Shown here: positions 1 to 64,000 of the stretch, in pieces
How the letters are laid out: each line of letters starts with the position of its first letter
How positions within the stretch are numbered: the first letter of the stretch is position 1
Source of the DNA: Mustelus asterias
Taxonomy: Eukaryota
Assembly (NCBI RefSeq): GCF_964213995.1
Contig: NW_027591796.1
Location: forward strand, 1 to 64,000
Length of the DNA: 64,000 bases
Direction of reading: 5' to 3'
The notes under the pieces: model-generated
Seen by the model: the letters and a program-made list of their open reading frames with translations, nothing else
The model's database searches: none
What the model was told of the DNA's origin: nothing
Program-made: the position numbers and the translations under genes

Positions 1-287
1 GAAATTTCGATTTTGACACCAGCACATATTCGCATCCCGTTCAGTCTACAGCAGAATTTAATGGGTTTATAGGTGCAGACTAATATGGTTAATCAGCATC
101 TGAAAATCTGACAGTAGTGTGTGCTCAAAAAGACAGATACAAGTCATACTGCAAGTGAACGAGAGCTAGTGGCGCACATTTCACAGAAGATCTATTTTTA
201 AATCGTTTTTCATCACTGAGAAACAGGAAAAGCCAGTCAGACAGATGAGGGAATCGAGACTCAGTGCGGATCTGCTGCACTTTCCTG

Positions 288-662
288 TAAACATTGGGTT
301 TCGTGAATTTTGTTGTTTCAACTGTGGATGTCGGCTCTGCAACGTTCACATTTGCATCACTTCCAGTGTTTTCCTCAGCTGAGATTCCAGACTCTGTTGT
401 CTCAGTAGCAGAGGCACTGGGCTGTGGTTGTTTTGGACTTTGGTGATCACCTTGGGTTTGTCGATCCTTATCTGTTTCTGGAGTAAAGTAACTGTCAACG
501 TTTGGTAATTTTTTGAGTTGCTCTTCAAGCTGGTGCTTTCTTTTTCTTTTCTGGTATCTGCTCTTAAATGTTCCCTTCATTGTAAACCTTCTGAAATTTT
601 GTGAGGCCCCTGCGGATTGTGAGGCCCTAAGCTGTAGCTTATTTAGCCTAAATCCGGCACTG
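288..662 (-). mobile_element. 5' fragment of a hAT (Tip100-like) DNA transposon
   Basis: Minus strand starts CAGTGCCGGATTTAGGC...GGGCCTCACAA (hAT-type terminus with subterminal repeat); ATG at 580 gives MKGTFKSRYQKRKRKHQLEEQLKKLPNVDSYF, typical of the basic N-terminus of Tip100-like transposases; interrupts the tRNA spacer. Confidence 0.6.
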
Positions 663-826
663 GGATCACCGTTACTCATCTCTGAAAATAGACAACAGAC
701 ACGCAGCGTGTTAGAAGGACTAACAACAGCGGAATAATGGCCGAGAGATGGAAATGGGCAATGAATATGGTGATTGGCGGATTTCATTCAAAGGTTCAAA
801 ATGGCCGCCCTGTGATCAGGACAATA

Positions 827-989
827 TGTGGAGATGCCGGCGTTGGACTGGGGTAAACACAGTAAGAAGTTTAACAACACCAGGTTAAAGTCCAACAGGT
901 TTATTTGGTAGCTTTTGTGGCTGAGAAAAGGTGTGGCTTTTGCTACCAAATAAACCTGTTGGACTTTAACCTGGTGTTGTTAACTTATT
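827..989. mobile_element. Short palindromic Penelope-like terminal remnant
   Basis: Inverted repeat AACAACACCAGGTTAAAGTCCAACAGGTTTATTTGGTAGC / GCTACCAAATAAACCTGTTGGACTTTAACCTGGTGTTGTT; same family as 46749-47268; 12-bp TSD ATCAGGACAATA (815-826, 990-1001). Confidence 0.75.
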
Positions 990-1302
990 ATCAGGACAAT
1001 AACCAGAGACAGACAGAGCTTCACCCCCATAGTTCCAGTCTGAACACCAGAAACAGAGGCAGTGATCACTGTCTGCATAAGACCTAGAAACGGAGAAGTT
1101 GAAACAGTCAGTGGAATGGTATGAGGTCGAAAGTGACTCCGTCTCTCCGCCCATTTTTACATCTTCAAACAGTCGCTTCCTCGAGAAGGGAATCGTGATT
1201 TTTCATAAGTGATCAGAGAGCGCCCTTCCGTGGACAGCAATGCCGCATATTGGAAACAGATACACACACGGTCACCTGCAAAGACTGACACATATCTAGA
1301 TA

Positions 1303-1530
1303 ATAGAATCATAGAATTTGTACAGAACAGAAAAATGCCATTCGGCCCACCGATCTGTACCGATCACAAGCCTCCCAGGCCCTATTCCCGTAACCTCATA
1401 CATTTACTCCTCTAATCCTCCTGATACTACGGTCAATTTAGCATAGCCAATCAAACTAACCTGCACATCTTTGGACCGTGGGAGGAAACCGGAGCAGCCG
1501 AGGAAACCCACACAGACACGGGGAGAGCAG
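1303..1530 (-). mobile_element. HE1/V-SINE-like SINE, 5'-truncated
   Basis: ATAGAATCATAGAA tail and GGGAGGAAACCGGAGCA.CCG.AGGAAACCCAC core in antisense. Confidence 0.75.
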
Positions 1531-2139
1531 ATACACACACGGCCACGTGCAAAGACCAACACGTGTAAGGATATATAACCATATAGATACATGCCCAGAC
1601 ACTGACATCAATTCTAACGTCCCTCGTTATAAATCCAGAATTATTCTGTAGATTTCTGACACATTAGTCTGAGTTGCTAACTATGAAAATACACGAATAA
1701 CTCCAACTCCGTGTTCACTAGAAGCCTCGTATACCGCACAGAATCAACAAAAGCATAGACACAGGGATAAGTAAACACAGTGATCGATTCTCAAACTGAC
1801 CGACTCAAACATAGACACACAGACAATCACTGAGGAAGATAAACAAACAGATTAACACAGCCACTGACACACTCAAGAGAAGTGCACTCATTGACAATCT
1901 CAAAAACCCACTAGCTCCAGAGTAACTTACTGAACTGGAATTCCCGAGGGTCATGTCAGTGCGGCAATATCGTGTTAGATATTCATTGCGATGGAACTGC
2001 CCATTTTAACAACAGGAACAGCCAGAAATCTATTTCTCATCAATGGTGATCATTAATTGATGACTCAACAGTGGACACTTTTGGAGAATAAGCAATAATG
2101 GATGTATTTATTTTAACAGCCAAACACATATCATGTTAA

Positions 2140-2425
2140 AAGTTTATTTATTAATGTCACAAGTAGGATTACATTAATACTGCAATGAAGTTACTGTGAA
2201 AATCCCCTAGTCACCATACTCCGCCGCCTGTTCGGGTACACTAAGGGAGAAATTTAGCATGGCAATGCACCTAACCAGCATGTCTTTCAGACTGTGGGAA
2301 GAAACTGGAGCAAATCCACACAGACACAGGAAGAACGTGCAAACTCCTCAGACCCAAGCCAGGAATCGAACCCGAATCCCTGGCGCTGTGAGGCAGCAGT
2401 GTGCCACTGTGCCACCGTGCCATCC
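2140..2425 (-). mobile_element. tRNA-derived SINE (second subfamily, different 3' tail)
   Basis: tRNA-like head GCACGGTGGCACAGTGG...GGTTCGATTCC on minus strand; tail shared with 12692-12925 and 61115-61410. Confidence 0.75.
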
Positions 2426-3019
2426 CGTGTGAGGTCGCTGTAGGTAAGATAGATTCCCCACCCATTCTCGAGGTTGCCAGATCGGATGTTTGGGACACAG
2501 GAGGACAACACAAGGAGACTGCTTCAGGTATAGGTGATTAATTCTCCTCTGTTATATTCCACACTCTGTGGAAAGTTGTGGAGTTAATATCATATATAAT
2601 TCAGAAATAATGAGGAGATGCTTTATCCGATTAAACCCGTTTTGTAAATTCCATTTGAAATCAATTGCATAAATAAATATATGCTTACGTTGAAAACTAT
2701 ATTGGGAAGCTATATCCAATACTTCATGCCATTGGGTCAGTGAAACGTTGTTACCTAAAGCAAACTGTACATGGATTCCACAGAAACGCCTTCTTCCAAT
2801 GGGGATTGGACAATGACTTGAAAGGGAGAAAAATCAGCTTCATGGAATGAGAGGAGGAAATTGAAATGAGAACAAAGAACAGTGCAGCACAGGAACAGGC
2901 CCTTCGGCCCACCAAGCCCGCACCAACACGTCAGTTTGGTAACTCGTCATAAAATAACTGGCAGAGGCATGGTGGGTCGAAGGGCCTCTTATTGTTCTCT
3001 GCCATTGTCAACCATATTC

Positions 3020-4418
3020 AATCATTGCAACAATCTGAAGTCCCTCTCTGCTTCAAGAAGACGCCCATCATCCCGGTACCTAAGAAAAATCAAGCAGCAT
3101 GCCTTAATGACTATTGGCCGGTGGCTCTGACATCCATCATTATGAAGTGCTTTGAAAGGTGTGTCATGGCACGAATCAATTGCAGCCTCCCGGACTACCT
3201 GGATCCACTACAGTTGCCTATCGGCGCAACAGGTCCACAGCAGACGGCATTTCCCTGGCCTTGCACTCAACCCTGGATCACCTAGATAACAAGGACACAG
3301 TCATATTTATTGACTATAGCTCAGCCTTCAACACTATTAAACCACGAAACTCATCTCCAAACTCCGTGACCTGGACCTCGGCACCTCCTCTGTGACTGGA
3401 TCCTGAACTTCCTAACTCACAGACCATAATCTGTAAAGATAGGCAACAACACCTCCTCCACAATCATCCTCAACACCGGTGCCCCACAATGCTGTGTTCT
3501 CAGCCCCCTACTATACTCCTTATATACCTATGACTGTGTGGCCAAATTCCCCTCCAATTCGATTTTCAAGTTTGCTGACGATGCCACCGTAGTGGGTCGG
3601 ATCTCAAACAATGATGAGAAAGAGTACAGGAATGAGGTAAAGAATCTGGTGAACTGGTGCAGCAACAATAATCTCTCCCTCAATGTCAACTAAATGATGG
3701 AGATTGTCATCGACTTCAGGAAGCGTAAAGGAGAACATGTCCCTGTCTATATCAACAGGGACGAAGTAGAAAGGGTCGGGAGCTTCATGTTTTTAGGTGT
3801 CCGGATCACCAACTATCTGTCCTGGTCCCCCCATGACGACACTATAGTTAAGAAAGCCCACCAACACCTCCACGTCCTCAGAAGACGAAGGAAATTTTGC
3901 ACATCAGCTACGACTCTCACCAACTTTTACAGATGTACCATAGAAAGCATTCTTTCTGGTTGTATCACAGCTTGCTATGGCTCCTGCTCTGCCCAAGACT
4001 GCAAGGAACTACAAAAGGTCGTGATTGTGCCCAATCCATCACACAAACCAGCCTCCCATCCATTGACTCTGTCTATACTTCCCGCTGCCTCGGCAAAGCA
4101 GCCAGCATAATTAAGGACCCCACGTCCCCGGACATTCTCTTTCACCTTCTTCCTTCGGGAAAAAGATACAAAAGTCTGAGGTCACGTACCAACCGACTCA
4201 AGAATAGCTTCTTCCCTGCTGCTGTCAGACTTTTGAATGGATTTACCTTGCGTTAAGTTGATCTTTCTCTATACCCTAGCTATGACTGTGACAATGCAAA
4301 GTGCACACTCTCACTTCCTTCTCTATGAACGGTATGTTTTGTCTGTATAGCGCGCAAGAAACAATACTTTTCACTGTACGTTAATACATGTGACAATAAT
4401 AAATCAAATCAAATCAAA
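3020..4418 (+). mobile_element. Rex1/Babar-clade LINE, 5'-truncated, frameshifted RT
   Basis: [56 protein letters not shown]-like motif, RTNRLKNSFFPAAVRLLN; (AAATC)n tail. Confidence 0.9.
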
Positions 4419-4506
4419 GTCATTCTTGGATCAATATGTCTACAGCAGTCCCAACGAGTGTTGCAACATTTCCAGAGAGTCCCATTGGGTCCTACGGACG
4501 CCAGCA

Positions 4507-4579
4507 GTTTCTGTAGTGTAATGGTGGTTGCATTCGCCTCACACACGGAAAATCCCTCGTTCAAAACCATGCCGAAATA
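4507..4579 (+). pseudogene. tRNA-Val(CAC) pseudogene
   Basis: GTTTCTGTAGTGTAATGG...CCTCACACACGG...CGTTCAAAACCATGCCGAAATA; many mismatches in D, T and acceptor stems relative to the 5581 copy. Confidence 0.8.
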
Positions 4580-5580
4580 TTATTAAAATTTGTTCGTTAA
4601 GGTGAGGCAAGTTTACATGATTGAAATTTATTGCTGAACATTATCCGAAACTCAATATTAAAGCCATGTTATTTTTGCTCTGACCTCGGCCTCAAAATCT
4701 TTCAGCAAAATCAGAGATCTTGTATTTTTATGATGCAATGAGAGGAAATAGATGTTCCTGTTTTGACACCGTGGACATATCAGCAACTCATTCAGTCCAC
4801 AACAGAATTTAATGGCTTTGTTGATGCAGACTAACAAAGTGAATCATCATCTGAACCATGTCTAATAGTATTGTGTGCTCAAAAAGGCAGACACAAGTGA
4901 AACTGTAACTGAACTAGAGGAAATGACGCACATTGCGCGGAACCATTATTTTAACATCGTTCTTCAGAGTAAAGAAATAGGGAAAACCACTCAGACAGTT
5001 GAGGAAATCGAGAATTAGTGCGGATCTACTGGACTTTCCTGCAGCTGAGTGGAATTTAGACGTCTGAGTGTTTCACACACAGAATAAAGAGGGATCAAGT
5101 ATAACTAACAAGTCATTCTTAAATCTATTCCCTTGAAAGATATTTGATTTTGTTTAAAAGCTGATTGTGGTCAATCTCAATTAAGCACCGTGACATGTGA
5201 CTCGATTCATGTTTGCAATTCAATATTGTCTACTTCGGAGATATTTCATTCAGAATGAGGAGATATGTAATTAATAATAATATATTAATATTAAACATTG
5301 AACAACGAAAAAATACTGGGTAGAACTGGTTGAAATTATTCGAAGGAAAATGAGAATGATGCATTAATGATTGAGCAGAAATCATTGCTCCCTTAGATAT
5401 TTGCCGGATGACCGCTTTTAAAGGTTGAAGTTCAAGATAAGTTGAGAAATCAGGTTGAAAGAAACGGTTTTTGTCTTGTATTGAGTGACATGGGCTCTCA
5501 GTATAACCATTCAAACCTGCAGCAACACAGTCGAGTTGAACATTGTGGCCAGGCCAATTGGCGGCGCTATGCTATCAGTT

Positions 5581-5653
5581 GTTTCTGTAGTGTAGTGGTT
5601 ATCACGTTCGCCTCACACGCGAAAAGTCCCCGGTTCGAAACCGGGCAGAAACA
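5581..5653 (+). tRNA. trnV-CAC: tRNA-Val, anticodon CAC
   Basis: GTTTCTGTAGTGTAGTGGTTATCACGTTCGCCTCACACGCGAAAAGTCCCCGGTTCGAAACCGGGCAGAAACA; intact A and B boxes, paired acceptor stem GTTTCTG/CAGAAAC, nearly identical to vertebrate Val-CAC. Confidence 0.93.
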
Positions 5654-5816
5654 TTAATTATAGTTCTTCATTTAGCGTGAGGGAAGTTTTGCATGGTAGT
5701 TGTTGCTGAACATTGTCCGATTCTCCATGTTGTAATCATGTTGTCTTTGCTCTGAACTCGGCCACAAATGCTTTCAGCAAAATCAGAAATGCTGTGTTTT
5801 AAGACGCAATGAGGAA

Positions 5817-6149
5817 ATCATAGAATCCCTACAGTGCAGAAGGAGGCCATTCGGCCCATCGAGTCTGCACCGACCACAATCCCACCCAGGCCCTACCCCC
5901 ACATATTTACCCGCTAATCCCTCCAACCTACGCATCTCAGGACTCTAAGGGGCAATTTTTAACCTGGCCAATCAACCTAACCCGCACATCTTTGGACTGT
6001 GGGAGGAAACCGGAGCACCCGGAGGAAACCCACGCAGACACGAGGAGAATGTGCAAACTCCACACAGACAGTGACCCGAGCCGGGAATTGAACCCAGGAC
6101 CCTGGAGCTGTGAAGCAGCAGTGCTAACCACTGTGCTACCGTGCCGCCC
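5817..6149 (-). mobile_element. Full-length HE1-like SINE (young subfamily)
   Basis: tRNA-like head, V-domain core and CR1-like tail; nearly identical to 9572-9917 and 48109-48435. Confidence 0.9.
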
Positions 6150-6194
6150 CGCTATGCTATCAGTTGTTTCTGTAGTGTAGTGGTTATCACGTTC
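6150..6194 (+). pseudogene. Duplicated 5' flank plus 5' fragment of the tRNA-Val gene at 5581
   Basis: CGCTATGCTATCAGTTGTTTCTGTAGTGTAGTGGTTATCACGTTC is identical to 5565-5609. Confidence 0.85.
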
Positions 6195-6205
6195 TGTAGT
6201 GTGCC

Positions 6206-6380
6206 CCGCGGCACGGTAGCACAGTGGTTAGCACTGCTGCTTCACAGCTCCAGGGTCCTGGGTTCGATTCCCGGCTCGGGTCACTGTCTGTGTGGAGTTT
6301 GCACATTCTCCTCGTGTCTGCGTGGGTTTCCTCCGGGTGCTCCGGTTTCCTCCCACAGTCCAAAGATGTGCGGTTAGGTT
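6206..6380 (+). mobile_element. HE1-like SINE, 3'-truncated, head-to-head with 5817-6149
   Basis: GCGGCACGGTAGCACAGTGGTTAGC...CCAAAGATGTGCGGTTAGG. Confidence 0.85.
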
Positions 6381-6974
6381 AGGAAATAAATGTGTGTATT
6401 TTGACACTGTGCGCATATTAGCAACTTGTTCAGTCCATAACAGAATATAATGGTTTTACAAGTGCAGACGAACATAGTTAATCATCATCTGAAACATGTG
6501 TCATAGTCGTGTGTGCTCATAAAGACAGACACAAGTGAAACTGTAACTGAACGAGAGGAAATGGCGCACATTTCCCGGAAGCATATTTTAAAAATTGTTC
6601 TTCATTATAAAGAAATGGGGAAAAATCACTCAGGGAGATGAGTAAATCGAAACTCAGTGTAGATCTGCTGGACTTTTCTATAGATGAGCGGGATTTAGGC
6701 GCCAGAATGTTTCACATGCAGAATAAAGAGGGATCAAGTATAACTAGCAAATCATTATTAAATCTTTTCCCTTTTAGGATGTTTGATATTGTTTAAAAGC
6801 TGACGGTCTCAAATAAGCACCATGGAATGTGTATTACCCAGTAACTCGATTTCTTTTATTGGTCAGTAATGTTTGCAATGCAATGTTGCATATTCCCGAG
6901 ATATTCAACTCAGAATGAAGATGTATGTATTAAATACATGGATTCATATTTAATATTGAAAACGAAACAAATAT

Positions 6975-8280
6975 TGAGTAACTCGCCAACGTTTCGAGTT
7001 TGGATGACCCTTCATCAGAGCTAAGGGCAAAGAAAATCAGACAAGATTTATATTATGAGGGTGGAAGGGGGGGGTGCTGTAATTGGACAAGGGGAATGAA
7101 AAGGAGAATGCAGAAGGCTGAGAGAGGTGTGAAAAGTGTTAATCAGAATGGTAGAGCAGAGGTACAGATGGTTTGCCCTGAATGGAGGGGGGGAGGGGGA
7201 GTTGGTGGGGGGGAGGGGGCGGGTGTGGGCGAGAAGGAGAGCAGGGATGAAGAAGTTGAAAAATGGAAGTGAGAAAGAAATATGATAAAATGGATGAATG
7301 AGATGAAAAGAAGAAACAAAATGAAATAAAATAAATGGAAATGGGGTGAAGGTGGAGGGGAGAATCATGGTCTGAAGTTGTTGAACTCAATATTCAGTCT
7401 GGAAGGCTGTAAAGTGCCCAATCGGAAGATGAGGTTCTGTTCCTCCAATTTGCATTGGGGTTCACGAGAACATTGGAAAAGGCCAAGGACGGACATGTGG
7501 GCAGGAGAGCAGGGTGGTGTTTTGAAGGGGCAAGTGACAGGAAGGTCTGGGTCCTGCTTGCAGATGGACTGAAGGTTTTCAACAAAGTGGTCACCCAATT
7601 TGTGTTTGGTCTCTCCGATGTAGAGTAGACTGGATTGGCAGCAGCGAATTGAATAGACCAGGTTGAAGAAGGTGCATGTGAAGCGCTGCCTCACTTGAAA
7701 GGGGTGTTTAGAACCCGGGAAGTGAATAGGGAGGAGATAAAGCGGCAGGTGTTGCACCTTCTACGATGGCATGGGAAGGTGCCATGGGTAGAGGATAGGA
7801 TGTTGGTTGGATGGAGGCATGAACCAGGGTATCCCAGAGAGAACGATCCTTGTGGAATGCTGGGAAGTGGGCGGGGGGCTGAGGGGAAGATGTGTTGGGT
7901 AGTGGCATCATGCTGGAATTGGCAGCAATGGCAGCAGATGATCCTTTGAATGCGGAGGCTGGTTGGGTGAAAAGTGAAGACAAGGGGAACCTTGTCCTGG
8001 TTCTGAGAGGAAGGGGAGGGAGTGAGAGCAGTGGCTCGGGGGATGGGTGGACAGGGGCAAGAGCCCTGTCAACAACAGTGGGTGGAAAACCACAACTGGT
8101 GAAGAAGAAAGACATATCTGCAACGCTATTTAGGAAAGTGGTAAGATCAGAACAGATGCAGCGGAGGTGAAAGAATGAAGAGAATGGGATGGAGTCCTTT
8201 CAGGATGTGGGGTGTGAAGAGCTGCAGTCAAGATAGTTGTGGGAGTTGGTGGGCTTGTAATAGATACTGGTGGATAGTCA
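6975..8280 (-). mobile_element. Penelope-like retroelement, 3' part (linker plus GIY-YIG endonuclease)
   Basis: ORF 7365-7757 NLVYSIRC...LLYIGETK...EQNLIFRLGTLQPSRLNIEF is a PLE GIY-YIG domain; ORF 7708-8115 has GFPPTVVDRAL; hammerhead motif at the terminus. Confidence 0.85.
6985..7021 (-). ncRNA. Minimal type-I hammerhead ribozyme motif in Penelope terminus
   Basis: Minus strand GCU-CUGAUGA-A-GGGU(CAUCCAA)ACUC-GAAA-CG-UU-GGC: intact core, 4-bp stem II, palindromic vestigial stem III, 3-bp stem I. Confidence 0.65.
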
Positions 8281-8356
8281 AACCATGAGAACCTGCAGCA
8301 ACACAGCAGAGTTGAACCTTGCAGACAGGTCGATTGGCTGCGCCTAACTGCTGGTA

Positions 8357-8429
8357 GTTTCTGTAGTGTAGTGGCTATCATGTTTGCCTAACACGTAAGA
8401 AGTCCCTGGTTCAAAACCAGACAGAAACT
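8357..8429 (+). tRNA. trnV-AAC: tRNA-Val(AAC), divergent (possibly a pseudogene)
   Basis: GTTTCTGTAGTGTAGTGGCTATCATGTTTGCCTAACACGTAAGAAGTCCCTGGTTCAAAACCAGACAGAAACT; AAC anticodon, several G-U pairs and CpG-decay changes, T discriminator. Confidence 0.65.
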
Positions 8430-9355
8430 TTATCATTTCAGGAAGTATGCATGATTTTGGTTATTTGCTGAACATTATCCAATTCTCGATGTTGTCGCCA
8501 TGTTATCTTTGTTTTGACTTCGGTCTCAAATGCTTTCAGGAAAATCAGAAATGGTGCATTTTAAGATGTCGTTGCAGGAAAGAAATGTTTGTATTTTGAC
8601 ACCGTGCATATATTAGCAACTTGTTCAATCCATGAAACATGTCGAATAGTAGTGTGTGCTCATAAAGACAGACACAAGTGATACTGTAACTGAACTAGAG
8701 GAAGTGGTGCACATTGCACAGAAACATCTTTTTAAAATCGTTTTCATAATAATATAGGGAAAACCATTCATGCTGTTGAGGGAATCGAGGCTCACTGCAG
8801 ATCTACTGGACTTTCCGATAGATGAATGGGATTTAGGCGCCAGCATATTTCACACCCAGAATAAACTAACTGATCATTCTTAAATCTCTTCCCATTAAAC
8901 ATATTTGATTTTGTTGATAAACTGACTATGGTCAATCTCAAATAAGCATCATGGGAAGTGCATTAACCAGTGACTCGATCTGTTTTGTTGGCCAGTTATA
9001 GTTGCAATTCAATGCTGCATATGTCAGAGATATTCAATTCAGAATGAGGAGATGCATAATAAATAAATGTATTGATGTTAAATGTTGAATAATGAACAGG
9101 GGTTCATTATCAGTTTTTGTTTCAGATTCTCGCATCCACAGTTTTTTGCTTTTATTTATTCGCTCTGACTTGAACCTCAAAATTTATTCAGAGCGATCGG
9201 AAATACTGGATTTTCATGAGAAGAAAAAGATGATGTGTGGGAGGAAACAGGAGCACCTGGAGAACGTGCGGACTCCGCACAGTCACCCCAAGCCGAGAAA
9301 CAAACCTGAGTCCCTGGTGCTGTAATGGCTGTCCACAGAGAGAATGTGGACAACC

Positions 9356-9995
9356 TGTGGTGAACCATTGTTGGTTGCCACCAGGTAGTGCTGAGCCAGG
9401 GTCTGGCCAGTACTATGAGTCTGTAGATATGTTACTGTTGGGGTTAGGGTTGGGCTGTTCTACCTGTTAATATAGTCCTATGGTACACACCAGTTGGCTC
9501 CGCCTCCTGGGAGAGGTATAAAGGTCACTGCTCTGCCTGGTGGCCCTTTAGTCTGGGATTGTATATTGTATATCATAGAAGAAATCATAGAAACCCTACA
9601 GTGCAGAAGGAGGCCATTCGGCCCATCGAGTCTGCACCGACCACAATCCCACCCAGGCCCTACCCCCACACATTTACCCGCTAATCCCTCTAACCTACGC
9701 ATCTCAGGACTCTAAGGGGCAATTTTTAACCTGGCCAATCAACCTAACCCGCACATCTTTGGACTGTGGGAGGAAACCGGAGCACCCGGAGGAAACCCAC
9801 GCAGACACGAGGAGAATGTGCAAACTCCACACAGACAGTGACCCGAGCCGGGAATCGAACCTGGGACCCTGGAGCTGTGAAGCAGCAGTGCTAACCACTG
9901 TGCTACCGTGCCGCCCCGTAGCTCTGTTATTGTTGGCAATAAAAGCCTTTATTTCCCGAGTACATCTTGCCTCCCGTGTGATATATCGCGCATCA
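9356..9995 (+). mobile_element. Solo LTR interrupted by a SINE
   Basis: TG...CA ends, 5-bp TSD CAACC (9351-9355, 9996-10000), TATAAA near 9517, AATAAA near 9938. Confidence 0.8.
9572..9917 (-). mobile_element. Full-length HE1-like SINE inside the solo LTR
   Basis: Near-identical to 5817-6149. Confidence 0.9.
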
Positions 9996-10209
9996 CAACC
10001 ATGAGCAGTATTTTCCCCTGGTTTCATTCCCTCACCCTGCAGTATAAATATCTTCCACTTTCTATGTCTTTTTGCTTTGACAAAGGGTCATCTGGACTCA
10101 ATATTGCAAATATCTCTGACATTAAGTGATGTCCATCTTTGTGCGGGGCAAACGTGCTCCATTTGGCCAGAAGGTGAAGAGTCGGAACAGATGTGCCCCT
10201 AACAAAGAT

Positions 10210-10396
10210 GACGACGATGTGGGGGCGGGGCTTTGGGCGGTGCACGCAGGGCGGTGCACGCAGAACGCTGAGGCGGTTGGGATCGCACATGCGCGCATTG
10301 CAGCGGGAGCGTTTTGTTGACGGAAGTGTGCGGCTTCTTCTCTTGATCTGAATCAGATTTGAAAGCGGGGGACGGTTAACGGTCGGCGGCGTTGTC
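10210..10396 (+). promoter_or_regulatory. CpG-island promoter of EMC4
   Basis: GC box GGGGCGGGG near 10222, NRF1-like GCACATGCGCGC 10285-10296, ETS/GABP GACGGAAGTG 10319-10328, Kozak GTCATGG. Confidence 0.7.
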
Positions 10397-13300
10397 ATGG
10401 CGGCAGGGGCGGGGCTTGTCCACGGCGCGCGCTGGCACAAGTGGACCCTCGAGCTTAACTTGAGCGGCAGCAGCAGGTGCGGAGGCCGCGCGGGAAGCCG
10501 GGGGCTCGAGAAGGAGGCAAGCCGGGTCAGCCCGTCTCTCCTGAGGGGAGGCCACCGCACACTGACCCGGGGATGTGGCACCAACCCAAAACTTCCCAAC
10601 CCCGGGTTTTTCACGCCTCTTTTACCCCTCACCGAGCTCCTCAGCACAAAGCAGCCCCTCAAATCCCCCAGGTCATGACCCTGAGATGCCCTTTTGGTTT
10701 CAGCCCCTCCACCTGATCAGGTGCCAACTGCGGTGGTGGTTGGAGGAACGATTGCTCGTTTCCAGGGCCGGGTGCTGAACTGGATCTCTCTCAATGTCCC
10801 GCAGTGTTTGTTTTCAAGATACAATTTGGTACATCTGGTGATTTGTCACTTTGTCCCTAAATGGAGGGCAAGTGGATTGGCACCCTGATTATCAATTGAC
10901 ACTAATCCACTTCTGCATCTCTCCATTCCCCTGGCAGTTCAGTGGACACAACGGCAGTGTGTGTCCGAGGTTTGCCCAAGCTTTAGTTCGTGCTGGCACT
11001 ATTGCCACCACGTTGGGGTCCTCAACAGAGAGACTCCCTCTTTAAAGAAGGTCTTGAAAGGGTGACCAATTTGTGTTTTCTGTTTCTCACAGGAGCCGTG
11101 ATCAACAGTGTGGCCAGAGAGACTCCATATGCCCAGTCGCATATTCGGACAAACAGCTGCCAGACATCTGTGTCCAAGAAACAGACTGGATCCTGGTTGA
11201 GAAAGTAAGTTGGATTTGAATGTGTCTTTAGTGTGTGACTGACAACGCCCCTGGTTTGTCCACAGTGGTGAAGTACCTTGGTGAACCACAGCAGCCTGTG
11301 TGATAAAGGGTTAATCATCATGCTTACTTCAAGGCCTGGGTATAAGATCAGTATATGGCCTCCCCTAACCGGCCCCCTTTACTGATACCCTGCTCACTTT
11401 CTGTTTTCAGCGCTGCTGGGACATTGCCTTGGGCCCATTGAAACAGCTGCCCATGAATCTGTTCATCATGTACATGGCTGGCAACACCATCTCCATCCTC
11501 CCTATCATGATGGTGTGCATGATGGCCTGGAGACCCATACAGGCCTTGATGTCCATGTCTGCAAGTGAGTATTGTATCGAATCTGCAGCTCAGAAACAGC
11601 TCTGAACCGGCATCACTTGAATGTAGCTTAGAATAGAGTTCTGGGAGTTGGGTAATTAAGGGAGTTAGAGAAGAAAGGGAAAGAGGTGCTGTTTTGCTTT
11701 CTAACTTTCTCAGCCGTCAGGAAGTGATCTTACTCTTCGACAGGAGAAGAAGCTAGATTTTTGGTGAGGATCTGCGAAGTGACTACGGTTTATTCTATTC
11801 TTAAGGATTAAAAAAGTACAGCAACTGGTGGTAAGGTTAATAAAATACTTAAAAACTAAAATACTTGAAAACAAAAATAAAATATGTAATTAGGTAAAAT
11901 AATTAAACAGTTTATTCGCACACATTAAAGATGTGTCACAGCTGCAGCATGTGGGAGCTCCTGGCTGTCAGTTTGATCCAGGGCAACCATGTCTGCAGTA
12001 AGTGAAGTTCAAGCAGCTCTGGTTCAGAGTTTATGAGCTGGAGGCTGAACTACAGACACTGCAATGCATCAGGGAGGGGGAAAGTTACCTGGATTCTTTG
12101 TATCAGGGAGCAGTCACACTTCTTGGCACAGGGTCTGCTGATTTGGTCAGTGGTCAGGAACAGGAGAGTGAGACAGATAAGGGAACTCACAGACAGGAGC
12201 CTTAGCCTTTAACATTGTCCAGCCAGTTTGAGGTATTTTCAGCTTGTTTGGATGAATGGGAGCTGCAGGATGGATGAACCAATTACCCATGGCACTGTGG
12301 TACAGGAAGCCATTCTAGTGAGGGGAGCAAAAAGGAATGCAGTGATAATGGGGGACAGTATAGTGAGAGGGATTGGCACATTCTCTGCAGTAAAGAATGT
12401 GAATCAAGGCAGCTGTGGTGCCTGTCTGGGGCCGGGGTTCAGGACATCTGATCAGGGCTGGAGAAGAAATTTCAGTGGGGAGGGGAAGGTTCCAGTTGTC
12501 CTCGTCAATGTAGGTATAAACAACAGAGATAAAGAAGGAGATTTTCAGTGTCGATATGAGGACCTAAGCACTAAATTAAGAAGCAGAACCTCAATGGTTA
12601 TAATCTCTGAATTATTACCTGAGCCACATGCTAATAGGTATAGGACAGATCAGATCGGAGGGATGAATGCGTGACTGAAAGGCTGCGTTAAAGTTTATTT
12701 ATTAGTGTCACAAGTAGGCTTACGTTAACACTGCAATGAAGTTACTGTGAGAATCCCCGAGTCGCCACACTCCAGTACATGTTCGGGTACACTGAGGGAG
12801 AATTTAGCGTGGCCAGTGCACCTAACCAGCACGTCTTTCAGACTGGGAGAAAACCGGAGCACCCGGAGAAAACCCACACAGATACAGGGTGAACGTGCAA
12901 ACTCTGCACAGATAGTGACCCAAGGGGTGGCATAGTGGTTAGCACTGCTGCCTCACAGCGGCAGGGACCCAGGTTCAATTCCAGCCTCGAGTGACCGTGT
13001 GTGTGGAGTTTTCATGTTCTCTGTCTGTCTGCGTGGGTTTCCTCCGGGTCCTCCGGTTTCCTCCCACAGTTCAAAGATGTGCGGGTTAAATTGATTGGCT
13101 ATGGTTCGTTGTCCCATAGTGTCAGGGGGACTAACAGAGTAAATACGTTGTGTTACAGGGATAGGGCCGGGGTGGGATTATGGTCGGCGCAGAAGCGATG
13201 GGCTGAATGGCCTCCTTCTGAATTGTAGGGATTCTAAGCCAGTATAGAACCGAGTCCCTGGTGTTGTGCGGCAGCAGTACTAACCACTGTGCCACCCTAA

Positions 13301-15811
13301 CTGGTGTGGAAGGTGGGTTCTGGTTCATGGGACACTGACATCAGTACTGGGTAAAGTGGGATCTGTGCCGTTGGGACAGTCAACACCTGAACTGTGCTGG
13401 GGCCGGTGTTCTTGCGAACCCCATGATGAGGAAAATAGAGACGGTTTTAAACTAAATAGTGGACAAGGAATCAAATTTGGGGCAAGGAATCAAATTTATA
13501 TGAATGACTGGATGAAGGGATGTTTGGCAAATTTGCCGATGACACACAGATAGATGGAAAGTAAGTTGTGAAGCGGACATACAGAGAGTACAGAAAGATA
13601 GAAAGGTTAAGTGAGTGGGGAAATATCTGGCAAATGGAGTAGAATGTGGGCAAATTTGAAATTGTCCATTTCGGCAGGAAGAATGAAAAAGAAGCATTTT
13701 GTCTAAATTTTGAGAGATTGCAGAGCTCAGAGATTCAGAGGGATCGAGTCATAGAGGTTTACAGCATAGAAACAGGCCCTTCGGCCCAACTTGTCCATGC
13801 CGCCCTTCCTTTTTTAAAATCCCGAACCTAATCCCAATTGCCCGCATTTGGCCCATATCCCTCTAAACCCATCGTACCCATGTAACTATCTAAATGCTTT
13901 TTTAAAGACAAAATTGTACTTGCCTCTGCTACTACCTCTGGCAGCTTGTTCCAGACATTCACCATCCTCTGTGTGAAAAAATTGCCTCTCTGGACACTTT
14001 TGTATCTCTCCCCTCTCACCTTAAACCTATGCCCTCTAGTTTTAGACTCCCCTACCTTTGGGAAAAGATATTGACTGTCTAGTTGATCTGTGCCCCCTCA
14101 TTATTTTATAGACCTCTATAAGATCACACCTCAGCCTCCTACGCTCCAAAGAAAAACGTCCCAGTCTATCTATCCTCTCCTTTTAACTCAATCCATCAAG
14201 TCCCGGTAGCATCCTGGTAAATCTTTTCTGCACTCTTTCTAGTTTAATAATATCCTTTCTATAATAGGGTGACCAGAACTGCACACAGTATTGCAAGTGT
14301 GGCCTTACCAATGTCTTGTACAACTTCAACAAGACATTCGAACTCCTGTATTCAATGTTCTGACCAATGAAACCAAGCATGCCGAATGCCTTCTTCACCA
14401 CTCTGTCCACCTGTGACTCCACTTTCAAGGAGCTATGAACATGTACCCTCAGATCTCTTTGTTCTGTAACTCTCCCCAACGCCCTACCATTAACTGAGTA
14501 AGTCCTGCCCTGGTTCAATCTACCAAAATGCATCACCTCGCATTTGTCTAAATTAAACTCCATCTGCCATTCGTCAGCCCACTGGCACAATTGATCAAGA
14601 TCTGGGTGTCTGAGTGCATAAATCACAAAAGTCTAATATGCAGGTACAGCAAGTAATTAGGAAAACTAATAGAATGTTATCATTCATTGTGATGGGAATT
14701 AAATACAGAACTTGGGAGGTTATGCTTCAGTTGTACAGGTCACTAGTGAGACCACATCTGGAGTACTGTGTGCAGTATTGGTCACCTTATTTAAGGAAGT
14801 GTGCAAGTATGCTGGAGACAGTTCAGAGACGGTTTACCAGACACTGATACCTAAAATGGATGTGTTGTGTTATGAGGAAAGGTTCTCACATGTTCCTGAA
14901 TTTCCTGCTTTTCCATTCTCGCTCTCAGTCTTTCGGGTCCTGGGGAATTCGAATCAGCACCGGCTGCAGCGTCTCATCTACTTCATCGGCAACCTGCTGG
15001 GGTTGGCCCTGGCCATCTACAAGTGCCAGGCAATGGGGCTGCTGCCCACACACGCCTCTGACTGGCTGGCATTCATCCAGCCGCCCCAGGTGAGATCCGC
15101 ACTCTGTATGTGAGGGGGAGCCAGGAAAATAGGAAGAGGAAACCATTCAGGGCTGTGGAGCCTGAGAGGTTGAGTAGATTGGGCCCAATTCTTTTTATTC
15201 ATTCGTGGGATATGGGCACCACTGGCTGGTCAGCATTTATTGTCCATCCCTCGTTGCTCTTGGAGGGCAGTTGAGAGTCAACCACAGGAAATCTGCCGCC
15301 CTTACCTGGTCTGGCCTACATGTGACTCCAGAGCTACAGCAACGTGGTTGATGCTCAACAGCCCTCGGGCAACTAGGGATGGGCAATAAATGCTGGCCAG
15401 TCAGAGACGCCCATGTCCCACAAATGAACAAAAACAAATGAGGGATGGGGGAAGAGTGCAGGGAAAGTGGGGATGTCTTTGGGAATTGAAGAATGGGGAG
15501 GAGTGCGGGGAAAGTGGGGATATCTATGGGGAGGAGTGTGCGGAAAGTGGAGATATCTTTGGGAATTGAGGGATGGAGAGGAGTGCAGGGAAAGTGGGGA
15601 TATCTTTGGGAATTATGGGATGGGGAGGAGTGTGCAGAAAGTGGGGATATCTTTGGGAATTGAGGGATTGGGAAGACTGCAGGGAAAGTGGAGATGAGGT
15701 TGATGATGAATAGTGGAGCAGGCTCGACAGAAGCTATTCCCACTCCGATTCTTACCACCTTCTTCTTTCACACAGAGAGTGGAGAACACGGGCGGGGGCC
15801 TGGTCCTGTGA
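10397..15811 (+). CDS. EMC4: ER membrane protein complex subunit 4; exons 10397-10476, 11093-11204, 11411-11564, 14929-15089, 15776-15811 (543 nt, 180 aa)
   Basis: GT-AG joins keep the frame and give [20 protein letters not shown]...[52 protein letters not shown]...[45 protein letters not shown], matching vertebrate EMC4. Confidence 0.96.
12692..13298. mobile_element. Minus-strand SINE with a plus-strand HE1-like SINE (about 12925-13235) nested inside
   Basis: Host breaks at GTGACCCAAG and resumes at AAGCCAG; the insert has a complete head and tail. Confidence 0.8.
13748..14600 (-). mobile_element. CR1-clade LINE 3' part (young)
   Basis: ORF 14183-14626 [16 protein letters not shown]...[17 protein letters not shown]; [16 protein letters not shown]; same family as 63550-64000. 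Confidence 0.88.
15438..15695 (+). repeat. G-rich minisatellite of about 46 bp, about 5 degenerate copies, in EMC4 intron 4
   Basis: Repeated GGGAATTGAGGGATGGGGAGGAGTGCAGGGAAAGTGGGGATATCTTT. Confidence 0.8.
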
Positions 15812-16734
15812 TGGTCCCACTCTCCTACTATCGCTCGCTGAGACACGGCCTGAGGACGATCGACACCGGATACAACCTGCCGTCTGGCTAACCTGGGACC
15901 AGGCTTTCTGTAGGTAACATGCCCTCCCATCACTGTCCCCTCCACACACACACAGAGATAGACACTGGCCTGTGTACCTGTGACCGATGTGGAATGGCCG
16001 GAGATATTGACAGCAGGGACTGTGTATTTTTTCACTGGGGATTCAGTTGTTTATCATGTTGACCCCCTTTGCTGAGCCTCGGATAAGGGACCTGTTGGAG
16101 TTGACGATGGGACTGGAAGTTCCTGGATCAGTCATTCCAGGCTTATCCTGGTGCCTCTCATTCTCTCTCTCACCCAGGTCAGAAGGTCACAGGTTTGTGT
16201 AACCTGTTCCTGAGATTCAAGCTGCTGTAACAGGTTCTCCCAGGGGTCCCTCAAACCGTCTCTGAAATTAAGTTCCCTGACTGTGTGTTGCATCGTGCCT
16301 TGTGGGATCTTGCTGTGCAGTCACCATCTCTTCCTACAGAACGGCAGGAGGGAACATCGAAAGGAGGGAATGATTTAGCTCCTGTGCTTGTTCTGGGCTG
16401 TTCCAGAGCACTCTGAATCAACACAGCAGCTTCCTGTTTCCAAAACACAGTCACTGCTGTTCACCTGGGAAACCCGGCAGGCACTGCACACAGCAGATCC
16501 CACAAACTGTCGGATAACCACCAAATGTTAGGCTGTTTGAAGGATAAAGATCGGCCCTCGGAAACCAGCGGGAGCTCTCCTTCGCTCCATCCAGTAGTGG
16601 CCGTGGGATTTTACTATCCACCTGACACAGCAGTGAGTGAGGAGGGGGGGGAGCTTGGTTTCACTTCCTCAGCACTGACAGCTGGAGGCAGGTGATTGAC
16701 AGTGTAGTGTGTGCAGCTGTCTGTGTGCCCACCT

Positions 16735-17380
16735 GGGCGGCATGGTGGCACGGTGGTTACTCTCACAGCGCCAGGGCCCTGGGTTCGATTCCAGCCTTGG
16801 ATAAATCATAGAATCCCGACAGTGCAGAAAGAGACCAATCGGCCCACCGAGCCAGCACCAACAACAACCCCACCCAGGCCCTATCCCCATAACCCCACGT
16901 ATTTACACTGATAATATCCCCGACACTAAGGGGCAATTTAGCACGGCCAATCCACCTAAATCGCACGTCTTTGGAGTGTCGGTGGAAACCGGAGCAACTG
17001 GAGGAAACTCTCACAGACACGGGGAGAATGCACAAACCTCACACAACCTGAGGCTTGATTTGAACCCAGGTCCCTGGTTCTGTGAGGCAGCAGTGCTCCC
17101 CATTGTGCCGCCCCTGTGTCTGTGTGGAGTTGGCACGTTCTCCCCGTGTCTGCATGGGTTTCCTCCGGAGGCTCTGGTTTCCTCCCAAACTTCAATATGT
17201 GCTGGTTAGGTGGATTGACCATGCTAAATTGCTGCTTTATGTAACAAAATATGTAGATCAGAGTGATTAGTGGGGTAAATATATGGGGTTACGGGAATAG
17301 GGCCCGGGTAAGATGCTCTGTCAGAGAGTCAGTGCAGACTCAAAGGGCTGAATGGTCTCTTCTGCACTGTAGGAATTCTA
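16735..17380. mobile_element. Plus-strand SINE with a minus-strand SINE (about 16805-17113) nested inside
   Basis: Host head ends GGTTCGATTCCAGCCTTGG at 16800 and the body resumes near 17115. Confidence 0.8.
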
Positions 17381-17762
17381 CGACTTTGTCTGTGAGCAGG
17401 CACGCTTGTGTCTATGACTGTGTGTGTCTATGTGGGTGTACACGCATTTCAGTTCATGTGTGTGTGTGTGTACCTGTGTGCGAGCACATACACGTTTGGT
17501 GTGTGCGTGCGTGTGTTCACTTTATTTAATGATTGTGTTTGAGTCGTTCCTCTTTGTGTGTGTTTGTGGGGGGGAGGGGGGTGCGGGGAGGTGGTCACTA
17601 ATCCTCCCCCTCCCCATTCTGAGACCACACCCGAAGCAGGAGTGAACGGAAGAGGCCGGAGGCGAATCGATAACCTCGAGGTGAGTGAGGAAACAGTCAG
17701 TGTGAGTTTGATGCTGCTGTGAAGAATGTGCAATGTCTTTTCACTGATTCTGTAACTGTGGA

Positions 17763-17768
17763 AATAAA
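17763..17768 (+). terminator. Candidate EMC4 polyadenylation signal
   Basis: First canonical AATAAA I found downstream of the stop codon. Confidence 0.35.
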
Positions 17769-18892
17769 GTGTTTCAGCAAAATGGGATAAAAGCAAATTA
17801 CTGCAGATACTGGAATCTGAAACCAAAAGAGAAAAGGGTTTGACAAAGGGTCATCAACGTCAGCTCTTTTCTCTCCTGACAGATGCTGCCAGACCTGCTG
17901 AGATTTTCCAGCGTTTTCTCTATTGGTTTCAGCAAAACGGGGCCTCCATGAAATGACAGGAGACAAAACCGAGACTCAGATTTCACTGACTCCACCAGCT
18001 TAAAGCTCTCTTGTTCCACTTTAAACTCTGCAACACTCTCACCTTTTCTCTCCCACAATATTCAGGCTTCAGTAACCTGAGCTGGTGGTTAAATAACCGT
18101 TCCCTATTTGCTGACTCATTTCACCATCACTCCTGTTCTTCCAGCGCAATCCTGATCCCCACTTCCACTGCTGAAGAACACTAACAGACATCCCTCCCTC
18201 CGTGTTCGAGTCTTCAAAGTTCACTTTTTCAGTTGGGTAGGGTTTCAATTGAGAATCATAACACATCCCATTTCCATCTCCTCGTGGTGTCTGGGCCAGA
18301 TCAGGTGAATTTTCCACTAAAAGGTCTGTTTAATCCTTCTCCCCAAACTCCAGCATCTACAAGGCACAACTCTTGTGTCTAATTGAATAAGCTCCAATTT
18401 TCTGAATTAGTGCAGCTCCAACAACTCAGGAAGCTCAACACCATCCAAGACAAAGCAGCTTGATTGGCAATCCTTCTACAAACATCTACTCCCTCCAACA
18501 TTGACTCACATGGCAGCTGGAGGTGTACCACCTACAAGATGCACTGCAAGCACTCACCAAGGCTTCTTTGACAGCATCTTGCAAACCCGCAACCTCGAGC
18601 ACCTTGGAGAAGGGCAGCAAATGCATGGGAACATCATCACCTGCACGTTCCCCTCCAAGTCACTCACCATCTATACTCAGAGATTGATCACAATGTGAAA
18701 TTCACTGCCACAGGAACTAGCTGGACAACTCATCGTTTAAAAAGAAAATGTGATGAGTACGTGAGGGAAAGGAGATTAGAAAGATGAGCTGAAAGGCTGA
18801 AATGAGGGAGATGGAATGGGAGGTGTCTTGTATGAAATATAAACACCAGCACAGACTAGTTAAACCGAACAATGTCTTTCTGGTCTGGATAT

Positions 18893-19205
18893 TCATAGAA
18901 TCCCTATAGTGTCGAAGGAGGCCATTCGGCCCATTGAGTCTGCACCCACCACAATCCCACCCAGGCCCTTTCCCCATAACCTCGTGCATTTACCCTAGCT
19001 AGCCCCCCTGACACTCAGGGCAATTTAGCATGGCCAATCCACCTAACCCACACACCTTTGGACTGTGGAAGGAAACCGGAGCAAACCCATGCAGACACGG
19101 GGAGAATGTGCAAACTCCACACAGACAGTGACCCAAGCCGGGATTCGAACCTGGGACCCTGGCACTGTGAGTCAGCAGCGCTAACCACTGTGTCACCATG
19201 TCGCC
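18893..19205 (-). mobile_element. HE1-like SINE
   Basis: Head, core and tail as in other copies. Confidence 0.85.
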
Positions 19206-20489
19206 CAAGAATGAGAGAATTCTCTGTGATTCAATGTAATCTCTGACCGGTTCTTGATCAGTAAGTTCCACCATTTGCACTGCACCGGTCAGAGTATAAC
19301 CTGATGCTGAGTAATCACACTGAGATTCTGTCATGTGTAAAATTACAAATTACAACATTGTCATTGAAATTGGTGCACAGAAATTTTCATCAATCAGATC
19401 CACTCTCAAAAATGTTCTCCCAAACAACGCACTCTCTCAGATCTTTTCAGCAAGGATCCACTTCCAGGATTTCAATCTCTCCTTTCACTATTCTTCTGCC
19501 TCAGATTATCACATGCACTCAAGCTTCCACACAATCTCTCAGGTACCCAGCCATATCACCAGAACACCACTGTTTCACAGGTGGTACCAAAGTCCCAACC
19601 TTAGGATTACTTCAGATTCTGGCTTTTTGCCAGCCAACTTCACCAGGTGTGTTGCCTTTAACTGGAAGCCTCTCTCTACACCTTTCTTTAACTTCAGGGA
19701 ACAGTATCTTGTTCAGATTCCCTTTGACTTCAGTTTTCCTCAGACCTTTTTCATTCCCTGGTTTCTGGAACTATCTGTTCTTCAACTTCTGGGACTTTCT
19801 TTCTTGCCCTTACTCCATTGTTCTGCCTAATGGTTCTGGCAGTTTCCTCTTCAGCTAACTCAAAAATTATTTCTGACCCAAAATGGCCACTGGTTGCCAA
19901 GTCTTTCCTTACCTAGTCTTTACTTATGTGTGTTTTCACATTGTAAACTCTCTGAACACAATACAGGCACAGTTTGAAATGAAACCAAAACCCCATACAT
20001 GCAAACACCTTTATTTAACATTAATCTATGAAAGTTTTAACCCTTCTGTACACAGAAACACCGAATTAAACTCACTTAAATGTATATCTTATTTCTAATA
20101 TCCAACAATACAAATATAGGTTACTAAATCGACTGCTTGACAGAGAGAAACTAAAGCAAGATGAGTTTAGGGTTGGGCAAATTTTTAAACACATATTGAC
20201 CCAATGGAAGCGAGGGAAACAGCAGAGGCAGCTGATCAGACTGTCTCAATCTTAGTGACAAAGGAGCTTCATGAGCTCCTCAGACTTGCTGTTGTCGGTG
20301 AGGATGGAGGAGAGAGGGAGAACCCTTCAAAAGGAACTAAAACAGAAAATGCTGGAACGGTAGGTTTTGTCTGCAAAGCGCACAATAAACAATACTTTTC
20401 ACTGTATCCCAATACATGCGACAATAATAAATCAAACAAAAAATCAGATCAAAATAAGATACTGCAGATACTGGAAATCGAACCTCAAA

Positions 20490-20720
20490 ACTGAGTGGAT
20501 CTCTTCCCAAACTCAGAGCAGGTGAATAGCCTCTCCCCAGTGTGAACTCGCTGGTGTACAGGGATTCCCTGAACCACGTCTCACAGTAAAAGCAGCTGAA
20601 TGCTCTCTCATTAGTGTGAACACGTTGATGAGACATCAGTTCTCTACAGCTTTTATAGCAGTTCTCACAGTCTGGGCATTTAAAAGGTCTCTCCCCAGAG
20701 TGAAGCGGGGGTGGTTGGAG
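20490..20720 (-). pseudogene. Degenerate C2H2 zinc-finger remnant
   Basis: [16 protein letters not shown] and HTGER-linker DNA with frameshifts. Confidence 0.6.
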
Positions 20721-21264
20721 GGTAGATTATGGAGTGAATCCCTTCCAAAAGTGTCCTGGACCAGAACCCATAAATTATGTTCGGAAGCCAGATTAGATCC
20801 AAACAAATTTTTCGATTTTGGCATAAATGTGAGGATCGGATGCTTCACTTCAGGAGTAATTCCACTGACAAATTAGGAATCTTTCATGGTAAAACAAACT
20901 TTATTTAACAACAGCTTGAATATAATTCCAAAAAATGAAGCAGCTTAACTATTAACAGTTGAACAATATTTAAAAGTGAAAGGAAACAACTTTAATTTCT
21001 AATTTAGCACAATTTCAGTTCCAAATATGCAACATTCCTCAGAGATGTAGATCCCACTTCAGTTACAGTGAGAAACCATAAATATACTTGCTATAATGAG
21101 TATAGACTGTCCTGAAGCTTTCAGAGAGAAGACAAGTCTTAGAGCAGCTTGTAGAAACCCTCCATCTTCAAACAGTCCCCGGTGTGCTTCCAGCTCTGAC
21201 GGGTAACTGAAACTCTCCTCACGGTCTGCACATTTTCATGGTTTCTCCCTAATTTGAAATCCAA

Positions 21265-22179
21265 TCACAACTTGTGAATTCGCTGGTGCGTCAGAAGATT
21301 CGATGAGGTAACGTATCCCTTCCCACACTGCAAGCAGGTGAACGGCCTCTCCCCAGTGTGAACCCGCTGATGTATTGCTAGTTTAGAGGACTGATTGAAT
21401 CCCTTCTCACACACACAACAGATGAATGGCCTCTCCTCTGTGTGGATTCGCTGGTGTATTGCTAGGTTGGATGAGTGATTGAATCCTTTCCCACACACAC
21501 AGCAGATGAATGGTTTCTCCCCAGTGTGAACTCGCTGGTGTGTCAGCAGAGTTGATGAGCGACTGAATCCTTTCCCACACACAGAGCAGGTGAATGGCCT
21601 CTCCCCAGTGTGAATTCGCTGGTGTGTGAACAAGGTGGCTGACTGAGCAAATCCCTTTCCACACTGGGAACAGGTGAATGGCCTCTCCCCAGTGTGAACT
21701 CGCTGGTGTTTCAACAAAGTAGATGAGTCAGCAAATCCCTTCCCACACTGGGAGCAAGTGAATGGCCTCTCCTGAGTGTGAGTTCGCTGGTGTATCAGCA
21801 GAGTGGATGAGTGAGAAAATCCCTTCCCACATTCAGAGCAGGTGAACGGTTTCTCCCCAGTGTGAACACGCTGGTGTATTGCTAGGTTGGATGACTGATT
21901 GAATCCCTTCCCACATTGGGAGCAGGTGAATGGCCTCTCCTCAGCATGAGTCCTCTGGTGTATATGTAAGCTGGATAACTGAGTGAATCCCTTCCCACAC
22001 TGGGAGCAGGTGAATGGCCTCTCCCCAGTGTGACTGCGTCGATGAGTTTCCAGCAGGGATGGGTAATTGAATTCCTTCCCACAATCCTCACACTTCCATG
22101 CCATCTCCCTGTTGTGACTGCAATTATGTTCCCAAAGGCCAGATGATTGGTTGAAGTCTTGTCCACAAACAGAACACAT
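21265..22179 (-). CDS. Tandem C2H2 zinc-finger protein A (11 fingers, no effector domain)
   Basis: Open frame 21265-22227 with HTGERPF linkers; first in-frame ATG at 22179; splice acceptor near 22330. Confidence 0.85.
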
Positions 22180-22810
22180 GTACAGTTTCTCCCCACTGTG
22201 AGTGGTGCTTTTCTCTTCCAATTTCAAAATGCAATGATATTCAGGTTACAATAAATTGGCCGACTCATCAGATTCTGATATCATGTTTTGTTTCAGTTTC
22301 TCAACTGCAAATCTTCTTCTTGTGAACCCCTGTGAAATTGATTTAAAACAGAAAAAAGTGAGTGAGAAAGAACCCACAAAAACACAACGGTGGGTTGTGA
22401 AATTGAGCTGAATGAATCTGCTCATTTGTGGAGCTGCCGTGAGGAAAGGGTAACCAAGAAAGCTGCTGGATTGTCATACAAACCCAACTGGTTCACTGAT
22501 ATCCTTCAGGGAATGAAACCTGCCACACAGCCTGGGTCTACACAGGACTTTGGGAGGAGATAGAGAGAAGTAGGAGTGGCTGAGGTGAAGGCAAGGAATT
22601 TTATACATCTACAACTTGACAAGAACTTTGACAGAATCTCACAAACCCTCAACTCCACCAACTGGAAGGACCAAGATAGCAGATGGGTATAAACACCATC
22701 ACCTCCGAGTTCCTCCAACCCACACACCATCCTGACTTATCTGACTTCCAGTACTAAACGAACAGAAATTTCTTTCATATAAATACTGGGAAGACTGAAC
22801 CCACTGAACA

Positions 22811-23286
22811 TTGGAGAGAGTGCAGAGAAGGTTTACCAGGATGTTGCCTGGTATGGAGGGTCTTAGCTATGAGGAGAGATTGGGTAGACTGGGGTTGTTC
22901 TCCTTGGAAAGACGGAGAATGAGGGGAGATCTAATAGAGGTATACAAGATTATGAAGGGTATAGATAGGGTGAACAGTGGGAAGCTTTTTCCCAGGTCGG
23001 AGGTGACGATCACGAGGGGTCACGGGCTCAAGCTGAGAGGGGCGAAGTATAACTCAGACATCAGAGGGACGTTTTTTACACAGAGGGTGGTGGGGGCCTG
23101 GAATGCGCTGCCAAGTAGGGTGGTGGAGGCAGGCACGCTGACATCGTTTAAGACTTACCTGGATAGTCACATGAGCAGCCTGGGAATGGAGGGATACAAA
23201 CGATTGGTCTAGTTGGACCAAGGAGTGGCACAGGCTTGGAGGGCCGAAGGGCCTGTTTCCTGTGCTGTACTGTTCTTTGTTCTTTG
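22811..23286 (+). mobile_element. CR1-clade LINE 3' end
   Basis: [13 protein letters not shown]...FFTQRVVGAWNALP; GGGCCGAAGGGCC hairpin and (TTCTTTG) tail. Confidence 0.88.
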
Positions 23287-24099
23287 TCTTCAGTCCCCTC
23301 TCCAATCTCCACTTGCTCGCCAACAACTCTATCCCTCTTCCTGGCAACATGTCTGACCTGAACCAGGCTGTTCACAACCCTGGTGAAATATTTCACCCCA
23401 AGATGAGCTTCCAGCCACATGTCCACATCATCATCACTATTTCCATCTCAGTGACATCGCCCGACTCCACCCCAGTCTCAGCTCATCTAGAATTCTCATC
23501 CATTCCATTCTGATGTGAAACTCAGGGGAATGGGAATATAGAGAGGGAATGGGACTGGCTGAATTGCTCCAAAGAGGGTTGGCATGGATTTGAGTTGCCA
23601 AATGGATTCCTTTTGTGTTGTAATGTCTCCATCAGTGGAAATAGGTAACGTTGACACAGTGCCTTTTATATATCAAGACGAGAAATAGGGATTCATAAAT
23701 AACATAGCACGTACCATATAACTACATTAAACATATCTCTGTCCCAGGCGAATTTACTGTTCATTCAAACAGCCTTCTCCTGGGAAAACTCCCCCTTTAA
23801 TTGTGAACATTAGGTAAGAGGCTATCCTATTAGCCAGATAAATAAATGCGACAACCTGAGGGAGCCAAAAGATGTCAATATCTTTGAGAAAGAAAAAGAT
23901 ACCTGGGCCTAATCCTGCTAATTCCGATGTTCGTCTGTAATCGTTCCAGAGTCTGCAGCCTCCCTGGATTCACTTCCTTTCCCTTCAGTAGCTGCAAGTC
24001 CCCAGTTTCCCCCAGAATGAGAAAAGAAATGGAAAGGGGGAAACATTGATTTCCTCCCAGATGTTGTCCAGAGGAGGGAGTTTCACTCTGAAAATCATC

Positions 24100-24600
24100 A
24101 ACAAACTTCCGCATTGTGACGTCAATGGAGGCCTGCCTATATCAGCCAATAGGAACCAGCCTGCACCGCAGTGACATCCTCGGGTTCCAGTGCGCAGGCC
24201 CGGGGGCCGCGGAGACGGGAGCCCCGCCCCCACCCATTGTTCCCCTCCTCCTGCACCTCCTCCAGCCACGGTTTCCAGGCAACCGGCTGGCGGCTCCGGC
24301 CAGAGCGAGAAGCCGCTCGGTGATCTCCCCCTCCCCCCTCTTTCTCCGGCGGCTACGGCTCCAAAAAGAGACCGAGAACGACCGCTGGCGGCAGCCGCAC
24401 TGCGCCTGCTCCGGACAGCTCGGCTCAGCAGCACTCTCTGCGCCTGCTCCGGACAGCTCGGCTCAGCAGCGCTCTCTGCGCCTGCTCCGGACAGATCGGC
24501 TCAGCAGCGCTCTCTGCGCCTGCGTGCTGGGCTGCCAGCTGAGGGAGTGGGGGAGGGGACTTTGCAAAATCTCCTCCCATCATTTTCTTCCAAGTCCCGC
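24100..24600. promoter_or_regulatory. Candidate bidirectional CpG-island promoter between head-to-head ZNF A (-) and ZNF B (+)
   Basis: High CpG, TGACGTCA (CRE) 24117-24124, CCAAT near 24146, GC box, NRF1-like TGCGCCTGC repeats; homologous exon-1 ends (CTCTGGACAACATCTG) point outward on both sides. Confidence 0.65.
24400..24523 (+). repeat. 38-bp tandem repeat, about 3.3 copies
   Basis: CTGCGCCTGCTCCGGACAGCTCGGCTCAGCAGCGCTCT starting at 24400, 24438, 24476 and 24514. Confidence 0.9.
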
Positions 24601-24635
24601 AGTTTGATTTGAAACAGAACAGCTTCTGTTTGTAG

Positions 24636-26579
24636 CTTCACCACAGACTCAAACTTCACACACAGACTCAAACTTCACCACAGACTCAAACTTCACACAC
24701 AGACTCAAACTTCACACACAGACTCAAACTTCACCACAGACTCAAACTTCACCACAGACTCAAACTTCACACACAGACGCAAACTTCACCACAGACTCAA
24801 ACTTCACACACAGACTCAAACTTCACCACAGACTCAAACTTCACACACAGACTCAAACTTCACCACAGACTCCAACTTCACACACAGACTCAAACTTCAC
24901 ACACAGACTCAAACTTCACACACAGACTCAAACTTCACACACAGACTCAAACTTCACCACAGACTCAAACTTCACCACAGACTCAAACTTCACCACACAG
25001 ACTCAAACTTCACACACAGACTCAAACTTCACACACAGACTCAAACTTCACCACAGACTCAAACTTCACACACAGACTCAAACTTCACACACAGACTCAA
25101 ACTTCACCACAGACTCAAACTTCACACACAGACTCAAACTTCACACACAGACTCAAACTTCACACACAGACTCAAACTTCACCACAGACTCAAACTTCAC
25201 CACAGACTCAAACTTCACCACAGACTCAAACTTCACACACAGACTCAAACTTCACACACAGACTCAAACTTCACACACAGACTCAAACTTCACACACAGA
25301 CTCAAACTTCACACACAGACTCAAACTTCACACACAGACTCAAACTTCACACACAGACTCAAACTTCACACACAGACTCAAACTTCACCACAGACTCAAA
25401 CTTCACACACAGACTCAAACTTCACACACAGACTCAAACTTCACCAGACTCAAACTTCACCACAGACTCAAACTTCACCACAGACTCAAACTTCACCACA
25501 GACTCAAACTTCACACACAGACTCAAACTTCACACACAGACTCAAACTTCACACACAGACTCAAACTTCACACACAGACTCAAACTTCACACACAGACTC
25601 AAACTTCACACACAGACTCAAACTTCACACACAGACTCAAACTTCACACACAGACTCAAACTTCACCACAGACTCAAACTTCACACACAGACTCAAACTT
25701 CACACACAGACTCAAACTTCACCAGACTCAAACTTCACCACAGACTCAAACTTCACCACAGACTCAAACTTCACCACAGACTCAAACTTCACCACAGACT
25801 CAAACTTCATCACAGACTCAAACTTCATCACAGACTCAAACTTCACCACAGACTCAAACTTCACACACAGACTCAAACTTCACCACAGACTCAAACTTCA
25901 CCACGGACTCAAACTTCACCACAGACTCAAACTTCATCACAGACTCAAACTTCACCACAGACTCAAACTTCACCACAGACTCAAACTTCACCACAGACTC
26001 AAACTTCACCACAGACTCAAACTTCACACACAGACTCAAACTTCACACACAGACTCAAACTTCACACACAGACTCAAACTTCACACACAGACTCAAACTT
26101 CACACACAGACTCAAACTTCACACACAGACTCAAACTTCACACACAGACTCAAACTTCACACACAGACTCAAACTTCACCACAGACTCAAACTTCACACA
26201 CAGACTCAAACTTCACACACAGACTCAAACTTCACCAGACTCAAACTTCACCACAGACTCAAACTTCACCACAGACTCAAACTTCACCACAGACTCAAAC
26301 TTCACACACAGACTCAAACTTCACCACAGACTCAAACTTCACCACGGACTCAAACTTCACCACAGACTCAAACTTCACCACAGACTCAAACTTCACCACA
26401 GACTCAAACTTCACACACAGACTCAAACTTCACACACAGACTCAAACTTCACACACAGACTCAAACTTCACACACAGACTCAAACTTCACACACAGACTC
26501 AAACTTCACACACAATCTCAAACTTCACCACAGACTCAAACTTCACACACAATCTCAAACTTCACCACAGACTCAAACT
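24636..26579 (+). repeat. Minisatellite of 18/19-bp units (about 105 copies)
   Basis: Mix of CTTCACCACAGACTCAAA and CTTCACACACAGACTCAAA, with rare 16-bp and point variants. Confidence 0.97.
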
Positions 26580-26932
26580 GCATCCTCTGGACAACATCTG
26601 TGAGGAAAACACTTTCTTTCTCCCCCTGGGAAATACAGAGACAGAGAAATTCTCTGGAACTGGAATTAGAGACAAATATACTGAGGGGGAAATGTTTGTG
26701 ATTTTGTGGAACCTGTTTTATTGTCTGAGCTTTTTAAAGACAAATTTACTCTGTCTATTTAAATACTGTTTGTCTGTTAATGCATGATTCATTGATGTTG
26801 ATTTTAATTTGATTATTGCAAGGTGAAATCTTTCCCTTTGTTTATTCCATTGGGTTTGTCTGGGAATTTGTTAATGTTAAGGTTATTGTATTCATAAGGA
26901 TCATAACAACATTGATACATCTAGAGTTATTA

Positions 26933-27195
26933 TAAGAACATCAGAACTAGGAGCAGGAGTGGGCCATCTGGCCCCTTGAGCCTGCTCCACCATTCAATAA
27001 GATCATGGCTGATTTTTTTGTGGACTCAGCTCCACTTACCCACCCACTCACCACAACCCTTAATTCCTTTACTGTTCAAAAATTTATCTATCCTTGCCTT
27101 AAAAACATTCAATGAGGTAGCCTCAACTGCTTCACTGGGCAGGGAATTACACAGATTCACAACCTTTGTGTGAAGAAGTTCCTCCTCAACTCAGT
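26933..27195 (-). mobile_element. CR1-type LINE 3' fragment
   Basis: TAAGAACAT.AGAA tail; antisense of FFTQR-type C-terminus. Confidence 0.7.
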
Positions 27196-27843
27196 TGAGT
27201 TATAGAAGATCAGCCCTCATTCTTCGAAACTTTGAGAGAATAGAGGCCCAGTCTCCTCCGAGGAAACTTCCACCCTTCCATGGATTTGTCGAATGAACCC
27301 TTGCTCCACTCCCTCTATTGCAAGTGTATCCTTCCTTTAGTAAGGAGACAAAAGCTCCACACAATACTCCAGGTAATGCAGCAAGAGTGTGGGACAGTTA
27401 TTTACAGCTTTCGGGGAACAAGATAGAAAATAATGCTTCATAGAAATTAACAACTGCCAATTGTAGATTCTATCCTTAACTGACGGTGATGAAATTTGTA
27501 AACCTCTTTTACAGGATCTTCAAAGGGGGAGGATTTGCAGACACAAATTTCAAATCAAGCATCAAGTGAAGAATTGACAGAGTCACTCGATTATCAGGAT
27601 CTGAATATCATTAGCCTTTGAATCTGGAAGGAGAAATGTCTTTCCGTTCTGTTTGCTTCAGAAAGTTTTAAACATCAGTGTGACTGGAAAAGCAGCAAGA
27701 CACAAACATCTGGGTGAGAGTGTTCCAGTGACAGTTACATAGTTTGAAAGACCATCACCATTTACACCAGGAAGAGATTGTACAGACGCTTTGTGTGGCC
27801 ACCTCAGCTGAACAACAAACCTGGAGACAGGGACACCCGCACC

Positions 27844-28602
27844 ATGGAGAAACCGTGGAAATGTGGGGATTGTGGGAAGGGATTCAAATCCCCGTCTCAG
27901 CTGGAAATTCATCGACGCAGTCACACTGGGGAGAGACCGTTCACCTGCTGTTATTGTGGTCAGGGATTCACTCATTCATCCCACCTGCTGAGACACCAGC
28001 GGGTTCACACCAAGGAGAGGCCGTTCACCTGCTCCGAGTGTGGGAAGACCTTCACTACTTCATCTGATCTGCTGACACACCAGCGGATTCACACTGGGGA
28101 AAGGCCATTCACTTGCTCTGAGTGTGAGATGGGATTCAGTCGGTTATCTCACTTGCAGGCACACCAGCGAGTTCACACCGGGGAGAAGCCGTTCACCTGC
28201 TCTGATTGTGGAAAGGGATTCTCTCACTCCTCCAACCTGCGGATACACCAACGCGTTCACACTGGGGAGAGGCCGTTCACCTGTACTGAGTGTGGGAAGG
28301 CATTCATTGACTCATCAAGCCTGCGGATACACCAACGAGTTCACACCAAAGAGAGACCGTTTACCTGCTCTGAGTGTGGAAAGGGGTTCAGTCGGTCATC
28401 TTTCCTGAAGGCACACCAGCGGATTCACACTGGGGAGTGGCCACCCACCTGCTCTGAGTGTGGGAAAGCATTCATTGATTCATCCAGCCTGCAGATACAC
28501 CAGCGTCTTCACACTGCGGAGAGGACATTCACCTGCTCTGAGTGTGGGAAGAGATTCAGTCGGTCAATCTACCTGCGCAACCACCAGCGAGTTCACAAGT
28601 GA
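27844..28602 (+). CDS. Tandem C2H2 zinc-finger protein B (9 fingers)
   Basis: Strong Kozak [21 protein letters not shown]..., ends HQRVHK*. Confidence 0.88.
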
Positions 28603-29493
28603 TGACAGGGATTGGATTCTGCTGCTATTGCTGCTGTTAATCACACCCAGGACTGAACCATGTTCATTCTGACAGTTGGTGAATTGGGAGGATCAGAAGA
28701 TCCTGGATCAGAAGGTCCAGCTCTGCTGGATTGGTCTTTCTCACGACTTTGCTTCCAGTGGGCTGGGAGAGCACATTTCCACAAATGAACCACACAAGCT
28801 GATGAAGGACATTTATTTTATCCTGGATAGTAAATCCTACTTCTCCTTCAAGTAGCTCTAAAATAAATACATTTGTCTCTGTTCCAGTGAGTCTACAACA
28901 CAGGGCCGGGCCAGTCGGCTCAATTGGTCTGTGTCAGTATTTATGCTCCACATGAGCCTCCACCCACCCCTCTTCATCTCCCCCCCCCATCAGCATATCC
29001 TTCTATTCCTCTCTCCCTCATGTATGTATCTAGCTTCCCCTTCAATGTGTTCATGCTGTTCACCTCAACCACTCGCTGTGGGAGTGAGTTCCACATTCTC
29101 ACCACTCGCTGGTAAAGAGATTTCTCATTAAATCCGTACTGGATTATTGAACCCCTTCATAATCTTGAAGACTTCCGTCAGTCTTCAGTTTTCCAGAGAA
29201 AAGTAACACCGGCGTTTTCAGAGGGTTAAATGCTCTCAGTTCCGGGATTATTCTCATGGGGTAAACCGGTCAGTCCCATTGCCCCGTTCTATCCCTTTAT
29301 CCTTTCAGTTCTATTTCCTGCAAGTGTCCGTCCATTTTCCTTGTTAAATCGTTCATTGTCTCTGCTTCCACCACCCTCACAGGCAGTGAGTTCCAGCTCA
29401 TTCCCACTCATTGCATAAAACATCCCTTTCTCACATCCCCCTGCATCTCTCGCATCCTTATCCTTGCACCATCAGCTAATGGGAACAGCTTTA

Positions 29494-29815
29494 TCATAGA
29501 ATCATAGAAACCCTACAGTGCAGAAAGAGGCCATTTGGTCCATCGAGTCTGCACCGACCACAATCCCACCCAGGCCGTACCCCCATATCCCTACATATTT
29601 ACCTGCTAATCTTCTAACCTACACATCTCAGGACACTAAGGGACAATTTTAGCATCTTTGGACTGTGGGAGGAAACTGGAGCACCCGGAGGAAACCCATG
29701 CAGACACGAGGAGAATGTGCAAACTCCACACAGACAGTCACCCAAGCCGGGAATCGAACCCAGGTCCCTGGAGCTGTGAAGCAGCAGTGCTAACCACTGT
29801 GCCATCGTGCCGCCC
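29494..29815 (-). mobile_element. HE1-like SINE
   Basis: Head, core and tail as in other copies. Confidence 0.85.
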
Positions 29816-30958
29816 CACCTTCTCACATTACATTACTCACATCACTTTACCTTCTCACATTATTTAATCCTATTTTAATTTTTTACACCTTGAGCAAATC
29901 TCCCCTCCATCTCCTTTTCTCCAAGGAGAACAACCCCAGCTTCTCCAGCCTAGCCTTGTGGATAAAATTCCTCATTCCTGGAACCATCCCGGTAAATCTC
30001 CTCTGCACTCTCTCAAGGACCCTCACGTCCTTCCAAATGTGTGGTGACCAGAACTGGGCTCAGTGTTCTGTTGTGGCCTCACCCAGAGCTTTAGAAACTA
30101 TCAGCATAACCTCCCTGCTTTTGTTCTCAATTCCTCAGTTTCTGAAGCCCGAGATCACATAGTCTCCAGATGGGAATGGTCAACATTTTTGCTTGAACAT
30201 AAAATGCATTTTAACAACAGTTTGGCTGAAGAAGATTTTGTCCAATGAAGGAAAGAGTTGTTGACACAAAAAGAAGCCATTTTGAACTTGCTCTCTCCAA
30301 AAGAGAATCCAGAATGTGAGATTCTGGGAAATGAAATTAAAAATGAAGCTGCAGCTACAACAGAGCAAGAAGAAGACATTTCAATGTGGAATTGACTGGA
30401 ATATTCTCTCTGGATTTAAACAATGGAGAAACTGCAAACATGGAAGAAAGTAAAGTTCAAAACGTGCACTCTGAACAGACTGTTTTCAAAACTGAAGTTG
30501 AAAATTCACAGATGAACAGCAATGAGGACTCTCCTCTTGCAGGAGGAACTTTGCACAATAATTATTATAAGAAGAAAAACTTCAGAAAACACTGAAACCA
30601 ATAATATTTTCTATCTTCAGTGGACTGAGATTCCTGGACATGGAACCCAGCAGTGTGCTGTTACCAAGCTGGACTTGTGACTGTGAAGTGGACAATGGGG
30701 GGGATTATTATGTCTATTGCAGGTTATAGGGTAATTAAACATTAGACTTTGGAACGGGAGTTGGCCATTTGGCTCTTTGAGCCTGCTTCACCATTTGATA
30801 AGATCACAACTATTTAGATATACAGCATGTTGTACATTGTTAAAAGCAAAATACTGTGGATGCTGGAATCTGAAACAAAAACACAAAATGCTGGCAAATC
30901 TCAGCAGGTCTGACAGCATCTATCGGGAGAGAGAAGAGCCAATCTTTCGAGTCTACAT

Positions 30959-32010
30959 TGTAATGTTTCAAATGGGATAATACGAGGATGATACATTTTC
31001 ATTTCTTCATGGGGAAGGTGTTGCAAAGATCTAATTTCATAATTCCGATGTTTTAGAAGTATGAATTAGTTCAACAATTGCTTTTTTTAAAACTTAAGGT
31101 AAATGGAAAACCTGCACTGAGAATCTGACAGAAACACCCTAAGGGGATTCACATTCACAAGACGTGGCCAATGTTGGTTTAAGATGTCAAAACTCGAAGG
31201 GTGAGAAGTGTAAAAGGGCAGCTGGGCTCTTTTAGCTGGAGACCTGGAGACTTTGGTTCTGACAGTTAGTGCCCTGTCTTTGTTAGAGAACGGAATTCTT
31301 CATGCAGACCTCAGGAAAAAAAGGTTTAGTTTTGAAGCTAAATATCTATCAGACATCCCAACAGATGTGTTAGCACGGGGATAAGTGAGCCCTGGTTGGA
31401 ATTCTGGGTGTTTCTCACAGAAAGCAAGCAGTCTGCAGTTAGCTTGGAGGCCGTCAGCTATGGAACCAGGAGCTGTGAACCAGCTGTGGGACCAGAAGCC
31501 ACTGGGTCATTGGGAATCAGGGGTGTCCCCAATGTTTAAATCCCTCAGCAAGAAAGCAGCGAAGCCCACGGTTGGACTGAGGAGTCTACAGTTTTGAGGT
31601 CTCAAAGGAAAATTGGAGAATTGTTTAGCCAAAAGCTAATGGAAAGGCCCTCCGTAAAATCTTGGAGCCTGGAGAATAGCTGGAAAAGTGAGGAAAATTA
31701 AAGTGAATTCTGCAGAGCTTTGACATTCCTTTGAGAGTCCCAGGAACATAATTGAACTTTCAAGATATCATTAAGTATAAAGAAAAACTTTTGGGGTGAG
31801 GTTAAAAAACAGGTTTAGACCATAAGTCTTTATTGACTACAGTATTCAGTTTGTAGTGCTGTATTCTTAAATTTTATTTTGTTTGAGATCCACAGTAAAG
31901 TTTGTTTTTGTTTAAAAATGTTAAATCTTTTCATGTAATTCTTTTAGTTAGTCACTGGGTGTTCACAATTTTCTTTAAATTTTAATTATCCCGACCGGGA
32001 TCACAAAACA
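30959..32010 (+). mobile_element. Possible old LTR remnant; its 3' part is duplicated at about 32200-32450
   Basis: TGTAAT start, CCAAT and TATA-like motifs, AGTAAA and ...ACA end; no clear TSD. Confidence 0.3.
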
Positions 32011-32469
32011 TCCACACAAACAATGTTTCAGAGCAAAGCAAAGAAGAAAAAATGTGACTTTCCTCCTTTTGTACAAAGCATTACATATAAAGACACCCCT
32101 CTCCTCAGAACCACAATAAGTTGTTAATATTCTCTTCATGAAATAATCTGATCATTGAAAGACTTATGCTATGTTCATGGTGCTGGCTTTTAATATTTTG
32201 TTGTATAAATTTTGTTCTTGTTTAAAAATGTGGAATCTTGTGTTGCAATTCTTTGTTAATCACTGGGTATTTGAGTTTCTCTTTAAACATTAACAATCCT
32301 GATTAGGATCAGAACAATACACAGCAACATATTTCACAATGAGTCAAAGAAAAAAAATGTACAAAGTATTACATTATAGGACACTGCTGTTCTAGGATCC
32401 ACAATAATTTCTTAGCTCGAGCACTTACTTTAATGAAACAATCTGATATTATGAATAAAATTTATACTA

Positions 32470-34080
32470 ATTGTCGTCCCTTCTAAAGCAGGAGGGCGAT
32501 CGCCCAGCACAGAGGGTAATTTGGGATTTCTCCCATAGACCAATTAACAGGGATTCTACCCTCCAACCACCTGAAGTGAATTCTTTCCCTGAATCGTCCA
32601 GGCCAGTGCAGTTATCAACTTGCAGTTTGGCTGATCAGCTGAGATTTTCTGCAGCATTTCATCGATCACCGTGTGATTCCTTTCACAGAGTCCATCACTG
32701 AAAGGACTTTCAGCTGCCGTGTTCATGACCAGAATGTTCATGTTTTCACACACGTCTCAAAACTCATCATTAACAAATTCCCCTCCATTATCAGTCAGAA
32801 ACTTAGCTGGTGCCCCAGGTCCAGTCCCTGTCCACTTCTCCATCACTTGGTCTAGAATCATCCTTTTGTCCTTGCCATGTATTATTGGAGAAAGACTAAA
32901 TTGGGTCACCATGTCGATCATGTGTAGAATGAAAATATTTCTGTCTTTGTCTCATACCTTTAGATCCACGTAAATACCTCGTTAAGGTCATGTGCCAAGG
33001 GCAGCTTTACAATCGGATGTGACAGCATCCTTCAATACTTTTCACACATTCCACACTTTGCATTAGTCTGTTCTCTGAGCCTCAGATACTCTTCATCAAC
33101 TCTCCTGCATCTTTTTGCGGGATTTTTAATCTTTAACAAGGATAAGAAAATTGTTTGCGTAGCTTTAAGACTGGTTACGGTCTTTATCTCTGGGACGGAA
33201 GGGTAGCACACTGGTTAGCACTTTTGCCTCAGTGCCAGGGACCCGGGTTCGATTCCCGGCTTGGGTCACTGTCTCTGTGGAGTTTGCATGTTCTCCCCAT
33301 GTCTGAGTGGGTTTCCTCCGGGTGCTCCGGTTTCCTCCCACGTTCTGATAGACGTGCTGGTTAGGTGCATTGACCCGAACAGGCGCCGGACTGCGACGAC
33401 CAGGGGAATTTCACGGTATCTGTTTCCCCGTCATTCCTGAGATTCATTCACCTATTAGTGCTTTTCCAATCCTGTCTTTTTTGTGATATCCAGATCTGCT
33501 AAATATACTTACACCCTCATTCAAAACTTGACAAAGTCTGACTATGCTTCACAGGCACCCATCAGATCATCTTTCTTGTAAATCTCATCAATGAAACCGA
33601 GTAAAAGATCCAAACCTTGATCAGTGGATTTCCAGCTCAGAAAATGTTTTGCTGCCAATTTTCCTTTCGTTAGACAGTGGCAATGCCAAGGCCAGACCTT
33701 GTTTTCTCATTGTTAGGGATGGAACCCGTGTCCACATCTCCACTTCATTCTTCCACTGGTCGTATGGTTCAGGCTCCGAGAACATCGGTGGGTAATCAGG
33801 CCCTGACAATTCCCACTGGCTTTCATCTCTCACAAAAGCTGCTGGGATTGTAAACTTCTGTCTGAAATATACTTTCCTCCAGTTTCCAAACTTCACCATT
33901 GGACAAACATTCTCTGTTACCATGTTATAATCCTAACAGCCTTATGGTGAAGGAAGAAACTGGAACCAATCTTTACTTGGAATAGATTTAACTCCCAACT
34001 CTTTATACATACTTTCTTCAAACATACTCATATAATTATTTGATCAAAGCCCTCCATCTGTACATTCTTAAACTCAATTG
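32470..34080 (-). mobile_element. Ty1/copia (GalEa-like) LTR retrotransposon remnant: LTR, PBS, gag, integrase
   Basis: LTR ends ...TAACA then TGGTAACAGAGAATG (tRNA-iMet PBS, 33922-33908); gag YDQWKNEVEMW; integrase IFILHMIDMVTQFS...KFLTDNGGEF...TAAESPFSDGLCERNH. Confidence 0.75.
33193..33420 (+). mobile_element. tRNA-derived SINE inside the copia remnant
   Basis: GGTTCGATTCCCGGCTTGGGTCACTG head and core. Confidence 0.8.
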
Positions 34081-34109
34081 ATTCAATTAACACCCATAGT
34101 CAGGGCAGG

Positions 34110-34380
34110 AATCCGGGTTCAATTCCAGCCTCGGGTGACTGTGTGGAGTTTGCATGTTCTCCTCGTGTCTGTGTGGGTTTCCTCCAGGTGCTCCGATTTC
34201 CTCCCATCTTCTAAAGATGTGCGGGTTAGGTTGATTGGCCGTGGTAAATTGCCCCGTAGCGTCAGGGGGATTGGCAGGGTAAATGTGTAGGTTTACTGGA
34301 GTGGGGCCTGGTTGGGATTGTGGTCGGTGCAGACTCAATGGGCCAAGTGACCTCCTTCTGCACTGTAGGAATTCTGTGAT
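34110..34380 (+). mobile_element. HE1-like SINE, 5'-truncated
   Basis: Core and CR1-like tail. Confidence 0.8.
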
Positions 34381-34601
34381 TAAAAAAAGGTCTCTAAGCG
34401 GTGTGAACTTGTTGGTGTGTCAGCAAGTTGGATGACTGATGACCTTCCCTAAACTCAGAGCAGGGGAATGGCCTCTCCTCAATGTGGACTTGCTGGTGTC
34501 TCAGCAGGTTGGATGAATCAGTGAATCTCTCCTCATAAACAAAACACATCAAAGGTCTTTCCCCAGTGCGACCACATTGGTATTTTAGCAGACTGGATGA
34601 C

Positions 34602-35231
34602 TCAATGAATCCTTCTCTTGGAGCAGGTGAATGGGTTCTTCCTGCTGTGAACTCGCTGGTGTGTCAGCAGGTTGGATGACTGAGTGAATCCCTTCCCACA
34701 TACGGAGCAAGTGAATGGCCTCTCCCCAGTGTGAACTCGCTGGTGTGTCAGTAGATGAGGTGACCGTGTGGATCCCTTCCCACACTCAGCGCAGGTGAAC
34801 AGCCTCTTCCTGGTGTGACTGCGTTGATGTGTCAGCAGACAGGATGACTCAGTGAATGCTTTCCCACACTCAGAGCAGATGAATGGTCTCTCTCCAGTGT
34901 GGATTCGCTGGTGTGTCAGCAAGTTGGATAACTGAGTGAATCCTTTCCCACACTCAGCACAGGTGAATGGTCTCTTCCTGGTGTGAACTCGCTGGTGTGT
35001 CCGCAGGGTAGATGAATCCTTGAATCCCTTCCCACACTCAGTGCAGGTGAGTGGCCTCTCCCCACTATGAACTCGCTTGTGTGTCTGCAGGTGCAATGAC
35101 TGAGTGAATCTCTTCCCACACTCAAAGTAGGTAAAAGGTCTTTTCCCAGTGTGGATGTGTCGGTGAATTTCCAGTTGAGATGGAGCTTTGAATCCCTTCC
35201 CACAGTCCCCACATTTCCACGGTTTCTCCAT
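34602..35231 (-). CDS. C2H2 zinc-finger protein C (7 fingers, one with C>Y; a deletion truncates finger 8 and decayed fingers continue to about 34385); possibly pseudogenising
   Basis: [12 protein letters not shown] with HTGERP linkers; frame breaks at FTCSKRRIH. Confidence 0.7.
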
Positions 35232-36784
35232 GGTGCGGGTGTCCTTGTGTCTCTCCAGGTTTGATGATCAATTGAAGCCTTGTCCACACACACAAAACGA
35301 GTATGGTTTCTCCTCGCTGTGAATGGTGTGATATTTATTTCAGGGTGTGTAATTGGTTAATGGTCTTTCCACAGTCAGTTTGCTGGTACACTCTCACTCA
35401 GATCTGTGTGTCTCGATGCTTTTCCAGTCACATATTTAAACCTTTTGACGCAGACAGAACACCATTTCTTTATACACGCTTTTTTCATACACACTCATAT
35501 AATGATCCAATCAACGCCCTCCATCTGTACATACTTCAACTCAATTCGAGACTGAAAGAGCGATGATATTCAGGTCCTTTTGAATCAAGTGAAAGTGTCA
35601 GGTCTCGGTGTGACATTTGGTTTCAGATTTCTATTGCAAATCTTCTCCTTCTCAAAACCTATAAAAGGAATTTAGAAAAGTCAGCACTGTCAGAACAGCA
35701 GAGAAATTCAGAACACACGATTCTAGTTTCAGTTGAACATTCATTCCTATTTTGTTCACCAAAAGTTGTAAACCTCAATCTCACATATTCCCTCTGCTCT
35801 CACTCTGCTGTATCTAATATACACCCTCACAATTCTCCTGAAGGTGCTGATTGATGCTGAGTGGCAGACCCCTACTCACTGCTTCCTGACCTGGAGACCT
35901 GAAAACCTTGATGCAGACTGCTAGACTCAATACAAACCCAACCCATAGGTACAGATTCTGGAGGAAAACATGTGTTGAATAAACACTGCTGTATTACTTG
36001 CTCAGAGATTCATGACCAGGTCAGTAAGAACTTCATTAAGGTGCTGAGTGTTTACAAACACAAACTCGCTGCTTATGAGAATGCTGGAATTAGAGATGAT
36101 CCAAGATTTCAAACTCAACTGGATGGACAACGGAAGGAAATAATCTTGTGAGATACAGGGGTACAGAGGGAGAATGGGACTGGCTGGATTGCTCTACAGA
36201 GAGTCAGCACGGACTCGAATGAACATTTTCTGTGCTGTAATTAATCAATGACTGGAAAGGTATGTCACCACAGTGCTATATTACAAATTTGAAATAACAA
36301 TAAATGAAATTTATCACCAAACCATAAATAATATATCTAATATGAACCTAACAACAAAATTAGACATAACACTGACCTATATAAAATTACTGTCCCACAA
36401 AGAATCATAAATTTACACCAGATTACACCAAACATATCCAAACATGCCAAACCTTACTATATTCCTCTTAAATGTCAACTATCTCCTGAAGAAACCAGCC
36501 CTTTAATTGTGAACATTAGGAACGAGACCATCCTTTTAGCCAGACAAATAAATGTGTCAAGCTGAGGGAGCAAAAGGATGTCAATGTCTTTCAGAGAGAG
36601 AGAGACCTGGGCCAACCTTTCCAGAGTCTGCAGCCTCCCTGGATTCACTTCGTTTCCCTTCAGTTGCTGCAAGTCCCCAATTTCCCCCAGAATGAGAAAA
36701 GAAATGGAAAGGGGGAGAAAGGAAAGTGTTTCACTCACAGATCTTGGCCTCTTTGGAGGAAGTTTGAGTCCGTCTGAAGCTCAA

Positions 36785-36960
36785 CCTGCATTGTCACAAA
36801 GACCGCGCTCTGATTGGCTGGAGGACCAGAGTCCTTCCGGTCTTCCAAGAATTTCCATTGGTCAACGCCTCAGCAGGGTTCAGAAACATTTCCGCACATG
36901 CGCGGATTCCCCTTTCTCTTGGACATGCGCAGATTCGAGCCCGGGCTATTGAGCGATTTC
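36785..36960 (-). promoter_or_regulatory. Promoter cassette of ZNF C
   Basis: CCAAT boxes (GATTGG near 36812, CATTGG near 36857), NRF1-like CGCACATGCGCG and ACATGCGCA; exon-1 donor ATCT/GTGAGT at 36739. Confidence 0.55.
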
Positions 36961-37273
36961 CCCAGCGCGAGGCATTGTGGGGGATGCGACCGCCATTACT
37001 CCTCTGGAGCCCAGTCTCCAAACTCCTGGGACTGGGATGAAAGGTGGAGGTGGGAGTGACTGCACCCAGAAACAAAGCACATGTGGGTAGTCACTAGATT
37101 ATATATTGATGCCCCATTAGCAAAACAGTTCGCCTTCAGGCATAAAGATTGAAATTTTGGGGTGAGACACTAGGGAGGGCAAGAGGTAGTCTGAAATTGG
37201 GGTGAGATACTAAGGAGGGCAAGAGGTAGTCTGAAATTGAAACCGAGAGTTAGCACATAAAGTGGAGAAGAGT

Positions 37274-37480
37274 TGATTTGATTTATTATTGTCACATGTA
37301 TTGGGATACAATGAAAAGTATTGCTTCTTGCACATTATAAAGACAAAACATATCGTTCATAGAGTACATGGGGAGAAGGAAAGGAGAAGGTGCAGAATGT
37401 AGTGCTACAGTCATAGCTAGGGCGTTGAGAAAGATTAATTTAAGACATGTTAGGTCCATTCAAAAGTCTAATTGCAGCAG
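37274..37480 (-). mobile_element. Rex1/Babar LINE 3' UTR fragment
   Basis: TTGATTTGATTTATTATTGTCACATG tail, antisense of 4200-4418. Confidence 0.75.
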
Positions 37481-37720
37481 GGAATTGAAAAAGAAAGCAG
37501 GAGGAGAAAAGGATGAATTCGTGGAACAATCAATGGGGAGGAAGGTGGGTGTGAGAGGACAGAGATTTATAGTTTGAATGGGACAAACATGCCTAATGAT
37601 AACCAGAATTTTCAGTTCTGATTTTGTATCCTGTACTTGATTACTTGATAACTTCAATCCTGCCATATACATTCATAATCTCTATCAGGTCAGCACTCAG
37701 CCTTGGCTTTTCCAGAGAAT

Positions 37721-38050
37721 AGGGTGGCATGGTGGGACAGTGGCTAGCATTGCTGCCTCACAGCACCAGGAACCCCAGGCCTTGGGTGAGTGTGGGATAT
37801 GCATGTTTGCCCCTTCTCTGTGTGGGTTTCCTCCAGGTCTCTAATTTCCTCCCACAGTCCAAAGATGTGTAGGTTAGTTGAATTGGCCATGGTGAATTGC
37901 CCCTTAGTGTCCAAAAATGTGTAGATTAGGGGGATTAGCAGGGTGAATACATGAAGCTATGGGGATAGGGCATGAGGTAGATGCATTGTCAGAGAGTCGG
38001 CGCAGACTCAATGGGCCTCCTTCTGCACTGTAGGGATTCTATGATTCTAC
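37721..38050 (+). mobile_element. HE1-like SINE (older)
   Basis: Head, core and GATTCTATGATTCTA tail. Confidence 0.8.
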
Positions 38051-38764
38051 GAAAACATTCCCAACCTGTTTCGTCTCTCCATTAACTTAAAAGCACTCTC
38101 AGTTCTGGTATCATTCTTGTGAATCTTTCTTGCATCATCTTGAGATTCTCTGTCAAGTTTAAAGGGCAGACAATTAAAATGTAGATTCAGTTTAACTTGG
38201 TTGCATGAGCCTAATTACTCAGTTCCAGATTGACTCAAAAACACTTCAGTTCAAAAGAGAGTTTACCATCAGGCAAGACAGGACCCTGAAATGGCAAATA
38301 ATAACAATGTTTATTTAAAAGAAAAAGATTTACCTGTGAAATACATGAGGAAGTTTCACCACCTCAATTGGGGGATCACCCCAGGTAAAAGTGTGAATGT
38401 TCCTGAGGTTCCTGAACTAACAGTAACTTCCCAAAATCCTGCCCCAGGGGCACTCAGTATCTCCACGAATAGAGCTCAACTTGTAAACACAAGATGGTTC
38501 TTGAAACAGACCTTTAACTCTTTAAGCAGCATTACCTCATCTCCAATACATACATAGAATCATAGAGTGCAGAAGAGGCCCTTCGGCCCATCGAGTCTGC
38601 ACCAATACACGAGAAACACCTGAACACCCATCTAATCACATCTACCAGCACTTGGCCCATAGCCAGCAATGTATATTAAGATCGCTGACACTTAGAGATG
38701 CTTTCACTGTGAAGTCATCAATTAATCCCGTCTTGTTGTATAATACCAGTGCGAGTGAAGCCTG

Positions 38765-39140
38765 CTTTCAAACGTACTCTTCCCAGAAACTATCCCCAAA
38801 ACATTCTATGAACTCCTCATCTACATGACCTTTGTTCATCTGCCTTTCCCAGTTTATCAGTAGATTAAAATCCCTCTTGATTATTGCTGTATCTTTACCA
38901 CAAGCTCCCATTACCTTTTCCTTTGTACTCTGTCCTACCGTGTCGTTACAATTAGAAAGCCTGTGCATCACTCCCACAAGTGAATTTTGCCTTTACCATT
39001 TCCCCATCTCAAACCAAACCACTCCATCATTCTGGTTCCTGACCTTAGGTATCCCTCTCTAATGTGCTAATACTGCCAATAATCAACAGAGACACCCTTC
39101 CACCGTTTCCCAGACTCCTGTCCCTCCTAAATGTCACAGA
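38765..39140 (-). mobile_element. CR1 endonuclease-domain fragment
   Basis: GVMHRLSN...IIKRDFNL.INWE...EEFIECFGDSF. Confidence 0.55.
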
Positions 39141-39773
39141 CACATATTTAGCTCACCACTGACTTCTCAGGGGCAATTAGTGGTGGGCAATAAATGCTGG
39201 GTGAGCCAATGACACCTACATCCCATGAATGAATAGAAACAAATTCAGGCCCCACTCTATGTCTCTCTAATGGTTATCAACTGATAATTCTTTCCTTATA
39301 TTTGTGCTGCTGTCAGTTCATCAGTTGTGTTTCAAAAGCTACGTGTGTTTAGATGCAGAGCCTTTAGTTTTGTCCCTTTAATATTTTTGTAGCGTCTAAC
39401 CACATCTACTGATGTAATCTATAATTTGCTCTTTCATTATCTTCCTGTCACAGTCTGTTTATCATTTCCCAAATTCTTACCTTTCTCTCATTCCTTACTC
39501 TTTCGTTTGCCAGATCTTCCAAAACATCAGAAAAGAACCAACAATGGAACAGTCGGTAACAGGACATCAATCAGTCTCCTCTTACCCTCGAGAAATCAAG
39601 GGCGCAAACGTGTGATTGACACAAAGTTGATATAATCTATATCCAGAATCTTAAACTCCAGTGCAGTTACAAGGATTATTAACTTCAACCGAAACAAACT
39701 CTAACTGTCAGAATGAGCATGGTTCAGTCTTGTGATTAACAGCAGCAATAACAGCAGAAACCAACTCCTGTAA

Positions 39774-40700
39774 TCATTTGTGAACTCGTTGGTGTTTCTG
39801 CAGGGTGTTCGCACGGGTGAATCCTTTCCCACACACTGAGCAGATGGATAATGTCTCCCTGGTGTGACTGTGCTGGTATTTCAGCCGGAGGGAATGCTGA
39901 GTGAATCGCTTCCCACACACACAGCAGATAAATGGTCTCTCTCCAGTGTGAACTCGCTGGTGAATCAGCAGATCCATTTTGCCTTTGAAGCTCTTCTCAC
40001 AGTCTGAACATTTAAAAGGTCTCGTGTCAGAGTGAACACGTTGGTGTGAAGTGAGTTGGGCAGACTGGGTGAATCCCTTCCCACACTCGGAGCAGGTGAA
40101 TGGTCTCACACCAGTGTGAATGCACTTGTGTCTCAGCAAGGTGGATGACTGAGTGAATCCCTTCCCACACACAGAGCAGGTGAATGGTCTCTCCCCAGTG
40201 TGAACTCGCTGGTGATCCAACATTTTGCATAACTGAGCGAATGCCGTCCCGCACTCAGGACAGGTGAATGGTTTCTCTCCAGTGTGAACTCGCCGGTGTT
40301 TCAGAAGGTGGGATAACTGAGTGAATCTCTTCCCACACTCAGTGCACATGAATGGTTTCTCTCCAGTGTGAATTCGCCGGTGTGCCTGCAGGCTGGATAA
40401 CTGAGTGACTCCCTTCCTGCACTCAGCACAGGCGAACCATCTCTCCCCAGTGTGAACTCGATGGTGTGTCAAAAGATAGTATTTGGTTTTAAAACTCTTC
40501 TCACAGTCAGAACATTTAAAAAGTCTCATGTCAGTGTGAACAAGTTGGTGTGCAGTGAGGTGGGTTAGTCGAGTGAATCCTTTCCCACATTCAGAACAAG
40601 TGAACGGCCTCTCCCCAGTGTGACTGCGTTGATGAGTTTCCAGTTCAGAAGGGTAACTGGATCCCTTTCCACAGTCCCCACATTTCAACTGTTTCTCCAT
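39774..40700 (-). CDS. Tandem C2H2 zinc-finger protein D (11 fingers, finger 10 H>Y)
   Basis: Kozak GCACCATGG; 308-aa ORF made of C2H2 repeats. Confidence 0.88.
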   Translation of the reverse strand: MEKQLKCGDCGKGSSYPSELETHQRSHTGERPFTCSECGKGFTRLTHLTAHQLVHTDMRLFKCSDCEKSFKTKYYLLTHHRVHTGERWFACAECRKGVTQLSSLQAHRRIHTGEKPFMCTECGKRFTQLSHLLKHRRVHTGEKPFTCPECGTAFAQLCKMLDHQRVHTGERPFTCSVCGKGFTQSSTLLRHKCIHTGVRPFTCSECGKGFTQSAQLTSHQRVHSDTRPFKCSDCEKSFKGKMDLLIHQRVHTGERPFICCVCGKRFTQHSLRLKYQHSHTRETLSICSVCGKGFTRANTLQKHQRVHK

Positions 40701-41149
40701 GGTGCAGGTGTCCTTGTGTCTCTCCAGGTTGGATAATCAGTTGAAGCCTCATCCACACACAGAACACGTGTATGGGTTCTCCTCGCTGCGAATGATGTGA
40801 TGTTTTTTCAGGCTGTGTAAGTGGTTAAACCTCTTTCCACAGTCAGTTCACTGGAACACTCTCACTCGGGTGTGTGTGTGTCTCGGTACTTTTCCAGTCA
40901 CACTGATGTTTGAAATCTTTTCCAACAGACAGAACAAACATCTCTCCTTCCACATTCAAATTCAAGTCCTGATGAATTAAATGACTGCAAAATCAGCCGA
41001 TAATTTCCTGTCTGCAAATCCTTTCCTTCTAATCCCCAGTAAAATATCTACAGTCACCCGTGATCTAACTGGTGTCTCAGATTTCACAGTAACTCCATTG
41101 CAATGTTAATGTAATCCTTACTTGTGACTAATAGATAAACTTTAAATTT

Positions 41150-41760
41150 TAAACATGAGATGACTGAGTACACCCTTTCCCATGTACAGGGCACGTGAAT
41201 GGTCCCTCACCATTAAGAACTCACTGGTTAATGAATGAATCTTTTCCCACACATAGGGCAAGTGAATGGCTTCACTCCAGCATGAGTGCACTGGTGTTCC
41301 TGCAGAATATTGTTGCTTTCAAAGCTATTCTCATAGTTACAAAATTTAAAGATCTCACATCAGTGTGACTCCGCTGGTGTCTACAGATTGGATAAATGAG
41401 AAAATCCCATCCCACACATGGTGCAGGTGAACAGTCTTTCCCCAGTGTGAGTGCGTCGATGAATTTCCACACAATTCCCACAGTCCCTGCACTGGAACAC
41501 TGTGTGTGTGTGAGTGTGTGTGGTGGTGGTGGTGGTGGTGAGGGGGGGGGGGGGGGGGGGGGAAGAGAGCTTGGTGCTTTTCCAGTTACACTGATGTTTG
41601 ATTTTTTTCCCCCACAGACAGAACACACAAACATTTCTCCTCCCACATTCAGAAGCCGATGGTATTCAGATCCTGATGAATTGAGTCATTGTCACATCTT
41701 GAAGTGATGCTTGATTTGAGTTTCCTGTCTGTCGATCCTCTACTTGTAACCCTGTAAATC
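41150..41760 (-). pseudogene. Degenerate ZNF paralog E with a (GT)n(GGT)n-polyG expansion
   Basis: [35 protein letters not shown] in shifting frames with stops. Confidence 0.75.
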
Positions 41761-42499
41761 CAGTTCATACAGGTCAGTCCAATTCAGAACAGATAATTCT
41801 AGTTTCTGGGGAATACTTATTTCTCTCTTGTTTCCCAAAGCTGCAAATTCCAATTCCACGCACTTTCCCTCAACTCATCACAATGGCTTCACAATTACCA
41901 ATACTGAGACTCGCATTGAATTCCAGATTATTAACTGAATTTAAATTCCACCAGCTATCCTGGTATGTTTTTAACCATTATCCCTGGAACATTATTCTGG
42001 TCCTCTGGATCACTGGTGTACTGCACCCCAATGGAGAATAGGAATGACCCAGAGCTGAATGGTTCCACTCAAGGGTCCGTAATATCCAGGTTCTGCTTGA
42101 TCAAGTGACTCTCTCAGATCTTGATGTCTTGTTAGATTTCAGTTTTCTGTGTGTAAATCCTCCCCTTTGAACTCCCTGTAAAAGGAAGTTCCAAAATCCA
42201 TCAGTGTGAGTGCAGGATAGAAATTCCCCCCATTCTCTCCTCCTGCTCCAGGGTCAGTAAAGTGAGTTAAAGATGATTCTCATTCACAAACCCATTGCTG
42301 CATTTCCTTCCTGAAGCCACATTTGTCCACTGGGTCCTGGCCCCGGGAGGAAGCGCTGCAGCTGCCGTTGTGTTGGGTGTTGAGGCGGTGCCGCTAGTTC
42401 CTTATTGGGGGGTGTTGAAGCCTCCACTGGATGTGTGGAGCCTCCCCTCCCACCCACCGCATGCCTCCGCTTATCCGCCTCCTTCCCGCCTGACGATCA

Positions 42500-43020
42500 G
42501 ACAAACAAGCGCCTGTCCCTGGGACATGAACCGCACTGCGCATGCTCAGCGTCACAATGCCCGGGGACTGATTGACGGCAGCTCCAGACCAATAGGGAAA
42601 GAGGGCGGGGCTGGAGGACCGAGCGGGAGCGGCTGGTCCTCCAACCAATCGGAGTGAATGAAGGGCGGGATCTTAAGCATGCGCAGTAGCGCAGTAATGG
42701 CGACGGACGGACGGTTTTTCATCGAATCCACAAACGGTAAAAGGAAAATTGCGGAACGTTGGAACAGTGGATCTGGTGGGTGGGTGAAGAGCTTTGTAAA
42801 CATGTTGTTCAGGCCCAACCCCAAAAAAGGATTTTATGTTTCGCGCCGAGAGGGGCTGCAAAGTCCAGTATTCGGCTCGGGTTAACGACCGCCATCTTTA
42901 TTGGGGGCAATGAGCAGCAGGGCTCATGCCGTCCGCCATCTTTGTAAGGGGCAAAGGTGTCAATGAGTGGGAGGAGCTTGTTCCCCATTGTTCAGAATGG
43001 AGCCAACTTGTCCATCAAAC
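42500..43020. promoter_or_regulatory. Duplicated CpG promoter cassette, copy 1
   Basis: NRF1 TGCGCATGC, CCAAT at about 42589 and 42646, GC boxes, YY1-like CGCCATCTTT near 42889 and 42934. Confidence 0.65.
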
Positions 43021-43129
43021 CTCTGACCCGGGTAATCTGACCCTGTTTTACACAGAGCCAGATGTTTAATTGATCAGGCAAAGTGGCAACATAACAAGGA
43101 AAGGTTGCAAATCCTGCTCTCCGGATCCC

Positions 43130-43345
43130 ATAACCTATAACACCCTGACACTGAAGGGCAATTTATCACGGCCAATCAACCTAACCCGCATCTTTGGAGT
43201 GTGGAAGGAAACCGGAGCACTTGGACGAAACCCACGCAGGCACGGGGAGAATGTGCAAACTCCACACAAACAGTGACACAAGCCAGGAGTCAAATCCAGG
43301 TCCCTGATGCTGTGAGGCAGCAGTGCTAACCACTGTGTCACGGTG
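43130..43345 (-). mobile_element. HE1-like SINE
   Basis: Antisense head and core. Confidence 0.75.
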
Positions 43346-44948
43346 ATACCCCTCCTTTTTGTGGCTATTATTCAAATTATGTAAGGCCTGTGCCACTCTT
43401 TGAGTGTGTGGTCACTGGTCAGAAGCTTGATTTGTTGTTTCAATAGCCCATTCATGTGTTCAATCAGGCCAGGTTCGGGGATGTGCAATACCCAATGTAT
43501 TCCATTCATTGACTCCTATGTGATACAAATGTCATCCCAAATTGATTTTTACACGGTGAGACCTTATTCCTTCGCACCTTATCACATTATTATTCTTGAT
43601 CACTCGAGCTCTGATTTTTCACTGGCCATGCTTGGGTAGGATTATAACCATTCATTAAAATCTATTCTCAGAGGTCTGGTTTTCAGTCCAGTGCTATTTG
43701 GAGTATACCGTCACTTCAGTGACTATCAGGTCACAAGTCCCTCACAGTTCTCATCACAAATTTGTGATAAAACAATTTAAACAATGCCTGAAAATGCTTC
43801 TTAACTTCTTAACCAACGACCTATCACTGTTTGTTGATTGGTCAGACCCCTCTTTGTGGATTCAGGTATCTCGGACACTGAACACCAGCCGGTCCTGGAA
43901 TAAGTTTAATTCTCACTCATTCTGAGTAAATATTCTCCCCAGATCCTCTGTCAGGACCCTGCTAAGCAGCTTTAATGGTCCGTGATTGCAGAAACTGAGC
44001 AGTCACAGGAATGTGGTCAAGATAGTCCAGTCCCATAATGCCTCACATTCAATCTGCTGTCCTTCAATTATAACAGAATATGTGGCTGTATGTAGCTGCC
44101 TCGGCCGTGGTCAACCCCAACACTGCCTTCCTGAACTGCTGCAATGCCTGAGATGTGAGTACACCCACAGTGCTGTTAGGGAGGGATTTCCAGCTACACA
44201 TTCCACACTTTCACTAGAATGTAAGTGGGTTCCCAGGTGATATATTTCATTAACTGCACCCAAGGTGAGTTATTCCAATTCCTTTATTGTCCAGGACAAT
44301 ATATTCACAATATCTTTAAAACAGAAATTAAACATTCCCATTTGATTTCAGGTATTAACATATTCTGTTAGTTTGTTCTTTATTGTCGATGTCAGGCTGG
44401 GGTTGTTCCCCATGGAGGAAAGGAGGTTGAGGGGAGATTTGATAGAGGTGGACAAGATTCTGACAGGGTTAGATAAGGTGGACAAAGAAAAGCTGTTCCC
44501 ATTAGCTGATGGGACAAGGACGAGGGGGACACAGATTTATGGTTTTGGGTCAGAGATGCAGGGGGGGATGTGAGGAAGAATATTTTGATGCAGCGAATGG
44601 TAATGACCTGGAACTCGTCTGCCTACGAGGGTGGAGGAAGTGGAGACAATAAACAATTACAAAGGAAATTGGATGGGCATTTGGGAGGTTTCAAACAGAA
44701 ATGCTGACTAAATATCTCTGAACTTCCTCACACCCTGTCACTCTGTGATCCTTGTGAAATCTGAAACCAGGTATTCGCAACAAGGCTCAAAGAGCATCAG
44801 CCCACTGGGGGCAAAGTTATGAGACCGGCCAGTCCAGCAGAAAGAAACCCTCCGACCCTCCCCATTGACCAACTGTGAGAATGAACAAAATACAGTCCTG
44901 GATGTAATTGAGAGCAGAAACAATAACAGCAGAATCCAACACCTGGAA

Positions 44949-45707
44949 TCACTCGTGAATTCGCTGGTGTCTCAACAGCTGGGATGAAAGACTGAATCTC
45001 TTCTCACACACAGAGCAGCTGAACGGCCTCTCCCCAGTGTGAATTCCCTGATGTGTCTGCAGGCTGGATAACCGAGAGAATCCCTTTCCACACACAGAGC
45101 AAGTGAACGGTTTCTCCCCAGTGTGAACTCGTTGGTGTCTCTGCTGGCTGGATGAATCACTGAACCGCTTCCCACACTGAGAGCAGGTGAACGGCCTCTC
45201 CCCAGTGTGAACTCGCTGGTGTGTCTGCAGGTGGGATAATCGACTGAATCCCTTCCCACACTGAGAGCAAGTGAACGGCCTCTCCCCAGTGTGAACTCGC
45301 TGGTGTGTCCGCAGGCAGAATAACCGAGAGAATCCCTTCCCACACTGAGAGCAAGTGAACAGCCTCTCCCCAGTGTGAACTCGCTCGTGTGTCCGCAGGC
45401 TGGATAGCTGAGTGAATCCCTCCCCACACTGAGAGCAGGTGAATGGCCTCTCTCCAGTGTGAACTCGCTCGTGTGTCCGCAGGCTGGATAGCTGAGTGAA
45501 TCCCTCCCCACACTGAGAGCAGGTGAATGGCCTCTCTCCAGTGTGAACTCGCTGGTGTTTCTGCAGGATGGATAATAGAGTGAATCCCTTCCCACACTGA
45601 GAGCAGGTGAATGGCCTCTCCCCAGTGTGGCTGCGCCGATGAGCTTCCAGCAGAGATGGGACTTTGTATCTCTTCCCACAGTCCGCACATTTCCATGGTT
45701 TCTCCAT
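44949..45707 (-). CDS. Tandem C2H2 zinc-finger protein F (9 fingers; fingers 3 and 4 are a recent 84-bp duplication)
   Basis: Kozak [21 protein letters not shown]...; [23 protein letters not shown] twice; acceptor at 46053. Confidence 0.88.
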
Positions 45708-46807
45708 GGTGCACGTGTCCTTGCCTCTCTCTTGGGTGGACAATCAGTTGAAGCCTTGTCCACACACAGAACACGACTACGGTCGCTCCCTGCTGTGAAT
45801 GGTGTGATATTTATTCAGGCTGTGTAACTGGTTAAAGCTCTTTAGTCAGTGCATTGGAACACTCTCACTCGAGTGTGGCAGTGTGTTGGTGTTTTTCACA
45901 CTGATGTTTGAAATTTTTTCAAATTGACAGACTGGACAAACATTTCTCCTTCTGGATTCAAAGTCCGATGATATTCAGCTCCCAAGGAATATGACTCTGT
46001 CAGATCTAGACGTGACGTTTGAGATTTCAGCCTGTGATTCCTCTTTCAATGTCCTGTAAAACGAGTTTACAAAAGTCATCAGTGTCAGGACAGGATAGAA
46101 ATTCAGAACAGACAATTTTAGTTTCGATGGAACATTCTTTCCTCTCTCATTCCTCAAAAGCTATAAATCTCCATCCCACACACTCTCCCTCCATTCTCAA
46201 TCTGCTGTATCTAATATTCACCCTCCCAATTCTCCTGAAGGTGCTGATTGAGGCTGATTGACAGATCCATGCTCACTGCTTCCTGTCCACCACACACAAA
46301 TCATAAGAAACAGGAGCTGCAGTTGGCCATTCAGCCCATCGATTGAGAATTAGCTGATCTACCTCAGCACTATTTCTCGCACTATCCCCCAGGTTGCTCA
46401 ATGCCTCAAAAGTTATCAATCTCTCTCTTGAAAATACTTGATGGCTGAGGCTCCACAGTCCTCTGGAGTGCAGAATTCAAACATTTCACCACATCCTTGA
46501 GTGAGGAAATCCCTTCTCATCTTAACTTTCACTCAATTTTCCCACCTGTTCTCCATAATGCTTGACTCCTTTATCAATGTAAAATCTGTCTAACTCATCC
46601 TCGAATATATTCAATAACCCTCAGCTTCCACTGATCCCTGTGGAAGACAAATCCAAAGACCAATGACTCTAATAAGCACGAGATGAATGACTGAAAATAT
46701 ATAATTGACATGATTGACAGATCCATGCTCACTGCTTCTTTTCCTGGACAGTAAGAAGTCTCATAACACCAGGTTAAAATCCAACAGGTTTATTTGGTCG
46801 CAAACGC

Positions 46808-46842
46808 CACGAGCTTTCGGAGCGCTGCTCCTTCATCAGGTG
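46808..46842 (-). ncRNA. Minimal hammerhead ribozyme motif
   Basis: CAC-CUGAUGA-A-GGAGC(AGC)GCUCC-GAAA-GC-UC-GUG: perfect core, 5-bp stem II, CAC/GUG stem I. Confidence 0.75.
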
Positions 46843-47138
46843 AGTGAGGCACAAAGGTGAGTGGGAGTTGTGTTCACAAACAGGGCACAGAGACACAAAC
46901 TCAATTTACAAGATAATGGTTGGAATGCGAGTCTTTACAGGTAATCAAGTCTTAAAGGAACAGACAATGTGAGTGGAGAGAGGGTGAAGCACAGGTTAAA
47001 GAGATGTGTATTGTCTCCAGCCAGGACAGTTAGTGAGATTTTGCAAGCCCAGGCAAGTTGTGGGGGTTCATGTAAATATTTATTTTGTAAATTGAGTTTG
47101 TGTCTATATATGCCCTGTTTGTGAACACAACTTCCACT

Positions 47139-47173
47139 CACCTGACGAAGGAGCAGCGCTTCGAAAGCTAGTG
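47139..47173 (+). ncRNA. Minimal hammerhead ribozyme motif (inverted copy)
   Basis: CAC-CUGACGA-A-GGAGC(AGC)GCUUC-GAAA-GC-UA-GUG. Confidence 0.72.
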
Positions 47174-47526
47174 GTGTTTGCTACCAAATAAACTTGTAGG
47201 ACTTTAACCTGGTGTTGTGAGACTTCTTACTGTGTTTACCCCAGTCCAACGCTGGCATCTCCACATCATCCTTTCCTGGACACAGAGAGCTGAAAATCTT
47301 CCATCTCACAGCCACGTGAAAGTTTTACATTTGGACATAAATGAGCAGCCTGATGATGTGTGTAATACACTGCATGACCTGGTTACAGATTCATGAAGAA
47401 TGTGAGGAGAACTTTTATTTAGGCAGCGAGTGGTGAACTGGAAGTTATAAATTGAATCCCAGAATGAGAAAAGAAATGGAAAGGGGGATAAAAGAAAGTG
47501 TTTTACTCACAGATGTTGGCCTCTTT

Positions 47527-49480
47527 TAAGGGCAAACCAAACAAACAAACTCAAGTTAAATCAGGACAAAGTAAAAGGGGCAGCTCCCCAAAAGGAGGGG
47601 GGGAACAGCCCGAACAAAAATCAAAGTACAAAGGAAACTTAAAAACATCAAATCATAATGTGATTATCAGGGTCAATAACGCACCCCAACCCTTGCGGTG
47701 CCCAATGGGCACGGAAGGCGTCAACCGCGCCCGTGGACACCGCATGCTTCCTCTCCAGGGACACCCGGCCGCGAACGTAGCCGCGGTAGAGGGGAAGACA
47801 GTCAGGATGGACGGCCCCCTCGATCGCCCGCTGCCTGGACCGGTAAATGGCGCGTTTTGCCAGGCCCAGGAGCAGGTTCACGAGGAGGTCGCCATCCCGA
47901 CCATCCCCTCTCCGCACCGGGTGTCCGTATATCAGGAGCGTGGGACTGAAGTGCAAACAAAACATCAATAAAAGGTTCTTTAAGAAAACAAAAAGGGAGT
48001 GCAGCCTAAGACACAAAATATAGACATGATCCAAGGACTCCACAAGGCCACAGAAAGGGCAGTCTTCGGAGCCCGTGAACCAGTGAATCCTACGGTTGTG
48101 CGGAACTATGGGCGGCACGGTAGCACAGTGGTTAGCACTGCTGCTTCACAGCTCCAGGGTCCCGGGTTCGATTCCCGGCTCGGGTCACTGTCTGTGTGGA
48201 GTTTGCACATTCTCCTCGTGTCTGCGTGGGTTTCCTCCGGGTGCTCCGGTTTCTTCCCACAGTCCAAAGATGTGCGGGTTAGGTTGATTGGCCAGGTTAA
48301 AAAAATTGCCCCTTAGAGTCCTGGGATTAGCGGGTAAAATATGTGGGGGTCGGGCCTGGGTGGGATTGTGGTCAGTGCAGACTCGATGGGCCGAATGGCC
48401 TCCTTCTGCACTGTAGGATTTCTATGATTTCTATGAACTGCTGCATGCATCACCCTCCACCCCAGGTCCCCATCGTAACTGGGGGAGATCCCTCCGTAGA
48501 GGGACCTCCAGCGGGGACCTCCGCCGCCCGGCGGCAACAAGGCCCGCCAAGGTGTATCCAGGCGACAGGCGAGGAGGCGGTAGTGGAAGGTGTGCAGCAG
48601 CAGCCCGCACAGGAAACGCCTCCGCGTGGTAGAAAAAGGCACGGAGGACATTTCCGCGAGGCGGCTCAGGCTGTGGGGCACCTCACCCAGGGGAGGGGGC
48701 TGAGGTTTTGGGCCAATGTGGAATTCCGTCTGAACAGGGGAACGCTCGGGCGGGATCCCACCGCACGCCTGCGCCGTCTCAAGTTTGCGTGCAGTTTCGG
48801 GGCCGAGCACGACCGTCCTAAGGTCTAGGATGGCTTTGGCCGCGCGCCGGACGGTCGTCCCCGCGCGCTCAGCCAGCACGCGGGGACTCATCCAGCCCGC
48901 TCCTCCGCCATCGAGCACATCCCCGATTCTGGTCACCCTGGCGTCCACAGCCCTCCTCTCCGCCAGCCACCTGAAGTTATACGGCTGGAGGAGCGGATTC
49001 CTGAGCAGCGGCTCTCGCACGAGAGCCGCTACTCCTGACGGGGGGGAGCTGCGTCACGAGGCGACTGTGTTCCAGACAGTGAGGAGGTCCTGGTAAAAGA
49101 TGGGCAACTCCTGCAGGGCGGTCGAAGCATGCCCCAATTCGATATGCAGGAGCTGCACGTCATAATTGAGGCCGTGCCACTGGCGGAAGAAATATGTCGC
49201 CATGGCACACCATTGTGGAGGGGGCTCAACGTAAAGGTACCTCAGCAGAGCCTGGAGGCGGAAGGTCGCTATCTGAGTGCGGAGGCACACCAGACCTTGT
49301 CCGCCCTCCTCAAGCGGGAGATGCAGAACCGCAGCAGGGACCCAGTGCAGTCGATTGTCCCAGAAGAACCGCAGGAGGGTACTCTGGATATCGGCGACAA
49401 AGCCAGGGGGAGGGGTCAAAGGGACCAGCCGGTACCACAGCATGGAGGCGAGCAGCTGGTTTATGACGCAAACCCGCCCC
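47527..49480 (-). mobile_element. Tx1-clade (L1-like) LINE, 5'-truncated ORF2 C-terminus
   Basis: VINQLLASMLWY...FFWDNRLHWV...LPLEEGGQGLV, DLGWRVMHAAV, zinc knuckle CPFCGLVESLDHVYILC, NLLLGLAKRAIYRSR; CpG-rich, so probably young. Confidence 0.85.
48109..48435 (+). mobile_element. HE1-like SINE inserted in the Tx1 element
   Basis: Full head, core and tail; splits HAAV/PHNRR with a short GAACT duplication. Confidence 0.88.
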
Positions 49481-50065
49481 TGTGAATGGTCACAAACACT
49501 CACCTCTGAAACAATTTAACTGATTTTAATATTAAAATCTCCTGCTGGAGCCTGCAGCTGGAAAGATATCAGAAGCATTGGCATCAGAGAAAAATCTCCC
49601 AGTTGAGGAAATCCCCGGGGAGTGGGGGTGATGTCACTGTGCAATTGTAAGTAATTGTAAGAATACCTGGGTCTGTGCAAACCAGTGATCACCACACATT
49701 ATGGAGGATGTGAGGCTCCTTGACAGGGTGCAGAGGAGATTTATCAAAATGGTTCCAGAGATGAGGAATTATAGTTACAATGTTAGGCTGGATAACTTGG
49801 GGTTGTTCTCCTTGGAGCAGAGTAGATTGATAGAGGTGTACAAGAGTACATGGAGGTGTCAAAATTTACATGCTCTGTTTACACGTGTACAAGCTCTGAC
49901 TATGGGTCATCCAGACTCGAAACGTTGGTTCTATTCTCTCTCCACAGATGCTGTCAGATCTGCTGAGATTTTCCAGCATTTACTGTTTTTATTTCCCTTT
50001 CTTTTTCCTTCTCTGTCACCGCTCTGCCTCATCAATAAGACATTGGGACTCAAAGGGTTGATGCA

Positions 50066-50550
50066 GTTTGATGGACAAGTTGTCTCCATTCTGAACACTG
50101 GGGAACAAGCGCCTCCCACTGATTGACAATATTGCCCTCGACAAACATGGCGGCCGCACGTGCGCACTGCTGCATATTGCCCCCAATAAAGATGGCGAAC
50201 GTTAACCCGGGACGAACATGAGGAGCTACAGCCCCGCTCGGTCCAAACTGGGTCCGGGAAGCTCTCTTCCGCGGTTTGCGCCTTACACAACATGGTTACG
50301 CAGCGTTTTCACCCACCTGGGCGATCCATTGCTCTCTCCGTACCGCCAATCACCTCGAACAGATTTCCGAGCCGAAAACATCCGCTTTCCATCGCCATTA
50401 CTCACACTGCGCGTGCTCGAGTCAAAGCTGGCCCCGCCCCTCTTTGGCTCCTATTGGTTGGAGGACCGACTACTCCAGATGGGTCATCCAGCCCCGCCCC
50501 CTCTTCCCATTGGTCCGCGCTGCCGTCAATCAGCCAGACATTGTGACGGT
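50066..50550. promoter_or_regulatory. Duplicated CpG promoter cassette, copy 2 (inverted relative to 42500-43020)
   Basis: GTTTGATGGACAAGTTG...CCCCCAATAAAGATGGCG...TTAACCCG and ATTGGTTGGAGGACC...CCCCGCCCC are reverse complements of the 42.5-43 kb block. Confidence 0.7.
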
Positions 50551-50586
50551 AACTTGCTGTTTGTCCAATAATCACAGTGACAGAGT

Positions 50587-50947
50587 CTGAGTGTAACAAT
50601 GACACACACAGACTCCAATACAATCAGAGTGGGGATGGAGCACAGAGACAACACAGCAAAGCACTGACTTACTCTGAGTGTAACAATGACACACACAGGC
50701 TCCAATACAATCAGAGTGGGGATGGAGCACAGAGACAACACAGCAAAGCACTGACTTACTCTGAGTGTAACAATGACACACACAGGCTCCAATACAATCA
50801 GAGTGGGGATGGAGCACAGAGACAACACAGCAAAGCACTGACTTACTCTGAGTGTAACAATGACACACACAGGCTCCAATACAATCAGAGTGGGGATGGA
50901 GCACAGAGACAACACAGCAAAGCACTGACTTACTCTGAGTGTAACAA
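50587..50947 (+). repeat. 87-bp tandem repeat, about 4.1 near-identical copies
   Basis: CTGAGTGTAACAATGACACACACAGGCTCCAATACAATCAGAGTGGGGATGGAGCACAGAGACAACACAGCAAAGCACTGACTTACT at 50587, 50674, 50761, 50848. Confidence 0.95.
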
Positions 50948-53900
50948 ATACAATGTTTGTTCAAATAATAAGAGTCACGTTGCAGTATGTTAGTGAACAC
51001 AGCATTTGATCCAATGTAATGGTAATACAGTCAGTATCTAGTGCACCATAACCAAAGTTTAGGCTTTATTTGATGGTGTGAGTGAGTCGTGGTCTATTGA
51101 TATAATGTATTTAGATTCCAGTGTGTGTTACTCTGCCACTGTCAGTATCAGACAATAACCTGTCTGTTATTCCAATTCTGCTGTATTTTACAACTGCAGC
51201 TCCTGGGGCTGATTGGAATCTAGTATAATAACAATCACAAAGGTCGGTTCCAGTGTCTCTGAGGTCATTTTAACTGCAGGTAATCTGGCATTAAGGGAGA
51301 CGACACCCAACAAACATTCGATTATGATAGGAGGACAAGCTGTAAAGGAGCAATGATATTTTAAGGTGTCTATGTCAGTGTGTCATTGGGAGGTGAGTGA
51401 TAAAATAGAAGTGGAAACATCACGACAGAGACGTGTGACTGACTCGGCCGGACTGAGAGCTGTTATACTCGAGGCGAGAATAATGAGGACATGGGGAACT
51501 CCAGGGATTTCTGATATCTGAGGTGTATCTGTTCGAGGAACTGAAAATAATCAGTTCCTTCTGATGGCTATCTGCAGTTCTCAAGTTACACACAGGAAAC
51601 AGATCGGACAGCTCATCAAACCCAATGTTTAAATCTTCTGTTTGAGATACATTGTGACTGAAAAGATCAAATATTAAAACCTCAGGAGAGAAACATTCAG
51701 AATGTCACCAAGATGAGTGAACTGTCCAATTAATCCCATTCACCATAACTCTGCCAATTTACCTTCTGCAAGTATTTATCCAATTCCCTTTGAAAGTTAC
51801 TATTAAACCTGCTTCTGGCACCTGTCAGTTTGTGCATTCCAGATCATATCAAGTTATTGTGTAAAAAATTCTCCACATCACCCCCTCCAGTTCCGTTGTC
51901 AATTATATTAAATCTCTGTATCCTCTGCTTACAGACCCTCCTGCACCGAGGAAATCGATTCTCTCCATCGACAGACCCTCGTGCTCCTGGGAGATAATTC
52001 CTCTCCATTGACACTATCATAAATCATTTGTCATTTTAAACATCTCTATTAAATCGCCCCATCACATTCCCCAATCTAAGATGGATAACCCATGTTTTTC
52101 CTGCCCTGAAGAATTATATGGACTCAAAATGTTAACTGTTTCTCTCTGAACAGATGCCGCCGGACCTGCCGGGTTTTTCTGCTTCTCTCCCTGTTTTTCC
52201 CTCTATAATCAATCAGAAACTCTTCATGATTTTGAACATCTTGATCAAATAGGAACACACAAAGCCTGAGAAAGATACAGAGGAAAGAAGAGACAGAAAG
52301 ACTGAGAGAAAAATTGAGAAAGATTTTAAAAAGCAGAAAGATGAGACGGTCAAAGATAAAAGCTGAGAAACAGAGGAAACAAGCAATACAGAGAGAATGC
52401 TCTGTATATAAGGGAGCAGGCTATCAGTTCCCAGCTATGGGGAGCAGAGGGAACTCAGTAACTGATCCACAGACACAGCTGGTTATATCTGCGAATGGAA
52501 ACTCTGAACAGAAATAACAGGCTCATTTGTAAATGTCACCACAATGTGACCTGTGTGACTCTGCCCTGACTCTGTGGACAGATATCGGCCGCATTGACAG
52601 ATGTTCTCACCAGATTGTTGTCCCTGGATTTATTTTCTGCTCAGAAGTGAGATGTGAGGTTTGGAACCGGCAGCAGAGAAACAGGAAGTTGTGTTACCTG
52701 AGAATGAAACAGCCGGTGTCAGTTTGATGTTATCACAGTGAACAGTCTTCCTTCCTGTGAGGGTGAACTCACTCTGACAGCATCAAGAACAACCACACAG
52801 ATTGCTGCCAGTCTCAGCATTACATTCAGCTCCATTCCCATTTTAAACAATGAAGAAAGGAGATTATTTGGACTTTTAACACATTCACTGAATTGGGAGA
52901 TGGACTGAGGGTCATCACTGGGAGAAATGAGGAGGAATTAGAGAACAAATGAGTTTTCCCAAAGAGGGTTATTAGAAAAGAGGCGATTTAAAGTGAGTCA
53001 GGGCCTGTCAGAGGCAGTGGGAGAGAGGAACAGAGAGGATTGAATCTCCATCAATTAGATGTTTTCTCAGACAGCGAAGAGATGAAGTGTATTTGTGCTT
53101 TTTCAGAGAGAGGTAATGAGAGAGAGAAAACAATGAACAAGTTTAAGCATTATCTGAAATAGGAAGGTTAAATGAGTGAGTGTTTGAAAGAAAGAAAGAG
53201 AGACATTAAGTGATGAAGACAGTTTCTGAGAGGAGAGAGGTTAAGTGAATGTGAGAGAGGAGCGAGGTTAGAGTGTAAGAGACGTGGAAGGTGAGGTAAG
53301 TGTGAGTGAATGCCTGGAGAGAGAGAGAGACAATTCAGTGAGTGTGAGAGAGATGAGAGATGTTAAGTAAGTGAATGTCTGAAAGAGAGGAGAGCAGGTT
53401 CACATCCAGGGATCACTGAGAATGATCAAAATAAGGAGATCACCCAGAAAACTACCAACAGGAAACTTCAGCTGAACACATCACTCATTCTTAAATGATC
53501 AGTCAGGGCTCTGATGCTGCTCAGCTTCTCTCTGTTCTGTTTATTATGGTTAAAGGCTGATAGGAGTGAGGTTTATTGAAAAGGATAGTGTATGGGAAGC
53601 ACACATCAACAAAACTGAGAATTCTTGGACACACACTGCAGCTCCTTCTCTGTCTGGGAATCAAATTGTTGTCTAATTGTCCCAGCAGTTAACAGGGTCC
53701 TTTGAACGTCTCCAGCTGCTACTTTAATGCAGACTTCAACCAATTTATTTGAAGCCAGTTTCTGTTCAATAAACCAGGACTGACACACACACACATTAAA
53801 ATGTTTTACACTTTTTTTCATTTTGAGTCTGGAAACCTAAACCTGCCGTTTCACTCTCAGTCAGGAATAGATCCCAGTTTTACACCAATCTTTGACAGCA

Positions 53901-54325
53901 CGTTTCCAGCATTCACCATTGTTCTTCCTGACTCTAAAGGCAGTTGTAAAGGAGCTTCTTTTCCGTGTCTAGGAGCTCTGAACCATGGAAAAGAATGACT
54001 GGGACACATTTCTTACACTCCTCAGGATTCACCCACACGGGGACTTTGCTGTCAGTGAAAAGTGACGAAAAAGACCAAAGTGCTGTGTGACCCTCTCAGC
54101 GTGACCCTGAAGGACTGGGTCAAGAATGAAGTTCTGTTCCTACTGTATGATCCTCCCTCAGATTGCCCTTTCTGAGCTCCAGCCTGGTGACGTTAAACAC
54201 TCAAATGGAAAAGACAAAAATCTACAACAATGATTCAATCAAATGTCTATTTCACATTTATTCAGAATATCAAACCTCAACAGAAGAAAAAAGTCAGAGA
54301 GAACATGATTCAGTCCTGGATATGA

Positions 54326-55288
54326 TTAACAGCATCGATAAGTGGAGAATCCAAACCTTGCAGTCGTTTGTGAACTCGCCGGTGTGTTAGCAGGTGGGAT
54401 GACTGAATAAATCCCTTTCCAGACATTACAGGTGAACGGCCTCTCCCCAGTGTGAACTCGCTGGTGTTTCAATAGGTTGGGTGAAAGAGTGAATCCCTTC
54501 CCACACACGGAGCAAGTGAATGGCCTCTCCTCACTGTGAACCTGCTGGTGTGTCAGAAGGTTGTATGAATGGGTGAATCCCCTCCCACATTCAGAGCAGG
54601 TGAACGGTCGATCCCCTGTATGGAGCTGCTGGTGTATCAGAAGGTTGGATGAATTAATAAATCCCTTCCCACAGTCTGAGCAGGTGAAGGGCCTCTCCCC
54701 AGTGTGAATTCTCTGGTGGTTCAATAGGGCAGATGGGCGGCTGAATCCCTTCCCACACACACAGCAGGTGAATGGCCTCTCCCCAGTGTGAGTATATTGG
54801 TGCGTCAGCAGATCTTTTTTGTTTTTAAAGCCCTTCTCACAGTCAGAACAATTAAAAAGTTTGTTGTCAGAGTGAACAAGTTGATGTGTCTGCAGGTGGG
54901 ATGACTGAATGAATCCTTTCCCATACACAGAGCAGGTGAACAGTCTCTCCTCAGTGTGAATGCATTGGTGTGTCAGCAGATCTTTTTTGCATTTAAAACT
55001 CTTCCCACAGTCAGAACATGGAAACAGTCTCTCATCAGTGTGAACAAGTTGGTGTGTCACAATGTGGGATGAGCGAGTGAACCCCTTCCCACACACAGGG
55101 CAGGTGAACAGCCTCTCCCCAGTGTGAACCCGTTGGTGAGTCAGAAGGTTGTATGAATGGGTGAATCCCTTCCCACAAACGGAGCAGGTGAACGGTCTCT
55201 CCCCAGTGTGACTGCGCCGATGAACTTCCAGTTGTGATGGGAAACCAAATCCTTTCCCGCACTCCACACATTTCCACGGTTTTTCCAT
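54326..55288 (-). CDS. Tandem C2H2 zinc-finger protein G (10 fingers, one with C>Y; frameshift in finger 11)
   Basis: Kozak GCACCATGG, MEKPWKCVECGK...; C-terminus shifts frame at FTCNVWK. Confidence 0.82.
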   Translation of the reverse strand: MEKPWKCVECGKGFGFPSQLEVHRRSHTGERPFTCSVCGKGFTHSYNLLTHQRVHTGERLFTCPVCGKGFTRSSHIVTHQLVHTDERLFPCSDCGKSFKCKKDLLTHQCIHTEERLFTCSVYGKGFIQSSHLQTHQLVHSDNKLFNCSDCEKGFKNKKDLLTHQYTHTGERPFTCCVCGKGFSRPSALLNHQRIHTGERPFTCSDCGKGFINSSNLLIHQQLHTGDRPFTCSECGRGFTHSYNLLTHQQVHSEERPFTCSVCGKGFTLSPNLLKHQRVHTGERPFTCNVWKGIYSVIPPANTPASSQTTARFGFSTYRCC

Positions 55289-56249
55289 GGTGCTGGTGTC
55301 CTTGTGTTTCTCCAGGTTGGATGATCAGTTGAAACCTCGTCCACACACACAACATACATGTAGATTCACCCTGCTGTGAACTGTGTGATGTTTTTTCAGG
55401 CTGTGTAACTGGTTAAAGCTCTTTCCACAGTCAGTTCACTGGAACACTCTCAATCGGGTGTGTGTTTGTTTCAATGCTTTTCCGGTCACACTGATGTTTA
55501 AAATCTTTGCCGACAGACAGAAGAGTCAAACATTTCTCCTCCCACATTCAAAGACCAATAATATTCAGCTCCTAATGAACAAAATGACTTTGCCAGTCAT
55601 GATGTTTGGTTTGAGTTTTCTGTCTGCCAATCCTCCAATTACAATATCCTGTAAAAAAAAATTTGGAAAAGCCATCAGCGTCAGTCCAGGATAGAAATCC
55701 TGAACAGACAATTCTAGTTTCTCTGGGACATTTTTTCCTCTCTTGTTCCCCAAAATCTGTAAATCCCTGTCCCACACACTCTCCCTCCTCCCTGGGCTGA
55801 AATCCAAACCCATCTCACCATTTATTTCCTCCACTCCCAGTTTTCTCCCTCGCTCTCCTCTGTCTGGGTTCAGTTCTCCAGCTCCTGTCTGCAGACTGAC
55901 AATAAAACCAATGGGTCTTATTGGGGGTGTTGGGGCCTCCAGCGGGTGTTTGTGAATCCTCCCCGCCCACCTCCCAGGGTTTCCTTCCTTCCCAGAGATC
56001 AGAGTCCTCATTGATTTGAGGCCAAAGTGTAACCTCTTATTTGTTGTCCCCCTCCCCCATCCTCTGATGTGAACCATCCTCCAGTGGCTGAGCCAGGATG
56101 GGGCCGTTAACCTGGGCCTGTTCCCGGGAGGGAGGGAGGGAGAAGCCCCGCAGCTGCAAACCAGGGAGCTGACAATGATTCTGAAGGGTTTGCGGATCCA
56201 CAAAGTGTTTCCAAATCCTCCCAGCCACCGCCTAACGCTGACTCCGCTT

Positions 56250-56460
56250 CTCCGGGACAAACAAGCGCCAAGGACAGCAATGACACTGCGCATGCTCCAC
56301 ATCACAATGCCCGGGGACTGATAGACGGCTGCTCCGGACCAATAGGAAGAGGGGGCGGGACTTGAGGACCGAGCGGGAGTGGCTGGTCCTCCAACCAATC
56401 AGAGTGAATGGGAGGCGGGGCTGAACCCGGATCTCCCTCATTGGCTGAAACTCTGCATCA
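56250..56460. promoter_or_regulatory. Duplicated CpG promoter cassette, copy 3, upstream of ZNF G
   Basis: CACTGCGCATGCTC...CACAATGCCCGGGGACTGA...CCAATAGG...GGCTGGTCCTCCAACCAATC, highly similar to 42530-42670. Confidence 0.7.
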
Positions 56461-57518
56461 TTGTGAAAGCTGCTTTGTGTCAAAGTCCAGGAGAAAACTG
56501 GACCTTTGTGTTTGTGGCTTCAAACAGATGAGCGGAAAGGAAGGGATCTGAAAAGCAGCAGACACCAGGTTATTCTGGGAGAAATAGGACCTCTGCAATG
56601 TCAAGTTTTACACAGCACACGGGCAGCCTGTGGTTTCACCCTGGATGGAGAATCTCCGAATTGCATCATTCAAATCACTCCATGGAATTCTCAGGAACCA
56701 CATTGTTTGTCTGGAGAGGAAGGCTTGTAGTACAGTTAATGAAAAGCAGCACACAGCTAAACACAGAGGCCCACACACTCTCTCCCGCAGTCACACACAA
56801 ACGGACATCTTCTCAACGCACAGAAACTCACGTATATCAACAGGTACATGCACACAGGATATACGCAGATATACTCCATGATACACACATACACTCATGG
56901 ATACACTTACTCATACACAAATATACACACGGTACACTTACTGTCCTTTGGGGCGGACAACGCTCACCCATCTGTCTAATATTCGGGATAAAGCCACAAA
57001 GTTCAAGAAATTTCGGGAAAAATGACCCTCCAAGGACAACGAGTAGTCTTGACCATCCAATATTCTACCTTCTTCTCTGAAACAGAATCTTACAGAAACA
57101 ACAACAAACACTAACATTGACCATTCCGTTCCCACCCTATGTTATCAGGCCCATTTGGAGATAGTAGACAATGCAGAATATCTCAGGATAATTGCAGCCA
57201 CTAATTTTCCTTTTGTAATTACAGAAATGCTCATCCTCTCATATTGATCATCTAGTTGTTGAAGGAAATAGTGATCATCTAGTTATTGAAGGAAATTCTA
57301 AGACAGGTTACAAGGAGAAACAAAATCTAATGTTATTGTAACTCTGCAGTCCAATATTCCCTTGGCCCTAATCCTTGCTGCTCTAATCTGATAGGATTAG
57401 ATGTATTGCACAATACCGAGCAGGTGCCATTGACATTGTACATCTTCGCTATCAATAATACTCCTAACTTAGTATCATCCACAAACTTACTAACCATGCA
57501 TTGTACATTCACATCCAA

Positions 57519-59765
57519 ATTTGTTTTGATTTGATTGGATTTATTGTCAAATATATACAGTGAAAAGTATTGTTTCTTGCGCGCTATACAGACAAAGCAT
57601 AACATTCATGGAGAAGGAAAGGAGAGAGTGCAGAATGTAGTGTTACAGTCATAGCTAGGGTGTAGAGAAAGATCAATTTAGTGCGAGGTAAGTCCATTCA
57701 AAAGTCTGATGGCAGCAGAGAAGAAGCTGTTCTTGAGTCGGTTGGTATGTGACTTCAAGATTTTATATCTTTTTCCCGACGGAAGAAGGTGGAAGGTGGA
57801 CACTGACCTACACAAGAAAGCCAGATACGATCGAAGGAGATCCATCAAAGATGCGAAAAGACAATACCAGACCAAGCTAGAGTCCCAGGCTAGCCACACC
57901 GACCCCAATTATGGCAAGGTCTGCAAGACATAACAGTCTACAAGATGAAGGCATGTAAAATTGCCGGCTCCAACGCACCGCTCCCTGATGAGATCAATGC
58001 ATTCTACGTCCGTTTTGAGAAAGTGGTCAGCAAGAGCATGCCCTCCACCCTGGAAGCCCTGGATGAACCTGTATCTGGGGTCACCACTTCAGATGTCAGA
58101 GCAGCTTTCTTGAAGGTCAACCCACGGAAAGCAACTGACCCAGGTGGGGTACCCGGAAATGCACTCAGATCATGCATGGATTAGCTGGCAGAGGTATTCA
58201 CAGACATCTTCAACCTCTCTTTACAAGAATCTGAGGTCCCCATCTGCTTCAAGAAGATGACCATAATCCCGGCACTTAAGAAAAATCAAGCAGCGTGCCT
58301 TAATGACTATCGGCCGGTGGCTCTGACATTCATCATTATGAAGTGCTTCGAAAGGTTAGTCATGGCACAAATCAATTCCAGCCTCCCAGACTACCTGGAT
58401 CCACTACAGTTTGCCTACCACTGCAACAGGTCCACAGCAGATGCCATTTCCCTGGCCCTGCACTCAACCCTGGAACACAGAGATAACAAGGACATCTATG
58501 TCAGACTCCTATTTATTGACTACAGCTCAGCCTTCAACACTATTATTCCCAAGAAACTCCTCTCCAAACTCCATGGCCTGGGCCTCGGCACCTCCTTCTC
58601 CGACTGGATCCTGAACTTCCTAACTCATAGACCACAATCAGTAAGGATAGGCAACAGCACCTACTCCACGATCATCCTCAACACTGGTGCCCCACAAGAT
58701 TGTGTTCTCAGCCCCCTACTATACTCCTGATACACCTATGACTGTGCGGAAAAATTCCCCTCCAATTCAATTTTCAAGTTTGATGATGACACCACCGTAG
58801 TGGGATAGATCTCAAACAATGACAAGACAGAGTACAGGAATGAGATAGAGAATCTGGTGAACTGGTGCGGCAACAAAAATCTCTCCCTCAATTTCAACAA
58901 AACAAAGGAGATTGTCATCAACTTCAGGAAGCGTAAATGAAAACATGCTCCTTTCTACATCAATGGGGATGAAGTAGAAAGGGTCGAGAACTTCAAGTTT
59001 TTAGGTGTCCAGATCACCAACAATCTGTCCTGGTCCCCCCATGCCGACACTATAGTTAAGAAAGCCCACCAGCGCCTCTACTTTCTCAGAAGACTAAGGA
59101 AATTTGGCATGTCAGCTACGACTCTCACCAACTTTAACAGATGCACCATAGAAAGCATTCTTTCTGCTGTATCACAGCTTGGTATGGCTCCTGCTCTGCC
59201 CAACACCGCAAGGAACTACAAAAGGTCGTGAATGTAGCCCAATCCATCACGCAAACCAGCCTCCCATCCATTGACTCTGTCTGCACTTCCTGCTGCCTCG
59301 GCAAAGCAGCCAGCATAATTAAGGACCCCACGCATCGCAGACATTCTCTCTTCCACCTTCTTCCTTTGGGAAAAAGATACAAAAGTCTGAGGTCACGTAC
59401 CAACCGACTCAAGAACAGCTTCTTCCCCACTGCTGTCAGGCTTTTGAATGGACTTACCTTGCATTAAGTTGATCTTTCTCTACACCCTAGCTATGACCGT
59501 AACACTACATTCTGCACTCTCTCCTTTCCTTCTCTATGAACGGCATGCTTTGGCTGTATAGCGTGCAAGAAACAATACTTTTCACTGTATGTTAATACAT
59601 GCGACAAAAAAAGATCAAATCAAATCAAAGAGGGTATGCCCGTGGTGCGTGGGGTCTTTAATTATGCTGCTGCTTTGCCAAGGCAGCGGGAAGTGTAGGC
59701 ATGGATGGGAGGCTGGTTTGCGTGATGGATTGGGCTACATTCACAACCTTTTGTAGCTTCTTGCT
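57519..59765 (-). mobile_element. Rex1/Babar 3' fragment split by a plus-strand Rex1 copy
   Basis: Antisense tail at 57519-57795 continues at 59629-59765 (GGTGGAAG joined to AGAG). Confidence 0.8.
57796..59628 (+). mobile_element. Rex1/Babar LINE, 5'-truncated RT
   Basis: [65 protein letters not shown]; (AAATC)n tail. Confidence 0.9.
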
Positions 59766-60899
59766 GTATTGGGTGAATAACAAGGCTCCCAACACCGACC
59801 CCTGAGGCACGCCACGAGTCATAGGCCTCCAAGGATATGAAATACATTCAGGGCCAGAAAGGAGAAGTTTGTTTTTCAGAGTGGAGGGAAGCTTTCAGCA
59901 GTGTGACCCCCAGGGCTCAGTGTTGGCACCATTGCTCTCATTGATACATATTCATACCTGGACTTGGAACACAGGACAGAACTTCAATTTTTTCACAGGA
60001 TTCAAAACTCAGATATACGGGAAATAGTGAGGAGGATAATAAAACTTCAGGAGAACACAGAGAGATTGGAAGAAATGGAAATATAGATGGAGAGGTTAAT
60101 AACAAACTTCAGGAGGACAGAGACTGGGGAAAATGGAGATATAGGAAACAGTGAGGAGAACAGTAACAAACTTCAGGAGGTCAGAGAGATTGGCAAACCT
60201 GGCAGACACATCGCAGATAGAACGTATATATCATACTGCTTGGAACATCTTACATCCTTAACAACTCTGGGAACATTGTCTGTATGATCAGGATGGTGCT
60301 ACATAAAGCCAATGGGAAATTGATTTAGAAATAGTCTAGGGAAGAAAGCAATAGGGGAAACAGCAGTGAGAGAAACAGCAGTGAGAAAGGACACATGAAC
60401 ACAAGACTGAGGTTGGTTGACTGCTGGAGTGATAAAAAACTGGGTGACATGAAATATCGATCATTAATAGTACTGGAATAAATGTGTCTTGGAGACAATT
60501 AGCTAAAAAAAATGATTAAAATACATGTGCGATGTAATAAACATGGAATATACAAACAAAGTGCATTTATTGTGTTTTCCTAGCTGAGGGTGCCAAAGGG
60601 TCTGCAGTTTCACAATCAACACTGTTACGGAATGTTTTACACCATTTTTCAGTGCCATTGATTTATGTTGGTAAAATCTGTGCATTTCTGTGTTGATTAT
60701 ATGGGAATAACAGCAATGTTTTGGGATTAAATTGGAGACACAACTATCAAAATGTCAGCAATCAGCTATTTTAAGATAGGGACAATTAACACTCCTTTGA
60801 AACGTTTTGATTATTGTTCAGGTGCTATAAAAATGCAAGTAATATCCTGTGGAAAAAGACTGAATTCCCTGTCTGAGCTCAGAACAGACGATACAGTCA

Positions 60900-61465
60900 C
60901 ACAGCAGATTGACCACTCAGCAGCTGAATGTGGGAAGAGAAGCACTCGATCATCCCATTTACTGACAGAACAGCTGTTGGAGAGAGACCACTCACATATT
61001 TCACGTTAGTGAGCTCGTTTTGTTATTTTCCCAACTGTTCACACTCCAGATTAAGGCTTTCATGCATGGACAGCATATTCTTACGGGAGAGACGCTGTTT
61101 AAATGTTTCAAGTTTAAAGTTTGTTTATTAGTGTCACAAGTAGGCTAACATCAACACTGCAATGTAGTTACTGTGAAAATCCCCTAGTCGCCACACTCCA
61201 GCGCCTGTTCAGGTGCACTGAGGGAGAATTTAGAATGGCCAATGCACCTAATCAGCACGTCTTTTGGACTGTGGGAGGAAACCAGAGCACCCAGAGGAAA
61301 CCCACGCAGACACAGGGAGAACATGCAAACTCCACACAGACAGTGACCCAAGCCAGGAATTGAACCTGGGCCCCTGGTGCTGTCAGGCAGCAGTGCTAAC
61401 CACTGTCCCATGTATAGGTAGAGATTCACTTGTTAATCATACCTGCCGAAATATTAGTGAGTTCA
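60900..61465 (+). pseudogene. Highly decayed C2H2 zinc-finger remnant split by a SINE
   Basis: AECGKRSTRSSHLLTEQ; GERPLT-like and HQ.VH-like DNA. Confidence 0.4.
61115..61410 (-). mobile_element. tRNA-derived SINE
   Basis: Same subfamily tail as 2140-2425. Confidence 0.8.
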
Positions 61466-61689
61466 TTTGTGACTATCATGGATGTTTAGAATTATTTCCA
61501 CCGTTTTGGTGATTCTCGATTTCTGACAGTTCCAAGCCCCCTTCTTTGAACTTGGATAATGGACCTTGCATTTTAATTTCTATGTTCCCTAATTTTATTA
61601 ATGGTCCTTCAGCCCCGTTTTTCACATTATAATCAAAGAGAAATCTCTCCAACTCGATTTTCAAGTTTGCTAATGAACCACAGTAAAGC

Positions 61690-63015
61690 CAAAGAAAAGC
61701 CAAGCAGTGTGCCTTAATGACTATCATCCAGTGGTTCTGATATCCATCATTATGAAATACTTTGAAAGGTTAGTCATGGCACGAATCAATTCCAGCCTCC
61801 CAGACTGCCTGGATCCACTACAGTTTGCCTCGCACCGCAGCAGGTCCACAGCAGACGTCATCTCCCTGGCCATGCACTTAACCCTGGAACACCTAGATAA
61901 CAAACACACCGATGTCAGACTCCTATTTATTGACAGCTCAGCCTTCAACAACATTATTCCAACAAAACTCATCTCCAAACTCTGTGGCCTGGGCCTCGGC
62001 TCCTCCCTCTGCGATTGGATCCTGAACTTCCCAACCCATAGACCACAATTAGTAATGATAGGCAACAACACCTCCTCCAAGATCATCCTCAACACCGGTG
62101 CCCCACAAGGCTGTGTTCTCAGCCCCCTATTACACTTCTGATACATCTGTGACTGTGTGGTCAAATTTCCCTCCAACTCGATTTTCAAGTTTGCTGACGA
62201 CACCACCGGATGGTGGGTCGGATCTCAAACAATGATGAGACAGAATACCGGAATGAGATAGAGAATCTGGTGAACTGGTGCGGCAACAATAATCTCTCCC
62301 TCAATGTCAACAAAATGAAGAAGATTGTCATTGACTTCAGAAAGTGTAGAGGAGAATATGCCCCTGTCTAAGCAACAGGGACGACGTAGAAAGGGTCGAG
62401 ATCTTCAAGTTTTTAGGTGTCCGGATCACCAACCTGTCCTGGTCCAACACTATAGTGAAGAAAGCCCACCAACTCCTCTACTTTCTCAGAAGACTAAGGA
62501 AATTTGGCATGTCAGCTATGACTCTCATCAACTTTTACAGATGCATCATAGAAGTCATTCTTTCTGGTTGCATTACAGCTTGGCATGGCTCCTGCTCTGC
62601 CCAAGACCACAAGAAACTACCAAAGATCGTGAATTAAGCTCAATCCATCACGCAAACCAGTCTCCCATCCATTGACTCTGTCTACACTTCTGGCAAAGCA
62701 GCCAGCATAATTAATAGCCCCACGCACTCCGGACATTCTCTTCTCTTCCACCTTCTTCCGTCAGGAAAAAGATACAAAAGTCTGCAGTCACATACCAACC
62801 GACTCAAGAACAGCTTCTTCCCTGCTGCCATCAGACTTTTGAATAGACCTACCTTGTCTTAAGTTGATCCTTCTCTGCATCCTAGCTATGACTGTAACAC
62901 TACATTCTGCATCCTCTCCTTTCCTTCTCTATGTATGATATGCTTTGTCTATATAGCGCAAGAAAGAATACTTTTCACTGGATACTAATACATGTGGGAA
63001 TAATAAATCAAATCA
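61690..63015 (+). mobile_element. Rex1/Babar LINE, 5'-truncated
   Basis: [10 protein letters not shown]...[34 protein letters not shown]; AAATCAAATC tail. Confidence 0.9.
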
Positions 63016-63034
63016 AAAAACTATTTGTTCTGTT

Positions 63035-63420
63035 CAATGGCGGGGTGTTTACCCAGCATCGCTAGCGGCGGTGAATGTCTCCTATCAACACGAGAGCACT
63101 GCGCAGGCGCAGTACTGCCCCTTGTCTGGAGCATGCGCATTGGGAGTGCTCGGGAAAGGAAGTTGCTTCTTTCTTGTCTCTGCAACGGATAAGGTAGCGG
63201 CGTGTCCGAGCGATCGTAGGGCGCAGGGGGGTGATCGGAAAAGCTTTATAAATACCAAGTGAAAGCATTAAACCCCGAATAAGAAGCTCGAGGCCAGCCC
63301 CGCGGTTGTCCGGAATCACACTGCTTCCAGCCGTTACAGACCCTGGTTAAACAGCCGCCATCTTGAGAGGGGGCAGTGTGCAGCGGTGCGCATGCGTGGA
63401 CAGCCCTGTCAGCAGGAGGA
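63035..63420. promoter_or_regulatory. CpG-island promoter-like region
   Basis: NRF1-like TGCGCAGGCGCA, GCATGCGCA and GCGCATGCG; ETS GGAAGT; YY1-like GCCGCCATCTT near 63354. Confidence 0.55.
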
Positions 63421-63549
63421 GAGTATGTTGCTCAGAGTCTGACAGCTCAGAAAGAATGATCCTGTCTGTGCCAGCCAGCAAACAGCTAGCTCGCATTTTC
63501 CAGCACTTGATCCATGGCCTCGTGTGCTGTGGTATTTCAAAAGCCGTCT

Positions 63550-64000
63550 ACATTGAATACAGGAGTTGGGACGTCTTGTTGAATTTGTACAAGACATTGG
63601 TAAGGCCACACTTGGAATACTGTGTACAGTTCTGGTCACCCTATTATAGAAAGGATATCATTAAACAAAAAAGAGTGCAGAAAAGATTTACTAGGATTCC
63701 AATGGGACTTGATGGTTTGAGTTATCAGGAGAGCTGGATAGACTGGGATTTTTTTCTCTGGAGTGTCGGAGGCTGAGAGGTGACCTTATAGAGGTCTATA
63801 AAATAATGAGGGGCATAGATCAGCTAGATAGTCAACATCTTTTCCCAAAGGTAAAACTAGAGGGCATAGGTTTAAGGTGAGAGGGGAGAGATACAAAAGT
63901 GTCCAGAGGGACAATTTGTTTCACTCAGAGGGTGGTGAGTGTCTGGAACAAGCTGCCAGAGGTAGTAGTAGAGACAGGTACAATTTTGTCTGTTAAAAAG
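63550..64000 (+). mobile_element. CR1-clade LINE 3' part (runs off the window)
   Basis: [37 protein letters not shown]. Confidence 0.88.

What the first reader, a model, noticed from the sequence alone, without database searches (positions are those of the whole stretch)
27510..55660. Five ZNF paralogs keep fossil zinc fingers with a shared UGA in the 5' leader, upstream of a strong-Kozak MEK start
Upstream of MEK in ZNFs C, D, F and G, the same exon reads in frame as ...CG(R/Q/*)GFN-TGA-(S/L)S.L/Q..(H/G)KDT.T-ATG. The TGA is exactly 13 codons before the ATG in all four, and B has it at the homologous position after a small indel. D, G and B also share TGA at the first Cys of the preceding finger (VFQ*TDCGK), where F has TGC. 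ZNF A still reads through that finger (GQDFNQSS). So 2-3 ancestral fingers became untranslated leader and were copied through the cluster, yet the DNA still aligns well. This suggests either a retained translational-control leader (reinitiation or low-level UGA readthrough) or simple founder inheritance.
Basis: partly seen in the sequence, partly recalled or inferred. Interest (0 to 1): 0.7.

Follow-up and report, generated by a model that had tools for sequence, protein, structure and literature searches.

The report
Shark zinc-finger genes' inherited dead leader
Five zinc-finger genes here, like many hundreds of relatives in this shark-like genome, carry three broken zinc fingers and a shared stop codon in front of their start codon; this is likely a scar copied from one founder gene that moved its start, not a translation switch, although one 60-base patch of the dead stretch changes unusually slowly.

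Summary
In detail: C, D, F and G have TGA 13 codons before ATG, B has it off-frame, and A reads through that finger. The trait is family-wide: 925 exact first-finger matches in the genome, and TGA in 79 of 97 sampled paralogs picked without regard to the leader. A belongs to a sister class that starts one finger earlier and has CGA/CAA at the stop and mostly Gly at the ATG. The dead fingers show no protein constraint (dN/dS 0.76-1.54; intron 0.86-1.11; coding 0.30-0.48). They are frameshifted in 10-12 of 19 subfamily representatives. The TGA is kept no better than off-frame TGAs. Only 4 of 71 genes could make a readthrough product, and upstream ORFs are not conserved. Contigs of other organisms, guessed to be RNA, keep the leader and the stop. 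Verdict: founder inheritance, not recoding or reinitiation. Residue: about 60 nt of the middle dead finger changes at about 0.6 of the local non-coding rate, with no codon or fold signal, so either a cis element or gene conversion. The scan reported this family before on other DNA.

The parts
21265..22221 (-). ZNF A, class I (finger -1 still in an open frame; CAA at the stop position, 22149-22147). The usual class I start codon reads TTG here (22221); the first in-frame ATG is at 22179
   Evidence: 22179 counted from the translation
27515..27843 (+). ZNF B leader part of the last exon (acceptor to ATG) with dead fingers; TGA at Cys 27729-27731; shared TGA 27809-27811, off-frame
27844..28602 (+). 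ZNF B ORF, 252 aa, 9 C2H2 fingers; Pfam shows zinc-finger models only among the 25 best of 30 listed
35232..35658 (-). ZNF C leader (427 nt); shared TGA 35270-35268
34602..35231 (-). ZNF C ORF, 209 aa, 6 fingers
40701..41035 (-). ZNF D leader; acceptor reads TG; TGA at Cys 40850-40848; shared TGA 40739-40737
39774..40700 (-). ZNF D ORF, 308 aa, 10 fingers
45708..46053 (-). ZNF F leader (346 nt); TGC at Cys 45853-45851; shared TGA 45746-45744; donor-like site 569 nt before the ATG
44949..45707 (-). ZNF F ORF, 252 aa, 9 fingers
55289..55648 (-). ZNF G leader (360 nt); TGA at Cys 55438-55436; shared TGA 55327-55325
55394..55453 (-). Slowly changing 60-nt patch in the middle dead finger (-165 to -106), given here for gene G
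54326..55288 (-). ZNF G ORF, 320 aa, 9 canonical fingers
56395..56450 (-). Likely promoter of G: two CCAAT boxes 1156 and 1113 nt before the ATG; likeness to close paralogs drops near here
   Evidence: promoter role inferred

Best explanation
These genes belong to a family of at least 925 copies whose ATG sits where most genes of a sister class have the glycine of a finger-to-finger linker, and the dead fingers and shared TGA in front are likely a founder's scar, copied by duplication and now decaying as ordinary 5' untranslated sequence. Steps. (1, shown) In the sister class, finger -1 is in the open frame, with CGA/CAA/CGC at the stop position and mostly Gly at the MEK start. (2, inferred) One founder gained an ATG in the TGEKP linker; the -3 A and +4 G of the strong Kozak context were already there in the linker codons. 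It also took a CGA-to-TGA CpG change and lost its upstream start. (3, inferred) This happened before horn sharks and sawsharks parted. (4, shown) The leader now tolerates frameshifts and Cys/His loss, while the first coding finger does not. (5, inferred) Ribosomes reach the MEK ATG by ordinary scanning past a variable set of upstream ATGs and make bare finger arrays. (6, inferred) Slow shark mutation and exchange between copies keep the leader alignable.
For: dN/dS on 55 paralogs: middle finger 0.93, last finger 0.76 (off-frames 1.08, 0.87), first dead finger 1.54, intron frames 0.86-1.11, coding 0.30-0.48. Metal ligands in 102 class II genes: dead-finger Cys/His kept in 68, 54, 61, 83, 85, 51, 58 and 7 copies; next finger's Cys 96 and 99 of 102. 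Length changes not a multiple of 3 occur in 10-12 of 19 representatives in each dead finger and the intron, against 0 of 19 in the coding start. The TGA at -39 is kept in 79 of 97, against 81/89, 86/95, 77/91 and 92/96 for off-frame TGAs in the leader; 34% of leader trinucleotides change as little. The ATG was not in the search pattern yet is kept in 100 of 102. The second-His codon is CGC/TGC/CAC, a CpG decay pattern. Fifteen of 102 lack an aligned stop at -39 in the masked alignment (one keeps a TGA beside a gap); 14 of the 15 have ORFs of 196-381 aa. Twelve of 102 lack the first dead finger and acceptor; 7 of those have ORFs of 224-345 aa. 149 of the 150 best in-frame matches hold a stop, and the one without is frameshifted before its array. 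Shark proteins from Heterodontus and Pristiophorus show the HKDT..(M/T)EK junction. Epaulette shark mutation rate is 7e-10 per base per generation (PMC10587355, abstract).
Against: The 60-site window starting at -166 has 0.56 of expected differences (column permutation p=0.0002; CI for the core 0.46-0.77), and the middle finger is the slowest partition (0.68). dN/dS of the last dead finger is slightly below 1 (log-likelihood drop 2.1 at omega=1). In 19 representatives the three stop letters differ at only 0.38 of expectation (3 sites, CI 0-0.59), and any stop is kept in 87 of 97. Coding 4-fold sites change faster (1.67) than the leader or intron, so the neutral baseline is uncertain, and the intron control keeps only copies that still align. 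No translation data. The RNA nature of the laid runs is a guess.
Confidence: 0.75

Rival explanations
1. Founder scar with a second job: the 60-nt patch in the middle dead finger became a family-wide DNA or RNA element, for example a site bound by one family member that recruits silencing chromatin, as human ZNF274 does on zinc-finger genes. This is compatible with the best explanation for everything else.
For: Slowest 60-site window, p=0.0002. The middle finger is slower than its flanks in all three older classes of paralog pairs, and equal to the first dead finger in the youngest. No codon signal (omega 0.93). Missing in only 2 of 102, against 12 of 102 for the upstream part. 498 exact genomic matches to a 34-nt pattern from it. 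ZNF274 precedent: PMC2999557, abstract.
Against: The mid-intron is about as well kept: 34-mers within one mismatch in 6-12 of 38 clusters, against 8-10 for the patch; rate 0.79 against 0.72. Copies are mosaic: within one large subfamily the last finger differs by 0.04 and the first by 0.29, which suits gene conversion or misalignment. Closeness to the ATG explains its retention. No folding signal (mean z +0.11; empty consensus fold). The permutation test treats columns as independent.
Confidence: 0.2
2. Reinitiation leader: upstream ORFs in the dead fingers throttle translation of the finger array.
For: 66 of 71 intact genes have at least one upstream ATG in the leader exon (mean 2.6). An ATG at the start of the first dead finger gives an 11-15 codon ORF in B, F and G.
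Against: Number and place vary (0-8). Only 4 of 71 have an ORF ending at the shared stop, and 14 of 71 have ORFs overlapping the main ATG. The G of the commonest upstream ATG changes 17 times on the tree, among the more variable non-CpG sites. New ATGs are not clearly avoided or favoured (34 seen against 45.4 expected; control CAT 33 against 38.7).
Confidence: 0.06
3. Low-level UGA readthrough or selenocysteine insertion yields longer isoforms with extra fingers.
For: The stop is TGA in 79 of 97 and stays in frame with the ATG in 70 of 80. One TGA sits at a Cys codon in B, D and G.
Against: Only 4 of 71 have an in-frame upstream ATG with an open frame to the stop, none in this window. The finger lacks its second His in 95 of 102. 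The stop replaces Arg/Gln, not Cys. TGA-to-TAA occurs 8 times. The context is mostly TGA TTG or TGA TCA; UGA CUA (PMC4359377, passages) is not among the 12 commonest contexts, which cover 71 of 80. The Cys TGA is in 15 of 102. No Rfam hit, SECIS included, in 21000-57000.
Confidence: 0.02
4. The dead fingers are intronic: transcripts splice past them into the array.
For: Several predicted shark proteins join other sequence just after the stop position (P0035, P0095, P0096), but these look like gene-prediction workarounds.
Against: The AG acceptor about 350 nt upstream is kept in 80 of 86 aligned copies. Contigs of four organisms run from the leader across the ATG, and one leaves the gene at the acceptor (records 2, 12, 20, 28, 21). 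The AG inside VFQ changes 11 times.
Confidence: 0.03

Closest known systems
Lineage-specific tandem C2H2 zinc-finger expansions: tetrapod KRAB-ZNFs and cyprinid FiNZ-ZNFs (PMC10547256: abstract start and passages seen)
   Same: Hundreds of clustered poly-C2H2 genes with TGE(R/K)P linkers; Cys/His fixed while helix positions of the first finger change often; many broken copies (87 of 100 with ORF of at least 150 aa).
   Different: The predicted proteins start at the first finger, with no N-terminal effector domain in the ORF; the start codon sits in a linker; a dead three-finger leader is shared. That paper's main text has no hit for shark, chondrichth or cartilaginous. PMC8455134 (passages) reports KRAB-domain families as enriched among those lost in cartilaginous fishes.
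Programmed stop-codon readthrough at UGA CUA(G), such as LDHB and AQP4 (PMC4359377, passages)
   Same: A recurring UGA with in-frame sequence behind it.
   Different: Context not met; no upstream in-frame start in 67 of 71; no protein constraint upstream.
ZNF274 binding at the 3' ends of human ZNF genes (PMC2999557, abstract)
   Same: A sequence shared across a ZNF family could serve as a common chromatin handle.
   Different: There the site lies at 3' ends of genes and binding is shown; here it is a non-coding dead finger 5' of the start and nothing is shown bound.

Membership tests
Tandem Kruppel-type C2H2 ZNF family under birth and death | Arrays of C2H2 fingers joined by TGE(R/K)P linkers | tested here: met
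   6-10 fingers per ORF; Pfam zf-C2H2 E=4.8e-65 for B
Tandem Kruppel-type C2H2 ZNF family under birth and death | Large clustered paralog set with intact and broken copies | tested here: met
   925 exact pattern matches, clustered among the 100 places listed; 87 of 100 ORFs of at least 150 aa
Tandem Kruppel-type C2H2 ZNF family under birth and death | Purifying selection on the finger scaffold | tested here: met
   omega 0.30 for codons 23-42, omega=1 rejected
KRAB-ZNF / FiNZ-ZNF | N-terminal KRAB or FiNZ effector domain in frame with the array | tested here: not met
   ORFs begin at finger 1 behind an in-frame stop; no KRAB among the 25 best Pfam hits shown for B. FiNZ not scanned by name; upstream exons not searched for domains.
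KRAB-ZNF / FiNZ-ZNF | Binding and silencing of transposable elements | not testable with these tools
   needs ChIP or knockdown
Programmed UGA readthrough | Upstream in-frame start with an open frame to the UGA | tested here: not met
   4 of 71; 0 of 5 in the window
Programmed UGA readthrough | Leaky context UGA CUA or a downstream stimulatory fold | tested here: not met
   contexts; mean folding z -0.7 after the stop
Programmed UGA readthrough | Protein-level conservation on both sides of the stop | tested here: not met
Selenoprotein | UGA at a Cys-homologous codon in an open frame plus a SECIS | tested here: not met
   shared UGA aligns to Arg/Gln; Cys UGA in 15 of 102; no Rfam hit at gathering score
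Conserved uORF / reinitiation leader | Upstream ATG and ORF end conserved across paralogs | tested here: not met
Conserved uORF / reinitiation leader | Translation of the uORF changes main-ORF output | not testable with these tools
   needs ribosome profiling or reporters
Conserved non-coding cis element (middle dead finger) | Slower than neutral without codon signal | tested here: inconclusive
   slower than flanks (p=0.0002) but not clearly slower than mid-intron

The most novel reading that the evidence does not exclude
A dead zinc finger was re-used: about 60 nt of it became a shared non-coding handle through which roughly a thousand effector-less shark zinc-finger genes are regulated together, for instance by a family member binding it, giving a KRAB-free self-control loop.
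Probability: 0.2. Interest if true: 0.65.

Novelty: new variant of a known kind. Interest (0 to 1): 0.33.

Why it matters
The recoding idea fails, so the shared stop is ordinary. What remains is a shark zinc-finger expansion of about a thousand genes whose predicted proteins have no effector domain. How such proteins act in a lineage reported as short of KRAB genes is open. The scar gives a clean lineage marker for the family and explains why gene predictors invent upstream exons for these genes. If the slow 60-nt patch is a real element, it offers one handle to test or perturb the whole family. I found no paper on this leader in seven searches (four of these were aimed at the shark family), which cover open-licence papers only.

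Tried and rejected
(1) Upstream ATGs looked depleted against dinucleotide shuffles (185 against 539). Rejected as selection: live fingers are as poor in ATG (10.3 against 9.5 per kb), and new-ATG counts are close to the CAT control. (2) RNA structure in the slow patch or after the stop: none; Rfam none. (3) Mobile-unit idea: homology ends between paralogs are scattered, mostly -150 to -1800 upstream and at finger boundaries downstream; terminal repeats and target duplications were not searched. (4) Intact relatives reading through the middle and last dead fingers: none among the 150 best-scored of 19,703 candidates; not exhaustive. (5) Protein searches with the read-through leader gave mostly generic ZNFs (74 hits) or 2 Heterodontus models. 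(6) No RNA holder listed on record; summed contig depths were not used as evidence. Run X20 laid nothing, which proves no absence. (7) The 30 loci and the loci were chosen on leader sequence and were left out of all rates. (8) Branch-wise gain counts of upstream ATGs were not obtained; tip counts stand in for them. (9) Pfam found nothing in three ORF pieces at 47.6-49.5 kb. Supplements were not read.
Full report
Observation. Six C2H2 arrays lie between 21.2 and 55.3 kb. Genes C, D, F and G have TGA starting 39 nt before an MEK ATG. B has the aligned TGA 35 nt before its ATG, so off-frame, and A has CAA there in an open frame. TGA replaces the first Cys of the preceding finger in B, D and G; F has TGC and C has CAA.

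Scale. A 271-nt piece of G drew 3,960 candidates in the genome. A 34-nt pattern from the first coding finger, which leaves out the ATG and the leader, has 925 exact matches. I fetched 100 stretches, 97 of them around the first 100 listed places, and extracted 114 first fingers including the window's, 110 after exact duplicates were removed. Eight were set aside as class I or unalignable, leaving 102 class II genes; ATG stands at the start in 100 of them. The sample comes mostly from two contigs and holds two large subfamilies (28 and 25 copies), so rates were also taken on cluster representatives.

Anatomy. The last exon begins at an AG about 350 nt before the ATG (kept in 80 of 86 aligned copies). 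It holds a spacer, three dead fingers (here F-3, F-2, F-1) and then the ORF. Class I genes have the same spacer but start one finger earlier at M-E-x-K-S-T-V-H (ATG in 7 of 8; gene A has TTG). In the six class I genes aligned, the codon at the stop is CGA, CGA, CAA, CAA, CGC or CCA, and the codon at the MEK start is GGG, GGG, GGA, GAG, GCA or AGG. So the stop is one CpG change from Arg, and the start sits at the Gly of a TGEKP linker whose codons already give A at -3 and G at +4. The order of events is inferred, not tested on a rooted tree.

Range. Named proteins show MEKPWKC starts or the HKDT..(M/T)EK junction in Mustelus, Chiloscyllium, Cetorhinus, Heterodontus and Pristiophorus, and class I starts in Cetorhinus and Scyliorhinus. 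Three ray proteins read through the spacer and a degenerate F-1 without the junction. That Heterodontus and Pristiophorus lie on opposite sides of the basal shark split is recalled. Four ray or skate proteins among 20 hits do not show that class II is absent there. Contigs from coded organisms, guessed to be RNA, bridge leader and ATG (four runs), and one leaves G at its acceptor. Loose-end consensus in two runs reads TTC AAC TGA (11 and 4 contigs).

No protein constraint. dN/dS on 55 fully aligned paralogs is 0.93 (F-2), 0.76 (F-1) and 1.54 (F-3); off-frames give 0.87-1.28, intron frames 0.86-1.11 and the coding start 0.30-0.48. F-1's value is only weakly below 1. Dead-finger Cys and His are kept in 7-85 of 102 copies, against 96 and 99 for the Cys of the second coding finger (the first finger's ligands were part of the selection). 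Frame-breaking length changes occur in 10-12 of 19 representatives in each dead finger and the intron, and in 0 of 19 in the coding start.

The stop is not special. It is TGA in 79 of 97 and any stop in 87, against 85-96% retention for four off-frame TGAs in the same leader; among 38 representatives it is 29 of 36 against 31/34, 29/34, 24/33 and 33/35. Against this, in the 19 fully aligned representatives its three letters differ at 0.38 of expectation, on three sites only. Readthrough needs an upstream in-frame start, which is present in 4 of 71 intact genes and none in the window. The high-readthrough context UGA CUA (PMC4359377, passages) is not among the 12 commonest contexts. No Rfam family matches 21-57 kb. 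Of the 150 best in-frame matches to F-2/F-1, 149 contain a stop, and the other is frameshifted before its array.

Upstream ORFs are not conserved. Intact genes carry 0-8 upstream ATGs (mean 2.6), and 14 of 71 have one that overlaps the main start. An apparent ATG deficit against shuffles disappeared under better controls.

Leader against intron. Relative rates from a partitioned model: intron 0.76, acceptor region 1.21, spacer 1.25, F-3 1.11, F-2 0.68, F-1 1.04, coding third positions 1.50, first and second 0.87. Composition-adjusted, the three dead fingers together are 0.97 (CI 0.86-1.08) and the intron 0.79 (0.67-0.91). Paralog pairs differ by up to 31%. With 7e-10 mutations per base per generation in a shark (PMC10587355, abstract), good alignment needs no selection; generation time and family age are assumptions. 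Caveats: the intron control keeps only copies that still align, and coding 4-fold sites run faster (1.67), so the true neutral rate is uncertain.

The residue. A 60-site window from -166 has 0.56 of expected differences (permutation p=0.0002), with no codon signal and no fold. A 34-nt pattern from it has 498 exact genomic matches (no matched genomic control was run). But mid-intron 34-mers are kept in as many clusters (6-12 of 38 against 8-10), and copies are mosaic, so gene conversion or mutation-rate differences are as likely as selection. A shared handle of the ZNF274 kind (PMC2999557, abstract) is the boldest reading, at about 0.2.

Known kinds. This is a tandem ZNF expansion like KRAB- and FiNZ-ZNFs (PMC10547256, passages, which has no hit for shark terms), but with ORFs that start at finger 1. 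PMC8455134 (passages) reports KRAB families enriched among losses in cartilaginous fishes. PMC11620358 (abstract) shows ribosome stalling on translated finger arrays in zebrafish; it gives no support for a leader role. Seven searches turned up no description of this leader.

Earlier scan notes. One note from another genome and three from other pieces of this genome reach the same founder-scar reading, and one notes the slow patch. My reading was stated before the first look-up, and the patch was measured. The claim of two intact relatives in e1-8850973 was not reproduced by my limited search.

Verdict. A real feature and an ordinary mechanism: founder inheritance 0.75, recoding or reinitiation under 0.1, interest 0.33.

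Noticed in passing
L088, L089, L093, L098 (G000 contig C23): In several paralogs a promoter-like stretch lies directly against the middle dead finger, with the intron and first dead finger gone; L088 and L098 are head-to-head pairs about a kilobase apart. Many keep long ORFs.
   Followed up: partly
window:47500-49515 (-): CpG-rich broken ORF pieces 2-4 kb upstream of gene F, same strand, that recall a non-LTR retrotransposon (recalled likeness; Pfam gave no hit). Earlier notes describe Tx1 elements homing to first exons of this family.
   Followed up: partly
window:24600-26800: Long array of short C/A-rich repeats giving open frames of 655-724 codons on the + strand, between genes A and B.
   Followed up: no
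window:41260-41450 (-): Further broken finger pieces upstream of gene D's leader; D's acceptor reads TG, so D may be fused to or read from a dead neighbour.
   Followed up: no
window:22221 (-): Gene A has TTG where its close paralogs L116 and L137 have the class I ATG; it would start at a later ATG or at a near-cognate codon.
   Followed up: partly
L001 (G000:C2208:9763-10033): A 100% identical copy of the 271-nt piece of gene G on another contig: a haplotig or a very recent duplicate.
   Followed up: no
intron, -520 to -430 before the ATG (gene F about window:46130-46210): A purine-rich mid-intron stretch is as well kept among paralogs as the slow leader patch; two contigs guessed to be RNA hold the matching stretch of G (records 22 and 29).
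   Followed up: partly
window:58185-58730 and 61677-62141 (+): Reverse-transcriptase fragments (Pfam RVT_1, E=2e-14 for the first).
   Followed up: no
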